Part shown: piece by piece, positions 1-37,829 of the stretch
Layout: every line of letters starts with the position of its first letter
Position numbering within the stretch: position 1 is the stretch's first letter
Virus record (IMG/VR): IMGVR_UViG_3300045988_187455
Location: 1 to 37,829 of that record
Reading direction: 5' to 3' (one strand)
DNA length: 37,829 nucleotides
DNA from: a virus
Translations under genes and position numbers: made by a program
The notes under the pieces: model-generated
The model's database searches: none
What the model was told of the DNA's origin: nothing
What the model saw: the letters and a program-made list of their open reading frames with translations, nothing else

Positions 1-1125
1 ATGATGATAAAAAAAGAGGTGCGAGAAATGGCAGTTAAAAAAGATGAAGCAACAGGCAAATGGATGTATTACGGTTCATACAAATTGAACGGTAAAACAA
101 AGCAATATAAGAAGCGTGGCTTCGAAAAAAAGAAGGACGCTATAAAAGCCGAGATTCTATTCAAAGAAAATTTAAAAGAACCAAACGCAACCATCACATT
201 TAAAGAACTATCTTATCAATATCAAGTATACAGTGAAAAGAGAATTAAGGAAAGCTCATACTTAACGCAGAGAGCAATTCTAAAATATTGGGAAGATGAG
301 TTGGGAGAATGTGAAATAAAAAAGCTTACATCAAACAATATAGAAAAGTTCATTAATAAATTAATGCAATCAATGTCATTTAATTCAGTACTTAACTATT
401 ATACGAAATTTAGAGCAGTATTGAATTACGCAGTAAGGCAAGGCTATATTCAAGTGAGTCCGTGCGATAATATTGATTTAAAGAAAGACCCAAACGAAAA
501 GAAGAAAGACATGATGTATTGGACAGTTGAGCAATTCAACAAGTTTATAGCGAATGAAAATAAGCCTGTATATCATTTATTGTTTATGAATCAATTTTAT
601 ATGGGAATGAGAATAGGTGAAACATTGGCTTTACAGTGGAAGGATATTGATTTAATAAACAATACCATCAACATACAAAAGACATGGGCAGAAACATTGA
701 GAAAAGCAACAACGCCAAAAACAAATAATAGCTATAGATTAATTACTATGCCACAGTTTCTATCTGATGAATACAAGATATTTAAAGAGAATATGCACGC
801 AAATGAGGATGACTATATATTCGGCATGACAATACCTTTTTATCGTAGTTCGGTTAGAAGAGAACTGAATGAGACTATTAAGAAAACAAATATCAAGTTA
901 CCGCAAAATGAGCAGATACCTATTATCAGAATACACGATTTAAGGCACTCCTGCGCTTCTTACATGATTAATAATATGGTTACAAATGGAACAGTGAATT
1001 TCTCAGTATATGACATTGCAAAAAGACTAGGAGATAACCTTGATACAGTGCTTTCAGTATATGCTCATTGGCTACCTCAAGCCGATAAAGGTATTGTACA
1101 ATTTATGGAGAAAGACAAATTTTAG
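1..1125 (+). CDS. int: Tyrosine-type site-specific integrase
   Basis: 374-aa ORF; catalytic-domain motifs readable (MRIGETLAL, HDLRHSCASY, LGDNLDTVLSVYAHW with terminal Tyr); start may be ATG 1, 4 or 28. Confidence 0.9.
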   Translation: MMIKKEVREMAVKKDEATGKWMYYGSYKLNGKTKQYKKRGFEKKKDAIKAEILFKENLKEPNATITFKELSYQYQVYSEKRIKESSYLTQRAILKYWEDELGECEIKKLTSNNIEKFINKLMQSMSFNSVLNYYTKFRAVLNYAVRQGYIQVSPCDNIDLKKDPNEKKKDMMYWTVEQFNKFIANENKPVYHLLFMNQFYMGMRIGETLALQWKDIDLINNTINIQKTWAETLRKATTPKTNNSYRLITMPQFLSDEYKIFKENMHANEDDYIFGMTIPFYRSSVRRELNETIKKTNIKLPQNEQIPIIRIHDLRHSCASYMINNMVTNGTVNFSVYDIAKRLGDNLDTVLSVYAHWLPQADKGIVQFMEKDKF

Positions 1126-1207
1126 AACTAAAAATTACCCTTGAAATATAGTTATATTCGTAATAACCTTAGAGTTATTAAAAACTATAAAGAAAGGGGG
1201 AAGCCAC

Positions 1208-1336
1208 GTGACGAAGTATGAAATGTATGTATTAATTAATAGAATGCTAGAAGAGTTAGAAGAAAAAGAAGTGGCAAGAGTTTATGAGTATACTCAACGG
1301 ATTTGGATAAATTCCACAGATGAAAAGAGCGATTAA
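1208..1336 (+). CDS. Small hypothetical protein (42 aa, GTG start)
   Basis: GTG 7 nt after AAAGAAAGGGGG; translation VTKYEMYVLINRMLEELEEKEVARVYEYTQRIWINSTDEKSD; stop lies inside the terminator stem; below ORF-track size cutoff. Confidence 0.3.
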   Translation: MTKYEMYVLINRMLEELEEKEVARVYEYTQRIWINSTDEKSD

Positions 1337-1348
1337 TTTCGCTCTTTT
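1323..1348. terminator. Bidirectional rho-independent terminator between convergent genes
   Basis: AAAAGAGCGA / TCGCTCTTTT 10-bp stem, 6-nt loop, T-run on + strand and A-run upstream (T-run on - strand). Confidence 0.6.
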
Positions 1349-1353
1349 TTATT

Positions 1354-1998
1354 TTAGTTTGGAAACCATTGAATTTCTTTAAATGTTGGTACATCATCAG
1401 TGTTCCCTGTCCAATCACAAGTGATGACAAAGCCCGGTTTCTTATCGTCTACATATACATATCCTTTTACTGCATATGAATTATCTTGTTTAATCCAATC
1501 AAAATTTGAAATTTTATCTAATTTATCTATTTTGAAATTTGTATGCAATGTGATTGCTATTTTTACCCAATCATATAAAGCTTCTTTTTCTGCTTGTGTC
1601 ATAATAACGGTTCTAGGCATTCTAGTAACTGAACCATTTTCATAGAATACTGTTTCATCCTTTTTAACAGTGCTTACAGTATCATCTTTAATATTAAAGG
1701 TAATATCAGTATCTATATATTTAATTGTGCAAGAATCATCATCTAAATACGTGATATGAAGTTTTGATTTTTTGATTCCTAGTTCTTTCGCAACGGATAC
1801 GATAGATTTTACTTCTTTTTCCGGTACATCCCAATTTTCTGCAATTTCTTCAGTGTATGTAAGCTTTTTTTGAGGTTCACTAGGCATAATAGCAATAATT
1901 GCATAAAAAACGACAATAATAATTGCACACCATAGTAATATCTTTTTCTTCTTACTTCCACCTTTTTGAATAGGTGGTGTTTTAGTTTTGTTCCGCAT
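1354..1998 (-). CDS. Membrane-anchored protein co-transcribed with repressor (candidate superinfection-exclusion or lysogeny-expressed surface protein)
   Basis: 214 aa; basic N-terminus, one TM helix (ILLWCAIIIVVFYAIIAIM), about 170-aa extracytoplasmic domain; ATG 1998 with AAGGAA SD; overlaps repressor 3' end by 17 nt. Confidence 0.7.
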   Translation of the reverse strand: MRNKTKTPPIQKGGSKKKKILLWCAIIIVVFYAIIAIMPSEPQKKLTYTEEIAENWDVPEKEVKSIVSVAKELGIKKSKLHITYLDDDSCTIKYIDTDITFNIKDDTVSTVKKDETVFYENGSVTRMPRTVIMTQAEKEALYDWVKIAITLHTNFKIDKLDKISNFDWIKQDNSYAVKGYVYVDDKKPGFVITCDWTGNTDDVPTFKEIQWFPN

Positions 1999-2359
1999 TG
2001 TCTAATTCCTTAATAATTCCATAAATGAAATCTAATAACCTTTCTTTCGTTTCTTCACTTGATTTTAGATAAGCCTTGATAAGTGGCTTTTGGTTTGGAT
2101 TGATTTGGTATTCTTCTATGAGTTCGTCAATAGTGTTATCCGGTACATCCAAGAACATATCACCTTTACCCTCAGTTAACCAAAAGTAATCGGCATTAAA
2201 TGTTCTACAGATGTTTTTTAGAATGTAATCATTCATATTTCTAACGCCACTTTCATAACTTGCAACAGAATTTCTAGAAACACCAATTCTTGAGCCAAAC
2301 TCTGTTTGAGTTAAATTTAATGCATTCCTTAACTCTTTTACTCTTTCTCCTGTAGTCAA
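1982..2359 (-). CDS. cI-like XRE-family HTH repressor
   Basis: 125 aa; N-terminal HTH (LNLTQTEFGSRIGVSRNSVASYESG); TTG start 7 nt after AAGGAGGT; divergent from early operon. Confidence 0.85.
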   Translation of the reverse strand: MTTGERVKELRNALNLTQTEFGSRIGVSRNSVASYESGVRNMNDYILKNICRTFNADYFWLTEGKGDMFLDVPDNTIDELIEEYQINPNQKPLIKAYLKSSEETKERLLDFIYGIIKELDNAEQN

Positions 2360-2398
2360 AAAAATAACCTCCTTTATTTCATTTTATCATTAAAAATA

Positions 2399-2456
2399 TA
2401 AATGTACACAAAAATTACAATTTATGCTTGTAAATGTACACAATGTGTTGTATACT
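2399..2456. promoter_or_regulatory. Lysogeny-switch region: rightward early promoter plus two direct operator-like repeats
   Basis: TAAATGTACACAA at 2399-2411 and 2431-2443 (32-bp spacing, TGTACA core); -35 TTGTAA 2428-2433, 17-nt spacer, -10 TATACT 2451-2456; second repeat fills the spacer. Confidence 0.5.
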
Positions 2457-2512
2457 ATACACGTAAGTTACAAAACATTACAAAATATTACGAAACATGG
2501 AGGACGCAAGAA

Positions 2513-2650
2513 ATGACAAACGAAGAAATTATCCAAAACACAAAGAAAACATTAGGAATGGGAGAATTTGAACCATTGCACACTTTCCAAAAATGGAAAG
2601 AAATGGGATTCAAATTGAATCAAGTTGAAAGAATAGCTCCTACAAATTAG
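2513..2650 (+). CDS. First early-operon protein (45 aa, no recognisable HTH)
   Basis: ATG 2513 after GGAGGA; the track start at 2402 lies in promoter/operator DNA. Confidence 0.55.
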   Translation: MTNEEIIQNTKKTLGMGEFEPLHTFQKWKEMGFKLNQVERIAPTN

Positions 2651-2726
2651 TCGAAATAAGCCGAAGGGCTTATCTGCTAGAGTTGACCTACTAGCACTGA
2701 TGATGACAGGTCATGGAGGTGAAACA

Positions 2727-2855
2727 ATACTAGACAAAAGAATTTTTGAAGCCTTAGGCGAACTACAAAAGAAAGGCTATGAGCTTTCAGAATTTCATCA
2801 AGGATATATCGCTTGTATCTTAGATGAATCGAAAAGAGGTGAGAATCATGACTAA
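2727..2855 (+). CDS. Small hypothetical protein (possible ATA start)
   Basis: Open frame from ATGATG 2700 (no SD); GGAGGTG 2715-2721 then ATA 2727; stop overlaps next start (ATGACTAA). Confidence 0.3.
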   Translation: MLDKRIFEALGELQKKGYELSEFHQGYIACILDESKRGENHD

Positions 2856-3027
2856 AACATATTTCGTAACCTTCGATGTGACTGCAAATGTCACATTCGA
2901 GGTTGAAGCACATGACAGTGTAGAAGCAAAAGAAATTGCTAATCACTTGGATGTTAGAGATTTGCAGGAAGTAAATAAAATCAACACTTGTGAATCTAGA
3001 ATGGAGGTGTATGAAAGTGATTATTGA
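2848..3027 (+). CDS. Hypothetical acidic protein (59 aa)
   Basis: ATG 2848 after AAGAGGTGA; the track start at 2824 lacks an SD. Confidence 0.6.
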   Translation: MTKTYFVTFDVTANVTFEVEAHDSVEAKEIANHLDVRDLQEVNKINTCESRMEVYESDY

Positions 3028-3268
3028 GTATAAAGCGTTGCTTAATAAGGATGATTTGGTGAAATTATTTGGAATGGATGAAATGTCAAAAGGAGGACAA
3101 AGAAACAAGGCAAGTAAAATCATGAAGTCGGTTAAAGAGCAATACAAAAAAGACAACGGGATTGATTGGAAAGATACATTTATTTATAAGAATGTATCAC
3201 AAAATGTAATTCCAACAGAGACATTTTTAAAGTGTTGCCCTGAGTTTAGGAAATCATTTAGGAGATAA
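3011..3268 (+). CDS. Hypothetical protein
   Basis: GGAGGTG followed by ATG 3011 and GTG 3017 (either could be the start); overlaps previous gene. Confidence 0.6.
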   Translation: MKVIIEYKALLNKDDLVKLFGMDEMSKGGQRNKASKIMKSVKEQYKKDNGIDWKDTFIYKNVSQNVIPTETFLKCCPEFRKSFRR

Positions 3269-3272
3269 AGAC

Positions 3273-3503
3273 ATGCAAGATATAAGAATGAATGCAATAC
3301 ATGAGGATGAAATGGAGTTGAGCATTTATCCATTTGATTCAAAACGAATACATTTAAGCAAAGAAGAAAAAGAACTTATTAGAGAACAAAGGTATCAAAA
3401 AAGAATCACAAATTGCGTAAATGTAATTCTAATTACAACAATCGTGATTCTACTTATTTCAATAGCTTGTTTAGGTAAGTCGTATGCAATGTTATTTCTA
3501 TAA
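3273..3503 (+). CDS. Hypothetical protein with C-terminal TM helix
   Basis: ATG after AGGAGA; C-terminal VNVILITTIVILLISIACL hydrophobic segment. Confidence 0.65.
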   Translation: MQDIRMNAIHEDEMELSIYPFDSKRIHLSKEEKELIREQRYQKRITNCVNVILITTIVILLISIACLGKSYAMLFL

Positions 3504-3550
3504 AAAAGAGGTGCGCACCCGACAAAAAGTACGCACACACAAGAAATGAC

Positions 3551-3567
3551 GTTCTTAAATTAAGAAC
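3551..3567. promoter_or_regulatory. 17-bp perfect palindrome upstream of the small HTH gene (operator or hairpin)
   Basis: GTTCTTAA-A-TTAAGAAC; an 8-bp palindrome GTGCGCAC lies at 3511-3518. Confidence 0.35.
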
Positions 3568-3604
3568 ACATACATTATAGCAGATAAAGGAGGAAAACGG
3601 AAGA

Positions 3605-3778
3605 ATGAAAAAGAATAATGATATTAGAGAATTAGCTAAAAAAAATGGAGTGTATTTGTATGAAATTGCAATGGAGTTGAATGTTTCAGAATCTACTTTC
3701 ATTAAAAGTTTAAGAAAAGAACTTACAGACGAAAAGAAAGAAGAAATAAAGCAAATAATCAATCAATTATCAGAATAA
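3605..3778 (+). CDS. Small HTH DNA-binding protein (57 aa; Cro/regulator-like)
   Basis: ATG after AAAGGAGGA; IRELAKKNGVYLYEIAMELNVSESTFIKSL reads as helix-turn-helix; missed by track (<60 aa); the opposite-strand ORF 3454-3762 is a shadow. Confidence 0.6.
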   Translation: MKKNNDIRELAKKNGVYLYEIAMELNVSESTFIKSLRKELTDEKKEEIKQIINQLSE

Positions 3779-3795
3779 AAAAGGAGAAATAGAAG

Positions 3796-4458
3796 ATGGA
3801 AGAAAAGAAAAGCATTTATGAGAAACTTTCATTAATTCAGAATGAAATGAAAGTCGGAAAAAATAATTACAACAAATTCGGGAAATATAACTATCGTTCT
3901 GCCGAAGATATTCTTGCAGAAGCTAAAAAGATTTGTTGCAAGTATAGAACAACTTTAATTCTTACAGATGATATTAAAGTTGCAGAAGCTAGATATTACG
4001 TTGTAGCAAATGCAATATTAATGGATTGGGATTCTCATATAACGGTAGAGGTTACCGCAATGGCTAGAGAAGAAGAAAATAAAAAAGGTATGGACGCTTC
4101 ACAAGTTACAGGTTCATGCAGTTCATATGCTAGAAAGTATGCGTTAAACGGTTTATTTAACTTAGATGATACAAAAGACGCAGATACAGATGAACAACAT
4201 GAAGCAATTCAAAATGCACAAACAAAACAACAGAAAGCCGAAAAAAATGACAAGTTAGATGAAATTCGTATGCGTTGCTTTAAAGCACAAAATGAATTAC
4301 AGAAGCTAGGAATTGATACACATTCAGAAGCGTTTTGTGAGCATTTAAAAGCAGAATATAAAATCAGTTCACAAGATATTCCTAATCTAAATGGAAACGG
4401 TCTAGTGGCATTAATTAAAGCATACGGAGCTATTTACAAAGAAAATGCGAAAGCATAA
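3796..4458 (+). CDS. erf: Erf-family single-strand annealing protein
   Basis: N-terminal KFGKYNYRSAEDIL and central SSYARKYALNGLFNLDDTKDAD motifs typical of the ERF family. Confidence 0.75.
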   Translation: MEEKKSIYEKLSLIQNEMKVGKNNYNKFGKYNYRSAEDILAEAKKICCKYRTTLILTDDIKVAEARYYVVANAILMDWDSHITVEVTAMAREEENKKGMDASQVTGSCSSYARKYALNGLFNLDDTKDADTDEQHEAIQNAQTKQQKAEKNDKLDEIRMRCFKAQNELQKLGIDTHSEAFCEHLKAEYKISSQDIPNLNGNGLVALIKAYGAIYKENAKA

Positions 4459-4471
4459 GGATGAAAGAAAA

Positions 4472-4777
4472 ATGGAATTAGTAAACGTAACAAATGGACA
4501 AATTGAAATTCAACAGGAAGCATTAAGTAAATTGAAATCATTTCAAGAATACAAAAAGGAAATGGACAAATTAGAAAAAGATATTAAGAAAAATATCTTA
4601 GAAGCTATGGAAAAGAACGGTATCAAATCATTTGAAAATGATGTTGTAAAAATTGCATATGTAGAACCATACACAAGAACAACTATTGATACAAAATTAG
4701 TAAATGAATTAGGTCTTATGCACCAATTAGCAAAGGAAACACAAGTTAAATCTAGTGTTAAGGTAACTTGGAAATAA
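4472..4777 (+). CDS. Hypothetical protein
   Basis: ATG 4472 inside track ORF 4445-4777; coding-like composition. Confidence 0.6.
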   Translation: MELVNVTNGQIEIQQEALSKLKSFQEYKKEMDKLEKDIKKNILEAMEKNGIKSFENDVVKIAYVEPYTRTTIDTKLVNELGLMHQLAKETQVKSSVKVTWK

Positions 4778-5064
4778 AACGAGATAAGTCAATCTTACAA
4801 AAAGATATGTCTAAATGCTATGTATGTGGTTCAACATTGAATTTACACACGCATGAAATTTATTTCGGTACTGCTAACCGAAATAAATCAATTGAGCATG
4901 GTTGCTATGTACGTTTATGTGCTAGACATCACAACATGAGCAATGAAGGAGTACATTTCAATCACAAATTAGACATGAAGCTAAAGAAGGAATGCCAACA
5001 GGCATTTGAAGAAGTAAACACAAGAAATGAATTTATGAATATATTTCATAAGAATTATTTATAG
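4774..5064 (+). CDS. Cys/His-rich putative zinc-binding protein
   Basis: CYVCGS..HTHEIYFG..LCARHH pattern; start uncertain: ATA 4774 overlapping upstream stop (ATAA), TTG 4768 or ATG 4807 (no SD). Confidence 0.55.
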   Translation: MKRDKSILQKDMSKCYVCGSTLNLHTHEIYFGTANRNKSIEHGCYVRLCARHHNMSNEGVHFNHKLDMKLKKECQQAFEEVNTRNEFMNIFHKNYL

Positions 5065-5073
5065 GAGGTAAAT

Positions 5074-5304
5074 ATGCATTCATACAATGTGATTAGGAAT
5101 CAAGAATCATATCCTAGAGAAGTCTATTATTCTCAAGCTAAAAGGATTGAAGAGCTTGAAAACTATATTATGGATGAAAACTTTAATCCGTATCAAGATT
5201 CATGGACGGATGTTAAAAGAATGGAAGAGCTAGGAATTACAGAAGAACAAAAGGAATTGTTCAGACTTCAAAAATTTGAAGAAATGGAGCAAATGAGATT
5301 TTGA
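5074..5304 (+). CDS. Hypothetical protein
   Basis: ATG after TAGGAGGTAAAT. Confidence 0.7.
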   Translation: MHSYNVIRNQESYPREVYYSQAKRIEELENYIMDENFNPYQDSWTDVKRMEELGITEEQKELFRLQKFEEMEQMRF

Positions 5305-5852
5305 AAACGAAGTTGATAGGTAACTTCATCCGAAAATCAAGAAATGAAGATGGAAACCTAGAAATAACATTTGAATTAACTGAGCCAATATACGAATCAT
5401 ACGCTCAGACACTCGAAAAAGGGGCATATAGCGTGATTATAGATTCTGTTAAACATTTACGTACGAATAATCAGAATCGGCTTATGTGGGCATTAATCAA
5501 GGAAATAAGTGAAAACGAAAACGCAAGCTACAACGATACATGGGATATGTATTGCGAGTTTTTGAGAATGGCAAAAGCTTTATATACATATGTTTCAGTT
5601 TTGAAAGATGGTGTTGATTCGTTGGCTCAAGCTCATGGAGTTAGAGCGGTGCAAATATTGGGTACTGAGGTTAGAGACAATGGAAACGAATTTGTAAATT
5701 GCAGATTGTTTCTAGGTAGCTCACAAATGGATACAAAGCAAATGGGAGTGTTAATTGATTGCATATTAGATTATGCCGAACAACTAGGAATCAGTACTCA
5801 ATATTATTTAGACAAAGGAATCAAGGTGGAAGAAAATAAAATTTGTAATTAA
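5301..5852 (+). CDS. NinB/Orf-like recombination protein (tentative)
   Basis: TTG start after GGAGC; RTNNQNRLMWALIKEIS segment resembles the NinB family; call from memory only. Confidence 0.5.
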   Translation: MKTKLIGNFIRKSRNEDGNLEITFELTEPIYESYAQTLEKGAYSVIIDSVKHLRTNNQNRLMWALIKEISENENASYNDTWDMYCEFLRMAKALYTYVSVLKDGVDSLAQAHGVRAVQILGTEVRDNGNEFVNCRLFLGSSQMDTKQMGVLIDCILDYAEQLGISTQYYLDKGIKVEENKICN

Positions 5853-6204
5853 AGGAAAACTAGATGGATTGAATGAATATATTAATGCTTGCAGAACAAA
5901 TCGTTACAAAGGAGCAGAAATGAAGAAAAAGAATGAGCGATTAGTTATGGCTTATATCTTACAGGCAGTAAACTTTGGCGAGGTTTACGAAGTTAAAAAA
6001 TACCCAATTAAATTAAATATTAATTGGTATGAACCTAATTCAAGGCGTGATGTTGATAACGTAACATTTGCAACTAAATTCATTCAAGATTCATTAGTTA
6101 GAACAGGAATTTTAGAAGATGATTCAAGGAAATACATTAATCAAGTGAATCATTCAGTATTTACGGATAAACAAAATCCTAGGATAGAGGTAGAAATCAT
6201 ATGA
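5836..6204 (+). CDS. rusA: RusA-like Holliday junction resolvase (ATA start)
   Basis: SRRDVDNVTFATKFIQDSLVRTGILEDDS catalytic-Asp region; conserved N-terminus KFVIKGKLDGLNEY lies upstream of the first canonical start (TTG 5869); AAGGTGGA + 5 nt + ATA 5836. Confidence 0.7.
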   Translation: MKFVIKGKLDGLNEYINACRTNRYKGAEMKKKNERLVMAYILQAVNFGEVYEVKKYPIKLNINWYEPNSRRDVDNVTFATKFIQDSLVRTGILEDDSRKYINQVNHSVFTDKQNPRIEVEII

Positions 6205-6560
6205 GAGAGCAAGAAATGGCATTAAATGTAGCAAAGCAAATTTATTTTGATGAGTTTAATTCATTTTACTTAATTGCAGAAACTGAAGAAGATACAAATG
6301 CAATTGGCGTGTATGAAGAAATGTGTACTTGTTATGACATTACAGAGGAATTTATGTATAGATTAAATGAGTGTAATAGATACACAAAAGAAGGATTAAA
6401 CAAAGAAAGAATAATTGCAATATATAAAGCGTTGCGCAAAATTGACGGATATTTTAGTGATAAAAGAATCAAATGCTATATCGAATACACGGACAAAATC
6501 ATTGATGAAATTCTAAAACAAGTCGTAGTGCTTGGAGGTGAGCAAAATAGCAGTAATTAG
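6201..6560 (+). CDS. Hypothetical protein
   Basis: ATGA overlap with rusA stop. Confidence 0.7.
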   Translation: MREQEMALNVAKQIYFDEFNSFYLIAETEEDTNAIGVYEEMCTCYDITEEFMYRLNECNRYTKEGLNKERIIAIYKALRKIDGYFSDKRIKCYIEYTDKIIDEILKQVVVLGGEQNSSN

Positions 6561-7287
6561 AATTATTAAGAACAAAAACTATACAGTGATGAGCAATACA
6601 CATTTAAAAGATAAGCGCTTATCACTAAAAGCAATAGGCTTGTTAAGTATTGTTCTTGGTTTACCGGAAGATTGGCATTATACAGTAAATGGATTAGTTG
6701 GAATTGTAAAAGATGGGAAAGATTCAGTTGAAAGTGCAATTAAGGAATTAAAAAAGAATGGATATTTAAGAGTAGAGAAGATATATCCTAATGAAAATAG
6801 TAATAGGATTCAATATCAATATACATTCTTTGAGAATCCTCAAGAGGTGGATTTTCAACCCCTTGAAAATCAAGGTATTGAAAAGCAAGGTGTTGAAACT
6901 CAAGTACTTGAAAACCCCTACACTTATAAAGATACTAATAAACCAAATACTAATAAATTAAATACTAATACACAAAGTAAACATAAATACGGTGAATATT
7001 CACACGTGTTACTTACAGATAAAGAACACACACACCTATTAGATTTATATGGTAACTCATTAGATGAGCATATAAAGATATTAGATGAGTATATTGAAAC
7101 GAGTGGAAAGAAATACAAGAACCATTCACTAGTGATTCAGAAGTGGGTACATGATGAATGGATGAAAAGAAATAAAGATAAGCCTATCACACTTGATTCA
7201 AAGTTTTATGCAGAGCAGAACACAAAGACGGATAAAGAGGTACAAGATGAATTTAATAGGCTTAGAGCACAACTATTTGGAGCATAG
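6547..7287 (+). CDS. DnaD-like replication organiser / winged-helix replication protein (ATA start)
   Basis: KNKNYTVMSNTHLKDKRLSLKAIGLLSIVLGLPEDWHYTVNGL N-terminal domain; TTG 6532 and GTG 6538 lie on or inside the SD GGAGGTG (6534-6540); ATA 6547 is 6 nt after it. Confidence 0.65.
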   Translation: MAVIRIIKNKNYTVMSNTHLKDKRLSLKAIGLLSIVLGLPEDWHYTVNGLVGIVKDGKDSVESAIKELKKNGYLRVEKIYPNENSNRIQYQYTFFENPQEVDFQPLENQGIEKQGVETQVLENPYTYKDTNKPNTNKLNTNTQSKHKYGEYSHVLLTDKEHTHLLDLYGNSLDEHIKILDEYIETSGKKYKNHSLVIQKWVHDEWMKRNKDKPITLDSKFYAEQNTKTDKEVQDEFNRLRAQLFGA

Positions 7288-7303
7288 AAAGGTGATTAAA
7301 TAA

Positions 7304-7921
7304 ATGGATTACATGATGTTAGAACCGTACACAAATGAATTTAAAGGGTTTGTGAGCGATAAACAAGTCAAAGAAGAATTAAATCTAACAGGACTACAGT
7401 TTAAAAGATTCGTGCAATTCTCAAAGCTTTATAAAGGTTTCTTATTAATTGAGGATGAATCAGAAGAGAAATCAAGTAGGATTCAAGAAATGAGTCAATT
7501 GGTATGCGAAGGAAGATATGGACGTAAATATTACGTAACTACATTTGGAAATGCTTATACAGTTAAAGATGGAAAAAAAGCACCTTTAAAAGTTGTGAAA
7601 AAAGGTTTAAACACTTATCAAGTTAAGATAAATGGTAGATATAAATCAATGTCTAGATTGATGTATAAAGCTTTCATAGGTGATTTAAAGAACAATGAAG
7701 TTACATACTTTGACGGTGGAAAAACAATAAATCACATTAAAAAAAGCAGTAAGTCAGAACATTGTAGAAGGTACGCAAATTTTAAAAAAGTACAGGTTGG
7801 AGATAAGGTTTACAACAATGTACAAGAATGTGCAAATGATATTGGATATAGCTATTGGACTATACAAGAAAAGCTATATGGAAGAATACAGAATGATATA
7901 GGTGTTAGATACGTTGATTAA
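7304..7921 (+). CDS. NUMOD4/homing-endonuclease-like DNA-binding protein (tentative, possibly degenerate)
   Basis: YYVTTFGNAYTV..YQVKINGRYKSMSRLMYKAFIG resembles NUMOD4; C-terminal VYNNVQECANDIGYSYWTI resembles a NUMOD1-like HTH; no clear HNH motif. Confidence 0.4.
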   Translation: MDYMMLEPYTNEFKGFVSDKQVKEELNLTGLQFKRFVQFSKLYKGFLLIEDESEEKSSRIQEMSQLVCEGRYGRKYYVTTFGNAYTVKDGKKAPLKVVKKGLNTYQVKINGRYKSMSRLMYKAFIGDLKNNEVTYFDGGKTINHIKKSSKSEHCRRYANFKKVQVGDKVYNNVQECANDIGYSYWTIQEKLYGRIQNDIGVRYVD

Positions 7922-7933
7922 GGAGGATTAAGA

Positions 7934-8173
7934 GTGATATTAAAGAATGTATTTATTAACTGCATTTATTTATTAGTTGGCTCATTTGCATTGATGGTTT
8001 CAATTGTCATCATACAAGTTATAATTGAGCACATTATAGAAGTAATTAGAAGATTTAGAAAAGAACGAACATTGATGAGAATTATTAGATTGCGTGAAAA
8101 AGAAATTTTGAAATGTACAAATGCAGATGAATTAAATGAATTAATGAAAAGGATTGAGCATAAACATGAGTAA
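7934..8173 (+). CDS. Small membrane protein
   Basis: GTG after TAAGGAGGA; N-terminal TM (YLLVGSFALMVSIVIIQVII). Confidence 0.55.
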   Translation: MILKNVFINCIYLLVGSFALMVSIVIIQVIIEHIIEVIRRFRKERTLMRIIRLREKEILKCTNADELNELMKRIEHKHE

Positions 8174-8726
8174 ATGTAACAAATGTAAATACGAATATCA
8201 TCCAATGATTGCAACACCATGTGTGTTTTGCAGAGAACAATACGGTGAAGGTAGTCTAGGATATATAACGTTTGGTGATAAATTCCAACCAAAAGAAGAA
8301 CAACCAACAACTGAATATAACGGATGTAACGATTGTTATTATGAATGGTTAGGTGAATCAGGCGCTCCTTGTTGTGAATGCAAACATCGCTTTGAACCTG
8401 GAACAATGGCACGTTTAAAAGCAAAGGATTGTTTTAAGCCTAAAGAAAAAGAACATTCATCAAATTGCACAATATCTAGTGAAGAACGCAATAAAACATT
8501 TACGAATGGGAATTACGGATTTGAAGAAATCGACATGGTCAATCATCCACCACATTATCAACATGGAATTGAACCTATCGAATTTATTGAATCACATAAC
8601 CTTAATTTTAATTTAGGTAGTGCGGTCAAATACATTGCAAGAGCACCTTATAAAGGTACGGAATTATTGGATTTAAAAAAAGCAAAGTGGTTTATAGAAA
8701 GAGAGATTAAAAGACATGAAAAATAG
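8166..8726 (+). CDS. DUF3310-like protein with N-terminal Cys-rich region
   Basis: C-terminal HPPHYQHGIEPIEFIESHNL..GSAVKYIARAPYKG..DLKKAKWFIE matches the DUF3310 pattern. Confidence 0.65.
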   Translation: MSKCNKCKYEYHPMIATPCVFCREQYGEGSLGYITFGDKFQPKEEQPTTEYNGCNDCYYEWLGESGAPCCECKHRFEPGTMARLKAKDCFKPKEKEHSSNCTISSEERNKTFTNGNYGFEEIDMVNHPPHYQHGIEPIEFIESHNLNFNLGSAVKYIARAPYKGTELLDLKKAKWFIEREIKRHEK

Positions 8727-9231
8727 TGATGTTGAATTAATTAAAGAAATGTTACAAATGCAAGCTAAACTCGATAAAGCAATCATGGATGAGTATGGAT
8801 TAGACAAGATTGATGAAGAGAAGTTATGTTTTGCTATTCTAGATGAAGTCGGTGAATTGACTCATGAATTAAAAGGAAACTGGTGTTGGTGGAAGAAAAC
8901 GCAAGCTCCTGTTGATGATAATAAGGTGCTAGGTGAATTAGTTGATATTTGGCATTTCGTATTAAGCTGGCAGAATCATTTCAATCACGGAGAAAAAGGG
9001 ATTGAAAATACTTGTATGGTTAAAAGAAATTCAAAAAATATATTAAACCTTATGAGAAATCACGAGTTTGGGTTAACGGTAGCTTTTTCTGATTTAGTTT
9101 CATGGAAATGGAACAAGTTGGAAAGATTAACCGCAATAACTGAATACCTAGGTTTCACGATTGAGCGTGTTTATGAAGCTTATTGTAGCAAGAACAAAAT
9201 CAACTATCAGAGATTGAAGGAGTGGTATTAA
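8716..9231 (+). CDS. Dimeric dUTPase / MazG-like nucleotide pyrophosphohydrolase (tentative)
   Basis: All-helical; EVGELTHELKGNWCWWKK..ELVDIWHFVLSW pattern. Confidence 0.5.
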   Translation: MKNSDVELIKEMLQMQAKLDKAIMDEYGLDKIDEEKLCFAILDEVGELTHELKGNWCWWKKTQAPVDDNKVLGELVDIWHFVLSWQNHFNHGEKGIENTCMVKRNSKNILNLMRNHEFGLTVAFSDLVSWKWNKLERLTAITEYLGFTIERVYEAYCSKNKINYQRLKEWY

Positions 9232-9494
9232 TGTGGATTAGAAGTCAAAACAGAAAGATTTTAACAGAGATTCATGATGTAGAAATTGATAGTGTTAATC
9301 AAATATGGGGTAGTGGGTCTTTTGTCGGCGAATATTCAACCGAAGAAAAAGCTTTAAAAGTTTTAGATGAGATTCAAGCAATTGTTGAAAGCAAGCAGTT
9401 TTGTGTGGTTGATAATGTAGATTTTGGAAATTACGTACTGCATAATGGTGTTCAAGTTTATCAAATGCCACAAGATTGGGAGGTAGAAATATGA
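9231..9494 (+). CDS. Hypothetical protein
   Basis: AAGGAG + 8 nt + ATG 9231 (TAATG overlap). Confidence 0.65.
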   Translation: MWIRSQNRKILTEIHDVEIDSVNQIWGSGSFVGEYSTEEKALKVLDEIQAIVESKQFCVVDNVDFGNYVLHNGVQVYQMPQDWEVEI

Positions 9495-9742
9495 TTCCAA
9501 AAGAGATAAGAGAAAAAGTCGAGTTAGTAATAAAGTTTAGTGATGAAATAATTGAGTATCTTAGACGTGAATATAATTTTAAAGATGATTTTGATTATTT
9601 AGATATTGTTAACGAACCGGGTGGAAAAAAGTTACAAGATGGCAGTTATGAATTTTGGTACAATGACTATTATGACATTGTGTACTATAGATATTATCCA
9701 ATGGACAATGGTAAATATTTAGAAATTATGTACAGAAAGTAG
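9491..9742 (+). CDS. Hypothetical protein
   Basis: GGAGGTAGAAAT ATG 9491. Confidence 0.65.
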   Translation: MIPKEIREKVELVIKFSDEIIEYLRREYNFKDDFDYLDIVNEPGGKKLQDGSYEFWYNDYYDIVYYRYYPMDNGKYLEIMYRK

Positions 9743-9752
9743 TAGAGATAAT

Positions 9753-9986
9753 ATGACAGAAAAAGAATTATTAGAAAAAAACAGATTCACAAAAGAAGAA
9801 TATGAAAAAATGATTAATGAGCAATGGAATCAAATGTTTGAGAATGATGTAAAAAAAGAACAAGAAGAAATTGAGAAGAAACTGAAAAAAAAGCAAAACG
9901 CAAGTTTGAGGAAACTAAAGAAAGCGTTACAAAACAAAAAAGAAGTTGATGAATTTGTTAAGAAATTAAAGGAGCAAGAACAATGA
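9753..9986 (+). CDS. Lys/Glu-rich coiled-coil protein
   Basis: 77-aa charged ORF. Confidence 0.6.
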   Translation: MTEKELLEKNRFTKEEYEKMINEQWNQMFENDVKKEQEEIEKKLKKKQNASLRKLKKALQNKKEVDEFVKKLKEQEQ

Positions 9987-10216
9987 TTGAAGAAAGAATT
10001 GATAAGTTGATTAAAACGTATCAAGGATATATTGATGAGAATCAAAAATTAATTGAAATTAATAACACCATATTACTATACCGATTAAAGCAAGAGTATG
10101 AATATTACATTGAACTTAGTGCAAGAAAAATTGAAGAATTACGAAAAGAAAATGAACTTTTCAGAACATTTATTGAATCGTTAAAATATGCAAAGACAGG
10201 AGAAAGAAAATGTTAG
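9983..10216 (+). CDS. Hypothetical protein (MIEERID family, copy 1)
   Basis: ATGA overlap; N-terminus paralogous to 11838 ORF. Confidence 0.65.
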   Translation: MIEERIDKLIKTYQGYIDENQKLIEINNTILLYRLKQEYEYYIELSARKIEELRKENELFRTFIESLKYAKTGERKC

Positions 10217-10461
10217 AAGTTAAAAAACTGAAAAATTTTATGAAAGAAAGAGGCATACAGGAAGGTGAACAGTTTGCAATGTTGCCTCTTACAAATTGGT
10301 ATATGTTTGATGATTGTTTTGGACAAATTATTGGATTGTTTGATGGGCAGGAGTTAAACGAGAATTACATTGTCTTAACAGACCGTCCATTTAAGCTAAA
10401 ATTTGAAGATATTTTAGAGAAATATCATTTTGAAAATGGAGAGGTTGTAGAAAATGATTAG
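10210..10461 (+). CDS. Hypothetical protein
   Basis: AGGAGAAAGAAA ATG; overlaps neighbours. Confidence 0.65.
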   Translation: MLEVKKLKNFMKERGIQEGEQFAMLPLTNWYMFDDCFGQIIGLFDGQELNENYIVLTDRPFKLKFEDILEKYHFENGEVVEND

Positions 10462-10714
10462 ATTACAAAACAATTATGCAATCACTTCTAGCAGTGGTTC
10501 ATTCACCCTTGTAACATTTGTAAAGGGTAAAGATAAAGAAGGAAATGAGATAGACGTACAAAAGCCTATCTCTTACCATACGACGCTAGAATCGGCTTTA
10601 CAGAGCTATTCTAACAATCGTATAGCGGATTTAGTTAGCAACTTTGATATGGATTTAAAGGATGTTAAGAAAGCTATTGACGAATTAAAAAAGGAGATAA
10701 AGGAATATGAATAA
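10454..10714 (+). CDS. Hypothetical protein
   Basis: Overlapping start/stop with neighbours. Confidence 0.65.
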   Translation: MIRLQNNYAITSSSGSFTLVTFVKGKDKEGNEIDVQKPISYHTTLESALQSYSNNRIADLVSNFDMDLKDVKKAIDELKKEIKEYE

Positions 10715-10889
10715 CAAGCGTGAGAAACAATGGGAAGAATTAAGAAAAAAGAATCCAAAATTAGCAGTGGAGTATTCAAGAATTTACATCACTATGGATA
10801 AAGCTCAAAAACATTTTAATAATTTTAAAAAAGAATGTAACGATTGGCTAGATAACATTTATAAGTTGGAGATGGAACAACATGAATAA
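10707..10889 (+). CDS. Hypothetical protein
   Basis: 60-aa ORF, overlapping junctions. Confidence 0.55.
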   Translation: MNNKREKQWEELRKKNPKLAVEYSRIYITMDKAQKHFNNFKKECNDWLDNIYKLEMEQHE

Positions 10890-11196
10890 ATATCAAGAAG
10901 CATTAGATAGAATTGTGAACACAATCATGGATGAAGAAGCAGACGGATATTGGGAACCAAGAACCGCAGGAGATTACTGTTGGAAATCAAGAAACATTTT
11001 GCAAGAATTAGTTGATAAAGAAACGCCTAAAAAGCCGGTAGAAATACAAGATGATATTTTTGGAGATTACCATCTAGTGTGTCCAAATTGTGGACAAGGT
11101 GCAATTGTTATTGCTACAAGAAATGATGGAAAATTGTATCCACGTTGTCCATTCTGTGGGCAGAGATTAATAGGGGAAGATAAAGATGAATGCTAG
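10882..11196 (+). CDS. Zinc-ribbon protein
   Basis: CPNCG..(17)..CPFCGQRLIGEDKDE; C-terminus paralogous to the end of 12784-13206. Confidence 0.65.
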   Translation: MNKYQEALDRIVNTIMDEEADGYWEPRTAGDYCWKSRNILQELVDKETPKKPVEIQDDIFGDYHLVCPNCGQGAIVIATRNDGKLYPRCPFCGQRLIGEDKDEC

Positions 11197-11413
11197 AGAA
11201 ATGTTTAAAGAATTAGGCTATGAATGCAAACATATTAAACAATGCATTTATTATAGAAAGATTGATTATTCTTTTATGAGGGTGGTTGCAGAAATCAAGT
11301 TTGATTTGAAAAAGCGAATTTATTATTGCAATTGTGGTATGGCAATTAGAATCCCAAATAAAAAAGAACAAAAAGCAATCCAAAAGCAATGCGAAGAATT
11401 GGGGTGGATTTAA
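11186..11413 (+). CDS. MFKELGY-family small protein, copy 1
   Basis: MNAREMFKELGYEC...KAIQKQCEELGWI. Confidence 0.65.
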   Translation: MNAREMFKELGYECKHIKQCIYYRKIDYSFMRVVAEIKFDLKKRIYYCNCGMAIRIPNKKEQKAIQKQCEELGWI

Positions 11414-11827
11414 ATGGAAATTAAAGAAGGAAGATTAGGATTGGTCGAAGGTAAAGCAGTAGCATTTGACTTTGATGGAGTAATTCACAAATATCGTGAA
11501 GGTTGGAAAGATGGAAGCATTTATGATGAAGCTAACAAAGATGTTATCGAGTTGATGTTGCTTCTAAAATTATCAGGTATTCCTATTGTGATTATTTCAA
11601 CACGTGAACCCCAACAAATTAAAGAGTGGTGGGATAAACAAGGATTTGTATTAGAAGCCAAAGTGTTAGGTAAGAAAAAAATGTTTCACAAAACTTGTGA
11701 TTATGTAGGTATCACGAATCGTAAAATTCCTGCTCAATTATATATTGATGATAGAGCTTATAAATATGAAGGTCAGACCGCAAAACAAGTTATTAAAGAC
11801 TTGACTGTTTTCACAGAATTAAATTAG
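11414..11827 (+). CDS. HAD-superfamily phosphatase-like protein
   Basis: DxDGV motif (VAFDFDGVIH), IVIISTR, YIDDRA. Confidence 0.55.
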   Translation: MEIKEGRLGLVEGKAVAFDFDGVIHKYREGWKDGSIYDEANKDVIELMLLLKLSGIPIVIISTREPQQIKEWWDKQGFVLEAKVLGKKKMFHKTCDYVGITNRKIPAQLYIDDRAYKYEGQTAKQVIKDLTVFTELN

Positions 11828-11837
11828 GAGAAAGAAA

Positions 11838-12329
11838 ATGATTGAAGATAGAATTGATACATTAATTGAGATGTTCCAATGTCAAATTAATGGTGCAAAC
11901 GAATGTCTAAAAGAAGATATCAGAGCTTTAATTAAAGCTGAGCAAGACGAATTTCACTTTTATGCAGATAAGAAAAATTATCTTAGTGGTTTAACGAAAG
12001 AAATCAATGATACTGAGCAAAAGGTTAATATGATAAAAGAGTTTTTAGGTCATCTTAAACGGATTAAGCAAAAATGCACAACAAGTAAATGGATTCCGTT
12101 TACTTTTGATGAAGAAGGTATACTTAATTGTGAATTACCCGATATTGGTGAACGTATACTCGTATCTGATACAGAAGCTATGTATGATGATGAAAGTATT
12201 TGGATTGATTCATGGGATTCGCCGGATTGCGGTATTTATGAACTTGAAAGCGGTGAAGATTTAAAAGGATTAGCTTGGATGCCACTGCCTAATCCATATA
12301 AGGGAAATCAAAATGAAAATAACTGCTAA
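11838..12329 (+). CDS. Hypothetical protein (MIEDRID family, copy 2, extended)
   Basis: N-terminus MIEDRIDTLIEMFQ parallels 9983 ORF. Confidence 0.65.
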   Translation: MIEDRIDTLIEMFQCQINGANECLKEDIRALIKAEQDEFHFYADKKNYLSGLTKEINDTEQKVNMIKEFLGHLKRIKQKCTTSKWIPFTFDEEGILNCELPDIGERILVSDTEAMYDDESIWIDSWDSPDCGIYELESGEDLKGLAWMPLPNPYKGNQNENNC

Positions 12330-12582
12330 AGGTATGTTCAAAAGATTAGGCTATCAAAAAGAAAGAATACTAAACGAACGTTTTATTTCATATAAAAAGC
12401 CTAACGGAACTAGTTTCTGTTATATTCAGTTCGATTTAAAGGAAAAAACTTATAACGCTCATTACTTTGACTCAAAAGGATGTCATCCTCAAATTTTAAG
12501 TGCCAAAGAGATATTAGCTATTCAAAAACAAATTGAAGAATTGGGAGGTGAATTTACTTATGAATGCAAAACAGATGTTTGA
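12313..12582 (+). CDS. MFKELGY-family small protein, copy 2
   Basis: GMFKRLGYQK...LAIQKQIEELGG then a 12-aa extension. Confidence 0.6.
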   Translation: MKITAKGMFKRLGYQKERILNERFISYKKPNGTSFCYIQFDLKEKTYNAHYFDSKGCHPQILSAKEILAIQKQIEELGGEFTYECKTDV

Positions 12583-12787
12583 AAAGCTAGGGTATAAAAA
12601 ATGTGCTTTTGGCGATTGTATTTTCTATGAAAAAGGAAGTATTATGCCTCACATAATTCAATTTAATTTAAAAGATAAAATTTTTTATTCGTATATGGAA
12701 TGTGGAATGGCAAATTCAATAAAAATTTTAACTGCAAATGAGTTAAAAGCGGTTCAACAACAGATGAATGAATTGGGGTGGTCATGA
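12560..12787 (+). CDS. MFKELGY-family small protein, copy 3
   Basis: GGAGGTG + 9 nt + ATG 12560; MNAKQMFEKLGYKK...KAVQQQMNELGWS. Confidence 0.65.
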   Translation: MNAKQMFEKLGYKKCAFGDCIFYEKGSIMPHIIQFNLKDKIFYSYMECGMANSIKILTANELKAVQQQMNELGWS

Positions 12788-13206
12788 TGAGTGCTAAGGA
12801 AATGTTTGAAAAATTAGGATATGAATGTTATGAGTGTGAGAGTACAATTCAATATTTAGCAAACTATGAAATTGTAAGTAAATCAAAAGAGATTACATTT
12901 CTTTTGTTATCGCATTCGTTCTATGCACAACATTATTTCAATCCGTTAAATGTTACTGTTGATGAATTTAAAGCCATTCAACAACAATTAAAGGAATTAG
13001 GATGGTTAGAAGAAGAAACTTGCACCAACAAATCAGAATTTGATTCAATTGATGAATTTGAATGTTCTAATTGTGGAATTGTATTGAGTGAGTATCAACA
13101 AATTGAAATTGATGAAGATGATGGAAAAAGGTTCTTTTGCGATTACAGACCTAAGTATTGTCCAAATTGTGGAAGAAAGATTATAGAGGAAAATGAAGAT
13201 GAATGA
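12784..13206 (+). CDS. MFKELGY-family domain fused to C-terminal zinc ribbon, copy 4
   Basis: MMSAKEMFEKLGYEC...KAIQQQLKELGW then CSNCG...CPNCGRKIIEENEDE. Confidence 0.65.
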   Translation: MMSAKEMFEKLGYECYECESTIQYLANYEIVSKSKEITFLLLSHSFYAQHYFNPLNVTVDEFKAIQQQLKELGWLEEETCTNKSEFDSIDEFECSNCGIVLSEYQQIEIDEDDGKRFFCDYRPKYCPNCGRKIIEENEDE

Positions 13207-13480
13207 CATTAAAATACCTTCAATTGAATTTGTTCGATTAAAAAAAGGAATAACAGAAAACGAATTATATAATTACATGGTAGAAGAAGATGATGATTAT
13301 TGTAATTATTTAGTTTATCTGAGATATAAATATGACTTTGAAAAAGAATGGGATTATTCGGTTCAATGCGTATCAATAGATTGTTGCGAAGAATGTTTAA
13401 ATTGGTTAGATGATTGGTATGAAGGTCAACAAAATGTTGAGTATTTGGCTATTAGTAAATTAGGAGGAGAAAAAGAATGA
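13193..13480 (+). CDS. Hypothetical acidic Cys-containing protein
   Basis: ATG 13193 or 13199; overlaps neighbours. Confidence 0.6.
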   Translation: MKMNDIKIPSIEFVRLKKGITENELYNYMVEEDDDYCNYLVYLRYKYDFEKEWDYSVQCVSIDCCEECLNWLDDWYEGQQNVEYLAISKLGGEKE

Positions 13481-13962
13481 GTATAAATGTAGCAATTATT
13501 TGTGGGCACTTAACTAAAGATGTCGAACTATCAAAAACACAAAATGGAAATAGCGTAGCAAAGTTCACGGTAGCAGTAAATGGATACAATGATACTACAG
13601 ATTTTATTAATTGTGTGGCATGGAACAAGCTCGCAGATATTGTAAATATGTATTGCAAGAAAGGTGATTTAGTTACGGTTGAAGGAAGAATCAGTGTAAG
13701 AAATTATGAGAATCAACAAGGGCAGAAAGTGTATATCACTGAGGTAGTAGCTAGTAACGTGCAATTACCACCTAAAAACGCTTCTAATGGGCAAAATTAC
13801 AATCCTAATGTAAATACATATCAACAACCTAACCAAGCAAATAACAACACTTACGGCGTTAAAAACACATATACGCAACCTAGCTTAACACAACAAATTG
13901 CACAACAAGAATATAATGATGGAAGTGATTTAGATATTGCTTCAGACGATTTACCATTTTAG
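13477..13962 (+). CDS. ssb: Single-stranded DNA-binding protein
   Basis: OB-fold N-terminus (NVAIICGHLTKDVEL..FTVAVN..FINCVAWNKLA), Q/N-rich linker, acidic tail DDLPF. Confidence 0.9.
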   Translation: MSINVAIICGHLTKDVELSKTQNGNSVAKFTVAVNGYNDTTDFINCVAWNKLADIVNMYCKKGDLVTVEGRISVRNYENQQGQKVYITEVVASNVQLPPKNASNGQNYNPNVNTYQQPNQANNNTYGVKNTYTQPSLTQQIAQQEYNDGSDLDIASDDLPF

Positions 13963-13980
13963 GAGGTGGCACTAATAGAA

Positions 13981-14169
13981 ATGAATTATGAAGAAAGGAT
14001 TAAAGAGTTAATTTCTAAGAATGACAGATTAGGAATGGCGAACATTGAGCTTAGTCAGACTTTAAAAGAAAGAAATGCAACAATTCATAATCAAACACAC
14101 GAGATTAATAGGCTAAAAAATAAAGTTGGCGAATTAGAAAATAGATTAATGAGGATGTATACGTCATGA
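13981..14169 (+). CDS. Coiled-coil hypothetical protein
   Basis: ATG 13981; alternatively ATA 13975, which sits 6 nt after GGAGGTG (ambiguous). Confidence 0.55.
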   Translation: MNYEERIKELISKNDRLGMANIELSQTLKERNATIHNQTHEINRLKNKVGELENRLMRMYTS

Positions 14170-14492
14170 GTACATATGAAGAAGTTAAAAAACATTTTCT
14201 ATGCGAATGTCAATCTTATACATACTATGAGCAAAAGATAGCAGAGCTACAAAGGGATGAAGCAATTTATCCATTAAAAGCCGAGCTATTCTTGGCTCAT
14301 GCAGATTATGCAAGAAGAATGAATTATGTAAAAGACAAATTAAGCCAACTTGATGATACGACTCGAGCCATGATTGAGTATAGATATATAAAGGGATTCA
14401 GTGCAGAAAAGACATCTAATATTGTAGGTTATGCACGAGAAGAGATTCCAAGAAAAATAAATAAGAACTTGAAGAAAGTGCTCACAATGTGA
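14166..14492 (+). CDS. Late-gene transcriptional regulator (sigma-70 region 4 / ArpU-RinA-like)
   Basis: C-terminal LDDTTRAMIEYRYIKGFSAEKTSNIVGYAREEIPRKINKNLKK HTH; position just upstream of the packaging genes. Confidence 0.6.
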   Translation: MSTYEEVKKHFLCECQSYTYYEQKIAELQRDEAIYPLKAELFLAHADYARRMNYVKDKLSQLDDTTRAMIEYRYIKGFSAEKTSNIVGYAREEIPRKINKNLKKVLTM

Positions 14493-14501
14493 GCATTTTT
14501 T
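14480..14501 (+). terminator. Rho-independent terminator ending the early/middle operon
   Basis: GCTCAC-AAT-GTGAGC hairpin followed by ATTTTTT. Confidence 0.6.
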
Positions 14502-14503
14502 CA

Positions 14504-14512
14504 TGTAATAAT
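14504..14512 (+). promoter_or_regulatory. Extended -10 promoter element (TGtAATAAT) for the tRNA-like gene
   Basis: TGnAATAAT ends 6 nt before position 14519, the predicted mature 5' end. Confidence 0.4.
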
Positions 14513-14518
14513 TGTTTT

Positions 14519-14594
14519 AGCAGGATAGAGCAGTAGTAGCTCACTAGTCTTATTAGCTAGAGGTCGAACGGTGCAATTCCTTCTCCTGCAACCA
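14519..14594 (+). tRNA. tRNA-like gene, anticodon UAU (reads AUA), initiator-like features, encoded CCA
   Basis: Manual cloverleaf: AGCAGGA/TCCTGCA acceptor with A1xA72 mismatch, GAGC-AGTAGTA-GCTC D arm, CTAGT-CTTATTA-GCTAG anticodon arm, AGGTC variable loop, GAA(C)GG-TGCAATT-CCTTC T arm with one bulge, A73, CCA. Confidence 0.55.
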
Positions 14595-14676
14595 TGATTA
14601 CAAAGCCTATCAGTAAGTCCTTCCCAAATTAGATATTAAATACCAACAATGGCATACAATTAGGCTTTGATATATT

Positions 14677-14701
14677 ACCGAGCATTTGTCTCGGTTCTTT
14701 T
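14677..14701 (+). terminator. Rho-independent terminator after the tRNA-like unit
   Basis: ACCGAG-CATTTGT-CTCGGT followed by TCTTTT. Confidence 0.6.
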
Positions 14702-14728
14702 AATAATAAGGAGGAGAATGAGGAATAA

Positions 14729-15232
14729 ATGGAGATTATTAAATTAAATATCAATGACATTACACCTTATGAAAAGAATGCAAAGATTCATACTGAAGCA
14801 CAAATTGAGCAAATTAAGAAATCTATTCAAGAATTCGGAATGAATGACCCAATCGCCGTATGGGGTAAAAACAATACCATAGTTGAAGGGCATGGGCGTT
14901 TAGAAGCCTTAAAGCAATTAGGCTATACAGAAGTTGACTGTATCAGACTAGACCATTTGACAGATGAAGAAAGAAAAGCCTATACGCTTGCACATAACAA
15001 AATCAACATGAATACAGGATTCGACATTGATTTGTTAGATGAAGAATTAGACAGTATCGAAGATATTGATATGTCTGATTTTGGATTTACCGAGCAAGAT
15101 ATTGATTGGGATAATGTAGAAGATTTAAGTGATGATTCTTATGAAGAGCCTCAACATGAAATGTGGAAATGCCCTCAGTGTGGACACGTAGATAGAAAAG
15201 AACACTTTAAAGGAGTTCGTGACAATGAATAA
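14729..15232 (+). CDS. ParB N-terminal (ParB/Srx nuclease-like) domain protein with C-terminal zinc ribbon
   Basis: ITPYEKNAKIHTEAQIEQIKKSIQEFGMNDPIAVW..IVEGHGRLEALKQLG; acidic linker; CPQCGH. Confidence 0.75.
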   Translation: MEIIKLNINDITPYEKNAKIHTEAQIEQIKKSIQEFGMNDPIAVWGKNNTIVEGHGRLEALKQLGYTEVDCIRLDHLTDEERKAYTLAHNKINMNTGFDIDLLDEELDSIEDIDMSDFGFTEQDIDWDNVEDLSDDSYEEPQHEMWKCPQCGHVDRKEHFKGVRDNE

Positions 15233-15244
15233 AACTACACCTAA

Positions 15245-16006
15245 TTGAAAATATTTCTAAGCGCATTAGAGGTGCAACGAGGTAAGAAATCATTATGTAG
15301 AATCTTAGTCGAGCAAGGCATTCAAATGAAATATAACCTTATGTCTTATTACTACCTAAGAAAGAATTTAAATGACGCATATTTCATAAAAGAGAACAGT
15401 CAATTAGTAATTATAGACAGTGGAGCACATAGTTTCCAAAAGGGTACAAAAGTTGATTGGGTAGAATATACCAAGCAATACGCAGAATTTATCAAAGAAT
15501 TTGATGAGGACAAGGTTGTAGGATATTTTGAAATGGATGTAGACAACATCTTAGGTTATGAAAAGGTATTAGAGTTAAGAAAAATATTAGAATCTGTATC
15601 AGATAAGATTATTCCTGTATGGCATAAGAATAGAGGAATACAAGACTTCAAAGATATGTGTAAGAAATATCAAGGTAAGGTTGTAGCAATTACAGGATTC
15701 AAGAATGAAGATATTAAAGATGAACAATACATTATGTTTTTGAAATATGCAAAGAAATATAATTGCAAGGTTCATTGCCTTGGTATGACAAGAAAAAAGA
15801 TATTAGATAAAGTTCCATTTGATTATTGTGATTCTAGTTCATGGGTACAACAATCAGTTTATGGGCGTATCAATGGGGTGGGCAAAGTATCAAGAGAAAT
15901 GTCAAGGACAAATAGAGAACAAGTAATGATAGAGAATTATAAGCAATTTATGCAAATGCAAGAAAAATATGAACAAAAATGGAGGAACGTGAATAAACAG
16001 AAATAA
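15245..16006 (+). CDS. TGT-superfamily DpdA-like 7-deazaguanine DNA transglycosylase (tentative)
   Basis: IIDSGAHSF, KVHCLGMT, FDYCDSSSW motifs recalled as DpdA/TGT-like; TTG start directly after a stop with no SD; see start anomaly finding. Confidence 0.5.
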   Translation: MKIFLSALEVQRGKKSLCRILVEQGIQMKYNLMSYYYLRKNLNDAYFIKENSQLVIIDSGAHSFQKGTKVDWVEYTKQYAEFIKEFDEDKVVGYFEMDVDNILGYEKVLELRKILESVSDKIIPVWHKNRGIQDFKDMCKKYQGKVVAITGFKNEDIKDEQYIMFLKYAKKYNCKVHCLGMTRKKILDKVPFDYCDSSSWVQQSVYGRINGVGKVSREMSRTNREQVMIENYKQFMQMQEKYEQKWRNVNKQK

Positions 16007-16448
16007 GACGATAGCTTTTAATGCAGTAATGTGTGCATTGTATGTTGTAGCAACGACAATTAACCCAATCGGATATGGAGTATTTCAATTTAGAGTTAGT
16101 GAATTAATGACAGTGTTTCCTGTTCATTTCAAAAAAGCACGTATCGGATTGCTTTTAGGAGTAGCAATAGCAAATGCAATGAGTCCGCTAGGCTTTATAG
16201 ATGTATTTTGTGGAACATTAACGGCAGGACTATTGTATTACCTAATTGATAGACTACCGGTACACAATTACATCAAATACATTCTATATTCATTAGAAGT
16301 AGGATTAATTATCGGTTGGGAATTACAGTTGGTATATCATATGCCATTTGTATTAACATTCTTTACTACATTTATTCCGGAAATGATTCTATGTATTATC
16401 GGTGATTTATTAGCAAAGAAATTAAAGCATTATGTAAGTATTGATTAG
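15993..16448 (+). CDS. queT: QueT-family queuosine-precursor transporter (ATA start)
   Basis: IAFNAVMCALYVVATT..GVFQFRVSELMTVFP plus further TM helices; first ATG (16029) would truncate TM1; GGAGGA + 6 nt + ATA 15993. Confidence 0.65.
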   Translation: MNRNKTIAFNAVMCALYVVATTINPIGYGVFQFRVSELMTVFPVHFKKARIGLLLGVAIANAMSPLGFIDVFCGTLTAGLLYYLIDRLPVHNYIKYILYSLEVGLIIGWELQLVYHMPFVLTFFTTFIPEMILCIIGDLLAKKLKHYVSID

Positions 16449-16461
16449 AGGTGATAAACAT

Positions 16462-16833
16462 ATGGCTATGCCAAAGAAGAACATTAATCAAAAACAATTT
16501 GAACAACTATGTCAAATTCAATGTACAAAAGATGAAATCTGCTCTGTGTTAGATGTATCCGACAAAACATTAGACAGATGGTGCAAAGAAACATATGAAA
16601 CGTCATTCTCCGAAATATTCAGACAAAAAAGGCAAGGAGGGTGTGCAAGCCTTAGAGCAAAGCAGTGGAAACTAGCTTCTAAGAGTCCTGCTATGGCTAT
16701 TTTCTTAGGTAAACAGTTCTTGGGTCAAACAGACAAAGTAGAAACGCACTTTGACGCTTCAGAAGTAAATGCAATTAATAAAGCTATGATTACAGATGTA
16801 GCAAAAGAAAGAAGAATTGAAGATTTTGAATAA
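16462..16833 (+). CDS. terS: Terminase small subunit
   Basis: AGAGGTGA + 7 nt + ATG 16462; HTH (CTKDEICSVLDVSDKTLDRWCKE) and LRAKQWKLA..MAIFLGKQFLGQTD. Confidence 0.75.
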   Translation: MAMPKKNINQKQFEQLCQIQCTKDEICSVLDVSDKTLDRWCKETYETSFSEIFRQKRQGGCASLRAKQWKLASKSPAMAIFLGKQFLGQTDKVETHFDASEVNAINKAMITDVAKERRIEDFE

Positions 16834-18151
16834 GCCTGCGCCTTTCAATCAAAAACAATTAACTTATCTTAAAAGGACATTTGATTCATGGCTTAATGTT
16901 TTAGAGGGCGGTAAGCGTGGAGGGAAAAACGTACTCAACACATACGCTTTCTGCATTGCATTAGAAACACATCCGGATAAGTTTCATTTAATAGCAGGAA
17001 CAGATACATCATCTGCACGTGTTAATATTGGAGATTGCAACGGATACGGCTTACAAAACTACTTTGCGAATAGATTCAAAGTAGGGAAGTATGAAGGCAA
17101 AGATTGTTATTACATCAATACAAAGGTTGGAGAAAAGGTTGTATTCTTTGCCGGTGGTGCTAAGAAAGGCTCAGAGAATGCAATACATGGTTATTCATAT
17201 GGAATGGCATATGTAACAGAAGCAAACCTTTGTTGCATTGAATTTCTACAAGAAGTAATGGATAGAACGATAGCATCAAGCGATAGAAAGATATTTCATG
17301 ATTTAAACCCCAAAGGCAAGAATCATTGGTATTACACAGATTTCTTGAAATATCATGAGGAGCAACAGAATAAAGATTCTACATATGGTTATAACTATGG
17401 GCATACCACCTTAGTTGACAATTATTCTTTAAGTGATGAGCAGATAAGAACGGTCTTGAAATCATACGATAAGAATAGCGTTTATTACAAAAGAGATATA
17501 AAAGGGCAAAGGGAAGAAGCCGAAGGACTTGTATTCCCTTATTTTGCTAATGATTGCAAACCTTACCTATTTAAATATCAGAGTCTAAAAGAAAAGATGA
17601 AGGAAGAAGGGAAAAGGTTTAGTCATTTAATTATTGGAGTTGACTTTGGAGACAATGGTTCGAAATATTCATGGCACTTAACAGGGTTTACAAATGATTG
17701 GGACTATATGTGGGCACTAGATGAGGGAGATATGGAGAAGTCAAACTCAATTGACGCAACAAAGTTTTGCAAAGCGTTTGTAAGATTTTATAAGCGTTGT
17801 ATTGAATGCTATGGATATGTAGAATGGATATTTCCGGACAGTGCTTCTAACACGCTAATAAACACGCTTAGAGCTTATTTCTACGCCGAAGGATTAGACG
17901 GAAGTATAATTGCACCAGTTAAGAAGAATGAGCTAACAGACCGTCCTATAACGGTTGATAGCTTACTTGTAACAGGTAGATTAAAAATAGAAGAACATTG
18001 TAAGAACTTAATAAACGCATTGAGCGAATTGGTATGGGATGAAAAAAAAGACATTCCAAAAGATGAGAACGTAAACAATATCAATGATGATTGGGATTCG
18101 TTCTGCTATACATTTATCACACATAGCAAATATATAGATTTAAGGAGGTAA
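16817..18151 (+). CDS. terL: Terminase large subunit (PBSX-like)
   Basis: 444 aa; Walker A-like GGKRGGKN, nuclease-domain acidic motifs; TTG start. Confidence 0.9.
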   Translation: MKILNKPAPFNQKQLTYLKRTFDSWLNVLEGGKRGGKNVLNTYAFCIALETHPDKFHLIAGTDTSSARVNIGDCNGYGLQNYFANRFKVGKYEGKDCYYINTKVGEKVVFFAGGAKKGSENAIHGYSYGMAYVTEANLCCIEFLQEVMDRTIASSDRKIFHDLNPKGKNHWYYTDFLKYHEEQQNKDSTYGYNYGHTTLVDNYSLSDEQIRTVLKSYDKNSVYYKRDIKGQREEAEGLVFPYFANDCKPYLFKYQSLKEKMKEEGKRFSHLIIGVDFGDNGSKYSWHLTGFTNDWDYMWALDEGDMEKSNSIDATKFCKAFVRFYKRCIECYGYVEWIFPDSASNTLINTLRAYFYAEGLDGSIIAPVKKNELTDRPITVDSLLVTGRLKIEEHCKNLINALSELVWDEKKDIPKDENVNNINDDWDSFCYTFITHSKYIDLRR

Positions 18152-18154
18152 GAA

Positions 18155-19558
18155 ATAGAAACATCTAACACACGTAGACCGTGGTTTCAGAATTACCTAA
18201 ACGACAGAGGGTATTATGTAGATACAAATGCAATTCAAATTATTGAATTGTGCAACAAGTGGTATACAAATACCGAGACAGAATTTCATACGGCATACAC
18301 CTTAAACAATGAGGAATACACGCTAGATAAAACAGACTTTGCAAAGCGTTTATGCGAGGATGACGCAAACCTTATTGAAATCCTAGATATAAACGCTACA
18401 GAGGATAGCGTTACAAATGACATTATTTCAGATATTCTAACAAAGAATAGGTTCGATGTAATGTATAGGAAACAAGTTGAGCAAATGTCTGCAAATGGTA
18501 CAGTAGGAGCTTATGTGACGGTATCAAATGCCGAGATTTACGAAGATGGTACATTCAGTGGAGGAGAAATCAGAATCAACTATTGTGATTCCATGAATAT
18601 CCTTCCACTAACTGTTATTAATGATGAAATTGTGGAAGTTGCTTTCGTTGGAGTAAATTATGAGAAATTAAAAAAAGTATATGTGATGGTCATGTTCTTA
18701 AAAGGACAAAATGAAAGATACATTGCAGAAACACATTACTTTAAAGAGACAGGCGAAGAAATAAAAGACCGTGCTCAGATTGTTCAATTAGATGTGGTTA
18801 AGCCGTTTGCAATTATGAGAAATGCAAAGGTAAACAATTTACAAATGCAAGGCTACGGCTTGCCAAAGATTTGGAGTGCAATTGCTCCACTAAAAACAAT
18901 TGATTTGACGATGACAATGTGGAATAGAGATTTATTAAAATCGGATAAGATTGTTCTTGTCAATGAAGCATTAATGCAGAAAGACGAGAATGGAAAGATT
19001 AAAATGAATCCACAAATGAAAAAGATATTCGTTCAATTAGGTAGGGACAAGCTACCGGAAGAAAAAGCTTTATGGCAAGAATACAATCCAACAGTTCGAA
19101 CGGCAGAAGTTGTTCAATCACTAGAAACGGCGTTAAGTATCTTATCAATGATGTTTGGATTCGGTACAAAGAAATACACGTTTGAAAGTGGAAGAATCGT
19201 GACGGCTACAGAATATATTGGTGAGAACCAAGACGCTATGAAGGAAGTAAATTCACAACGTAAAGAATCTACTGCATATATTCAAGATATTATTCAAGCA
19301 ATAGCATACTTCTATGAATTAACACAAGGCAGAAAGCTTAATATCAATTCATTAGACATTGCTATTGACTATGATGATACATATATCGAGGATAAACAAA
19401 GCACGGCACAAGCATTAAGGAATGACGCACTTACATTTGATATTCCAAGATTAAAGATTATGTATTTTATGAAGCAATATGGCTTTACAGAAGAAGAAGC
19501 AACGGAATTGTTGAATGAAGAAATTCAAGATGATGGAGAGGAGGATGAAGAAGAATAG
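18155..19558 (+). CDS. Portal protein (ATA start)
   Basis: About 467 aa following terL with an acidic C-terminus; frame open from 18152; AAGGAGG + 6 nt + ATA 18155; first canonical start TTG 18248 has no SD. Confidence 0.8.
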   Translation: METSNTRRPWFQNYLNDRGYYVDTNAIQIIELCNKWYTNTETEFHTAYTLNNEEYTLDKTDFAKRLCEDDANLIEILDINATEDSVTNDIISDILTKNRFDVMYRKQVEQMSANGTVGAYVTVSNAEIYEDGTFSGGEIRINYCDSMNILPLTVINDEIVEVAFVGVNYEKLKKVYVMVMFLKGQNERYIAETHYFKETGEEIKDRAQIVQLDVVKPFAIMRNAKVNNLQMQGYGLPKIWSAIAPLKTIDLTMTMWNRDLLKSDKIVLVNEALMQKDENGKIKMNPQMKKIFVQLGRDKLPEEKALWQEYNPTVRTAEVVQSLETALSILSMMFGFGTKKYTFESGRIVTATEYIGENQDAMKEVNSQRKESTAYIQDIIQAIAYFYELTQGRKLNINSLDIAIDYDDTYIEDKQSTAQALRNDALTFDIPRLKIMYFMKQYGFTEEEATELLNEEIQDDGEEDEEE

Positions 19559-20364
19559 CAACTACATATTTTCCATTCGTCTCAAGAAATGGTGATAGAT
19601 TAGTATTATATGACGCTTTCAGAAGATTGTTCTCAAGCTACTTTACAAATGGTGTGTTCGTAGATGATTCTAGTTCAGACCATTTAAGAGTTGAGAAAGC
19701 TCAAGGCTTAACCTTAACAGTTAAAGCAGGACGAGCAAATATTAATGGAGCGTTCTATTGGCAGAAAGATGACGAAACCATCACACTAGAAAAGAATAGC
19801 GCTACTAAAAGCTACAATATTATTCTTAGATTGAATGATAATGACGCATACAGAAACATTACCTTAGTAGTAAGTGATATTAATGATGGAATCACAAGAA
19901 GTGATTCTATTTACGATTTAGTATTAGCTACGGTTACAGTAACAGGAAACGCAAGTGAAGTTAAAGGTTCAGATATTACTGATACAAGATTAGATTCTAC
20001 ACGTTGCGGAGCAGTTACAAGCGCTATTAAAAGCGTACAATCGTTGGATTTATTTACTCAAGTTACTGAGCTATTCAAAGAAATTAAGGCTCAGAATGAA
20101 TCTGAAATGAATGCAAATAGAACAGAGTTTAATGATTGGTTTGAAACTGTAAAAGATACGTTAGACGCAAATACGGCAGGAAAACTTTCTAACAGAATTT
20201 CAAACATTGAAAAGATGATTATGGAGAACCATTTCACTACGATTCTATTAACAGAAGATGGAACACTAGTAGATGAGAATGGTCATGAGATTCTAGCAGA
20301 TTGGGCGTATGAAGTTGATGAAGGTGAAGTAGGTAAAGATTGGACTTACAAGGTGAAATCATGA
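19555..20364 (+). CDS. Fibre/baseplate-like structural protein (ATA start)
   Basis: Frame open 24 codons upstream of TTG 19627 with protein-like sequence (ATTYFPFVSRNGDRLVLYDAFRR); GGAGGA + 9 nt + ATA overlapping portal stop (ATAG). Confidence 0.65.
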   Translation: MATTYFPFVSRNGDRLVLYDAFRRLFSSYFTNGVFVDDSSSDHLRVEKAQGLTLTVKAGRANINGAFYWQKDDETITLEKNSATKSYNIILRLNDNDAYRNITLVVSDINDGITRSDSIYDLVLATVTVTGNASEVKGSDITDTRLDSTRCGAVTSAIKSVQSLDLFTQVTELFKEIKAQNESEMNANRTEFNDWFETVKDTLDANTAGKLSNRISNIEKMIMENHFTTILLTEDGTLVDENGHEILADWAYEVDEGEVGKDWTYKVKS

Positions 20365-20660
20365 GACAAGGAACAACACCAACAATTCAAATCACAATAA
20401 ACGATATTGATTTAAATGAAATGCAGAATATCTATGTGGTATTTGAACAGAACGGATATATCTTGAAAAAAGAATCAAGTGATTTAGACATTGAAGGAAA
20501 TGTTATTTCAGTGTTGTTAAGTCAAGAAGAAACGCTCAATTTCAAAGAGGGTACTTGTAACATTCAATTAAGAATGATTACAAAAGGAGGAGTTGCTATT
20601 GCTTCTCCTATCAAGACAACAAAGGTATATAGAGTATTGAATAAGGAAGTGATTACATGA
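20361..20660 (+). CDS. Structural-module hypothetical protein
   Basis: AAGGTGA SD, ATG 20361 overlapping upstream stop (ATGA). Confidence 0.65.
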   Translation: MRQGTTPTIQITINDIDLNEMQNIYVVFEQNGYILKKESSDLDIEGNVISVLLSQEETLNFKEGTCNIQLRMITKGGVAIASPIKTTKVYRVLNKEVIT

Positions 20661-20986
20661 TTCTAATGCAAGATATTCAAATGAATATACAAGATGAATC
20701 AGACAAGCTTCAAATTGAAATCAATGAAGATAAAGAAACATTAACTTTAGGATTAGATGAGAAGTTTGTTGAAGGTACAAGTGATTACAACAAGCTAAAG
20801 AACAAACCTAAGTTAAATGGTAATGAAATCATTGGAGAGGTTGAAGAAATAGACCCAACAGTTCCAACGTGGGCAAAAGCAGAAACAAGACCGGTATATA
20901 CTCCGGAAGATGTTGGAGCTATGGCAGAAGGTTCTGTAACATCTGTATCAACAACCGAACTAGATGAATTATGGAATAGTCTATAG
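20657..20986 (+). CDS. Structural-module hypothetical protein
   Basis: ATGA overlap; C-terminal STTELDELW motif shared with the next gene. Confidence 0.65.
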   Translation: MILMQDIQMNIQDESDKLQIEINEDKETLTLGLDEKFVEGTSDYNKLKNKPKLNGNEIIGEVEEIDPTVPTWAKAETRPVYTPEDVGAMAEGSVTSVSTTELDELWNSL

Positions 20987-20998
20987 GAGGAAAAAAGA

Positions 20999-21607
20999 AT
21001 AGCTATTGAATATTTAGATAAGAGTGGATTGACACTCTTAATCAGTAAAATTAAAACGGCGTTAGGTGGTAAAGTTGATGCCGTAAGTGGTAAAGGCTTA
21101 TCAACAAATGACTACACAAGCGCAGAAAAGCAAAAGTTAAGTGGTATCGCAAGTGGCGCTCAAGTGAACGTGATTGAGTCTGTAAAGGTTAACGGTACAA
21201 AATTAACGCCAAGCTCAAAAGCCGTAGATGTTACAGTGCCAACAAAAACATCACAATTAACAAATGACAGTGGATATCAGTCGGCAACGAGCGTTGAGTC
21301 AATTATCACGGCTAAAGGGTATCAAACGCAAGCACAAGTACAATCGTTGATTAATTCGGCAGTAGGTAATATTACATCTATTAGATATGAAAAGGTAACG
21401 AGCTTACCTGCTACAGGTTCAAATGGTGTGATTTATTTGGTTGCACATTCACACGGAACTCAAGATATATATGATGAGTATATTTGGCTTTCAGAGACAA
21501 AGACATATGAAAAGATTGGTAATACAGACATTGATTTATCGGCGTATGTTAAGAGTTCAGAATTAACTGCGATTACTACAAATGATTTAAATACAATGTG
21601 GGGTTAG
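20999..21607 (+). CDS. Fibre protein with GKGLSTNDYT repeat-type motif (ATA start)
   Basis: GGAGG + 8 nt + ATA 20999; N-terminus AIEYLDKSGLTLLISKIK..GKGLSTNDYTSAEKQKLSGI typical of phage fibres; only ATA/ATT precede TTG 21029. Confidence 0.65.
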   Translation: MAIEYLDKSGLTLLISKIKTALGGKVDAVSGKGLSTNDYTSAEKQKLSGIASGAQVNVIESVKVNGTKLTPSSKAVDVTVPTKTSQLTNDSGYQSATSVESIITAKGYQTQAQVQSLINSAVGNITSIRYEKVTSLPATGSNGVIYLVAHSHGTQDIYDEYIWLSETKTYEKIGNTDIDLSAYVKSSELTAITTNDLNTMWG

Positions 21608-21610
21608 CGT

Positions 21611-21856
21611 ATGTCTTTCGTATTCAAAGACAAAGCTTCTATTCAGTGGCTTGTCAATAGAATAAAGTCTGTAACCACATCACATAACGCATTGAATCAA
21701 ATGGTGATGAATAATCACTTTACTACAAATTTGAACGCAACAAGCGCTCAAGATTTAGTTGATGAAAAAGGAAATACAATCTTAGCCGATTGGTCTTATG
21801 AAGTAGCGGGTGGAGAAGTCGGCACGGATTGGACATATAAAGTCAAGGAGGAATAG
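21611..21856 (+). CDS. Small protein equivalent to the C-terminal module of 19555-20364
   Basis: NNHFTT..LVDEKGNTILADWSYEVAGGEVGTDWTYKVK parallels ENHFTT..LVDENGHEILADWAYEVDEGEVGKDWTYKVK. Confidence 0.6.
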   Translation: MSFVFKDKASIQWLVNRIKSVTTSHNALNQMVMNNHFTTNLNATSAQDLVDEKGNTILADWSYEVAGGEVGTDWTYKVKEE

Positions 21857-21859
21857 AGA

Positions 21860-22771
21860 ATAGCAGGGAAACAAGTAACAGAATTAGACGCATTGCCTAG
21901 CTTTACAGATACAAGCTTATTGCCTGTGCATAATGGCACAGGATTGAAAAAAGGATTATTATCGCAACTAGCTAATTATTTAGGAGCAAAATTCAGTAAT
22001 CCGAATTTATTGATTAATCCGGATTTCAAAATCAATCAAAGAGGAAAAAGTACTTACAGTACTACCGGAGCAGGATGTACGGTTGACAGATGGGTTGGAA
22101 CAAACGTAAAGACGGTAGTCAATTCAGATGGTACTGTATCTGTATCTTCTTTAAGTGGCACAGGATATTATACGCAACACGAAGAGAATATCTCATATGG
22201 AAAGCATACATACTCAATTTATGTTCAAGCAATTACCGGAACAGTAAATGCTTTTTATAAAAGCAAGGATTCACGAGACGTTGGATTAGGAACATTAAAG
22301 CAGGGATTGAATGTCTTTACATCAGTTGATGATGGATTTAAAAGCTTTTACTTAAGCGTCGCAGGAGGTTCATCTGTAACTTTAAAATATGCAAAGGTAG
22401 AGCAAGGAACAGTAGCAACTACATTTATTGCACCTAACATGGCAGAAGAATTAATTAAATGTTACAGGTTCTTTCAGATTCTGAGCATTGACATGTTAAA
22501 AATATCATTTGATGGGAGTCAAGGCTTTATTCCATTTACGCCGAAAGTTAAGATGAGAAGTACGCCAACATTAGGTTATTGGACAAACAAACTTTATATG
22601 CGTAAATCCTATACAGATATGACACTCGAAGAATTGGCATTTAATAGAGCGTGGGCTTCTAGTGACAACGTAATCGGTGTAGCGTTTAATGTTTCTTATA
22701 ATAGAATATCTATGTTAACGCCAATCAATAGTCATTTAGACAGATTCGAATTGGACGCAGAAATTTATTAG
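21860..22771 (+). CDS. Tail fibre / receptor-binding-like protein (ATA start)
   Basis: AAGGAGGA + 8 nt + ATA 21860; N-terminus AGKQVTELDALPSFTDTSLLPV is a typical fibre N-terminus. Confidence 0.65.
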   Translation: MAGKQVTELDALPSFTDTSLLPVHNGTGLKKGLLSQLANYLGAKFSNPNLLINPDFKINQRGKSTYSTTGAGCTVDRWVGTNVKTVVNSDGTVSVSSLSGTGYYTQHEENISYGKHTYSIYVQAITGTVNAFYKSKDSRDVGLGTLKQGLNVFTSVDDGFKSFYLSVAGGSSVTLKYAKVEQGTVATTFIAPNMAEELIKCYRFFQILSIDMLKISFDGSQGFIPFTPKVKMRSTPTLGYWTNKLYMRKSYTDMTLEELAFNRAWASSDNVIGVAFNVSYNRISMLTPINSHLDRFELDAEIY

Positions 22772-22780
22772 GAGGAAGCT

Positions 22781-23128
22781 ATGAACAACGAATATAAAGT
22801 ATACGTATCCTTACAAGATGGATACATCACATCTATTAATTCAGAAATCTTTTTATCACAAGAAGAAATTCAAACAATGACAGAGATTGACAAAGGACAA
22901 GGAGATAAATACGCTCATGCTCAAGGTCAATATTTAGAAAAAGGATTAGTTGATGAACACGGAAGATATAACTACAAATTTGTAGAAGGTAAAGTAATTG
23001 AGGTTGTAGAAGCAGAAAAGCCTACAATTGAAGAACCAAAAGCAGTACCAACCGAGCAAGAGAAGATTAATGCACAATTAATGTTACAAATTGCACAGTT
23101 AAAAGCTCAATTGAATGGGGTGAAGTAG
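22781..23128 (+). CDS. XkdW-like fibre-associated protein (tentative)
   Basis: TAGGAGGAAGCT ATG; DKYAHAQGQYLEKGLVDEHGRYNYKF pattern; sits before an XkdX-like ORF. Confidence 0.5.
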   Translation: MNNEYKVYVSLQDGYITSINSEIFLSQEEIQTMTEIDKGQGDKYAHAQGQYLEKGLVDEHGRYNYKFVEGKVIEVVEAEKPTIEEPKAVPTEQEKINAQLMLQIAQLKAQLNGVK

Positions 23129-23129
23129 T

Positions 23130-23249
23130 ATGAGTTATGAATTAATCAAATCGTATTATGAATTAGGCTTATTTACAAAGAATGATTTAGAAATCTTTGC
23201 TTCTATTGGATGGATTACAGAAAAGCAGAGAAAAGAATTAATTAAATAG
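23130..23249 (+). CDS. XkdX-like small protein (39 aa)
   Basis: MSYELIKSYYELGLFTKNDLEIFASIGWITEKQRKELIK matches the XkdX pattern; below track cutoff. Confidence 0.5.
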   Translation: MSYELIKSYYELGLFTKNDLEIFASIGWITEKQRKELIK

Positions 23250-23265
23250 GCATTAAAAGCGTTTT

Positions 23266-23287
23266 AAAGGGCATTTAAGCCCTTTTT
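23266..23287 (+). terminator. Rho-independent terminator closing the fibre module
   Basis: AAAGGGC-ATTTAA-GCCCTTT + TT. Confidence 0.5.
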
Positions 23288-23305
23288 CTATAGGAGGGCA
23301 TATAA

Positions 23306-24487
23306 ATGTTAAGTGAAGAAGAGCAAAGGGAACAAGAACGTGAAAAAAGGCAAGAAAAAAGGAAGCAAGAACGCCTACAAAAGCAGATTGAAAAAAGAAG
23401 AAAACTTGAAGAAAGAGAAAGAAAAAGTGTAAAGCGTGCTAGTGTATTTGAATTAGGGATGATGATATTCGTATCTAATAAAATTCGTGAAGTTTTAGAG
23501 AAAAGCACCGAAGAAAATGCGAAATTTAATGATATATTAGCAAAATCACTTGTTGATTTGCGTAAATTTGTAAAAAAAGAATCGAAAACCTTTAAAAAAG
23601 ATGTAATTAATGAATCAAAAAAGGATTTAGAAGAAAATAAGCAAGGAACACTTGATTTAATCAAAGAAGCAAGTGGAAAACCTATCAAAAAGAAGCTCAA
23701 GATGGATTTATATATCAGTCCACAAGACGATACCTCAAAGCGTTGGAAGAAATACATTAAGACAAGTGCGAATACGTATGCAATCGGTAAAGATAAACTA
23801 CCGGTATTCTTTACAAAGATAATTCAAGAAGAAGTTAAGAATGTAGTAGGTGGTAAATGTACAATTGATGATTCTTGTAGAAAGGCTATTTCTAAACTAG
23901 CAGACAGTGGCGTAAAGATTGTTGAATATGATACAGGCGTTAAAAGAAATGTGGATGTATGGGTGAGACAACAAATGCAGTACGCAGAAAAAGAATCATC
24001 ACAAGAAATTAACAATAAATGTGCAAAAGATATGGGAGTTACTGTATTTGAGTTTGATGCTCACGCAAATGCAAGACCAACTCATAAGAAGTGGCAAGGA
24101 AAGCGATACGACACGCAAGGGAAACTATATCCTAGTTTGTATGAGTTAACGCATGGAGAAGAAAAAGACTATGGATGTAGACACTTTGCTCAACCTGTTT
24201 GGGATGTTGATATGCCTTACGCTTACACAAAAGAGCAGTTAAAGAATATTGATACAAAGCCTTTCACATTCCAAGGAAAAGAATATGAAGGATATGAAGC
24301 TAGGCAGTACCAAAGGGAATTGGAAAGAAATATCAGAGCATTAAAGAGGGAAGTAATCTTATTGGACAATCAAGGCTTAGGAAGTACAGAAGCCAAAATC
24401 AAGCTAAAACACGCAAATGCAACGTATAAAGCTTTTAGTTCTGAAATGGGAGACAGAGTTCACAACGATAGGCTTAGAATTGGCTAA
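23306..24487 (+). CDS. Head morphogenesis / minor capsid protein (SPP1 gp7 / Mu F-like)
   Basis: 393 aa; DAHANARPTHKKWQGKRY motif; highly charged K/E/R N-terminus. Confidence 0.75.
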   Translation: MLSEEEQREQEREKRQEKRKQERLQKQIEKRRKLEERERKSVKRASVFELGMMIFVSNKIREVLEKSTEENAKFNDILAKSLVDLRKFVKKESKTFKKDVINESKKDLEENKQGTLDLIKEASGKPIKKKLKMDLYISPQDDTSKRWKKYIKTSANTYAIGKDKLPVFFTKIIQEEVKNVVGGKCTIDDSCRKAISKLADSGVKIVEYDTGVKRNVDVWVRQQMQYAEKESSQEINNKCAKDMGVTVFEFDAHANARPTHKKWQGKRYDTQGKLYPSLYELTHGEEKDYGCRHFAQPVWDVDMPYAYTKEQLKNIDTKPFTFQGKEYEGYEARQYQRELERNIRALKREVILLDNQGLGSTEAKIKLKHANATYKAFSSEMGDRVHNDRLRIG

Positions 24488-24582
24488 AACGCTCACATTG
24501 TGAGCTATTATTCAAGCTAAAATATAGTTAGCCAAAACCATACCGGAGAAGATTCGGTTTACAAAAAACTTTAGGAGGGCAA

Positions 24583-25167
24583 ATGAAAAACATTATTGAA
24601 ATTTTAAAAGAATCAAACATTGAATTAACCAAAGAACAAGAGGAATCAATTACAAAGCTAGTAAATGACAACTATAAGACGATTGCAGAGTTCGATAAGC
24701 AAAAAGAAAAGCTATCTTTAGCGGAGAACAATGCAAAGGATATTCAAACAAAGTTTGATGATTTCAAAAGGAGCTATGATGGAGTTGATGTAGAAGAATT
24801 GAGAAATAAAATCAATACATTGACGAATGATATTGATACTCAAAAGACTACATACGAAACTCAGATTAGCAAAATGAATCTTGATTCTGTATTAAGTGCA
24901 AAAGCTAAAGAATACGGATGTAAAGATTTCGATTTAGCAAAATCACAATTCAACTATGATGATTTGCTTAAATCGAAAGACCAAACAAATGATATTGACA
25001 AAGCTTTCAAAACTTTGAAAGAGAATAAGCCAATCTTATTTGAAGAAGAACAGAAAGGACCTACTGCAACAGGAAATATCGTTGGAAGCAGTGGGCAAGG
25101 AGAAAACCCAAACGCCGAAGATTTATTATTACGACAAGCAATGGGTTTAACTACAGAGAAGAAATAA
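24583..25167 (+). CDS. Scaffolding protein
   Basis: Helical charged 194-aa protein immediately upstream of the major capsid gene. Confidence 0.65.
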   Translation: MKNIIEILKESNIELTKEQEESITKLVNDNYKTIAEFDKQKEKLSLAENNAKDIQTKFDDFKRSYDGVDVEELRNKINTLTNDIDTQKTTYETQISKMNLDSVLSAKAKEYGCKDFDLAKSQFNYDDLLKSKDQTNDIDKAFKTLKENKPILFEEEQKGPTATGNIVGSSGQGENPNAEDLLLRQAMGLTTEKK

Positions 25168-25181
25168 GGAGGATTTAATTA

Positions 25182-26051
25182 ATACCAAATGAAATTGCAT
25201 TAGCTAAAACGTATGTCTCAAATTTGGATGAGGTATATAAGTTAGCTTCAGTTACAGGTGATTTAAATGCAGACGCTACAATGGTACGAGCAGGAGCAAA
25301 CGCAAAAGAAATCATCTATCCACAAATTTCTGTTAAAGGTTTAGGAAACTACGATAGAAACAGTGGTTATACAGGTAACTCAGTTAAGTTAGAATGGAAA
25401 ACTGCTACATTCGACTATGATAGAGGAACTAAAATCTCAGTTGATACACAAGATAACGCAGAATCAATGAATATTGCATTCGGTATGGCAGGAGCAGAAT
25501 TAATGCGTACAAAGGTAGCACCGGAAGCGGACGCTTACACATTCGCTAAAATTGCAGGTACAACAGGAATCACAAAGGTTTCAGAAGATTATACAGGTGC
25601 AGAAGAGTTCTTGAGCGCATTGTTAACGGCTATCACTAAAATGGATGAGGATGAAGTTCCTAGCGAACAACGTATCTTGTATTCAACACCTACATTATTA
25701 AATAGCGTTAAAGCATTAGATACATACAAATCACGTGAAGCTTTACAAGGATTCGCAAAAGTTGTTCCTGTACCTGCTAGTCGCTTCTATACAAAAATCA
25801 AATTGTTGAGTGGAAAAGATACAGAGTTAGAGGGCGGATACGAAAAGGCAGAAGATGGACACGTAATCAACTTCTTGATTGTTCATAAACCTGCCGTTAT
25901 GAAATGGGATAAACACACCGTTTCAAATGTAATTCCTGCAAGCAATAACATTGAATCAGATTCAGATGTATTGAAATATCGTAAGTATGGAATTGTTGAT
26001 GTATACCAAAATAAGGTAGCAGGTATTTACTTATCTGCTAGTGCTAAGTAA
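25182..26051 (+). CDS. Major capsid protein (ATA start)
   Basis: AAGGAGGA + 9 nt + ATA 25182 directly after in-frame TAA-TTA; PNEIALAKTYVSNLDEVYKLAS N-terminus lies upstream of TTG 25224. Confidence 0.8.
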   Translation: MPNEIALAKTYVSNLDEVYKLASVTGDLNADATMVRAGANAKEIIYPQISVKGLGNYDRNSGYTGNSVKLEWKTATFDYDRGTKISVDTQDNAESMNIAFGMAGAELMRTKVAPEADAYTFAKIAGTTGITKVSEDYTGAEEFLSALLTAITKMDEDEVPSEQRILYSTPTLLNSVKALDTYKSREALQGFAKVVPVPASRFYTKIKLLSGKDTELEGGYEKAEDGHVINFLIVHKPAVMKWDKHTVSNVIPASNNIESDSDVLKYRKYGIVDVYQNKVAGIYLSASAK

Positions 26052-26155
26052 TGGCGAAAGAAATTGGATGGGGTTATCCTTCTAAAGTTGAAAAGCCTAA
26101 AAAAGGTAAACCTCAAACAAAAAAAGAGGAAGCTAAACCTCAAAAAGAAAAATAG
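26051..26155 (+). CDS. Small Lys-rich protein (34 aa)
   Basis: TAATG overlap with the capsid stop; MAKEIGWGYPSKVEKPKKGKPQTKKEEAKPQKEK. Confidence 0.3.
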   Translation: MAKEIGWGYPSKVEKPKKGKPQTKKEEAKPQKEK

Positions 26156-26175
26156 CATAAAAAGGGGGTTGTAAA

Positions 26176-26523
26176 ATGAACAACATTTTAGATTGGGAAT
26201 ATTACAATTCCCATTTTCCTAAATTTGATGAAAATCAATTCAATCAGTACTCTTACAAAGCGGAAGCAATGGTATTGAAGTATGTGAATGTTGATTCTAT
26301 TAATGAACAGAACGAAAGCACTTTAAAAGATTGTATTTGCGATGTATTAAACAATGTAATCTTTCAAGATTCAATTGATGGTGTATCAAGTATCTCAAAT
26401 GGTGGATATTCCAAAAGCTTTATAAACACTACACACTCAGATAAAAGAAACACGCTTGAGGATATTATAGCCTTTTGGTTAGGTGATACAGACTTAATGA
26501 AAGAAAGATGGATTGCATTATGA
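26176..26523 (+). CDS. Head-tail connector (gp6-like)
   Basis: Position and size; AAAGGGGG SD. Confidence 0.6.
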   Translation: MNNILDWEYYNSHFPKFDENQFNQYSYKAEAMVLKYVNVDSINEQNESTLKDCICDVLNNVIFQDSIDGVSSISNGGYSKSFINTTHSDKRNTLEDIIAFWLGDTDLMKERWIAL

Positions 26524-26939
26524 TAGGATTTTTTGAAGATTCAATCACACTTGTAAATCACTACTATGACACATTGACAAGAGAAGATAGATTTCAAGCT
26601 TCTATACTTGATAAATGTATGTGGAGACAATCTACTATTAGAACTGCAAACGGTAATATTCTGAGCATAGCCACATCCACAAATATTACCATTCTATATC
26701 GTGAGGGATATGTTGAACCTTACGCATATGCAAAGCTTTCAAATGATGAGAAACAAAAGCACTTCACATTAAACACGGATAAAACAGATTTCGTATTCTT
26801 TGGAGAAGTGAAAGAAGATTTATCCACAATTAAAGCAATAAACGAAGCTAAAAAGAAATACAAATGGACAACAATTCAAAGCGTAACAGATTGTACGAAT
26901 GTCGACATGTTAAAACATTGGGAGGTTGTCGGTCAATAG
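26520..26939 (+). CDS. Head closure / head-tail adaptor protein
   Basis: ATGA overlap, ATG 26520. Confidence 0.55.
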   Translation: MIGFFEDSITLVNHYYDTLTREDRFQASILDKCMWRQSTIRTANGNILSIATSTNITILYREGYVEPYAYAKLSNDEKQKHFTLNTDKTDFVFFGEVKEDLSTIKAINEAKKKYKWTTIQSVTDCTNVDMLKHWEVVGQ

Positions 26940-27298
26940 GAATAAAAGTTAAACTTGATGTTGAATCAATTCCCCAAATTAAACAATCAAGAGGACTTCA
27001 AGAACGTGGACGAGTTCAACAAATGATTGACTCCGAAGTCATTAGACTTATGACCCCTTATACGCCTAGAGACACAGGAGCATTAATTAACTCGGCTACA
27101 AGAAATACTCAAATCGGAAGTGGATTAGTAAAGCAAGGTGGACCAAGTGCCCCTTATGCTAGACGGTGGTATTACAACAAAGAGGGTGCTCATTTCGTAG
27201 GAGGTAAAACAGACCATTGGTTTGAAAAAGCTATGCGAAATGGTGGAGCAGAGACAATCTTAAAGAAAGCACAACAAATGATAGGAGACGGAGAATGA
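26936..27298 (+). CDS. HK97 gp10-like tail attachment protein (ATA start)
   Basis: GGAGG + 10 nt + ATA 26936 overlapping upstream stop (ATAG); track N-terminus from 26864 overlaps the previous gene by 76 nt. Confidence 0.6.
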   Translation: MGIKVKLDVESIPQIKQSRGLQERGRVQQMIDSEVIRLMTPYTPRDTGALINSATRNTQIGSGLVKQGGPSAPYARRWYYNKEGAHFVGGKTDHWFEKAMRNGGAETILKKAQQMIGDGE

Positions 27299-27714
27299 CA
27301 GTATCAAAAGCATTGATTCAATGGCTATATGGCTATGGAAATATACAGATAGATGAACGTATTGAAACGGATGTTTTAGCGCAACAAGCTATCTCTTATG
27401 CGTTGTATAAAGAACCTAACGCAATTGTAAATACATACATTGACGGCTCTCAAATGCGTACTGAATACTACACGTTTCTAGCACGTAGGAACACACAAAT
27501 TGAAGCCGAAAGGCAAGATAACAATGTTTTTCTAGAAGAATTAGAAAATTGGATTGATGAAAAGAATTTAAGCGGAGAATTGCCACAACTAGACGGAAAC
27601 AGATATTGCGAGGATGTTTCCGTTTCAAGTGGTTTATATCTATATACAAATGAGGATAGTCAAGCAGTATATGCCTTGACAATTCAAATTAAATACAGAA
27701 AGGAGCTTAATTAA
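27295..27714 (+). CDS. Tail completion protein
   Basis: ATGA overlap; synteny. Confidence 0.55.
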   Translation: MTVSKALIQWLYGYGNIQIDERIETDVLAQQAISYALYKEPNAIVNTYIDGSQMRTEYYTFLARRNTQIEAERQDNNVFLEELENWIDEKNLSGELPQLDGNRYCEDVSVSSGLYLYTNEDSQAVYALTIQIKYRKELN

Positions 27715-28220
27715 TAACAACTACAGGGACTGAAGTAAGTACAGGACAAACAGTCAAGAAGTATATGATTGGATTGTTCTTGCAAATGGGAGAAAGTTAT
27801 AAGCGAATTAAGAAATCTACAACTTTAGATATTTCATTTAACAGTGAAACTGAAACGTATGATTTTATCGCAGATAAGAACCCAACAGAATCATTAAAGA
27901 GTTATTCACCTCAAATCTCACAGGATTTGACTATGATTAAAGGCGAAGATGACTTTGAATACATTTACGAACAAATGATGAAATCCGTACCAAACAACGA
28001 AGAAGTAAATACAAAAGCTTTACTTGTATTTATGTTTGACGGAGACAAAACTAAAGGCTATAAAGCGTGGGAAGTTGACGCTAAATTAATCTTCGACACA
28101 TTGAGTGGCGTTGATTCAAAAATCAACTTCAATATTAACTTTGCAAGTGACATTCGTGTCGGTACTGCAAAGGTAGCAGATGGAGCAGTGACATTCACAG
28201 AAGGTACATCAGAAGTATAA
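27714..28220 (+). CDS. Major tail protein (probable ATA start)
   Basis: AAAGGAG + 8 nt + ATA 27714 (TAATA overlap with upstream stop); ATG 27765 has no SD. Confidence 0.7.
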   Translation: MTTTGTEVSTGQTVKKYMIGLFLQMGESYKRIKKSTTLDISFNSETETYDFIADKNPTESLKSYSPQISQDLTMIKGEDDFEYIYEQMMKSVPNNEEVNTKALLVFMFDGDKTKGYKAWEVDAKLIFDTLSGVDSKINFNINFASDIRVGTAKVADGAVTFTEGTSEV

Positions 28221-28238
28221 AGAAAGAAGAGGTAAATC

Positions 28239-28601
28239 ATGAATAGAATCACGTATGAAGGTAAACAGTATGAAATCTCACCAAAAACTATTGAAGTTTT
28301 AAAAGCAGAGGATGCTTGTAACGCGTATCATGCTACACATGAAGAAGCATATCGAGCTAAATTCGACTATCTGAAAACAGTATTAACAGATGAACAGATT
28401 GAAAGCATGTTAGGTAGCGTAGATATTGAACAAGTAGATTTAATGGAAGTGTTATACATTGCGAATTTAATTGATGAAGAATATTCAAGAAGAACAGATG
28501 AACAAGTAATGAAGAGAGCTAGAACATTAATGAACGATAAAGCAATCAAAAGCTTAATTGATGCAAGCAATGCAGTTTCAAAGGTTACGGAAAAGAAATG
28601 A
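28239..28601 (+). CDS. Tail assembly chaperone
   Basis: Position between major tail and tape measure genes. Confidence 0.6.
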   Translation: MNRITYEGKQYEISPKTIEVLKAEDACNAYHATHEEAYRAKFDYLKTVLTDEQIESMLGSVDIEQVDLMEVLYIANLIDEEYSRRTDEQVMKRARTLMNDKAIKSLIDASNAVSKVTEKK

Positions 28602-29161
28602 TTGATTTACGGACAAAAGGCTTGCCAAATAGCATACAATCGCTAGATGGCGAGCCTATTTTATTAAATACAGACTTTCGGTTGTGGATAAGATTCTATG
28701 AAGAATTAGAACGATTCAACAATCATGTTGTTGATGAAGTAGATTGTTCTTATTTATTCGCAGATGAACCACCTATCATAGATGAGCATATTTTAAAAGA
28801 GTTAGAACGATTCTTATATAATCCTTCTAGTACGCCTAGAAGTGATTCTACAGGCGTTAAGACATTAGACTATGTACAAGATGGTGAATATATTTATTCG
28901 GCTTTTATGCAACTTTACGGCATTGATTTAACAGAATGCGATATGCATTGGCATAAGTTCTTAGCATTGGCGAATAATATCGTTGGTGATTCAACTTTAT
29001 GGGGATATGCAAAGAGTGTTAGAGGATATGAAAAGCCTTCAAAGAATGATACACAAGATAAAGCTTATCAAAGAGCAAAAGAAGCGTGGTCTTTCCCAAT
29101 CGAATTAACAATAGAGGAGCAAGAAATGAAAGATGAATTCGATTCATATTTTGATGTTTAG
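28598..29161 (+). CDS. Gp15-like tail assembly protein
   Basis: ATGA overlap, in the -1 frame relative to the chaperone; synteny. Confidence 0.55.
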   Translation: MIDLRTKGLPNSIQSLDGEPILLNTDFRLWIRFYEELERFNNHVVDEVDCSYLFADEPPIIDEHILKELERFLYNPSSTPRSDSTGVKTLDYVQDGEYIYSAFMQLYGIDLTECDMHWHKFLALANNIVGDSTLWGYAKSVRGYEKPSKNDTQDKAYQRAKEAWSFPIELTIEEQEMKDEFDSYFDV

Positions 29162-29181
29162 AAAAGGAGGTGGCAAATTGA

Positions 29182-31761
29182 ATATCAGACGGAACATTAA
29201 AGTTTGATACAAAGATTGATACAAGTGGTCTAGAGAATGGAATAAAATCTGTTCATGAAGTCACAAGTGGAGCTACAAATGCTATCAAAGAAACTTCAAA
29301 AGCAATCGACAAGCTAGGTTCTGATGGTTCAAAAGCACCACCAAAGATTAAAGATAAACTTAAAGATTTAAACGAAGAGCAAAAGAATACACAAACAGAA
29401 ACGCAAGAAACAGGTTCTAAATTTGATGTATTTAAACAAGTAGGAAACAGTGCCTTAGAATCAATTCAAGGTGGGTTTGATGGACTATTAGGAAAGATTC
29501 AGAATATTAGTCCGGAAGCTACTGCAATCACTGAAACTTTAACAGGATTAGGCGTAGGAGGTGTCGTTGGTGTTACTGCCGTAGCAGGAGCTATCGGTGG
29601 TATGGCATTAGCGATTAAAACAGGTGTTAACCAAGCTACAGAACTAGATGACGCTATGGCTAAATTTCAAGCTCAGACAGGTGCTTCAAGCAATGAAATG
29701 AGCAAATTTAAAAACATTGCTCGTGATGTTTGGTCAAATAATTTCGGTGAAGATGTTTCAGATGTTGCCGATATGATGGGCAGAGTCAAGCAACAAATGC
29801 AAGGCATAAGTGATGTTGACCTAAAGAACGTGACCGAGGATTTATTAACTTTAAGAGATACATTCGATATGGATGAGAATGAAACTCTTAGAGGTGCTCA
29901 ACAATTAATGAAGCAGTTCGGAATCACTTCTCAAGAAGCTTTCGACCTTATGGCTACAGGTGCTCAGAATGGTTTAAACAAATCAGATGAGTTAGGCGAC
30001 AACATTTCAGAATACTCCGGTAAATTCGCACAAGCAGGATATTCGGCAGATGAATATTTCCAATTAATGCAGAATGGATTAGATGGTGGAGCTTATAACC
30101 TTGATAAAGTTAATGACGCAATCAACGAAGTTACCACAAGGTTAGTTGATGGAACTATTGAAGGAGCTTTAGATAGTTTTGATACCAAAACACAAGATGT
30201 ATTTAAGGCATGGCAAGAAGGAAGAGCAACTCAAAAAGATGTTGTGAATGCGATTGTAGAAGATATTTCAAAGACTACAAATGAACAAGAAAAGTTGAAT
30301 AAATCTGCAACGGCTTTCGGTACAATGGGAGAAGATTTCAACGCCGGATTCATTCAGTCCTTAACGACAGTAGGGAATAAATATAAAGACGTAGAAGGGG
30401 CAATGGATAAAGTCAAAGATATTGCAAATGGTGGCTTAAAGAACGCTTTAAGTGGATTAGGGCGTGCATTTCTTGATTCATTTACTCCAATAGGCGAACT
30501 TATTACCCCTATTCTTGCAGGTATCATCGGATTAATTACAGTAGCTATACAAGGTATTCAACAAGGATTTGCTAAAGTTGGTGATGTAATTTCAAGTGTA
30601 TTAAGTAAGATTGATACAAGTGGAATTACAAAATTGACAAGTCAAGTTTCCGAAGTGCTAGCACCTTCCTTTGATAAAGTAAAAGACGCAATCGACAAAA
30701 TGAAAGTTGCGCTTGAACCTATTGCAAAAGATATATTAAGCAAGATTATTGATGTAATTCAAAACATTGTGAATCAAGCTCAAAAGATTCTAACTGTAGT
30801 AGGACCACCGATACTTTCTGTTTTAAAGAAAATCATTTCAACGGTTTCGGAATTTATGCCTTTAATCACATCTATATTGACTATTGTCGGAAGTGTTGTA
30901 AGTGGAGTTATTTCATTTATAAATATGGTAGTCACATATACCGGAACGGCAATCGCAACGGCAATGGGATTTATCATGCCTATAGTTCAAATCATTTCTG
31001 CAATCGTAGCAAATATTTGGTCTATTATCTTAACAGTAGCAACAAATATTTGGAGTAAGATTAGCGAAGTAATTACTGCGATTATTGGGTTTGTAAGCAA
31101 TTTATTTAAGACGGTTTCGGACATCATAAACAATATTTGGAGTAAGATTCAAGATACAATGAACAGAGTCAGAGACAAGGTAAAAGGTATCATTGATAAT
31201 ATCAATAAAAATTTCAATAATATCAAGTCTACAGTTTCAGATGTATTTAATGGCATTTGGTCAAAGGTTCAAGGTGTAATGGATAAGGTAGGAAATAAAA
31301 TCTCAAATGTTTTACAAGGAATACAGAATTCATGGAATGGTTTAAAAGGTTTTGTAAGTGGTGTATTCGGTGGAATTGAAGGAGCAGTTAGTTCATTAGT
31401 TGGAAGTGTAAAAGGAATGGTAAATGGTGTTATCGGTGGCATTAACGGTGCAATCGGTATCATCAATAAGATTCCAGGTGTACATATCGGAAGAATTCCT
31501 AGACTAGAACGTGGTGGTGTATTGAAACGTGGTCAAATTGGTTTGTTGGAAGGTAATGGAGCAGAAGCCGTTGTACCTTTAGAAAGAAATAAAGCATGGA
31601 TTCGTGCCGTAGCAAAAGACATGGTACAAATCATGCCAAGCGTAACGACAAATAACAACGGACAGACTATCAACTTCTACAATAAAGCGCAAAGTCCGGA
31701 TGAAATCGCTAGAATGTTGCGAATGCAAGCAAGATATGGATATGGAGGTGTAGTTCAATAG
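29182..31761 (+). CDS. Tape measure protein (ATA start)
   Basis: 140 codons of open, TMP-like sequence (SDGTLKFDTKIDTSGLENGIKS...) precede the first canonical start ATG 29602; GGAGGTGG + 8 nt + ATA 29182 directly after in-frame TGA. Confidence 0.85.
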   Translation: MSDGTLKFDTKIDTSGLENGIKSVHEVTSGATNAIKETSKAIDKLGSDGSKAPPKIKDKLKDLNEEQKNTQTETQETGSKFDVFKQVGNSALESIQGGFDGLLGKIQNISPEATAITETLTGLGVGGVVGVTAVAGAIGGMALAIKTGVNQATELDDAMAKFQAQTGASSNEMSKFKNIARDVWSNNFGEDVSDVADMMGRVKQQMQGISDVDLKNVTEDLLTLRDTFDMDENETLRGAQQLMKQFGITSQEAFDLMATGAQNGLNKSDELGDNISEYSGKFAQAGYSADEYFQLMQNGLDGGAYNLDKVNDAINEVTTRLVDGTIEGALDSFDTKTQDVFKAWQEGRATQKDVVNAIVEDISKTTNEQEKLNKSATAFGTMGEDFNAGFIQSLTTVGNKYKDVEGAMDKVKDIANGGLKNALSGLGRAFLDSFTPIGELITPILAGIIGLITVAIQGIQQGFAKVGDVISSVLSKIDTSGITKLTSQVSEVLAPSFDKVKDAIDKMKVALEPIAKDILSKIIDVIQNIVNQAQKILTVVGPPILSVLKKIISTVSEFMPLITSILTIVGSVVSGVISFINMVVTYTGTAIATAMGFIMPIVQIISAIVANIWSIILTVATNIWSKISEVITAIIGFVSNLFKTVSDIINNIWSKIQDTMNRVRDKVKGIIDNINKNFNNIKSTVSDVFNGIWSKVQGVMDKVGNKISNVLQGIQNSWNGLKGFVSGVFGGIEGAVSSLVGSVKGMVNGVIGGINGAIGIINKIPGVHIGRIPRLERGGVLKRGQIGLLEGNGAEAVVPLERNKAWIRAVAKDMVQIMPSVTTNNNGQTINFYNKAQSPDEIARMLRMQARYGYGGVVQ

Positions 31762-32630
31762 ACATTAACAAAGTAAGAGTTATCGTCCGTAGGGATGATG
31801 GCAAAGAGTTTGAAATTGACAACCAAAAAAGATGGAAGATTCCTTCTAGTAGTGGTTTAGATGGATTTGATTATGTAGCACCTTCATATACAACACAAGA
31901 CAATGCATTCGGAAACGGTGCAAGATTAATCGGTTCACGTATTCCAACGAAAGAAAGAAGCGTGAAAGCTACCTTTAAAGGTTCGCTAGAAGAAAAAAGA
32001 GAAGAAAGGGAGAAGCTACGGCGCTTCTTCCAATATTCTCATATATTTGACGTTATTGTTGAGTACATGGGAGAAAAGAAATATTGCAGAGGAAGGTTAT
32101 ATGCGTATAGCTTGCCTACTGCTAACATCTACAAAGATTTAGAGCTTAACTTTACAATCCTATGCACACAACCTTTATTGCTTTCATTTGATGATTTCGC
32201 AAGGAATATTGCAGAAATCGGTGAAGGTTTAGCGTTCAACTTTGAAATACCGGAAACAGGCGTGAACTTTGGAACATTCACATTCGCTAGAGAAATCTAT
32301 ATTGATAATCAAGGTGATACAGAAACATACTGTAGAGCCGTTATTGAAGCATTTGGAGAGGTAACAAATCCAAAGCTATTTAACAAGGATAAATATATTC
32401 GTGTATTAGATACGCTACACAATGGTGATGTATTAGAAATTGATTTAGTTTCTGAGCCTATTTCGATTAAAAAGAATGGTGTGAATTGTATCGGCAAAGT
32501 TGATAGAACATCATCATTCAACGATATGACGATTCAGTTAGGTGAGAATATCATAGGATATACGGCAGACAGTGGAGATACGAACCTAGCTTGCATGGTT
32601 TACTATAATGAAAGGTATTTAGGTTTATAA
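31758..32630 (+). CDS. Distal tail protein Dit (ATA start)
   Basis: 68 codons open upstream of GTG 31962; GGAGGTG + 7 nt + ATA 31758 overlapping the TMP stop (ATAG). Confidence 0.75.
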   Translation: MDINKVRVIVRRDDGKEFEIDNQKRWKIPSSSGLDGFDYVAPSYTTQDNAFGNGARLIGSRIPTKERSVKATFKGSLEEKREEREKLRRFFQYSHIFDVIVEYMGEKKYCRGRLYAYSLPTANIYKDLELNFTILCTQPLLLSFDDFARNIAEIGEGLAFNFEIPETGVNFGTFTFAREIYIDNQGDTETYCRAVIEAFGEVTNPKLFNKDKYIRVLDTLHNGDVLEIDLVSEPISIKKNGVNCIGKVDRTSSFNDMTIQLGENIIGYTADSGDTNLACMVYYNERYLGL

Positions 32631-32631
32631 T

Positions 32632-33645
32632 ATGTCTTATTTTGGATTAGATAAAGATTTCAATATCGTTACACATCTAGCGCCTTATAACGTGCAGTGG
32701 AATCGGCGGTATTATGAAACAGGAGATTTCGAGATTTATATTGATATAGGACAGTATTCAAGCGATATTAAATACATTTATTCTACTGAGGATAAAGAGT
32801 TAGGAATTGTTGATATACCACATTATTCGGTTTCAAATAACACGAAACAAATGTTGCTAAAAGGTTCGTTTTTTGAAAAGATATTAGCAGATGATTGTAT
32901 TTATCCTACATTCTCAAGTAGCGGAAAAATTGTTGATGTGGTCAAAAAGCTATTAGACAAGTATTGCTCATGGGAAATGGGGTATAGATATGATGAATCC
33001 ATTACCGATAGAGTAGAATTTCAAGAAACAGGAGCAAACCTTGACGAGAAACTTTATGAGCTATTCTATCCGTTAGAATTGTCTTTCCGTATAGAATATG
33101 ACTATGTGTCAAGTACGTTCACATTCGTGTTGTATCGAGGTCGTGACTTGACTCAGAACAATGTAGATGGAAACAACTTTGTCACATTCTCTACAGAGTT
33201 TGGAAACATTGAAGAACCGGACGTTATGATTGATTCTAGTAAATACAAGAACTATGCAATTATTTGTGGTGAAGGGCAATCAGAAGAGCGTATTTATGTA
33301 GAATATGACGCTAGAATAGATAAGAATGAAAGAATCAAAAAGTTGTTCGTAGACGCACGTTCTGAACGTATGGGGGATGATATTACACTTGATGAATATA
33401 AAAAGGTACTGATTCAAAAAGGAATTGAAAAACTAGCAGATTGTAAGATTAAAGAGAATGTGAATTTCGGATTGAATACTGATTCATACGAATACAAGGT
33501 TGATTATGATTTAGGTGATAAGGTGGATGTGATTGTTGCAGAAATTGGTTTAGTAATGACGGCGAGAATTAGAAATATATTCGAGGTCATTAAGAGTGGA
33601 TATAGAACCTTAGAATTAGAGGTTGACAATTTAAAAATCATGTAA
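32632..33645 (+). CDS. Tail-associated protein Tal (N-terminal gp27-like domain only)
   Basis: 337 aa following Dit. Confidence 0.65.
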   Translation: MSYFGLDKDFNIVTHLAPYNVQWNRRYYETGDFEIYIDIGQYSSDIKYIYSTEDKELGIVDIPHYSVSNNTKQMLLKGSFFEKILADDCIYPTFSSSGKIVDVVKKLLDKYCSWEMGYRYDESITDRVEFQETGANLDEKLYELFYPLELSFRIEYDYVSSTFTFVLYRGRDLTQNNVDGNNFVTFSTEFGNIEEPDVMIDSSKYKNYAIICGEGQSEERIYVEYDARIDKNERIKKLFVDARSERMGDDITLDEYKKVLIQKGIEKLADCKIKENVNFGLNTDSYEYKVDYDLGDKVDVIVAEIGLVMTARIRNIFEVIKSGYRTLELEVDNLKIM

Positions 33646-33657
33646 GGAGTGAATTTA

Positions 33658-34158
33658 ATAGAAAAGAACAATGGAGGATTTAAACAAATAACGAGAAGTA
33701 TGTATTTTCTAGACAAGATGAATGCAATGGGTGGTGTAGCCGTTGCCGTATTAACATACGTATTAGGTGAGCATTGGTATTTATTTGCGTTCTTCTTATT
33801 TATGAATGTAGTTGATTACATTACAGGGTGCATGAAGTCGGCGATTAATCACAAAATCAATAGCAATAAAGGATGGATTGGAGTCCTTAAAAAGCTAGGC
33901 TATTGGATTATGATTGTCGTTGCGTTCACATTCAGTGCATTCTTGGTAGAGATTGGAAAAATGCTAGGAATTGATTTCCATGTAACTACATTATTAGGAT
34001 GGTTCGTATTGGCTTCTTTGTGCATTAATGAAGTGCGTAGCATTATTGAGAACCTTGTACAATGTGGATATAGCGTACCTAGTGTATTGACTAAAGGTTT
34101 GGAAGTAGCGGATAAAATCGTTAACGAAGACAATGACGAATCAAGTACCTTGGAATAA
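33658..34158 (+). CDS. Holin (multi-TM; probable ATA start)
   Basis: TM helices and DYITGCMKSAINHKINSNKGWIGVLKK motif; GTG 33649 overlaps the SD AAGGAG; ATA 33658 is 8 nt after the SD; a second GGAGG + 10 nt + ATA at 33688; ATG 33700 lacks an SD. Confidence 0.7.
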   Translation: MEKNNGGFKQITRSMYFLDKMNAMGGVAVAVLTYVLGEHWYLFAFFLFMNVVDYITGCMKSAINHKINSNKGWIGVLKKLGYWIMIVVAFTFSAFLVEIGKMLGIDFHVTTLLGWFVLASLCINEVRSIIENLVQCGYSVPSVLTKGLEVADKIVNEDNDESSTLE

Positions 34159-34399
34159 GATTATTTTAGAAGAGTTTATTAATCTAGCTTTATTAACTAA
34201 AGATGAAGAAATGATTCTAAGAACAAGAATATACGGATGGACAGTTAGAGAACAAGCCGACAGATTGAATATGAGTGTTTCTAGTGTAAATAGAATCATC
34301 AAAAGAATAAAGAACAAGTATGATGAAGTAGAGAAGTATAGCGCAATCCTACCACCGAGAAAAAGCAGTGAAAAAGAAACGTATCTAGATAAGAATTAA
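34133..34399 (+). CDS. Sigma-70 region 4-like HTH regulator
   Basis: LTKDEEMILRTRIYGWTVREQADRLNMSVSSVNRIIKRIKNKYD; overlaps the holin 3' end by 26 nt. Confidence 0.55.
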   Translation: MTNQVPWNKIILEEFINLALLTKDEEMILRTRIYGWTVREQADRLNMSVSSVNRIIKRIKNKYDEVEKYSAILPPRKSSEKETYLDKN

Positions 34400-34423
34400 G
34401 AGGTTGAAAAACCTCTTTTTTTT
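34398..34423 (+). terminator. Rho-independent terminator
   Basis: AAGAGGTT-GAAA-AACCTCTT + TTTTTT. Confidence 0.7.
34407..34419 (+). repeat. 13-bp direct repeat, left copy (AAAAACCTCTTTT)
   Basis: Identical 13-mer at 36719-36731; the two copies bracket the accessory cassette. Confidence 0.6.
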
Positions 34424-34501
34424 GACATTTATCTGATATTAATGTGAAAACAAACTGAGACTGCCTATGAATATAATTAGGAGTGTAAAGAGGTGAGTAA
34501 A

Positions 34502-34927
34502 ATGTATAATCCAATCAATGACAGAATTAATAATTTAATGAATCAAAAGCAGATGATTGAATCGCAGTTACAAAACATTCAACAGTTAGCAAATATTCCA
34601 CCTATTAATATTAACAACCAAATCACGCCTAACATGGGATTAAATGATTTTAATGGTAAGTGGGTCAATAATGAACAAGAAGCAAGGAATATGATGGTGA
34701 ATGGTTTGCCTAGTATTATGCTAGATAGAAATGATTCAGTATTTTATATGAAATCATTAGACGGCAGTTTCAAGAAATACAGATTCCAAGAAGAAACAGA
34801 GCCAAAGAAAGACAACATAGAACAACGCTTAGACAAGCTAGAAGCTATGATATTAGGTCTAGCAAACGGAAGTAATATAAATGCAAAGGCAGAGAAAGAA
34901 ACGCCTAGAAAGGAGCTTAAAGCGTGA
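34502..34927 (+). CDS. Hypothetical Q/N-rich protein (cassette gene 1)
   Basis: AGAGGTG + 6 nt + ATG 34502. Confidence 0.6.
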   Translation: MYNPINDRINNLMNQKQMIESQLQNIQQLANIPPININNQITPNMGLNDFNGKWVNNEQEARNMMVNGLPSIMLDRNDSVFYMKSLDGSFKKYRFQEETEPKKDNIEQRLDKLEAMILGLANGSNINAKAEKETPRKELKA

Positions 34928-35133
34928 ATCCTTTAATGAATATGATGAACCCTCAACAGATGTTGTTGGGTATGTTACAACAAAGAAATCCACAAGCATT
35001 TAATCAAGTACAACAATTAATGCAGAGTGGGCAGAATCCCCAAGTATTGCTAAGTAATATGATGGGGAATTTAACGCCACAACAGAAGCAACAATTTGAA
35101 AATGTGGCTAGTCAATATGGGCTAAAACGCTAA
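34924..35133 (+). CDS. Small Gln-rich protein with NPQ repeats (cassette gene 2)
   Basis: AAGGAGC + 7 nt + GTG 34924. Confidence 0.55.
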   Translation: MNPLMNMMNPQQMLLGMLQQRNPQAFNQVQQLMQSGQNPQVLLSNMMGNLTPQQKQQFENVASQYGLKR

Positions 35134-35157
35134 TTGCGTTGAAAGGAGGAAATATAA

Positions 35158-35769
35158 ATGGAAAGCATGAATGGTATTCAACCAATGTACGATTTAGCAG
35201 ACAGAAACAACAATGAATTTGGTGGTGGATATTGGATTTGGATTATCCTTTTATTCTTACTTTTTGGTGGAAATTGGGGTAACAATGGCAACCTACAGAA
35301 TGATGAATTAATGAATCAAGAATTTATTAAGCGTGATTTATTTAATACAAATCAAAATGTATCTAGCCAAGGTTTCCAAAATTCAAGAGATATTCTAGAA
35401 AGCCGATACACAACTCAATTAGGCTTGCAGAATCTAGGACAACAGAATCAAGAATGTTGTTGTGCAACGCAAAGAGCGATTGATGGAGTAAATACACAGA
35501 GCTTTAAGAATACGTGTGATATTACCACTGCAATTCACTCAGAAGGCGAAGCAACAAGAGCATTGATTAATGCTAACACAATGCAAGAATTGCGTGATAA
35601 ATTAGCAGACAGAGATAGAGATTTATTAACTGCAAACTTCCAATTAAGCCAACAGGCGCAATCTGCTAATATCATTAACACATTGCAACCAACGCCAAAA
35701 CCTGCATATCTTACTTGCTCACCTTATTATGCATACAATATGACAGGTTGTGGATGTAACCAAATCTAG
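35158..35769 (+). CDS. Single-pass membrane protein with Cys-rich ectodomain (cassette gene 3)
   Basis: AAAGGAGGA SD; TM YWIWIILLFLLFGG; ECCCATQ, TCD, CSPYY, GCGCNQI cysteines. Confidence 0.7.
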   Translation: MESMNGIQPMYDLADRNNNEFGGGYWIWIILLFLLFGGNWGNNGNLQNDELMNQEFIKRDLFNTNQNVSSQGFQNSRDILESRYTTQLGLQNLGQQNQECCCATQRAIDGVNTQSFKNTCDITTAIHSEGEATRALINANTMQELRDKLADRDRDLLTANFQLSQQAQSANIINTLQPTPKPAYLTCSPYYAYNMTGCGCNQI

Positions 35770-35804
35770 CTCGAAAGAGATTAGGCAATAGCCTTTGGAT
35801 TATA

Positions 35805-35834
35805 GGGTAGTCGAAAGGCTACCCATTTATTTTA
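35805..35834 (+). terminator. Rho-independent terminator inside the cassette
   Basis: GGGTAGTC-GAAA-GGCTACCC followed by a T-rich run. Confidence 0.6.
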
Positions 35835-35852
35835 TATAGGAGGAAAAGAAAA

Positions 35853-36272
35853 ATGATTAATAGTATAGCAACGGCAGTACAAACAGTAGCAAATGGACAA
35901 AATGTATTATTTCCAACGGATAGGGTAAGAACAAAATCATGTCAATGTGCTTGTAAAGGTTGGCTTGCTCATGATGTAGGAAGTGGACTATTTACATTGA
36001 CGAAACAAGGAATTTATGAAGTAGAATATACGGCAGACATCACAAGCGCAACGGTAGGAGTCGCTTCTTTAGAATTAGAACAGAATGGAGAAGCAGTAGG
36101 AGGAACAGAATCTCTATATAATGTAGCTACTGCAAGTGCATATGGAAATGTTAGTGGAGCTACATTGATTCAAGTACCTTGTGGAGCTTCTTACACAATT
36201 ACGCTAGGAAATAACAGTGGCTTAGATTTATCTGTTCAGAATGCAAATATCATCATTAAGAAATTAGCGTAG
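35853..36272 (+). CDS. BclA C-terminal-domain-like (C1q/TNF-like) protein without collagen region (cassette gene 4)
   Basis: GIYEVEYTADITSA..LELEQNGEAVGGT..ANIIIKKLA parallels the BclA CTD as recalled (GFYKITV..IQVNGVPVPGT..ASIIIEKVA). Confidence 0.5.
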   Translation: MINSIATAVQTVANGQNVLFPTDRVRTKSCQCACKGWLAHDVGSGLFTLTKQGIYEVEYTADITSATVGVASLELEQNGEAVGGTESLYNVATASAYGNVSGATLIQVPCGASYTITLGNNSGLDLSVQNANIIIKKLA

Positions 36273-36279
36273 GTGTATC

Positions 36280-36717
36280 ATGCAAGAGGTTAGAAAACGA
36301 AATCTAGACCTCTTAACGGAAGCAATGAGAGGACTAGAAAAAGGATACAATGATTTAGATTTTAGAGTTATGAGCCAAGCTTTAGACAACATCAAAGACA
36401 TTGATACAATACTAGCTATGAGTGATGGAAGAGCGACTATAAACACATTAAGAACAAATGACACAAATATTGAAGGAACAGAAATTGATGACAATATCGC
36501 ATTGATGAATAGCCATTTTAGGAAATACATAGAAGCGAAAAAAGAATATCGAAAAGATAACAATGAAATCGATAAGCGAAATTCTATTCGTGAGTTAGAA
36601 GCTTTTTTGAATGCTATGTATGGAATCTTAGAAGAAATGAAAACGTCTAGCGACTTTCAAGAAGAAAGAGAAATGGTCAGAGATAAATTAAGAGAAATGT
36701 TCTCAGTATATCAGTGA
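36280..36717 (+). CDS. Helical hypothetical protein (cassette gene 5)
   Basis: TAGGTG SD, ATG 36280. Confidence 0.6.
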   Translation: MQEVRKRNLDLLTEAMRGLEKGYNDLDFRVMSQALDNIKDIDTILAMSDGRATINTLRTNDTNIEGTEIDDNIALMNSHFRKYIEAKKEYRKDNNEIDKRNSIRELEAFLNAMYGILEEMKTSSDFQEEREMVRDKLREMFSVYQ

Positions 36718-36718
36718 T

Positions 36719-36731
36719 AAAAACCTCTTTT
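36719..36731 (+). repeat. 13-bp direct repeat, right copy (AAAAACCTCTTTT)
   Basis: Identical to 34407-34419 but without the 5' arm of the hairpin. Confidence 0.6.
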
Positions 36732-36734
36732 ATG

Positions 36735-36743
36735 TGCTATAAT
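36735..36743 (+). promoter_or_regulatory. Extended -10 element TGcTATAAT upstream of the endolysin
   Basis: Perfect TGnTATAAT match 27 nt before ATA 36770. Confidence 0.4.
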
Positions 36744-36769
36744 TGGTACATAAAGGAGGATTTTTTTTA

Positions 36770-37528
36770 ATAAATTATCAAAATTTCAAAAATGCCGTAT
36801 TAGGCAAAGCTTTCGATGTTGATGGCTTTTATGGTGCTCAGTGTTGGGACGGATTCGCAAAGTATATGATTGATTTAGGATATAGAGCAATTCATTGTAC
36901 TACGAGTCAATTTGCAAAAGACATTTGGAACAATCGAAAAGCAAATGGTATCTTAAACTACTGTAATGAAGTCACAGTTATGCAAGCCGGAGATATTGCA
37001 GTATTTAAAGAAGTAGCATTATGGACTCCATACTCACACGTGGCAATTTTTGACCACGACGCAGGCGGTGGATACGGTTGGTTCTTAGGACAGAATCAAG
37101 GCGGAAAGAATGGAGCGTTTACACTTTGTAAATTGCCATACAGTGCCACATTCGATACTGCATTTAGACCTAAATGTTTTGCAAATGCACAGACTGCTAA
37201 ACCTAAACCACAACCAAAAGAAGCGATTGACCAAATCTTACACGTAGGTAGCTATGTAACATCTGTACAGATGAAGATTGGAAATCAAGGATTAAAGAAG
37301 ATTAATAACGATACTTGCGCCTATTTATCACAGTTAGGTGGTTGGTTCCCATTGTCTATGATTACAAAAGTTCGAGGTTCGGATGGATATAATGACAATG
37401 TGTTGCATACTACAAATGCGGTGGTATACGTAGACCGAGTTCGTGTTGATGAAATTAATATTCCGAAAAACCTTGCAAAAATCGGTGGAATTTGGGTTAG
37501 TGCTACACCTTTGATTGAAGTAGCATAA
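36770..37528 (+). CDS. Endolysin: N-terminal CHAP domain plus C-terminal SH3b-like binding domain (ATA start)
   Basis: DVDGFYGAQCWDGF (catalytic Cys) and YSHVAIF (His); the track TTG 36743 lies upstream of the SD; AAAGGAGGA + 9 nt + ATA 36770 gives N-terminus NYQNFKNAVLGKAFDVDG. Confidence 0.8.
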   Translation: MNYQNFKNAVLGKAFDVDGFYGAQCWDGFAKYMIDLGYRAIHCTTSQFAKDIWNNRKANGILNYCNEVTVMQAGDIAVFKEVALWTPYSHVAIFDHDAGGGYGWFLGQNQGGKNGAFTLCKLPYSATFDTAFRPKCFANAQTAKPKPQPKEAIDQILHVGSYVTSVQMKIGNQGLKKINNDTCAYLSQLGGWFPLSMITKVRGSDGYNDNVLHTTNAVVYVDRVRVDEINIPKNLAKIGGIWVSATPLIEVA

Positions 37529-37579
37529 ATACACACATATTAACACTAGAATCGTTTAACTATTATTATTGACTAAATC

Positions 37580-37613
37580 GAGCCTACGTATTACACGTAG
37601 GTTCTTTTTTTTA
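37580..37613 (+). terminator. Rho-independent terminator after the endolysin
   Basis: GAGCCTACGT / ACGTAGGTTC stem then a T9 run. Confidence 0.7.
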
Positions 37614-37630
37614 TTTTCCTAAAAAAGCTC

Positions 37631-37659
37631 TTTACATGTATATACATGTATGCTATACT
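37631..37659 (+). promoter_or_regulatory. Sigma-A-type promoter with embedded 18-bp perfect palindrome
   Basis: -35 TTTACA 37631-37636, 17-nt spacer, -10 TATACT 37654-37659; TACATGTATATACATGTA at 37633-37650. Confidence 0.6.
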
Positions 37660-37709
37660 ATATATGTGGTCAGATAAAGGCAAGGAATTAAAAGAAAGGA
37701 GGATAGTCA

Positions 37710-37829
37710 ATGAGCCACAAAAAAAGCAATCACAAAGCAGAGACGGTTAACATCTACTTAGAGATTGCTAAAAACGTTATTGAAATTCTCGCATTTGCAA
37801 TAACGATTATAAAGAGCTTAGGGAATTAA
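37710..37829 (+). CDS. 39-aa peptide with basic N-terminus and hydrophobic C-terminal helix (moron; candidate small membrane peptide or toxin)
   Basis: AAAGAAAGGAGGA + 6 nt + ATG; MSHKKSNHKAETVNIYLEIAKNVIEILAFAITIIKSLGN; stop is the last codon of the window. Confidence 0.5.
   Translation: MSHKKSNHKAETVNIYLEIAKNVIEILAFAITIIKSLGN

Follow-up and report, generated by a model that had tools for sequence, protein, structure and literature searches.

A phage-encoded initiator-type tRNA and what looks like a natural private AUA start codon in a gut prophage

Introduction

AUA is known as a weak start codon in bacteria, and in animal mitochondria initiation at AUA is achieved by a single tRNAMet carrying f5C34. 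Among viruses, Lak, crAss-like and other gut phages carry suppressor tRNAs that recode stop codons, and late structural and lysis genes are enriched in the recoded codons. Start codons have also been reassigned by engineering of orthogonal initiators, as in the amber initiator tRNA(CUA), the i-tRNA(AAC) and an amber-initiator system for phage biocontainment (bioRxiv 10.1101/524249, 10.1101/2021.05.25.445580, 10.1101/2024.07.29.605542). Elongator tRNAs with anticodon UAU are exemplified by a B. subtilis tRNAIle(UAU) suppressor (PMC3919564).

Here, we describe a gut prophage in which ATA stands in place of ATG at the starts of 14 of 68 genes (about one in five), among them those for capsid, portal, tail and lysis proteins, and which encodes an apparently initiator-type tRNA with the matching anticodon; the combination suggests a private start codon of natural origin. 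A search of the literature found no prior description of a private start codon read by a phage initiator tRNA. The window (the whole 37,829-nucleotide stretch analysed) derives from a phage of an uncultured Erysipelotrichaceae host, and the ATA-start genes, the tRNA and the two hairpins beside it lie on its + strand.

ATA codons at the 5' edges of phage genes

A preliminary description of this DNA had placed firm ATA starts at 14 positions and weaker ones at three more. ATA was re-read at all 17 coordinates, and the associated Shine-Dalgarno (SD) strings and spacer lengths proved correct, each of the 14 firm ATAs lying 5-10 nt past a strong SD at the 5' edge of a reading frame. Two of them begin early genes, encoding a RusA-like resolvase (5836..6204; spacer 5 nt; ATA in 10/10 relatives covering the site) and a replication initiation/organiser protein (6547..7287; GGAGGTG, spacer 6; ATA in 11/11 relatives; residues 2-98 aligned to positions 2-99 of a PHROG profile), and the use of ATA therefore extends beyond the structural and lysis genes. 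The QueT transporter gene (15993..16448; GGAGGA, spacer 6) starts at ATA directly after an in-frame TGA, and residues 7-145 of its product align to positions 1-140 of the Pfam QueT profile.

The remaining firm sites belong to the virion and lysis modules. For the portal protein (18155..19558; AAGGAGG, spacer 6; ATA in 38/38 relatives), the frame opens one codon 5' of the ATA, and in alignments the Met1 of homologues falls no more than about 10 residues from it. Then follow a head protein, phrog_1220 (19555..20364; GGAGGA, spacer 9; ATA in 38/38), whose ATAG overlaps the portal stop; a virion-module protein, phrog_24103 (20999..21607; GGAGG, spacer 8; 16 ATA and 4 ATG among relatives; residues 4-200 aligned to profile positions 4-195 of 197); and a tail-fibre-like protein (21860..22771; GGAGG, spacer 8), for which the corresponding codon is ATG in 29 relatives and ATA in 1. 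Next are the major head protein (25182..26051; GGAGG, spacer 9; ATA in 41/41; residues 3-288 aligned to phrog_422 positions 3-294 of 297), a minor head/connector protein (26936..27298; GGAGG, spacer 10; ATAG overlap with the upstream stop; ATA in 39/39) and the probable major tail protein (27714..28220; AGGAG, spacer 8; TAATA junction; 38 ATA and 1 ATG). The tape measure gene (29182..31761; spacer 8 nt; ATA in 34/34) starts directly after a TGA, with PHROG tape measure profiles aligning from residue 7 counted from ATA; the ATAG of the distal tail protein Dit (31758..32630; GGAGGTG, spacer 7; ATA in 8/8) overlaps its stop. The holin (Phage_holin_4_1; 33658..34158; AAGGAG, spacer 8; ATA in 8/8) and the CHAP endolysin (36770..37528; GGAGGA, spacer 9; ATA in 8/8; residues 2-82 aligned to PHROG profile positions 5-90) complete the set. 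The PHROG family alignments begin at profile position 1-5 and at residue 1-5 counted from ATA, and the ATAG, ATAA or TAATA overlaps with upstream stop codons are present at 19555, 26936, 31758, 4774 and 27714.

The weaker candidates, at 2727..2855 (a 42-codon ORF), 4774..5064 (a TTG two codons upstream; ATA in 7/7 relatives) and 13975..14169 (AGGAGGTG, spacer 6; an ATG two codons downstream; ATA in 31/31 relatives), are ambiguous from the window alone; for 4774, alignment of residues 4-96 to phrog_7566 positions 4-96 of 96 favours the ATA. An additional ATA candidate at 8160 is also ambiguous from the window alone.

Reading frames open 0-28 codons 5' of the ATAs. In six genes (portal, capsid, major tail, tape measure, QueT and the 21860 gene) only 0-1 codon separates the ATA from the point where the frame opens, which leaves no room for a canonical start further upstream. 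The genes have ordinary open frames; what is unusual is the codon at which they start, not an in-frame stop. An unbiased scan for an SD followed by a given codon in a long ORF yielded 20 distinct sites for ATA, 32 for ATG, 9 for ATT and 4 for ATC; across loci with the UAU tRNA, among ORFs that have no SD-preceded canonical start near the 5' end, the counts were 211 ATA, 1 ATT and 1 ATC. Compared with ATG starts, ATA starts have a longer mean SD match (6.64 vs 5.05 nt, p=4e-4), more often have A at mRNA base -1 (14/14 vs 21/44, p=2e-4) and are more often located in late genes (12/14 firm ATA starts vs 18/44, p=0.004).

Conservation and coding character of the N-terminal extensions

The firm ATAs are kept in more than 45 independent assemblies (IMG/VR, ENA, Logan) from different studies, including prophages integrated in host scaffolds. 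Alignment of these relatives, a check put forward in the preliminary description, found ATA conserved: ATT or ATC was never seen at these start codons among the >45 assemblies, and the sole alternative was ATG, which occurs exactly at the ATA position at three sites (20999, 21860 and 27714). As described earlier, 140 codons of the tape measure gene and 68 of the Dit gene precede the first canonical start, and most of the downstream canonical codons have no SD. Between each ATA and the first canonical start, the DNA has evolved like coding sequence. Counts of variable sites at codon positions 1/2/3 are 54/30/169 over the N-terminal extensions, 30/16/82 in the 140-codon extension of the tape measure protein and 2/1/18 in that of Dit. 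Together, sequence and comparison argue that the listed ATAs are actual start codons.

A tRNA with anticodon UAU

A tRNA gene scoring 48 bits against the Rfam tRNA model occupies 14519..14594, where the early genes give way to the late ones; it heads the late operon and is flanked by two terminator-like hairpins. One, GTGCTCACAATGTGAGCA followed by a T run (14478..14503), marks the end of the early operon directly upstream of the tRNA; the other, also with a T run (14677..14702), precedes the late operon, which begins with an SD and ATG at 14729. A search near the tRNA found no convincing promoter for it. In the window, where ARAGORN did not call it, the tRNA has a bulged T stem and degenerate D and T loops; the minimum free energy fold gives a cloverleaf, and the acceptor-stem determinants are intact, with an A1xA72 mismatch, G2:C71, C3:G70, discriminator A73 and an encoded CCA.

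The anticodon loop is CUUAUUA, with anticodon UAU and U37, not the CAU and A37 of bacterial tRNAfMet. Of the three consecutive G:C pairs that mark the initiator anticodon stem (29:41, 30:40 and 31:39), only the middle one is kept, the stem reading A29:U41, G30:C40 and U31.G39 invariantly across variants. In 9/9 variants the D stem has A11:U24 (purine11:pyrimidine24), the formylation determinants G2:C71, C3:G70 and A73 are invariant, and 1:72 is never paired, while six other pairs show compensatory change. The mismatch itself varies, being A1xA72 in the window, G1xA72 in a sister clade and C1xA72, C1xU72 or A1xC72 in further UAU examples, whereas tRNA-Asp elongators that match the same D-arm pattern all have 1:72 paired. 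The 3' end (GCAACCA), G2:C71, C3:G70, A73 and A11:U24 match verified E. coli tRNAfMet. Overall identity barely separates the two reference types for the window tRNA (52/77 for the initiator, 50/77 for the elongator); better-formed versions from three relatives (L054, L136 and L138) have 57-59 of 77 positions in common with E. coli tRNAfMet. The nearest GenBank matches are all annotated tRNA-Met and none tRNA-Ile, and all relatives for which the retrieved DNA covers this position have the UAU tRNA. Sequence and comparison thus point to a tRNA of initiator type with an anticodon matching ATA.

Matched tRNAs and start codons in related phages

ATA starts and the UAU tRNA occur together, and sister phages offer a natural covariation test with other matched pairs. 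A clade at 57% portal identity has ATA starts and a UAU tRNA with G1xA72, and portal relatives with CAU tRNAs start at ATG. One locus (L094) combines an initiator-like CGU tRNA with four ACG starts, and initiator-like CUU and CCU tRNA loci carry AAG and AGG starts, respectively. In each anticodon class, the nucleotide at tRNA position 37 is the complement of mRNA base -1, in agreement with the quadruplet pairing shown experimentally for the E. coli initiator (PMC10018350).

Proposed mechanism

We put at roughly 0.85 the probability that a phage-encoded initiator tRNA decodes AUA as a private start codon. The gene at 14519-14594 would derive from a bacterial initiator tRNA by change of the anticodon from CAU to UAU. 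During the lytic cycle its product, presumably formylated and delivered by IF2, would enter the ribosomal P site at an SD-positioned AUA, with U34-A35-U36 and U37 forming four base pairs with mRNA A(-1)-A-U-A. The association of the tRNA with SD-positioned ATA starts and the covariation of position 37 with base -1 lend such a use indirect support. It would initiate at least 14 genes, namely those for the portal, head proteins, major capsid, major tail, tape measure, Dit, holin, endolysin, QueT, RusA and the replication organiser, leaving host genes and the remaining phage genes with AUG and the host initiator. The amino acid on the UAU initiator is probably isoleucine; in classic E. coli work, anticodon-switched tRNAfMet was reportedly charged according to its anticodon.

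Such an arrangement may make translation of late and lysis genes dependent on a phage-made RNA. Requiring both the mRNA and the tRNA, in the manner of an AND gate, could keep leaky expression down in lysogens, and/or the phage could gain an initiation channel of its own that is independent of the host initiator tRNA. Gating of structural and lysis gene expression by the tRNA is plausible given the location of the tRNA gene ahead of the late genes, between the two hairpins, and the enrichment of ATA in those genes, although a simple late-gene gate is weakened by the two ATA genes that are early. The dedicated mechanism for AUA initiation suggested in the preliminary description agrees with every computational test run.

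Alternative explanations

The ATAs might be true starts that the host CAU initiator reads weakly with a mismatch at the third position, the phage tRNA being only an elongator tRNA-Ile(UAU) for rare AUA codons. ARAGORN assigns the better-formed versions to tRNA-Ile(tat), the anticodon stem does not have the three G:C pairs, and AUA is a known weak start in bacteria, yet we consider this explanation improbable. Divergent versions keep the unpaired 1x72, A11:U24, G2:C71, C3:G70 and A73 while other pairs covary; position 37 is U, where AUA-reading elongators have A (t6A), and it covaries with start-site base -1. Nor is internal ATA use raised in a way that such an elongator would serve, being host-like at 13.4 codons per 1000 in the phage vs 11.9 in host flanks. 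Weak reading by the host initiator fits poorly with ATA starts in the most abundant virion proteins, and the ACG, AAG and AGG starts paired with CGU, CUU and CCU tRNAs are not plausibly readable by it. It is less probable still that ATA is a routine start codon of the host, with the phage following suit and its tRNA copied from a host gene. This uncultured host is represented by about 20 flanking genes, a sample that does not include its initiator tRNA, but in these genes the SD-preceded start is ATG in 20/20 and ATA in none, vs ATA in 14/68 phage genes (p=0.02). Moreover, the anticodon-arm pattern of the tRNA gave no match in 185,579 reference genomes (one per species), and nearly all of its 35 matches in IMG/VR are on contigs of the two UAU phage clades.

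If translation instead began further downstream, at the ATG, GTG or TTG codons chosen in public annotations, the ATA-SD arrangement would be non-functional. Gene callers did give truncated proteins of this kind, such as a 436-aa portal with 1406 member sequences and the 365-aa GenBank entry 'MAG TPA: portal protein'. We regard this as very unlikely: most downstream codons have no SD, the truncated forms lose conserved N-terminal residues, family profiles begin at the ATA, the extensions vary mainly at third codon positions, and relatives place ATG exactly at three of the ATAs. Least credible, at close to negligible probability, is that ATG was turned into ATA by a sequencing or assembly artefact or by DNA modification; a probable 7-deazaguanine DNA modification module (DpdA/QueT) does lie at 14729-16448, but the identical ATAs recur in independent assemblies and integrated prophages, 43 other phage genes still have ATG, the trait is common to clades at 57% protein identity, and a matching tRNA exists.

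Comparison with known systems

The phage tRNA resembles bacterial tRNAfMet in its 1x72 mismatch, G2:C71, C3:G70, A73, A11:U24, G30:C40 and 3' GCAACCA; it differs in being phage-encoded, in having UAU, U37 and a single G:C pair of the anticodon-stem three, and, in the window, in its non-canonical D and T loops. With elongator tRNAIle(UAU) it has in common the pairing of UAU with AUA and, probably, charging by IleRS, but it has neither the paired 1:72, the Py11:Pu24 nor the A37 (t6A) of that tRNA. As in animal mitochondria, AUA would serve as a start codon; there, one modified tRNAMet serves both AUG and AUA, at initiation and during elongation alike, whereas the phage would keep a normal AUG system and have beside it a second initiator, dedicated to AUA and matching it by Watson-Crick pairing of UAU. 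Stop-codon recoding likewise involves a phage tRNA that alters the reading of one codon enriched in late genes, and the role proposed for both is the timing or protection of late-gene expression; recoding acts on in-frame stops during elongation, while the ATA system would act on the start codon at initiation and leave the elongation code unchanged. The principle is shared by the engineered initiators, in which the anticodon is changed and genes with the matching start codon then depend on the tRNA. Those are laboratory constructs in E. coli, whereas the phage system appears to be natural, is conserved across phage clades and goes with a compensating change at position 37 and mRNA base -1.

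ATA codons as start sites

The preliminary description had listed ATA codons downstream of Shine-Dalgarno (SD) sequences as the apparent starts of many genes, and all 17 of the positions it named carry ATA, with the SD strings and spacers as described. Its further claims that the tape measure (29182) and Dit (31758) genes run for 140 and 68 codons, respectively, before an ATG, GTG or TTG is reached, and that several ATAs overlap upstream stop codons as ATAG, ATAA or TAATA, likewise proved accurate. In the portal (18155), capsid (25182), major tail (27714), tape measure and QueT (15993) genes and in the gene at 21860, the frame opens no more than one codon before the ATA, so that no canonical start is possible upstream. 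An annotation-blind scan for an SD followed by a codon heading a long open frame returned ATA as the second most frequent such codon (20 sites), after ATG (32) and before ATT (9) and ATC (4). Our gene model of the window contains 14 firm ATA starts, 43 ATG starts and ~9 GTG or TTG starts; four further ATA candidates, at 2727, 4774, 8160 and 13975, are ambiguous. The SD match in the window measures 6.64 nt at ATA starts vs 5.05 nt at ATG starts (p=4e-4), an A precedes 14/14 ATA starts vs 21/44 ATG starts (p=2e-4), and the late half of the genome holds 12 of the 14 ATA starts vs 18 of the 44 ATG starts (p=0.004).

Conservation was assessed in 38 IMG/VR contigs with portals 96-99% identical and in 8 ENA/Logan contigs. 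Whether relatives carry ATA or ATG at these positions could be answered clearly: ATA is kept, the sole alternative is ATG (20999, 4 of 20 relatives; 21860, 29 of 31; 27714, 1 of 39), and the other two Ile codons, ATT and ATC, never occur. Variable sites between each ATA and the first canonical start number 54/30/169 at codon positions 1/2/3, and from this pattern we conclude that these segments are translated in that frame. PHROG and Pfam profiles align nearly residue-for-residue starting from the ATA, as in the major head protein (residues 3-288 with profile positions 3-294 of 297), the 20999 protein (4-200 with 4-195 of 197), the replication protein (2-98 with 2-99) and the protein of the 4774 candidate (4-96 with 4-96 of 96). 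Portal homologues at 45-60% identity have N-termini within ~10 residues of the ATA, and the annotated TTG start of the portal would cut off conserved residues. Conservation, coding signal, family profiles and homologue N-termini constitute four independent lines of sequence evidence identifying the ATAs as real start codons.

Because the true starts are ATA, public gene calls are truncated. In public protein databases the portal is represented by a 436-aa cluster of 1406 member sequences (window 18248-19558), the GenBank 'MAG TPA: portal protein' has only 365 aa (window 18461-19558), and public versions of the tape measure (719 of 859 aa) and Dit proteins (222 of 290 aa) are too short.

The phage and its host

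The window holds a temperate siphophage-type genome of 37.8 kb and 31-36% G+C, in which an integrase gene (1-1125) and divergent repressor-type genes are followed by ~68 densely packed + strand genes, ordered from replication/recombination through packaging, head and tail to lysis. The same element was found integrated in a 99.5-kb bacterial scaffold, whose flank carries an EPSP synthase gene belonging to a very common gut protein cluster; since one member of this cluster is named as a 'Solobacterium sp.' MAG and the next named relatives are Floccifex, Holdemanella and Faecalicoccus, the host is taken to be an uncultured member of the Erysipelotrichaceae. A megablast of 22.8 kb of the window against GenBank phages gave no match, a portal search among GTDB genomes no relative, and an exact look-up of the integrase no matching record.

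A phage tRNA with anticodon UAU

A tRNA gene occupies 14519-14594, where the Rfam tRNA model scores 48 bits (14519-14591); ARAGORN found no tRNA in the window, missing this one because its D and T loops are degenerate. The D loop reads AGUAGUA, without the canonical GG, the T loop reads UGCAAUU, without the canonical TTC, and the T stem is bulged; the tRNA of the phage locus L136 has the same acceptor stem but normal loops. The anticodon loop, CUUAUUA, presents the anticodon UAU, the exact complement of AUA. An A1 x A72 mismatch is followed by G2:C71 and C3:G70, and A73 serves as discriminator before an encoded CCA; the D stem, GAGC/GCUC, contains A11:U24. Judged by sequence, these acceptor and D-stem features are the ones that mark bacterial initiator tRNAs. 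E. coli tRNAfMet, whose reference sequence was verified, ends in exactly the same GCAACCA. Only the central G30:C40 remains of the three anticodon-stem G:C pairs of canonical initiators. Nine sequence variants of the tRNA show compensatory changes in six stem pairs, and 1:72 is never paired. Overall identity to reference tRNAs is non-discriminating (52 vs 50 of 77), whereas the signature positions do discriminate. When a well-formed UAU tRNA was compared by BLAST with GenBank phage records, all matches were annotated tRNA-Met and none tRNA-Ile, with identities of at most 81%, and none of the cultured phages in that collection carries this tRNA.

The gene sits between a hairpin with a T run that closes the early operon (14478-14503) and a terminator-like hairpin just before the late operon (14677-14702); a scan of its surroundings yielded no convincing promoter. 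From the end of the tRNA to the second of these hairpins, 80 conserved nt (14595-14676) fold into a long hairpin of their own (AAAGCCUA...UAGGCUUU). A near-identical palindrome, GCTCACA(A)TGTGAGC, lies before the tRNA (14479-14495) and before the scaffold and capsid genes (24490-24506), the latter site being the position of an initiator-like tRNA gene in distant relatives; the palindrome may be a shared regulator site or a terminator. A probable 7-deazaguanine DNA modification module follows directly after the tRNA (14729-16448), with genes for a ParB-like protein, for a protein resembling DpdA/queuine tRNA-ribosyltransferase (phrog_887) and for the transporter QueT; the DpdA-like gene has two candidate starts, TTG at 15245 or ATG at 15326.

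Several other accounts of the ATA codons and of the tRNA can be weighed against these data. The same ATAs recur in so many independent assemblies, integrated prophages among them, that a sequencing or assembly artefact is excluded. Routine use of ATA by the host, which the preliminary description had named as a point to check, finds no support in the flank genes, 20/20 of which have SD-preceded ATG starts vs 14/68 ATA starts in the phage (p=0.02). The anticodon-arm pattern of the tRNA had no match in 185,579 species (one genome each) and 35 matches in IMG/VR, nearly all on contigs of two phage clades already identified. A role of the tRNA as a codon supplement was rejected, since the phage uses ATA inside its genes no more often (13.4 per 1000 codons) than the host flanks do (11.9). 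We favour the reading that a phage-encoded, initiator-derived tRNA starts genes at matching ATA codons, and on sequence grounds put its probability at roughly 85%.

Anticodon and start-codon pairs in related phages

Co-occurrence of the two elements held up: all close relatives for which the retrieved DNA covers the position of the tRNA gene have it. A second phage clade, with a portal identity of only 57-58%, also starts numerous genes at ATA, among them portal, capsid, tail and tape measure, and 7/7 of its loci carry a better-formed tRNA, in which the D and T loops are normal, the anticodon loop is unchanged and the mismatch is G1 x A72. Portal relatives at 47-50% identity have ATG starts and an initiator-like CAU tRNA within the head module, and a few of them combine the same tRNA body with an anticodon other than CAU. 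The tRNA(CAU) of loci L058-L094 lies ~3.7 kb downstream of the portal start, between minor-capsid and scaffold genes; its anticodon loop varies (AUCAUGU, UUCAUGC, UUCAUAC, CUCAUAA), some copies are mismatched at 2:71 instead of 1:72, and CCA is not encoded.

Locus L094 has a CGU tRNA (7389-7464) with a C1 x U72 mismatch, together with SD-preceded ACG starts (3582, 4970, 8134 and 10907) of the portal, a head protein, the major capsid and a tail gene, and L081 has a CCU tRNA and a tape measure gene starting at AGG (11476-11482). Across L094, L169 and L196, L158 and L217, and L081, the same initiator-like tRNA body bears CGU, CUU or CCU, with ACG, AAG and AGG starts respectively; the genes with such SD-preceded starts are portal, capsid, terminase, tail and tape-measure genes. 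Orphan starts, counted as ORFs with an SD and without a canonical start, amounted to 211 ATA, 1 ATT and 1 ATC in UAU-tRNA loci, to 4 ATA, 4 ATT and 8 ATC in CAU-tRNA loci, and to 4 ACG in the single CGU-tRNA locus.

Two pattern scans of IMG/VR combined an initiator-type D arm with a non-CAU anticodon, loci L144-L256 deriving from a non-A middle anticodon base. These scans uncovered further UAU tRNAs with C1xA72, C1xU72 or A1xC72 in phages of 31-62% G+C and, in L144-L256, all with a 1x72 mismatch, 58 CCU, 3 GUU, 2 CUU and 2 CCC tRNAs and single CUA, GCU, GCA and CGC tRNAs; as a control for the D-arm pattern, 40/40 tRNA-Asp genes that it caught have a paired 1:72. AGG is the commonest orphan start codon in CCU loci, and initiators may be numerous among the phage genes annotated 'tRNA-Arg(CCU)'. 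AAG is the commonest in CUU loci, directly after a stop codon in two cases (portal-sized and capsid-sized genes). For initiator-like GAU, CUA, CCC, GCU, GCA and CGC tRNAs, the short loci available did not show matching start codons.

An enrichment of ATC after SD sites in some distant relatives proved on inspection to be noise, the genes starting at ATG. A further UAU tRNA occurs in phages of ~59 kb and 49% G+C with canonical gene starts (L129, L130, L133-L135, L139, L140, L143); it has an initiator-like D arm, three anticodon-stem G:C pairs and a fully paired acceptor stem. With 1:72 paired and canonical starts in these phages, it is probably something other than an ATA initiator, and may be an elongator derived from an initiator.

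Probable four-base recognition of start sites

In every class, tRNA position 37 is complementary to mRNA base -1 of the start codon. U37 of the UAU tRNAs corresponds to A at 65 of 68 distinct sites (90/174 at ATG sites), G37 of the CGU tRNA to C at 4/4, and U37 of the CUU tRNAs to A at 5/5; CCU tRNAs occur with U37 and A (8/9) or with A37 and U (2/2), and C37 of the GUU tRNAs matches G at one conserved site. Experiments in E. coli have shown that the initiator pairs through position 37 with base -1 (PMC10018350). The complementarity is the pattern to be expected from P-site decoding of these sites by these tRNAs, and it points to four-base start-site recognition; such pairing would explain the otherwise odd, conserved U37.

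Mechanism and relation to known systems

At the level of comparative genomics, the ATAs are established as starts, the phage carries a matching initiator-derived tRNA, the two travel together, and related phages possess other anticodon/start pairs. Because its acceptor determinants are intact, the tRNA would be formylated and delivered by IF2, and it would probably be charged with Ile; in classic work on E. coli, tRNAfMet with a switched anticodon was charged to suit the new anticodon and still initiated. The benefit could lie in a two-input gate, requiring both mRNA and tRNA, against leakage of capsid and lysis proteins in lysogens, or in an initiation channel that does not depend on the host initiator tRNA. 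Two observations fit a gate, namely that the tRNA lies at the head of the late operon and that ATA starts are enriched among late genes; two early ATA genes, RusA (5836) and the replication organiser (6547), do not fit it neatly.

The finding looks like one member of a broader phenomenon. We consider it likely that metagenomic phages of ~28-62% G+C share a widespread, hitherto unrecognised natural system in which initiator-derived tRNAs with reprogrammed anticodons start packaging, virion and lysis genes at matching codons (AUA/UAU, AGG/CCU, AAG/CUU, ACG/CGU and possibly AAC/GUU), through four-base recognition and with a non-Met first residue, as a private, phage-controlled initiation channel. 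If so, nature would offer its first example of an initiator tRNA dedicated to a non-AUG codon, in other words of a reassigned start codon, known until now solely as a construct of synthetic biology. Phage gene control would gain a further layer, or else a degree of independence from the host's initiator tRNA. The systematic mis-annotation that leaves portal, capsid, tape measure and lysin genes of these abundant gut phages truncated in databases would be explained, and phage 'tRNA-Ile(UAU)', 'tRNA-Arg(CCU)' and 'tRNA-Lys(CUU)' genes, read today as codon-usage helpers, may often be initiators. The pairs, with their position 37/-1 rule, would offer ready-made, evolution-tested orthogonal initiators for engineering; the system would also allow direct tests of what the three G:C pairs and quadruplet start-site pairing do in vivo.

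Searches of the openly accessible literature found no account of a phage with a natural initiator tRNA for a codon other than AUG, and the finding appears new in kind. The window tRNA descends from a bacterial initiator tRNA and is predicted to work alike; since it has neither the CAU anticodon nor the three G:C pairs, we file it as an initiator derivative rather than a canonical member, and it is not an elongator tRNAIle(UAU). Its logic parallels the stop-codon recoding that phages achieve with suppressor tRNAs, and the system is the natural counterpart of the orthogonal initiators engineered in E. coli, such as the amber initiator tRNA(CUA) and i-tRNA(AAC), and of an engineered amber-initiator system for phage containment.

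Follow-up and report, generated by a model that had tools for sequence, protein, structure and literature searches.

A 76-nt gene found between the early and late operons of a prophage that is common in the human gut likely encodes an AUA-decoding initiator tRNA, in which the anticodon CAU has been replaced by UAU. The gene lies at positions 14519-14594 (+) of the window, i.e., the whole stretch of viral DNA analysed (37,829 nt), and this function is inferred, as no experimental evidence is available. A preliminary description had proposed an initiator-like tRNA able to decode AUA start codons, and this proposal is supported here by invariant initiator hallmarks, by ATA start codons in ~14 phage genes, and by the tracking of the tRNA with these codons across related phages.

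The phage genome is AT-rich (33% GC) and carries ~64 genes, 34 of them late. Its host is inferred, from sequence alone and only at the family level, to belong to the Erysipelotrichaceae, on the basis of MetA homologues. Among cultured phages, a near-identity search with the tRNA region yielded no match, and a distant search with the same region returned a generic tRNA-Met match only. Scanning of genome contigs with the 19-nt D arm gave 2 chance matches and no host genome, and the 17-nt anticodon arm matched metagenomes 91 times, 83 of these being chance matches in coding DNA and 8 real tRNAs. The relatives sampled are related phages, among which the UAU tRNA was seen in ~5 lineages and as 11 distinct variants; consequently, its co-occurrence with ATA starts rests on ~5 tRNA lineages and not on dozens of independent events.

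The cloverleaf formed by the 76 nt at 14519-14594 represents a genuine tRNA under constraint, and all the elements listed in the preliminary description are present: an acceptor stem of six pairs (GCAGGA/TCCTGC) with A1 unpaired opposite A72; U8; the D arm GAGC-AGTAGTA-GCTC; the anticodon arm CTAGT-CTTATTA-GCTAG, with TAT at 14551-14553, U37, and a stem closed by U31.G39; the variable loop AGGTC; the T arm GAA(C)GG-TGCAATT-CCTTC, in which a single nucleotide is bulged; and A73 followed by an encoded CCA. The minimum-free-energy fold is also a cloverleaf, with an energy not exceptional relative to shuffled sequences (z = -0.8), and what supports the fold is the covariance-model score together with covariation, not folding energy. 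The Rfam model RF00005 was matched over its full length (positions 1-71 of 71) by 14519-14591, with a score of 48 bits against a gathering score of 29 (E = 2e-7); the alignment placed a single inserted base in the T stem, and no other RNA family was matched in the window. Across the 11 distinct variants, 99.1% of cells were paired and 8 pairs were changed on both sides, the compensatory changes falling in three helices across lineages; the observed covariation score was reached by 0 of 500 shuffles. Further, the loop and identity elements of the tRNA are invariant while its flanks diverge between lineages.

ARAGORN called no tRNA in the window, and named tRNA-Ile(tat) both for locus L031, which differs by a single base (C31 for U31), and for variant B, which differs in the anticodon stem only; since these near-identical variants are called, the miss in the window is a threshold effect. 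The preliminary description had offered Infernal and ARAGORN as checks, and had considered that rejection of the fold by tRNA models, without compensatory changes among homologues, would refute it. RF00005 accepts the fold, ARAGORN calls the sister variants only, and with 48 bits and 8 covarying pairs the refuting outcome was not fulfilled. A canonical elbow is lacking in the window tRNA, which has a D loop without GG (AGUAGUA), the T loop UGCAAUU, G55 and a bulged T stem; sister variants C-F combine the same anticodon loop with canonical GG and TPsiC elements. A 9-nt loop, with U31.G39 open, or a shifted anticodon was also considered and ruled out, given that 31:39 remains pairable (U.G; C:G in L031) and U33 sits in its standard place.

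The body of this tRNA is of the initiator type. Opposite A72, which is invariant, position 1 carries A, C or G, and a standard 1:72 pair is therefore absent from all 11 variants (A.A in the window and, in other lineages, C.A or G.A, with the canonical C1.A72 in variant D from L053 and L089), and G2:C71, C3:G70 and A73 are invariant in 11/11. The 1:72 mismatch together with 2:71 and 3:70 constitutes the formylase determinant (PMC5389676), and the mismatch keeps the tRNA out of the A site (PMC11231383). The pair A11:U24, also invariant in 11/11 variants, is shared with the Escherichia coli initiator gene metZ, whereas metU and ileX carry C11:G24, elongators having a pyrimidine at 11 and a purine at 24. 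G30:C40 is retained in all variants while neighbouring pairs covary. The anticodon loop CUUAUUA, which includes UAU and U37, does not vary in any of the 11; among the 66 distinct tRNAs of the fetched loci, U37 was found in 11, all of them initiator-like, the other 55 carrying a purine.

Sequence identity points in the same direction. A BLAST comparison of variant D with E. coli genomes matched only a tRNA-Met present in 4 genomes and not the core initiator genes, which were missed because no 11-nt word is shared; for this reason, direct alignments were made with the annotated E. coli metZ, metU and ileX genes. The UAU variants are 65-77% identical to metZ and 47-58% to the elongators metU and ileX; with 65% identity to metZ, the window tRNA is closer to it than to elongator Met and Ile2 (50-53%). 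A lysidine-type tRNA-Ile2 was rejected as an identity for this gene, its anticodon being TAT and not CAU and its identity to ileX 53%. The likeness to tRNAfMet stated in the preliminary description (GAGC/GCUC D stem, AGGUC variable loop, GCAACCA end) held against metZ.

Two initiator features are not met: the CAU anticodon, replaced by UAU in all 11 variants, and the run of three G:C pairs at 29:41, 30:40 and 31:39, which reads A:U, G:C, U.G in the window and G:C, G:C, U.G in variants B-D. The preliminary description had counted the single G:C pair against an initiator role, and this objection failed: of the three pairs in the E. coli initiator, G30:C40 alone is essential, and natural au/GC/gu initiators exist (PMC5389676). 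Its other objections failed as well, the missing D-loop GG, G55 and the bulged T stem being peculiar to the window sub-variant, and U37 being invariant and correlated with an A at -1 of the ATA starts. The U.G at 31:39 of the window is pyrimidine:purine, unlike the natural purine:pyrimidine variants.

ATA starts are used by ~14 of the ~64 phage genes (about a quarter), 11 of them late, the start sites being inferred from the sequence. The late genes concerned include those for the portal, head proteins, major capsid, tape measure, distal tail protein (Dit), holin, endolysin and a QueT transporter. These starts lie 5-11 nt past strong Shine-Dalgarno sequences and just after an in-frame stop, and yield N-termini that fit homologue profiles, PHROG profiles aligning from residues 2-4 of the ATA-started proteins (with the exception of Dit, residue 30). 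When start-like triplets were defined as lying 5-11 nt past a strong Shine-Dalgarno sequence, at most 6 codons from an in-frame stop and opening a reading frame of at least 60 codons, the window contained 12 ATA, 8 ATG and 3 GTG, the background frequency of ATA being 2.7%. In addition, ATA and ATG alternate at the identical codon among close relatives. Many ATA starts adjoin or overlap an upstream stop codon, and translational coupling could relax start-codon requirements.

Upstream of the late region, an early gene (6547-7287, +) has GGAGGTG 6 nt before its ATA, which is conserved in 5/5 relatives, and a small coiled-coil gene (13975-14169, +) has a probable ATA start 6 nt after AGGAGGTG, with ATA in 37/37 relatives; an ATG two codons downstream is a possible alternative start of the latter. 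Beyond the tRNA, the QueT-family transporter gene (15993-16448, +; Pfam QueT) has GGAGG 7 nt before an ATA that abuts an in-frame stop. The portal gene (18155-19558, +) starts with ATA 6 nt after AGGAGG and one codon past a stop, and its N-terminus aligns with full-length homologues whose starts are within a few residues of the ATA. It is followed by a head protein gene (19555-20364, +; PHROG 1220 from residue 3; ATA in 16/16 relatives), and by a structural gene (20999-21607, +) whose residues 4-200 align with 4-195 of a 197-residue PHROG profile and whose exact start codon is ATA in 5 relatives and ATG in 2. A fibre-like gene (21860-22771, +) also starts with ATA, nine relatives having ATG at the exact codon. 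In the major head protein gene (25182-26051, +), AGGAGG precedes ATA by 9 nt and residues 3-288 match 3-294 of the 297 positions of PHROG 422; ATA is also used in L089, L194 and L197.

A tail-region gene (27714-28220, +) was assigned an ATA start from its Shine-Dalgarno context and a profile search. For the tape measure gene (29182-31761, +), the first ATG, GTG or TTG occurs 140 codons downstream of the ATA, and for the Dit gene (31758-32630, +; PHROG 33 from residue 30) the first canonical start is 68 codons downstream. In the lysis region, the holin gene (33658-34158, +; PHROG 199) has a probable ATA start 5 nt after TAAGGAGTGA, and the endolysin (CHAP) gene (36770-37528, +; PHROG 291 from residue 2) starts with ATA 9 nt after AAAGGAGGA, a TTG further upstream preceding the Shine-Dalgarno sequence itself.

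The UAU tRNA and the ATA starts co-occur across relatives. The portal start is ATA in 38/38 close relatives, and the tRNA is present in 31/31 of those with the region covered; L089 and L193-199 likewise combine the UAU tRNA with an ATA portal start, whereas distant relatives without the UAU tRNA have ATG at the portal start in 35/35 cases. Furthermore, the homologous start codon of the tape measure gene follows the anticodon of the phage tRNA, being ATA with UAU (L193-199), ATG with CAU (L213) and AGG with CCU (L223). The last is the single convincing AGG start, and the gene that follows it starts with ATG; in the short loci examined, no general enrichment of AGG or GCG starts was found with the CCU or CGC initiator-like tRNAs of relatives. 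An A at -1 precedes 26/29 ATA starts and 19/44 ATG starts (Fisher p = 6e-5), which would fit a fourth base pair with U37, an inference only. The overlap of ATA starts with upstream stop codons also contributes to the A at -1.

The tRNA gene appears to be expressed on its own. The upstream early operon, whose last gene is ArpU/sigma-r4-like (14166-14492), ends at a terminator-like site formed by a hairpin and a T run (14479-14503; TGCTCACAATGTGAGCA followed by TTTTTT), and hairpins are found at the same position in other lineages. Downstream, a terminator scan identified an intrinsic terminator-like hairpin with a T run (14677-14704, +), with equivalent hairpins 3' of the tRNA in L089, L194 and L197. 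These flanking hairpins indicate that the tRNA forms a separate small transcription unit. A consensus scan found no sigma-70 promoter for it. By sequence reading, and as an inference only, a possible extended -10 element, TGTAATAAT (14504-14512, +), ends 7 nt before A1; it went unreported by the consensus scan because it has no -35 element, and it is not conserved in other lineages.

In the mechanism we propose, the start codons of ~14 phage genes would have switched from ATG to ATA in parallel with the anticodon change, and the tRNA would be made from a small transcription unit of its own, located between the early and the late operon. The amino acid it carries is inferred: aminoacylation by IleRS is the most plausible, given the UAU anticodon and A73, and MetRS is less likely because C34 is missing. 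It may be noted that U37 precludes t6A37, a positive element for E. coli IleRS, and that U34 removes the main MetRS determinant. Formylation by the formyltransferase is proposed because every known acceptor-stem determinant is present and invariant. The tRNA would then enter the 30S P site directly, with the unpaired 1:72 keeping EF-Tu away and G30:C40 licensing P-site passage, and would pair with AUA starts 5-11 nt past strong Shine-Dalgarno sequences, where a fourth pair could form between U37 and the A preceding the ATA (AAUA with UAUU). For charging, formylation and P-site use the support is only indirect, consisting of the cognate ATA starts with their Shine-Dalgarno sequences and of the co-occurrence of these starts with the tRNA. 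The host initiator acts on AUA with only 0.1-1% of AUG efficiency, while initiators with mutated anticodons start at matching codons (PMC11744186). As the host tRNA(CAU) reads AUA so poorly, efficient synthesis from the ATA genes would depend on the phage tRNA. The regulatory purpose remains an inference: such a private initiation channel could plausibly prevent expression of structural and lysis genes during lysogeny and activate it in lytic growth, with any gating being partial, since only ~1/3 of late genes use ATA.

The main rival, already raised in the preliminary description, is an elongator tRNA-Ile(UAU) that serves internal AUA codons independently of the host lysidine tRNA-Ile2; the ATA starts would then be a peculiarity without connection to it, recognised weakly by the host initiator or with the help of translational coupling. 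In its favour are the UAU anticodon, the label tRNA-Ile(tat) given by ARAGORN to sister variants, the AT-rich genome (33% GC) with 18.9 AUA per 1000 codons in early genes, the common carriage of codon-supply tRNAs by phages (PMC10264068), and the fact that some ATA starts abut upstream stop codons. We nevertheless consider it very unlikely. No lineage has a paired 1:72, position 1 itself varying among three bases, and an unpaired 1:72 bars a tRNA from the A site (PMC11231383); the body as a whole, A11:U24 included, is that of an initiator and not of an Ile tRNA; and U37 stands where all 55 other distinct tRNAs of the fetched loci have a purine. No demand for AUA sense decoding above that of the host was seen, late genes using 11.5 AUA per 1000 codons against 10.2 in the host flank (a figure from 9 flank genes only), and this unelevated internal use in late genes leaves no codon-supply motive. 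Finally, the perfect tracking of the tRNA with ATA versus ATG starts is left unexplained, and the major capsid and portal need a high expression that is improbable at 0.1-1% efficiency (PMC11744186).

A second rival, which we also judge very improbable, is that the gene provides a nuclease-resistant substitute initiator, e.g., against a VapC-type toxin that cleaves tRNAfMet: changes at 31, 34, 37 and 39 would evade an anticodon-loop nuclease, and ATA starts would have drifted in secondarily, as U34 reads both AUA and AUG. Four conserved differences from the canonical initiator do cluster in or around the anticodon loop, it has been proposed that phage tRNAs evade tRNases through altered anticodon loops, and initiator tRNA is a cleavage target of VapC (PMC10264068); unusual loops are also seen in the initiator-like tRNA(CAU) copies of related phages. 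Conversely, no host defence nuclease was identified, the selection of ATA at highly expressed genes and the A at -1 remain unexplained, and with C34 changed, Met charging is expected to be altered or lost, a heavy cost if escape were the only benefit. This scenario is compatible with the main explanation and may represent its evolutionary origin rather than a true alternative. Lastly, a pseudogene, i.e., a decaying tRNA or attachment-site remnant without function, is all but excluded: the rejection of the window copy by ARAGORN, its bulged T stem, D loop without GG and G55, and its unexceptional folding energy are outweighed by compensatory changes in three helices that already contradict it, by invariant loop and identity elements amid diverging flanks, by the existence of canonical sister variants, by the presence of the tRNA in every relative with the region covered, and by a mid-genome location that is remote from the integrase end and flanked by terminators of its own.

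Taking the gene as an AUA-decoding initiator, we compared it with known systems. With bacterial tRNAfMet (E. coli metZ/W/V/Y) it shares the unpaired 1:72 with A72, G2:C71, C3:G70, A11:U24, AGGUC, A73 and the GCAACCA end, as well as G30:C40 in all variants, the TCGG/CCGA-type anticodon stem being kept in variants B-D. All phage variants differ from it in having UAU instead of CAU, U37 instead of A and an invariant A:U at 4:69, and in being viral genes; moreover, 31:39 is U.G and not G:C, 29:41 is A:U in the window variant, and the window sub-variant alone has non-canonical D and T loops and a bulged T stem. Phage-borne initiator-type tRNAs with CAU are known in Streptococcus phage Javan59 (unannotated) and Stenotrophomonas phage vB_Sm_QDWS359 (annotated as tRNA-fMet), and further ones occur in L200-L234 and in the ~190-kb phages L030-L035. 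These are likewise virus-borne with an initiator-type body, the Javan59 gene occupying the same position between early genes and terS, and the L030 tRNA having the exact D arm of the window together with a UGCAA T loop; they differ in keeping CAU and a purine at 37, and the homologous genes start with ATG.

Elongator tRNA-Ile(UAU) reads AUA in bacteria without TilS, Mycoplasma mobile among others, and acts in the A site; its 1:72 is paired, its D stem is of the elongator type and its position 37 is a purine (t6A). The phage tRNA shares the UAU but has an unpaired 1:72, A11:U24 and U37. The crAss-like and Lak gut phages recode stop codons with phage suppressor tRNAs. There, as proposed here, some genes, mostly late ones, can be translated only in the presence of a phage tRNA, but the codon reassigned is a stop codon within genes, decoded during elongation, whereas here it would be the start codon, read by an initiator. 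In animal mitochondria, AUA is a genuine start read by the single tRNA-Met through a modified C34 in CAU (PMC11775629), without a dedicated UAU initiator. Engineered initiators with mutated anticodons (amber, i-tRNA-AAC) follow the common principle that a new anticodon opens an orthogonal channel at the matching start codon (PMC11744186; bioRxiv 10.1101/2021.05.25.445580); they are laboratory constructs without U37 or U31.G39, whereas the phage tRNA is natural and co-evolved with ~14 genes.

To our knowledge, no natural initiator tRNA has an anticodon other than CAU, and the literature searched yielded no precedent for a non-AUG initiator tRNA of natural phage or viral origin. Non-AUG initiation is thought to rely on mispairing with the CAU initiator tRNA. 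The phage likely possesses a natural, virus-owned start-codon system of a kind previously known only from engineered tRNAs. If true, this would be a new genetic-code variation, in which the start signal is reassigned rather than a sense or stop codon, and a new viral means to control or privilege its own translation; as a natural orthogonal initiation pair (U37, U31.G39, A at -1), it would also provide a model for synthetic biologists. There are consequences for annotation as well: tRNA annotators label the gene tRNA-Ile, and in this very common group of human-gut phages, key genes are shortened or overlooked by gene callers that accept ATG, GTG and TTG alone. For instance, the representative of the portal cluster, with 1406 member sequences, has 436 aa instead of 467, and the tape measure loses 140 residues under canonical-start gene calling. 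As Erysipelotrichaceae hosts and the prophage are abundant in public samples, the initiation question is directly testable.

A bolder reading can be put forward as one joint claim, which we think clearly more apt to fail than to hold: these gut phages would use a private start code in which a four-base A+AUA signal is read by U34-A35-U36-U37, proteins would begin with a residue other than methionine, probably formyl-isoleucine, the system would act as a master switch for virion and lysis genes, and the same scaffold would have been re-targeted more than once among related phages (UAU, CCU and CGC, each with U37). An example of such re-targeting may be seen in L223, where the tape measure gene starts with AGG and the phage carries the CCU version of the tRNA.

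The window corresponds to a temperate siphovirus-type phage of 37.8 kb and 33% GC, with an integrase gene at 1-1125 and an ArpU/sigma-region-4-like gene (14166-14492) as the last of the early genes, after which come the genes for terminase, portal, head, tail and lysis. A scan for triplets located 5-11 nt past a strong Shine-Dalgarno (SD) sequence, no more than 6 codons from an in-frame stop and opening an ORF of 60 codons or more, retrieved ATA most often (12), followed by ATG (8) and GTG (3), with ATA representing just 2.7% of all triplets in the window; on the minus strand there were none. Manual curation yielded 24 ATG, 3 ATA, 2 GTG and 1 TTG starts among the early genes, and 19 ATG, 11 ATA, 2 GTG and 2 TTG among the late genes. 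The ATA-started late genes are those of QueT (15993), portal (18155), a head protein (19555), the major head protein (25182), tape measure (29182), Dit (31758), holin (33658) and endolysin (36770), as well as those at 20999, 21860 and 27714; the early ones are located at 6547, 13975 and, possibly, 5836.

In tape measure and Dit, the first canonical start lies 140 and 68 codons downstream of the ATA, respectively. Several observations support the view that ATA genuinely serves as a start codon in the phage group, which we consider very likely. Alignments to PHROG profiles begin at residues 2-4 of the ATA-started proteins (residues 3-288 of the major head protein match profile positions 3-294 of 297), and the N-termini of full-length portal homologues fall only a few residues from the ATA. 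Furthermore, the identical codon is either ATA or ATG among close relatives, as seen at 20999 (5 ATA, 2 ATG) and at 21860, which is ATG in 9 of them. Since gene callers disallow ATA, portal, tape measure and other proteins are N-terminally truncated in gene calls; public calls for the group are systematically short, with 436 aa versus 467 for portal (window 18248; the representative of its protein cluster, P0031, with 1406 members, has 436 aa) and 719 aa versus 859 for tape measure (29602).

A 76-nt tRNA-like gene with anticodon UAU is found at 14519-14594 (+), and all the structural elements listed for it in the preliminary description were present, so that claim held in full. The Rfam tRNA model, the only RNA family to hit the window, matched it end to end with a score of 48 bits against a threshold of 29 (E = 2e-7) and a single inserted base in the T stem, and its minimum-free-energy fold is the cloverleaf, of ordinary energy (z = -0.8). 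ARAGORN reported no tRNA in the window, a miss that we regard as marginal because near-identical sister copies were called tRNA-Ile(tat), namely that of the related locus L031 (a single base, C31 versus U31) and variant B (differing only in the anticodon stem). In each lineage the gene is flanked by two terminator-like hairpins at the early/late boundary, indicating a separate small unit between both gene sets.

Relatives were collected by scanning viral and metagenome contigs for patterns and by looking up neighbouring proteins, and the element was recovered from many human-gut assemblies, totalling 11 distinct sequences from about five lineages: variants A and B, of the window type; C, from the same phage species, in which the D loop has the canonical GG, the T loop reads TTCAAxT and the bulge is absent; D (L053/L089); E (L193-195, L199); and F (L196-198). 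In these 11 variants, 99.1% of the cells fit the cloverleaf as paired, and changes on both sides were found at 8 pairs (3 in the acceptor stem, 3 in the anticodon stem and 2 in the T stem); neither any of 500 shuffles nor any slid control came near the observed pairing. Thus, the gene is very likely real and under selection. Within one phage species, two elbow types were observed: a D loop AGUGGUG with a T loop UUCAAUU, and AGUAGUA with UGCAAUU and a bulged T stem (window 14533-14539 and 14573-14579 versus variant C, L047, L052); the D-loop G-to-A and U55-to-G changes occur jointly, possibly as tertiary-pair covariation.

The invariant positions of the 11 variants are those defining bacterial initiators. 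Opposite A72, position 1 is occupied by A, C or G, never by a pairable base (variant D has the classical C1.A72), and G2:C71, C3:G70, A11:U24, G30:C40 and A73 do not vary. By direct alignment, the variants are 65-77% identical to the annotated E. coli initiator metZ and 47-58% to elongator tRNA-Met (metU) and tRNA-Ile2 (ileX); with the initiator they have in common the GAGCAG...TAGCTC D arm, the AGGTCG variable region and the GCAACCA end, whereas the elongators carry a TAGCTCAG...GAGC D arm and a GCCACCA end. The formyltransferase determinant comprises the 1:72 mismatch plus pairs 2:71 and 3:70; in E. coli the middle pair G30:C40 is the only essential one among the three G:C pairs, and natural au/GC/gu initiators are known (PMC5389676). 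As summarised in PMC11231383, the 1:72 mismatch also keeps such a tRNA out of the A site and shields it from peptidyl-tRNA hydrolase. Four departures from a normal initiator are identical in 11/11 variants: U34, which gives the UAU anticodon, U37, and U31.G39 replacing G31:C39. Among 66 distinct tRNAs from all fetched loci, U37 was found only in the UAU tRNAs and three related initiator-like tRNAs. Because the molecule lacks two features required for membership in tRNAfMet (a CAU anticodon and all three G:C pairs), we describe it as initiator-derived and initiator-like, rather than as tRNAfMet.

The tRNA and the ATA starts co-occur. Portal starts with ATA in 38/38 close relatives; for 31 of these the available locus extends over the region, and each of the 31 carries the tRNA. 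The same holds at larger distances, with portal, capsid and other genes ATA-started in L089 (about 65% nucleotide identity, variant D; the capsid gene being the major one) and in L193-199 (portal identity 57-58%, variants E/F), the latter including tape measure. In contrast, 35/35 more distant relatives (portal identity 47-49%) lack the UAU tRNA and have an SD-ATG at the homologous portal start. Likewise, tape measure starts with ATA in phages with the UAU tRNA, with ATG in L213 (CAU tRNA) and with AGG in L223 (CCU initiator-like tRNA). The UAU tRNA is likely the initiator reading these ATA codons, as the preliminary description had inferred; comparative evidence supports this function, which remains inferred, without experimental data.

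Under this proposal, the phage would supply its own AUA-reading initiator tRNA. The host initiator uses AUA at ~0.1-1% of AUG efficiency, and initiators with a mutated anticodon start at the matching codon (PMC11744186); therefore, strong synthesis of portal, capsid, tail, holin and lysin would need the phage tRNA. When starts from the window, L089, L194 and L197 were pooled, A was present at -1 in 26/29 ATA starts versus 19/44 ATG starts (T in 16/44; Fisher p = 6e-5), with the caveats that some of these A bases are part of an adjoining stop codon and that homologous genes of related phages are non-independent observations. As U34-A35-U36-U37 is complementary to AAUA, the weak all-A:U codon-anticodon helix in the P site may gain stability from the invariant U37, although we regard this inferred fourth codon-anticodon pair as falling short of probable. 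All formylation determinants are kept in the tRNA, and the UAU anticodon and A73 point to IleRS; t6A37 is excluded by U37, and the main MetRS determinant is lost with U34. The charged amino acid is undetermined, with isoleucine as initiating residue being as plausible as not. Regarding purpose, the system may act as a translational gate keeping virion and lysis genes off in the lysogen, or as a private initiation channel under host shut-off or defence; both are inferred, and late-gene gating is put forward only tentatively.

Among other explanations, escape from tRNases aimed at initiator tRNA (PMC10264068) was not excluded and could be how the system originated in evolution. An elongator tRNA-Ile(UAU) supplying AUA decoding, the alternative raised in the preliminary description, is unlikely: internal AUA occurs at 11.5 per 1000 codons in late genes versus 10.2 in the nine host genes sampled beside an integrated copy, so extra elongation capacity is not evidently needed, and the unpaired 1:72, A11:U24 and U37 also disfavour it. 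A pseudogene or att remnant was ruled out by the cloverleaf pairing, the both-sided changes and the controls.

Phage-borne initiator-type tRNAs with CAU anticodon exist. The Streptococcus anginosus prophage Javan59 carries an unannotated one (C1.A72, A11:U24) in the same genomic position as that of the window, between early genes and terS (L239 6001-6073, MK448817.1 20081-20153), and Stenotrophomonas phage vB_Sm_QDWS359 has its own, annotated tRNA-fMet. Most of the distant relatives (L200-L234), which are temperate, harbour a CAU copy within the head-gene module, ~3.7 kb past the portal start (e.g., L202 11700-11773); it has G1.A72, three G:C pairs and odd loops (UUCAUGC, for instance), and its CCA is not encoded. 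Phages of ~190 kb (L030 1177-1361; also L032-L035) have a tRNA(CAU) with a D arm identical to that of the window and a UGCAA T loop, within a large tRNA cluster, directly adjoined by a 96-nt, possibly intron-containing tRNA-Ile(tat). Phage L223 (IMGVR_UViG_3300021399_000523; also L238; 49% portal identity, 56% GC) encodes its CCU initiator-like tRNA at 6392-6465, with U37 and unpaired C1.U72; its AGG tape measure start (11476-11484), at the site of the window ATA and the L213 ATG, has A at -1 and AGGAGG 9 nt upstream, and the next gene (Dit) starts with ATG. Two further initiator-like tRNAs, with CCU and CGC anticodons and U37, were found in the same portal family (L225 11719-11790; L227 8449-8523); no matching AGG or GCG starts were seen in the short stretches searched. 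Engineered anticodon-mutant initiators share the operating principle proposed for the phage tRNA. In the literature searched (7.7 million PMC papers and bioRxiv), no initiator occurring in nature, whether in viruses or in cells, was found to have an anticodon other than CAU. A functional analogue is offered by crAss-like and Lak phages, in which stop codons are recoded by means of suppressor tRNAs.

The ArpU-like neighbour protein is encoded on human-gut contigs as long as ~100 kb, and was recovered from 242 blocks in the assembly collection. In the integrated copy L056, bacterial genes follow the prophage (12400-20786), including cysteine synthase, MetA, O-acetylhomoserine sulfhydrylase and an Rrf2 regulator, among others. 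Since proteins from Erysipelotrichia, Faecalitalea cylindroides and relatives share 78-80% identity with this MetA, and an Amedibacillus prophage portal is 55% identical to that of the window, the host is an Erysipelotrichaceae gut bacterium, resolved to family only, with the species undetermined. Finally, the interval separating the tRNA from terS contains three genes (14729-16448), encoding a ParB_N-domain protein (14729-15232), a 253-aa protein (15245-16006) whose homologues in relatives have a precomputed PF20691 (TAGT) match, and the ATA-started QueT-family queuosine-precursor transporter (15993-16448), which together resemble a DNA-modification or 7-deazaguanine-precursor module.

Follow-up and report, generated by a model that had tools for sequence, protein, structure and literature searches.

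The parB, dpdA and queT genes at the head of the late operon of a gut-bacterial prophage are likely to form an 'import and insert' cassette by which the phage modifies its own DNA with a 7-deazaguanine base. The window (the whole stretch of 37,829 nt that was analyzed) was classified by IMG/VR and CheckV as a provirus that is 100% complete. The most likely reading is that guanines in the phage DNA are swapped for an imported queuosine-precursor base, the cassette being a salvage-only variant of an anti-restriction system. The modification of DNA with 7-deazaguanines is an established phage defense against restriction and Cas9, and the literature centers on phages with their own synthesis of the base. 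For DpdA-only phages (such as SVST-2, or Orion, which has no source), the origin of the base is at issue, and the cassette described here, together with more than 100 relatives, gives a clear genomic answer to this question in the case of one large group of uncultured phages from the gut.

The three genes are consecutive on the plus strand, as the earlier note had described: parB at 14729-15232 (167 aa), dpdA at 15245-16006 (253 aa, with a TTG start), and queT, probably at 15993-16448 (151 aa). They are translationally coupled and lie upstream of the terminase genes terS (16441-16833, plus strand; phrog_309/606) and terL (16817-18151, plus strand; phrog_2, Pfam Terminase_3 and Terminase_6N), which serve here as context only. 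Throughout the parB-dpdA-queT-terS-terL run, neighboring genes overlap or are separated by a 12-nt gap. This gap, between parB and dpdA, contains a coupling mini-ORF, and queT shares 14 nt with the 3' end of dpdA and 8 nt with terS. A tRNA gene with the anticodon UAU is located 140 nt upstream of the cassette, and a terminator-like hairpin with a T-run, detected on the plus strand at 14677-14695 by a pattern scan and by reading the sequence, is the putative upstream boundary of the cassette. The ribosome-binding site of parB (GGAGGAG, at about 14711) is found just 3' of this hairpin. With the tRNA gene and the hairpin before parB and the coupled run into terS/terL, it is reasonable to consider, as had been proposed, that the cassette opens the late operon, and the location of queT behind the hairpin, chained to the terminase genes, indicates late lytic expression. 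No preQ1 riboswitch was found ahead of either the cassette or queT, as only the tRNA was detected by Rfam, both in the whole window at the gathering threshold and over 14400-14800 at E-values up to 10. The 236-nt leader did not fold better than shuffled sequences (z -1.3), and no separate promoter signal was found for queT.

The product of the middle gene had been assigned to the TGT superfamily on the basis of three motifs (IIDSGAHSF, HCLGMT, and DYCDSSSW). All three are present, and profile searches led to phage DpdA proteins, with no unrelated family appearing. The protein matched phrog_887, annotated as 'queuine tRNA-ribosyltransferase' (E 7e-39), and hhalign comparisons with the profile of its family retrieved DpdA1 of Seuratvirus with a probability of 99.5% (E 5e-23; the DSGA and HxxG...CDSSSW motifs being aligned), Rosebush gp2 (97.6%), and Dp-1 gp7 (97.5%). 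The AF2 model (pLDDT 95.3, pTM 0.92) displays the alternating strands and helices of a (beta/alpha)8 TIM barrel. Foldseek searches with this model found phage DpdAs, including nt-1 DpdA2, in BFVD (E 1e-4 to 2e-28) and only generic TIM barrels in the PDB. Among 75 diverse relatives, D58-S59-G60, E96, D98, H127, and D196 are invariant. D58 (in DSG) and D196 (in DSSSW) align with D95 (DCGAFT) and D256 (SIDSTT) of Salmonella DpdA (7ui4), which act as general acid/base and nucleophile, respectively (PMC10164549), and the same roles are predicted for D58 and D196.

The match of the family profile to 7ui4 was weak (E 0.19), and a single-sequence search of the PDB with DpdA gave no match. The Pfam TGT domain (PF01702) was detected neither in the window DpdA nor in any of the 75 family members, and the PADLOC DpdA model did not match the window protein. 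The tRNA-binding and Zn subdomains of TGT are missing, and the structural Zn site shared by TGT and bacterial DpdA is absent, with no Cys in the 57 residues that follow D196. The protein is thus not a TGT or a bacterial DpdA in the strict sense, and, given the generic TIM-barrel matches and the weak score against 7ui4, the assignment of TGT chemistry rests on its homology to phage DpdA1 and on the motif alignment. Taken together, the profile, fold, and motif results place the product of the middle gene in the phage DpdA (DpdA1-like) family, and insertion of a 7-deazaguanine base into double-stranded DNA is its predicted activity. Its dN/dS ratio (0.02-0.08) indicates strong purifying selection.

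The third gene was confirmed as a member of the QueT family by Pfam PF06177 (93.5 bits, for a cut-off of 33.7; model positions 8-140), when translated from the ATG at 16029. This start is probably not the correct one. In a six-frame search, the open frame from 16011 reached 97.3 bits and covered model positions 1-140. The reading frame opens at an ATA at 15993, immediately after a TGA stop, contains no ATG, GTG, or TTG before the ATG at 16029, and is preceded by a GGAGGA located 5 nt upstream of the ATA. In QueT homologues, 13-18 residues precede the conserved ALYV, versus two if translation begins at 16029. As both the Shine-Dalgarno spacing and the N-termini of the homologues fit, queT probably starts at ATA 15993 and extends to 16448, encoding 151 aa instead of 139, and only with this non-canonical start is the N-terminus, with its first helix, complete. 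Small and with four to five hydrophobic segments, the product is a polytopic membrane protein (dN/dS 0.03), predicted from its family to be the ECF S component that transports queuosine-precursor bases. In agreement with the earlier observation that queC, queD, queE, and folE are missing, profile searches of the window detected no gene for QueC, PTPS/QueD, GTP cyclohydrolase I (FolE), or radical SAM proteins, and tblastn searches of the window with the enzymes of Dp-1, BCD7, and Seuratvirus gave no match.

The gene content downstream of DpdA was compared in 106 related loci, each with at least 2.5 kb of sequence on this side. YhhQ/Vut_1 is encoded right after DpdA in 61 of them and QueT in 22; FolE/QueD/QueE/QueC were found at this position in 15 loci (11 without QueF and four with it), YhhQ together with QueC in five, and no supply gene in three. 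Importer-type cassettes thus account for 83 of the 106 loci, the importer being in all of these immediately 3' of DpdA, and not a single locus of the 106 combines a full pathway with an importer. YhhQ and QueT are two unrelated transporter families. On the DpdA tree, the type of supply switched at least 18 times, and well-supported branches require at least three separate origins of QueT. Since the only trait common to YhhQ, QueT, and the pathway is the delivery of a 7-deazaguanine base, their swapping at this position argues that the slot after DpdA supplies such a base to DpdA. The comparison supports the proposal that the phage relies on salvage instead of synthesis. It does not support the view, expressed in the earlier note, that a transporter without biosynthesis genes is unusual, as the import-type cassette predominates in this large family of gut phages, which are uncultured.

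A phage-encoded YhhQ and a salvage hypothesis for DpdA-only phages have already been published (PMC6884629). What appears to be new is that QueT alone provides the supply and that the content of the supply slot is interchangeable. The finding extends known biology and does not establish a new principle.

The protein encoded by the first gene matched phrog_620, 'ParB-like partition protein' (E 5e-52), and its family profile matched the N-domains of ParB, Noc, and Spo0J in the PDB (7bnk, 6sdk, and 7nfu; E 5e-11 to 6e-10), with GHTRxxA of the family opposite GERRWRA of the solved ParB N-domains. The Pfam ParB_N score (21.6 bits) was under the cut-off of 26.3. The CTP-pocket motif GxxRxxA corresponds to G54-H-G-R57-L-E-A60 (GHGRLEA), to which N90 is added, and G54, H55, R57, A60, and N90 are conserved in the family. 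Foldseek matched the AF2 model (pLDDT 88) to Noc and to ParB bound to CDP or CTPgS, with an rmsd of 2.1-2.3 Å over approximately 97 residues. The ParB/Srx fold proposed earlier was thus recovered by both PDB profiles and Foldseek, whereas the zinc ribbon of the earlier note turned out to be a short H..CPxC.H..H knuckle, placed at the C-terminus after an acidic linker; CxxC occurs in 82 of 85 ParB-N partner proteins. As judged from these comparisons, the protein consists of a ParB/Noc-type CTPase-like N-domain followed by a zinc knuckle. Its gene is also under strong purifying selection (dN/dS 0.02-0.04).

Two closer assignments of this protein were discarded. The HTH and dimerization domain of canonical partition ParB proteins are absent from the 167 residues, the PDB matches ending at about residue 90-117 and only the acidic linker and the CPxC/His knuckle following the N-domain. 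An orthology with DpdB was rejected, because PADLOC gave no DpdB match, the motif is GHGRLEA and not DGQQR, and no helical C-domain is present in the AF2 model. The only PADLOC match was to the N-terminal region of MTase_II (E 4e-27). The ParB-N domain is found elsewhere fused to phage DNA methyltransferases (phrog_498, PADLOC MTase_II, and Javan phages), and it is thus repeatedly associated with enzymes that modify DNA. By analogy, the DpdB-like helper role suggested in the earlier note may still apply, and the ParB-N protein is a putative helper that would load DpdA onto DNA or target it there, a role to which we give about even chances. In related loci, a ParB-N gene precedes dpdA in 94 of 103 cases, down to a DpdA identity of 32%, and the nine loci without it belong mostly to the de novo clade. 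The adjacency of the two genes could partly stem from the shared ancestry of the phage backbones.

Several known systems share parts of this organization. In the Mycobacterium phage Rosebush, gp1-gp6 encode a ParB-like protein, DpdA, QueC, QueD, QueE, and FolE directly 5' of the terminase, which is the order of the window (ParB-like, DpdA, precursor supply, terminase); gp1 and gp2 are homologous to the window ParB-N and DpdA (hhalign 90% and 97.6%). It was shown experimentally that 28% of G in Rosebush DNA is dPreQ0 (PMC6884629), and a ParB-superfamily ORF was proposed as a 'dpdB homolog' in a study of mycobacteriophages (PMC6392294). Rosebush differs by its de novo supply, its actinobacterial host, a longer DpdA (385 aa versus 253), and a ParB-like protein that has 263 aa and lacks the zinc knuckle. 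The Streptococcus phage Dp-1, whose DNA contains dPreQ1 (PMC6884629), encodes QueF, QueC, QueD, QueE, FolE, QueT, and DpdA in gp1-gp7. It is the only annotated isolate in the phage collection in which QueT adjoins DpdA, the ten other QueT matches being short unannotated records. The QueT of Dp-1 shares 34% identity with that of the window, and a 97.5% match links its DpdA to the family profile; however, Dp-1 is virulent, has a whole preQ1 pathway and no ParB in the cluster, and carries the cluster at the early end of the genome instead of before the terminase.

DpdA1 of the Queuovirinae (Escherichia phages 9g and CAjan, and Seuratvirus) is the best-validated DpdA subfamily, with a direct identity to the window DpdA of only about 25%. 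Seuratvirus also encodes YhhQ, but Queuovirinae have a full preQ0 pathway alongside it and no ParB partner. In the bacterial Dpd system of Salmonella Montevideo, DpdA and the ParB-fold NTPase DpdB insert preQ0 into DNA (PMC10164549), and YhhQ is encoded in some dpd islands. DpdB belongs to the DGQQR/DndB-type ATPases and has a helical domain at its C-terminus, whereas the window protein has a GxxRxxA ParB N-domain and a zinc knuckle, and bacterial DpdA has 436 aa, a Zn site, and insertions, versus 253 aa without the Zn site. Among annotated isolates, the nearest in sequence (ParB 47% and DpdA 36% identity) is phiFN37, an unrelated Fusobacterium phage of 85 kb with the order ParB-DpdA-DpdC(DUF6884)-YhhQ. 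It shares the ParB-DpdA-importer logic, and in the roughly 6 kb flanking the cassette on each side, biosynthesis genes are neither annotated nor matched. It differs in that the genome is of another type, the importer is YhhQ, DpdC is added (which predicts dADG), and the cassette is not located before the terminase.

The part of our interpretation most exposed to an alternative is the role of the ParB-N protein. It is possible, even if we favor it less, that the cassette modifies DNA while this protein, which precedes the terminase genes in this phage lineage, is related to packaging, partition, or nucleases and is only syntenic with DpdA. Genes for ParB-like proteins often lie close to those for terminases, phiFN37 encodes three ParB-like paralogues whose neighbors are different, and the DpdA of phage 9g can place preQ0 in plasmid DNA in E. 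coli with no ParB partner present (PMC6884629), so that ParB need not be a cofactor of DpdA; the nine loci devoid of an upstream ParB point in the same direction. Against this stand the conserved adjacency reported above, found also in the unrelated phages phiFN37 and Rosebush, the fusions to methyltransferases, the short parB/dpdA gap with its coupling mini-ORF, and the requirement of bacterial DpdA for a ParB-fold NTPase (PMC10164549). A target other than DNA appears extremely unlikely. DpdA could act on RNA, either host tRNAs or the tRNA of the phage itself, as the founding members of the TGT superfamily modify tRNA and a phage tRNA gene lies close to the cassette, but all characterized members of the phage DpdA family act on DNA, the window DpdA has lost the subdomains with which TGT binds tRNA and Zn, its partner has a DNA-type ParB domain, and the UAU anticodon of the nearby tRNA offers no G34 to exchange.

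We also considered that QueT may be a lysogenic-conversion gene that serves host tRNA queuosine through preQ1/queuine salvage, independently of DpdA and ParB. A search of genome contigs for relatives of the window found only sequences with 49-65% identity, in Clostridia MAGs, and the host queuosine and ECF genes were thus looked up in five MAGs that host related phages and not in the window's own host. All five contain tgt and only two a real QueC, so that an additional importer could benefit the other three, and the usual function of QueT and YhhQ is indeed transport for tRNA-Q salvage (PMC11130926). Nevertheless, the constant position of the importer directly after DpdA, the exchange of the importer for the preQ0 pathway at this position, the absence of loci with an importer and the full pathway, the indication of late lytic expression, and the failure to find a riboswitch or a separate promoter signal make this explanation very unlikely. 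Another scenario, which we regard as improbable, is that the cassette is intact but often idle, DNA being modified only when precursor bases are present outside the cell. In the DpdA-only phages Orion, which has no supply gene and shows no modification, and 7-11, modification is none or negligible (PMC6884629), and in the window, which lacks synthesis genes, supply hinges on the environment and on a presumed host ECF module. Yet the strong purifying selection on parB, dpdA, and queT and the 83 importer-type loci out of 106 show that a cassette of this kind is of benefit in the gut, where the microbiota of the large intestine reportedly consists mostly of salvagers and queuosine precursors are reported to be widely exchanged (PMC11130926).

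We therefore retain the import of a base and its insertion into phage DNA as the preferred interpretation, which would proceed as follows. QueT would be made late in infection, alongside the terminase, inserted into the host membrane, and docked on the shared energizing module of the host (EcfA/A'/T); EcfT was found in two of the five MAGs, which host related YhhQ-type phages. It would import a queuosine-precursor base abundant in the gut, probably preQ1 or preQ0. The minimal DpdA would then exchange guanine in the replicated double-stranded phage DNA for this base by a TGT-type double displacement, with D196 as the putative nucleophile and D58 as the putative acid/base. The ParB-N protein, which has a nucleotide pocket and a zinc knuckle but no sequence-specific HTH, probably associates with DpdA to bring it onto DNA or keep it there, in a manner that may be analogous to that of the ParB-fold ATPase DpdB and of the ParB-N domain in methyltransferase fusions. 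The modified DNA would be packaged and resist restriction in the next host.

Under this interpretation, QueT and YhhQ are predicted to provide for the modification of DNA and not only of tRNA, and the chemistry of phage DNA is linked to the economy of queuosine precursors in the gut. The cassette also offers a small three-gene system for asking whether a ParB-type nucleotide switch aids a transglycosylase on DNA. A broader proposal can only be made tentatively, and we consider it doubtful: the ParB-N/zinc-knuckle protein would be a general nucleotide-gated DNA-loading adaptor, DpdA would have lost its DNA-binding insertions, QueT would parasitize the ECF module of the host, and armoring of the phage DNA would depend on bases from the gut community. 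If this is true, the strength of anti-restriction would be a nutrient-dependent, community-level trait.

Most of the cassette-bearing relatives have a DpdA that is 47-70% identical to that of the window. DpdC (DUF6884) is present in sister cassettes, and it is common to these cassettes, the bacterial Dpd system, and phiFN37.

Reading of the open reading frames confirmed, at the same coordinates, the three consecutive genes described in the earlier note. They lie on the + strand of a record classified by IMG/VR as a complete provirus (37.8 kb): parB (14729-15232, 167 aa), dpdA (15245-16006, 253 aa, TTG start), and queT (16029-16448, 139 aa in its ATG-start version). The genes encoding the small (16441-16833, +) and large (16817-18151, +) terminase subunits directly follow. 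Because neighbors in this parB-dpdA-queT-terS-terL series are either 12 nt apart or overlapping, the cassette and the packaging genes are very probably translated as a single chain. The region 5' of the cassette contains an ORF for a sigma-like late regulator, followed by a tRNA gene and, just before parB, a terminator-like hairpin (14677-14695, +). The tRNA gene (14519-14591, +), missed by ARAGORN, scored 48 bits with the Rfam tRNA model (gathering score 29). Its anticodon, UAU, lies in the loop CUUAUUA; pair 1:72 is an A-A mismatch, and the CCA is encoded.

The second protein of the cassette is a minimal DpdA. It matched phrog_887 (E 7e-39), and a profile of 75 diverse relatives matched Seuratvirus DpdA1 (99.5%, E 5e-23), Rosebush gp2 (97.6%), and Dp-1 gp7 (97.5%). 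Its structure was predicted with very high confidence (pLDDT 95) as a TIM barrel that groups with phage DpdAs, including nt-1 DpdA2, in a viral structure library. Residues D58-S59-G60, E96, D98, H127, and D196 were invariant among the 75 relatives. In alignment with Salmonella DpdA, D58 and D196 fall opposite its catalytic residues D95 and D256 (PMC10164549). The protein was not matched by the Pfam TGT or PADLOC DpdA models, and the Zn site is absent; it is a phage DpdA1-like enzyme rather than a TGT or a bacterial DpdA sensu stricto. Clustered at 90% identity, its large family forms more than 1,600 groups; 1,593 representatives have E values of 0.001 or lower. The N-terminus MKIFL agrees with the family consensus MKIYL, and the TTG start is therefore right. 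The dpdA gene has no Shine-Dalgarno sequence of its own. A mini-ORF of seven codons (15225-15248, +; ATG AAT AAA ACT ACA CCT AAT TGA), with a good Shine-Dalgarno sequence (AAGGAG + 9 nt), overlaps the parB stop codon, and its TGA overlaps the dpdA start (TTGA), an arrangement by which dpdA appears to be coupled to parB through termination-reinitiation.

The last gene of the cassette encodes QueT (Pfam, 93.5 bits for a cut-off of 33.7), and its start is more likely ATA 15993 than ATG 16029. The frame opens at this ATA, right behind a TGA stop and with GGAGGA 5 nt upstream; no ATG, GTG, or TTG occurs in frame between the two positions, and the Pfam alignment already begins at 16011. In QueTs of sister cassettes, 13-18 K/R-rich residues precede the conserved helix-1 ALYV, and the window protein would have 15 such positions from the ATA start and 2 from the ATG start. 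Three close relatives share this arrangement exactly, with a synonymous difference in codon 2. In one QueT-type subgroup (loci L075-L091), a run of 7-11 G bases separates dpdA and queT (locus coordinates ~10762-10772): with 8 or 11 bases, DpdA and QueT share one frame of 413-415 aa, and with 7, 9, or 10 they are in separate frames. This could be phase variation, programmed slippage, or homopolymer assembly noise.

The absence of precursor synthesis, on which the proposal of a salvage-dependent module was based, held across the whole record: profile searches found no QueC, PTPS/QueD, GTP cyclohydrolase I, or radical-SAM enzyme, and tblastn of the Dp-1, BCD7, and Seuratvirus enzymes gave no match in the window.

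Related cassette loci were then compared, 7 from GTDB genomes (hosts: Acutalibacteraceae, Lachnospiraceae, Clostridiaceae, Anaerobutyricum, and other Clostridia) and about 107 from IMG/VR, with DpdA identities of 32-99%. A ParB-N gene is located directly 5' of dpdA in 94 of the 103 loci with room for one. The slot following dpdA was classified in the 106 loci whose sequence extends at least 2.5 kb beyond this gene. It holds the importer YhhQ/Vut_1 in 61 loci, QueT in 22, FolE/QueD/QueE/QueC in 11, the same pathway plus QueF in four, YhhQ with QueC in five, and none of these in three; the full pathway was never found together with an importer (0/106). Pfam upheld the identities of YhhQ, QueT, QueF, QueC, and DUF6884. 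The pathway occupies the position of the importer, as in the order ParB-DpdA-QueF-QueC-QueD-QueE-FolE of loci L070-L073. On the maximum-likelihood DpdA tree, the type of supply switches at least 18 times, and the well-supported branches require that QueT was acquired independently three times or more. The window forms a QueT triplet with loci L012 and L013, nested in a clade (98% support) of 37 YhhQ loci, three de novo loci with QueF, and one other QueT locus. The sole property common to two unrelated transporter families and a pathway is the delivery of a 7-deazaguanine base. Their repeated exchange in one slot adjoining DpdA is strong genomic evidence that the slot serves this function. Selection on the three window genes is strongly purifying (dN/dS 0.02-0.08).

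Five loci with both QueC and YhhQ (L099, L113, L117, L110, and L094; ParB-DpdA-(DpdC)-QueC-YhhQ) encode a genuine QueC (Pfam 197-209 bits) and the importer without QueD, QueE, or FolE, which suggests that they salvage a precursor from an earlier step, for instance CDG, or put QueC to a different use. DUF6884, that is, DpdC (PMC11888242), directly follows DpdA in the Fusobacterium phage phiFN37 (L002, 6805-7239), L085 (3565-3975), L110 (5812-6219), L094, and L114. In bacterial Dpd systems, DpdC converts preQ0-DNA to ADG-DNA; these phage cassettes are thus predicted to yield dADG-modified phage DNA, with the preQ0 either salvaged or produced by the phage.

Neither the strategy nor any of the three parts is new; phages encoding YhhQ, and the hypothesis that phages with DpdA alone rely on salvage, are in the literature (Hutinet et al.; PMC6884629). 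Rosebush has the same order as the window, with ParB-like gp1 and DpdA gp2, both homologous to their window counterparts, QueC/D/E/FolE as supply, and terminase; its DNA carries dPreQ0 at 28% of G (PMC6884629). In Dp-1, QueT adjoins DpdA, and the DNA carries dPreQ1; Orion has DpdA, no supply gene, and no modification (PMC6884629). phiFN37, of an unrelated genome type, carries ParB-DpdA-DpdC-YhhQ. The literature searched did not describe QueT as the sole supply, the fixed ParB-DpdA-supply architecture in which importer and pathway exclude one another, or its prevalence in phages of gut Clostridia.

We propose that QueT, made late, would dock onto the shared ECF module of the host and import preQ1 or preQ0, that DpdA would replace G in phage dsDNA with this base, with ParB-N loading it on the DNA or holding it there, and that the modified DNA would then be packaged. 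The presence of QueF in three sister loci of the supported clade (L071-L073) points to preQ1 as the base. QueT/QrtT transporters are described as carrying preQ1, and some also queuine and Q (PMC11130926). DpdC, which acts on preQ0-DNA, is present in other sister cassettes. Among five MAGs carrying related prophages (G001-G005), whose incompleteness limits all these counts, tgt was found in five, genuine QueC in only two, and EcfT in a different two. If this pattern is real rather than due to MAG incompleteness, whether a phage uses stand-alone YhhQ or ECF-dependent QueT may follow the presence of an ECF module in its host.

The first gene of the cassette encodes a ParB-type N-domain, which matched phrog_620 (E 5e-52) and, in a PADLOC type II methyltransferase model, the N-terminal region (E 4e-27). 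A profile of 25 partners matched the CTP-binding N-domains of solved ParB, Noc, and Spo0J (E 5e-11 to 6e-10), its GH(T/G)RxxA aligning with their GERRWRA. The AlphaFold model (pLDDT 88) superposes on ParB-CDP/CTPgS and Noc at ~2.2 A across ~97 residues. Neither an HTH nor a dimerization domain is present; the C-terminal part consists of an acidic linker and a conserved H..CPxC.H..H knuckle, whose CxxC occurs in 82 of 85 partners. We consider the chances about even that this protein is a helper of DpdA. Its near-constant adjacency to DpdA across distant phages, the fusion of the same domain to phage methyltransferases, and the precedent of bacterial DpdA, which needs the ParB-fold ATPase DpdB (PMC10164549), argue for such a role; however, the DpdA of 9g works without a partner (PMC6884629). 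phiFN37 encodes three ParB-like paralogues within 9 kb (772-2560 and 8922-9410), one adjoining a gene annotated as "phosphoadenosine phosphosulfate reductase" and another with 47% identity to the window ParB-N. In a single phage, ParB-N domains may be partners of several different DNA-modifying enzymes.

Follow-up and report, generated by a model that had tools for sequence, protein, structure and literature searches.

A phage module of six genes, with terminators and a small regulator of its own, between the holin and endolysin genes of a gut prophage

Introduction

Morons, a concept attributed to Hendrix and colleagues, are autonomous units of promoter, gene and terminator that sit between conserved late genes of lambdoid and other temperate phages. 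The locus described here belongs to a gut prophage and lies in a window of 37,829 nucleotides, the whole stretch of DNA that was analysed. It resembles morons in that its genes stand between two genes adjacent elsewhere, are bounded by terminator-like hairpins, are dispensable and polymorphic, and occupy variable positions in late regions. It differs from them in its six genes and dedicated regulator, in an architecture common to phage families and host phyla, in a base composition that is not atypical, and in a regulator apparently wired to late transcription.

In phage lambda, the gene of the regulator Q is followed by the terminator tR′, which gates the lysis genes. The same succession of a small DNA-binding regulator, an intrinsic terminator and a gated operon is found here, but the terminator precedes a candidate promoter and what is gated is an accessory operon instead of the lysis genes. 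Gram-positive lysis cassettes encode accessory proteins such as XhlA and XepA of PBSX and YomS of SPbeta, and in phage T4 the holin T is accompanied by the antiholins RI and RIII. Like the module products, these are non-enzymatic, partly membrane-anchored proteins encoded in or beside the holin-endolysin genes. T combines a single membrane segment at its N terminus with a large C-terminal domain that contains Cys, a layout shared by the module protein P3, which also recalls an i-spanin in its N-terminal anchor and coiled coil. However, no sequence or fold link to XhlA/XepA, YomS or T/RI/RIII was detected, and the module is not always beside lysis genes.

Two further systems are close to single parts of the locus. 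The C-terminal domain of BclA (PF18573), a protein of the Bacillus anthracis exosporium nap, is matched by the module protein P4 over the whole domain and above the Pfam gathering threshold. Unlike BclA, P4 is a bare domain without a collagen-like region or an N-terminal exosporium-targeting segment, and the phage hosts include non-sporulating bacteria. The clostridial PaLoc contains the phage-derived holin TcdE, the sigma factor TcdR, toxin genes and a lysin or the lysin remnant TcdL (PMC11344133). The PaLoc and the UviA/UviB-BCN5 system share with this locus the holin family (PF05105/TIGR01593), a sigma-related regulator and non-lysis genes between holin and lysin. In contrast, the regulator of the module has region 4 only, its cargo is unrelated to toxins or bacteriocins, it is not tied to the holin family, and the phage is apparently complete.

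Gene content and conservation

The region represents a single copy of a phage module that is widespread and uncharacterised and comprises six genes (an HTH gene and P1–P5), with terminators and a small regulator of its own; all features described below lie on the plus strand. An earlier note on this DNA had read it as five genes between holin and endolysin, inserted as a moron-like cassette beginning at 34400. The reading frames, hairpins, TTGACA hexamer, extended -10 element and 13-mers that it listed are all present, including the five frames P1–P5, while its gene count and its claim of a missing 5′ hairpin arm did not hold, and exact 13-mers recur often by chance in this DNA. Six genes separate holin and endolysin, since an 88-aa HTH reading frame (34133–34399) sits before the terminator; it precedes P1 in divergent loci too and is part of the module, which moves the 5′ boundary upstream. 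The base composition is not foreign, with a GC content of 0.31–0.38 over 34100–36800, equal to the flank range.

P1 (34502–34927, 141 aa) consists of an N-terminal Q/N-rich helix, an invariant PPININN motif, a small beta domain (residues about 50–100) and a C-terminal helix. Its start is taken as the ATG at 34502, a GTG at 34493 lying inside the Shine-Dalgarno (SD) sequence. The AlphaFold2 model (pLDDT 71) has no fold match in the PDB, and its structure matches in BFVD are uncharacterised sipho-, podo- and myovirus proteins only. P2 (34924–35133, 69 aa) begins with a GTG overlapping the P1 stop and is rich in Gln (23%), Asn (13%) and Met (13%); counterparts of 55–90 aa are found between P1 and P3 in most loci. 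P3 (35158–35769, 203 aa; a match to phrog_16490) has 5256 homologues and no Pfam family. It carries a Gly/Trp-flanked hydrophobic segment (residues 21–39), an invariant CCC (100–102), a long helix (113–175) that is seen in an AlphaFold2 model of low confidence (pLDDT 48), and a Pro/Cys-rich tail. Its earlier description as a single-pass, Cys-rich membrane protein agrees with the one hydrophobic segment and the seven Cys residues, although the membrane helix itself is borderline (KD19 1.50). P3 probably spans the membrane once and has a long coiled coil and a tail rich in Cys and Pro.

P4 (35853–36272, 139 aa; a match to phrog_20016) is, as had been proposed, similar to the BclA C-terminal domain, a TNF/C1q-type jelly roll; it contains four Cys and no collagen repeats. 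Its score for PF18573 (BclA_C) is 40.6 bits against a gathering cut-off of 38, residues 3–139 align to profile positions 5–128 of 128, and most P4 homologues carry the same domain. The top five PDB matches of the P4 family profile are all BclA (E 0.01–0.1), and the single sequence gave no match in the PDB. With 139 aa, the C-terminal domain only and no GXX repeats, P4 is not a full BclA exosporium glycoprotein. P5 (36280–36717, 145 aa) is the least conserved member, its place being taken by other families elsewhere; no recognisable family was found for it in Pfam, PHROGs or NCBIfam, and it has an ALDNIKD motif in common with CPD1_042.

Inspection of the sequences revealed no N-terminal signal peptide in P1, P2, P4 and P5. 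A two-component spanin was rejected, as no N-terminal lipobox was seen by eye in P1–P5 and the hosts are mostly monoderm Firmicutes by their MAG labels. No module member showed homology to a known lysis protein in searches of Pfam, NCBIfam, PHROGs, PADLOC and the PDB. The toxin or bacteriocin cargo of the PaLoc type is likewise lacking, as P1–P5 matched no such family in Pfam, NCBIfam or PHROGs. The best match of the module proteins to the PADLOC anti-phage defence profiles (E 0.004) covered short stretches only.

All six genes are under purifying selection, with pN/pS values of 0.10 (HTH), 0.08 (P1), 0.16 (P2), 0.04 (P3), 0.04 (P4) and 0.07 (P5); this range of 0.04–0.16 is similar to the value of Tal (0.07). 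The cassette is kept in 26 of the 29 close relatives, and the other three have lost most of it through independent micro-homology deletions that left remnants. The holin reading frame and the endolysin leader are retained in all three. The natural deletion in L062 had as its substrate the 15-nt repeat GAATCAAGTACCTTG (34138–34152), whose partner lies inside P4 (36167–36181), and further deletions are marked by the fusion proteins HTH-P4 (P0255), P1-P4 (P0158) and P0180. Because the cassette is lost in three relatives, the module is not needed for lysis as such.

Distribution across phages

The order of HTH gene, terminator, -10 element, P1, P2, P3 and P4 repeats in very divergent phages, and about 27 divergent loci share P1-(P2)-P3-P4. 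In many uncultured phages P3 lies next to P4, and Crassvirales retain the P3 core only. The neighbours on the 5′ side are mostly endolysin and holin families. The module lies 5′ of holin plus lysin in L014, 3′ of both in L017, and between lysin and integrase in L030 and Dulem virus 33; it is often found at a prophage end, beside integrase or host genes. In L041, L044 and L046 it comes right behind Tal or fibre genes, and in L043, L045 and L049 it stands among tail genes, away from lysis genes (in L049 between tape-measure and baseplate genes). The accompanying holins are of the r1t type, Holin_LLH or others, or the module is far from any holin. The holin of crAss-like phages adjoins a P3-like gene that has small partners downstream of it.

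Homologues of the holin at 58–63% identity lie about 55 nt upstream of their endolysin, directly adjacent to it, and the position of the module between the two genes appears to be derived. These adjacent pairs and the losses in 3 of 29 relatives give the locus the moron trait of presence or absence between neighbouring genes. The recurring order, varied position, purifying selection, losses and adjacent holin-endolysin pairs of distant relatives together identify a mobile, dispensable accessory operon that splits the lysis genes of the gut prophage. The term "moron-like" is therefore partly supported: the accessory nature, mobility and loss polymorphism stand, and the repeat scar and the boundary at 34400 do not. 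A spore-surface role general to the module, also suggested earlier, is unlikely, as contigs that carry the module are binned to Solobacterium, Megasphaera and Bacteroidales, a Butyrivibrio phage has it too, and the P3 core is present in crAss-like phages.

Regulator, terminators and candidate promoter

The first module gene encodes a sigma-70 region-4-like HTH protein of 88 aa (34133–34399), and the first 26 nt of the gene are shared with the end of the holin gene. The protein matches the profiles Sigma70_r4_2 (E 2.3e-5), HTH_23 (E 3.3e-6) and "Positive control sigma-like factor" (E 6.7e-6). Comparable small HTH genes are located 5′ of P1 in 15 divergent loci; 12 of 16 HTH homologues match Sigma70_r4, and the homologues overlap or adjoin the preceding late gene. 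As the protein has region 4 only and lacks sigma region 2, it is not a TcdR-type sigma factor; a full TcdR/UviA alternative sigma has regions 2 and 4. Weak Phage_antitermQ matches occur in 4 of the 16 homologues (best E 3e-4), and the absence of such a match in the HTH protein of the window speaks against its identity as a lambda Q-type antiterminator.

Directly 3′ of the HTH stop lies the strong terminator-like hairpin with a T8 tract (34398–34424; dG -14.2 kcal/mol, z -3.6). Two 11-bp-phased direct repeats (TTGACATTTAT / CTGATATTAAT, 34422–34443) form a candidate operator of the HTH protein. The TTGACA hexamer at 34422–34427 falls within them and occurs there twice in most relatives. Phased repeats are found in the same place in L014 and L021, with GAGTATTA present twice and (G/T)AGTAT three times; from the sequence it appears that the HTH protein may bind such repeats. 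A -10-like TATAAT hexamer without a -35 element (34472–34477) is located 24 nt 5′ of the P1 ATG and is kept in 10 of 10 close relatives, with a -10-like hexamer at the matching place in most divergent loci (consensus-level evidence). A hairpin and T-run take the equivalent position in about 13 very divergent loci, where the whole arrangement of HTH gene, hairpin with T-run, -10-like hexamer and P1 recurs. An internal terminator-like hairpin of eight pairs, five of them G-C, with a T-rich tail is confirmed between P3 and P4 (35805–35834). With the endolysin leader hairpin (36719–36768), the locus thus has three terminator-like hairpins, and its candidate promoter is the conserved -10-like TATAAT, so that an autonomous transcription unit of the moron type is possible. 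The overlap of the HTH gene with the upstream late gene, and a terminator placed after rather than before it, argue for expression downstream of late transcription.

Lysis genes and ATA starts

The holin (33658–34158) is a Phage_holin_4_1 protein (PF05105, E 2.4e-32 in Pfam) and also matches TIGR01593, "toxin secretion/phage lysis holin" (E 7.7e-21, 74.4 bits against a cut-off of 40.2 in NCBIfam). The ATA start assigned to it earlier is plausible, since an AAGGAG precedes it by 8 nt and L008 has a 3-nt indel further downstream that keeps the frame. For the endolysin (36770–37528), a CHAP protein with a C-terminal domain whose downstream enzymatic modules are swapped among relatives, the sequence supports an ATA start well: GGAGG lies 7–10 nt upstream, and the first canonical in-frame start lies beyond the catalytic Cys of CHAP. 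Between the endolysin SD and the ATA, relatives have a T-run of T5 to T8, which in many of them puts the upstream TTG in another frame. The phage also carries an initiator-like tRNA(UAU), which may account for ATA starts. The contrast in start codons drawn by the earlier note is only suggestive: none of the six module genes starts with ATA, against 11 of 28 other late genes (39%, p about 0.05), and ATG is also used by many core late genes.

The endolysin leader forms a hairpin of roughly 20 bp with a U8 tract (36719–36768; dG -24.3 kcal/mol, z -6.4). Its top and loop hold the extended -10 element TGCTATAAT, confirmed at 36735–36743, and its 3′ arm contains the SD AAAGGAGG (36752–36759), followed by the U8. 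Across 32 loci and 24 variants the hairpin is kept, a compensatory indel included, and TGCTATAAT and the ATA are invariant. According to the predicted fold, the hairpin sequesters the endolysin SD, and a transcript beginning after the leader -10 is unstructured.

Proposed mechanism and alternatives

The preferred reading, with a probability of roughly 0.4, is that P1–P5 form a regulator-gated, "very late", envelope-associated complex auxiliary to lysis or egress, encoded in a mobile accessory operon. The HTH regulator would be made as the last gene of the late transcript, here the holin message, and the intrinsic terminator right after it would insulate the downstream unit. The HTH protein would turn on P1–P5 from the -10-only promoter preceded by the phased repeats, or, less likely, let polymerase read through its own terminator. 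By either route, P1–P5 would become a delayed, "very late" class, a timing suggested by the gene arrangement; the HTH protein might just as well repress as activate. P4 would contribute a BclA/C1q-like trimer-type domain, with P1 and the Met/Gln-rich P2 as conserved partners of P3, and the resulting complex would act at the end of infection, outside the holin-endolysin machine. The module would have entered the lysis cassette of this lineage between holin and endolysin; it is dispensable and has repeatedly been lost via illegitimate recombination. The endolysin would be uncoupled from it by the terminator hairpin that hides its SD, and would be translated, from the ATA, only from a transcript started at the promoter within the leader hairpin. 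Points against this proposal are the prophage-end position, the canonical starts, the borderline P3 segment and the poor P3 model, the lack of homology to known lysis proteins in the searches above, the locations among tail genes and the loss in 3 of 29 relatives.

Some of these points favour a less probable alternative, in line with the earlier note, in which P1–P5 are a lysogenic-conversion or superinfection-exclusion moron expressed in the lysogen from its own promoter, independently of the late genes and the ATA/tRNA system, with P3 and P4 altering the cell surface or blocking incoming phage. Lysogenic-conversion genes classically lie at the prophage end beside the integrase, and the module is frequently located there or between lysis genes and integrase. 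Its flanking terminator-like hairpins and -10-like element, its frequent deletion, the canonical starts of all six genes (against 39% ATA in other late genes), and a probable membrane protein combined with a lectin-like TNF fold are consistent with the same idea. Against it stand the regulator apparently co-transcribed with late genes, the terminator after and not before that regulator, the ordinary base composition, the lack of a PADLOC match and the position in mid tail operon in some phages. Crassvirales are generally regarded as non-temperate, and crAss-like phages carry P3-like genes with small downstream partners, with no integrase annotated in the record stretches examined. Phage group I introns with homing endonucleases typically reside in conserved lytic-growth genes; in L030 such an intron, with a GIY-YIG gene, interrupts P3 at its invariant CCC.

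Export of leaderless cargo through the holin, as in the PaLoc and UviAB/BCN5, where a TcdE-family holin and a sigma-like regulator flank signal-less proteins, is improbable. The holin is of the "toxin secretion/phage lysis" family, the sigma-like regulator adjoins it, P1, P2, P4 and P5 show no signal peptide by inspection, and in PaLoc loci, too, toxin genes stand together with genes for a sigma factor and a holin-like protein and with a lysin or its remnant (PMC11344133). However, the module travels without this holin, its regulator is not of the TcdR type, none of its proteins resembles a toxin or bacteriocin, and the phage is complete with a working-looking endolysin.

An equally improbable reading makes P4, as a TNF-like head, together with P3/P1 a receptor-binding or decoration structure of the virion. 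TNF/C1q-like heads are common at fibre tips. No tail-fibre gene lies between Tal (32632–33645) and the holin, and no obvious receptor-binding protein follows Dit and the 337-aa Tal; the module stands immediately 3′ of Tal or fibre genes in three loci, and P3-like genes are labelled "spike protein/glycoprotein" in crAss records. That label is an automatic coiled-coil-type annotation only, and P4 has no attachment domain, while P3 carries a hydrophobic segment that resembles an anchor. The module comes after the lysis genes, behind terminators, in many phages; L014 has a 654-aa fibre-like gene and the module together, and where natural deletions have removed the module, lysis genes and tRNA survive on contigs that are otherwise of phage size.

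The 13-mer AAAAACCTCTTTT (34407–34419 and 36719–36731) lies near both ends of the five reading frames and, at up to one mismatch, occurs nowhere else in the window (0.21 expected), and the earlier note had taken it for a recombination scar. A repeated 13-mer is not unusual in itself here, as the window holds 98 exact direct repeats of at least 13 nt, where first-order Markov simulations gave 48 ± 5. Just 5 of 10 loci carry the 13-mer unchanged at both places, and copy 2 is variable among the 24 leader variants. Copy 2, said to be without the 5′ arm, is itself the 5′ arm of the leader hairpin, whereas copy 1 forms the loop and 3′ arm of the terminator. The copies are similar because both are the A-tract/CCUCUU/U-tract part of hairpins, pairing with AAGAGG or AAGGAGG; the 13-mer is a by-product of two regulatory hairpins and no insertion scar. 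An empty holin-endolysin junction keeping one copy was not found among the 29 relatives, as all three deletions went through micro-homologies other than the 13-mer, with parts of genes left behind. That the repeat is a target-site duplication or recombination scar is thus hardly credible, given abundant repeats, copies that diverge among relatives and occupy unlike structural contexts, a true module 5′ end upstream of copy 1, no deletion endpoint at the 13-mer, and unrelated terminator sequences at both ends in other module-bearing lineages.

Implications for phage biology

A wider and rather doubtful possibility is that the P3/P4 core represents an unrecognised, very widespread phage system, from Firmicutes siphoviruses to Crassvirales, forming a regulator-timed, membrane-anchored complex of a coiled coil and a TNF-like domain. 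Such a complex would act in a new auxiliary step of lysis or egress during the last minutes of infection, and in this phage its canonical starts would exempt it from AUA-initiation control by the initiator-like tRNA(UAU). In Firmicutes phages the core belongs to a full operon of sigma-r4 HTH gene, terminator and P1-P2-P3-P4, and the P3 family has more than 5000 members. If the wider reading is true, initiation at AUA in the holin, endolysin and major structural genes would be a second layer of control, licensed by the phage tRNA(UAU), and the P3/P4 complex could control the timing of lysis or shield the progeny from debris.

Organization of the Holin–Endolysin Region

The genome is that of a temperate siphovirus, looks complete and carries nearly all of its genes on the + strand. 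The integrase gene occupies the genome start (1-1125), and in the late region Dit (to 32630), a Gp37-type Tal (32632-33645) and a Phage_holin_4_1 holin succeed the tape-measure gene, with the CHAP endolysin (36770-37528) following 2.6 kb beyond the holin. The earlier note had described these lysis genes as split by a cassette of five genes, and every item that it listed was found at the position it gave. The genes number six, since an 88-aa HTH ORF (34133-34399) directly follows the holin, overlapping its last 26 nt and matching sigma-70 region 4 and HTH_23. This gene and the downstream P1 (34502-34927), P2 (34924-35133), P3 (35158-35769), P4 (35853-36272) and P5 (36280-36717) are here called the module. 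The strong terminator that the cassette was said to follow is present and sits behind the HTH gene. The original observation is thus largely correct, though incomplete, and its interpretation is half right. A foreign origin judged by composition was dropped, the GC content being even across the cassette region and its surroundings.

Distribution and Conservation of the Module

Within the assembly collection, 583 indexed blocks contain the exact P4 protein, and the homologues of P3, a protein without a Pfam family, number 5256. Homologues of P3 and P4 adjoin in many uncultured gut phages and in Butyrivibrio phage Ceridwen, and P3 homologues are also present in Clostridium perfringens phages. 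The order Dit-Tal-holin-HTH-P1-P2-P3-P4-P5 is kept in all 10 fetched loci, among which the enzymatic modules of the endolysin vary. A local iterative search, covering about 27 divergent loci, recovered a small HTH gene followed by P1-P2-P3-P4-like genes and then by variable partners. All six genes are under purifying selection where present, equal in strength to that on the tail and holin genes (pN/pS 0.04-0.16; Tal 0.07, holin 0.08). A tblastn search of INPHARED with P1 gave no match, no phage genome close to the window was found in that collection, and a literature search returned no description of the module.

Several loci hold additional elements. In the divergent locus L030, the P3 homologue (6510-8330) is split at the invariant CCC motif by about 1.2 kb containing a GIY-YIG endonuclease ORF (7076-7894) and a group I intron match (7735-7961; 31 bits, E 1e-5, under the Rfam gathering score), and in Dulem virus 33 the P2-like ORF and P3 are separated by an endonuclease gene. 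Two further protein families recur within the extended module, 3′ or 5′ of P3 in L023, L026-L028, L030, L032, L035, L043, L045, L049 and L118, with further occurrences in L012, L022, L037, L041 and L044. The first (150-210 aa) carries the motif N-x-DGT-x-G-x-HW ... MMYSDY; a 169-aa protein at the same position in L017, with a weak DUF7841 match, is only presumed to belong to it. The second carries GLQGFKR-x-HE and may be ferritin-like.

Position, Mobility and Loss

The position of the module differs between lineages. It is found 5′ of an r1t-type holin and CHAP lysin (L014, L020, L021), 3′ of holin and lysin (L017), between lysin and integrase (L030, Dulem virus 33), directly 3′ of Tal or fibre genes (L041, L044, L046), or between the tape-measure gene and the baseplate genes (L043, L045, L049). 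In crAss-like phages, a few genes separate the holin from a P3-like gene, 3′ of which small partner genes are found. Endolysin and holin families dominate the 3 kb upstream of the module (26 loci), and its downstream neighbours are host genes, early genes, integrase or baseplate genes. Holin homologues with 58-63% identity are located about 55 nt 5′ of their endolysin; since these distant holins adjoin the endolysin, the split lysis pair is the derived state in the window's lineage.

A search with the holin gave 29 close relatives. The cassette is kept in 26 of these, and the junctions of the other three result from independent illegitimate deletions. In L062, position 34152 is joined to 36170 through a 15-nt repeat, GA(A/T)TCAAGTACCTTG, and a second deletion removes 282 bp within P5. 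In L071, about 10 nt of homology (GAAGAAATG) connect 34214 in the HTH gene with 36631 in P5, and in L081 the holin end is followed by a 43-nt P1 fragment and the 3′ end of P5. The holin ORF and the endolysin leader are preserved in all three, and the tRNA gene at 14519-14594 has remained on the L071 and L081 contigs. Further deletions are recorded by fusion proteins in the databases: HTH-P4 (P0255), P1-P4 (P0158) and P0180. The variable position and the three natural deletions mark the unit as mobile and dispensable, which bears out its description as accessory, and the reading that it is a mobile, dispensable module kept by selection is given a probability of about 0.9.

The 13-bp Direct Repeat

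The 13-bp direct repeat (34407-34419 and 36719-36731) had been interpreted as the recombination scar of an insertion, one copy of which would persist at a clean junction in relatives lacking the cassette. None of the three deletions among the 29 relatives uses the repeat, the junctions having formed at other homologies, and none is a clean empty site. Exact direct repeats of at least 13 nt are common in the A+T-rich DNA of the window, with 98 found against 48 ± 5 in first-order Markov simulations. Both copies lie in hairpins formed by pairing of CCUCUU with AAGAGG or AAGGAGG, both rich in purines, with an A-tract 5′ and a U-tract 3′. Copy 1 forms the loop and 3′ arm of the HTH terminator; copy 2, previously thought to lack a 5′ arm, is itself the 5′ arm of the hairpin at 36719-36768. 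The copies drift independently in relatives (AAAAACCAC..., AAAGACCTC..., AAATATCCTCTTTATG, AAAAAACTCTTTT), both exact copies being kept in only 5/10 loci, and the terminators of other module lineages have unrelated sequences. The scar was dropped on the grounds of this drift, the hairpin contexts, the deletions elsewhere and the frequency of repeats; the similarity is best explained by two functional hairpins having converged in sequence, helped in part by chance.

The Endolysin Leader

The hairpin at 36719-36768 is long (dG -24.3 kcal/mol, z -6.4 against shuffles). Its 5′ arm is copy 2 of the repeat and its 3′ arm the endolysin Shine-Dalgarno (SD) sequence AAAGGAGG, followed by U8 and the ATA start, and its top is the sequence earlier noted as a perfect extended -10. 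The hairpin is conserved in 32 loci with 24 sequence variants, one of them with a compensatory indel (UUUU/AAAG to UUU/AAG); neither TGCTATAAT nor the ATA differs between the variants, and the U-run ranges from 5 to 8. A transcript arriving from upstream would either terminate at the hairpin and U-run or carry a buried SD, and a transcript starting about 7 nt past the -10 (near 36750) is without the 5′ arm and unstructured on folding. The endolysin would then be translated only from the transcript of its own promoter, and from ATA. Canonical in-frame starts occur only downstream of the codon for the CHAP catalytic Cys, and the upstream TTG (36743) was rejected as a start, being out of frame in the T6/T7 variants and inside the hairpin loop. 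Such a combination of SD-sequestering terminator, internal promoter and non-canonical start would represent a multi-layer safety control of a lethal gene.

Just 3′ of the leader and the first codons (ATA AAT/GAT TAT), from 36770 onward, endolysin modules are exchanged among close relatives (L001, L006, L063, L070, L071, L078). The versions comprise CHAP-only forms of 252 aa (261 aa as called), CHAP + GH25, longer forms, and an unrelated lysin with a small acidic ORF in front. Behind the endolysin follow a strong terminator (37580-37604) with a T-run, a promoter-like TTTACA-17-TATACT (37631-37659) and a small ORF with a hydrophobic tail, from 37710 to the window end. Relatives have several tiny ORFs in the region of 37580-37829; the prophage end is a classical position for morons.

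Regulatory Design of the Module

The HTH genes of divergent loci are recognizably related, 12 of 16 matching Sigma70_r4. In nearly every lineage the gap between HTH and P1 contains a G+C-rich hairpin with a T-run directly after the HTH stop and a -10-like hexamer shortly 5′ of the P1 ribosome-binding site; in the window lineage, L014 and L021, terminator and -10 are separated by two or three direct repeats phased at 11 bp. Because this arrangement of regulator, terminator, promoter and operon recurs across lineages, the design belongs to the module and marks no insertion boundary. In all cases, the HTH regulator is the terminal gene of a late transcript, with the terminator behind it. HTH-gated late expression of the module is slightly favoured.

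The HTH genes of L014 (about 5950-6177) and L021 (about 250-509) have no canonical start after the SD (GGCGGTGG); ATT or ATC is likely, and non-canonical initiation may reach beyond the window's phage group. Upstream of the HTH gene, often immediately, small proteins are encoded with one N-terminal membrane segment and a coiled coil (L014 5420-5936; L030 3726-3998; L037 6210-6879; L045 3005-3205; L049 6328-6549). They are without a family match, resemble the BhlA/XhlA-type holin-like layout by eye, and may belong to the module as an extra, optional component. One of 26 divergent loci has STAS, HATPase_c_2 (SpoIIAB-like) and Sigma70_r2 matches just 5′ of the module, which look like a phage-borne anti-sigma/sigma set.

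ATA Start Codons and the tRNA

In at least 11 late genes, the stop-to-stop frame opens with an in-frame ATA that a strong SD precedes by 6-10 nt (15993, 18155, 19555, 20999, 21860, 25182, 27714, 29182, 31758, 33658 and 36770; also 6547). They include portal-size, capsid-size and major-tail-size genes, tape-measure, Dit, holin and endolysin. Public assemblies mis-start such genes, calling the endolysin as 183 or 221 aa and shortening Dit and tape-measure. For the holin, two ATA codons spaced by ten codons are candidate starts (33644-33690), preceded by AAGGAG (before 33658) and GGAGG (before 33688), an arrangement reminiscent of holin/antiholin dual-start motifs.

Just 5′ of the late genes, a tRNA gene lies on the + strand (14519-14594; Rfam match over 14519-14591 with 48 bits; missed by ARAGORN). 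In the cmscan alignment, its anticodon loop CUUAUUA gives the anticodon UAU, which reads AUA, and it has a 1:72 mismatch (A x A), an A11:U24 pair, A73 and an encoded CCA. The mismatch and A11:U24 typify bacterial initiator tRNAs, whose anticodon stem has three G-C pairs that are missing here; a U stands at position 37. Across 29 related viral contigs the gene itself hardly changes, and its flanks vary. A literature search found no natural AUA-reading initiator tRNA in phages. The tRNA(UAU) may license the ATA start codons of this phage, in which case holin and endolysin would be doubly locked and the module exempt. ATA starts occur in none of the six module genes and in 11 of 28 other late genes, a statistically weak difference (p about 0.05).

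Possible Function

Matches to families of known function within the module are confined to the HTH (sigma region 4) and P4 (BclA_C; 40.6 versus 38 bits), whose family profile has only BclA among its best PDB matches (E 0.01-0.1). Searches of P1, P2, P3 and P5 in Pfam, NCBIfam, PHROGs and PADLOC gave only PHROGs of unknown function or noise, and PDB sequence and profile searches gave no match for P3 and P5. P3 combines a Gly/Trp-flanked hydrophobic segment (KD19 1.50), the invariant CCC, a 60-residue helix and a Pro/Cys tail; its AlphaFold2 model is poor (pLDDT 48). The moderate P1 model (pLDDT 71) has two helices around a small beta domain, and Foldseek found no fold match in the PDB and otherwise only uncharacterised phage proteins. 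P2 is rich in Met and Gln, a composition typical of proteins that shield hydrophobic segments and a lead only.

Tentatively, the module would form a regulator-timed, very late envelope-associated complex that aids lysis or egress and is dispensable under some conditions. This is favoured by the HTH gene being always the terminal late gene with a terminator behind it, by the usually lysis-proximal position of the module, by the occurrence of the P3 core in crAss-like phages and of the full module inside tail operons, and by the splitting of the L030 P3 at CCC by a group I intron and GIY-YIG gene. The serious rival, a rather unlikely one, is the moron expressed in the lysogen that the earlier note proposed: the module often adjoins the integrase, is bounded by terminators, uses canonical start codons and is frequently lost, but a lysogen-only function does not fit well with the crAss-like and tail-operon settings, and expression is probably not restricted to the lysogen. 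Less likely than this moron, and improbable, are a virion role and a holin-dependent export of leaderless cargo on the model of the clostridial PaLoc (PMC11344133). A spore or exosporium function was dropped with non-sporulating bacteria among the hosts, a spanin with no lipoprotein partner and mostly monoderm hosts, and a defence system with no PADLOC match.

The module adds a new and widely distributed form, of putative function only, to the accessory-operon theme, and the natural cassette-minus variants are ready-made controls for the window's phage. As an ordinary lysogen-expressed moron, it would be a new, very common lysogenic-conversion cassette of putative effect, and of smaller value. 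If a role in lysis or egress holds, the core of an unannotated module would be present in thousands of gut phages, crAss-like ones included, and be selected as strongly as tail genes are; in Firmicutes phages the module would be a multi-protein operon of fixed regulator/terminator/promoter design. It would then offer annotation pipelines a recognizable unit, and provide a testable candidate for a function that current models lack for how the phage cycle ends in gut Firmicutes and Bacteroidota.
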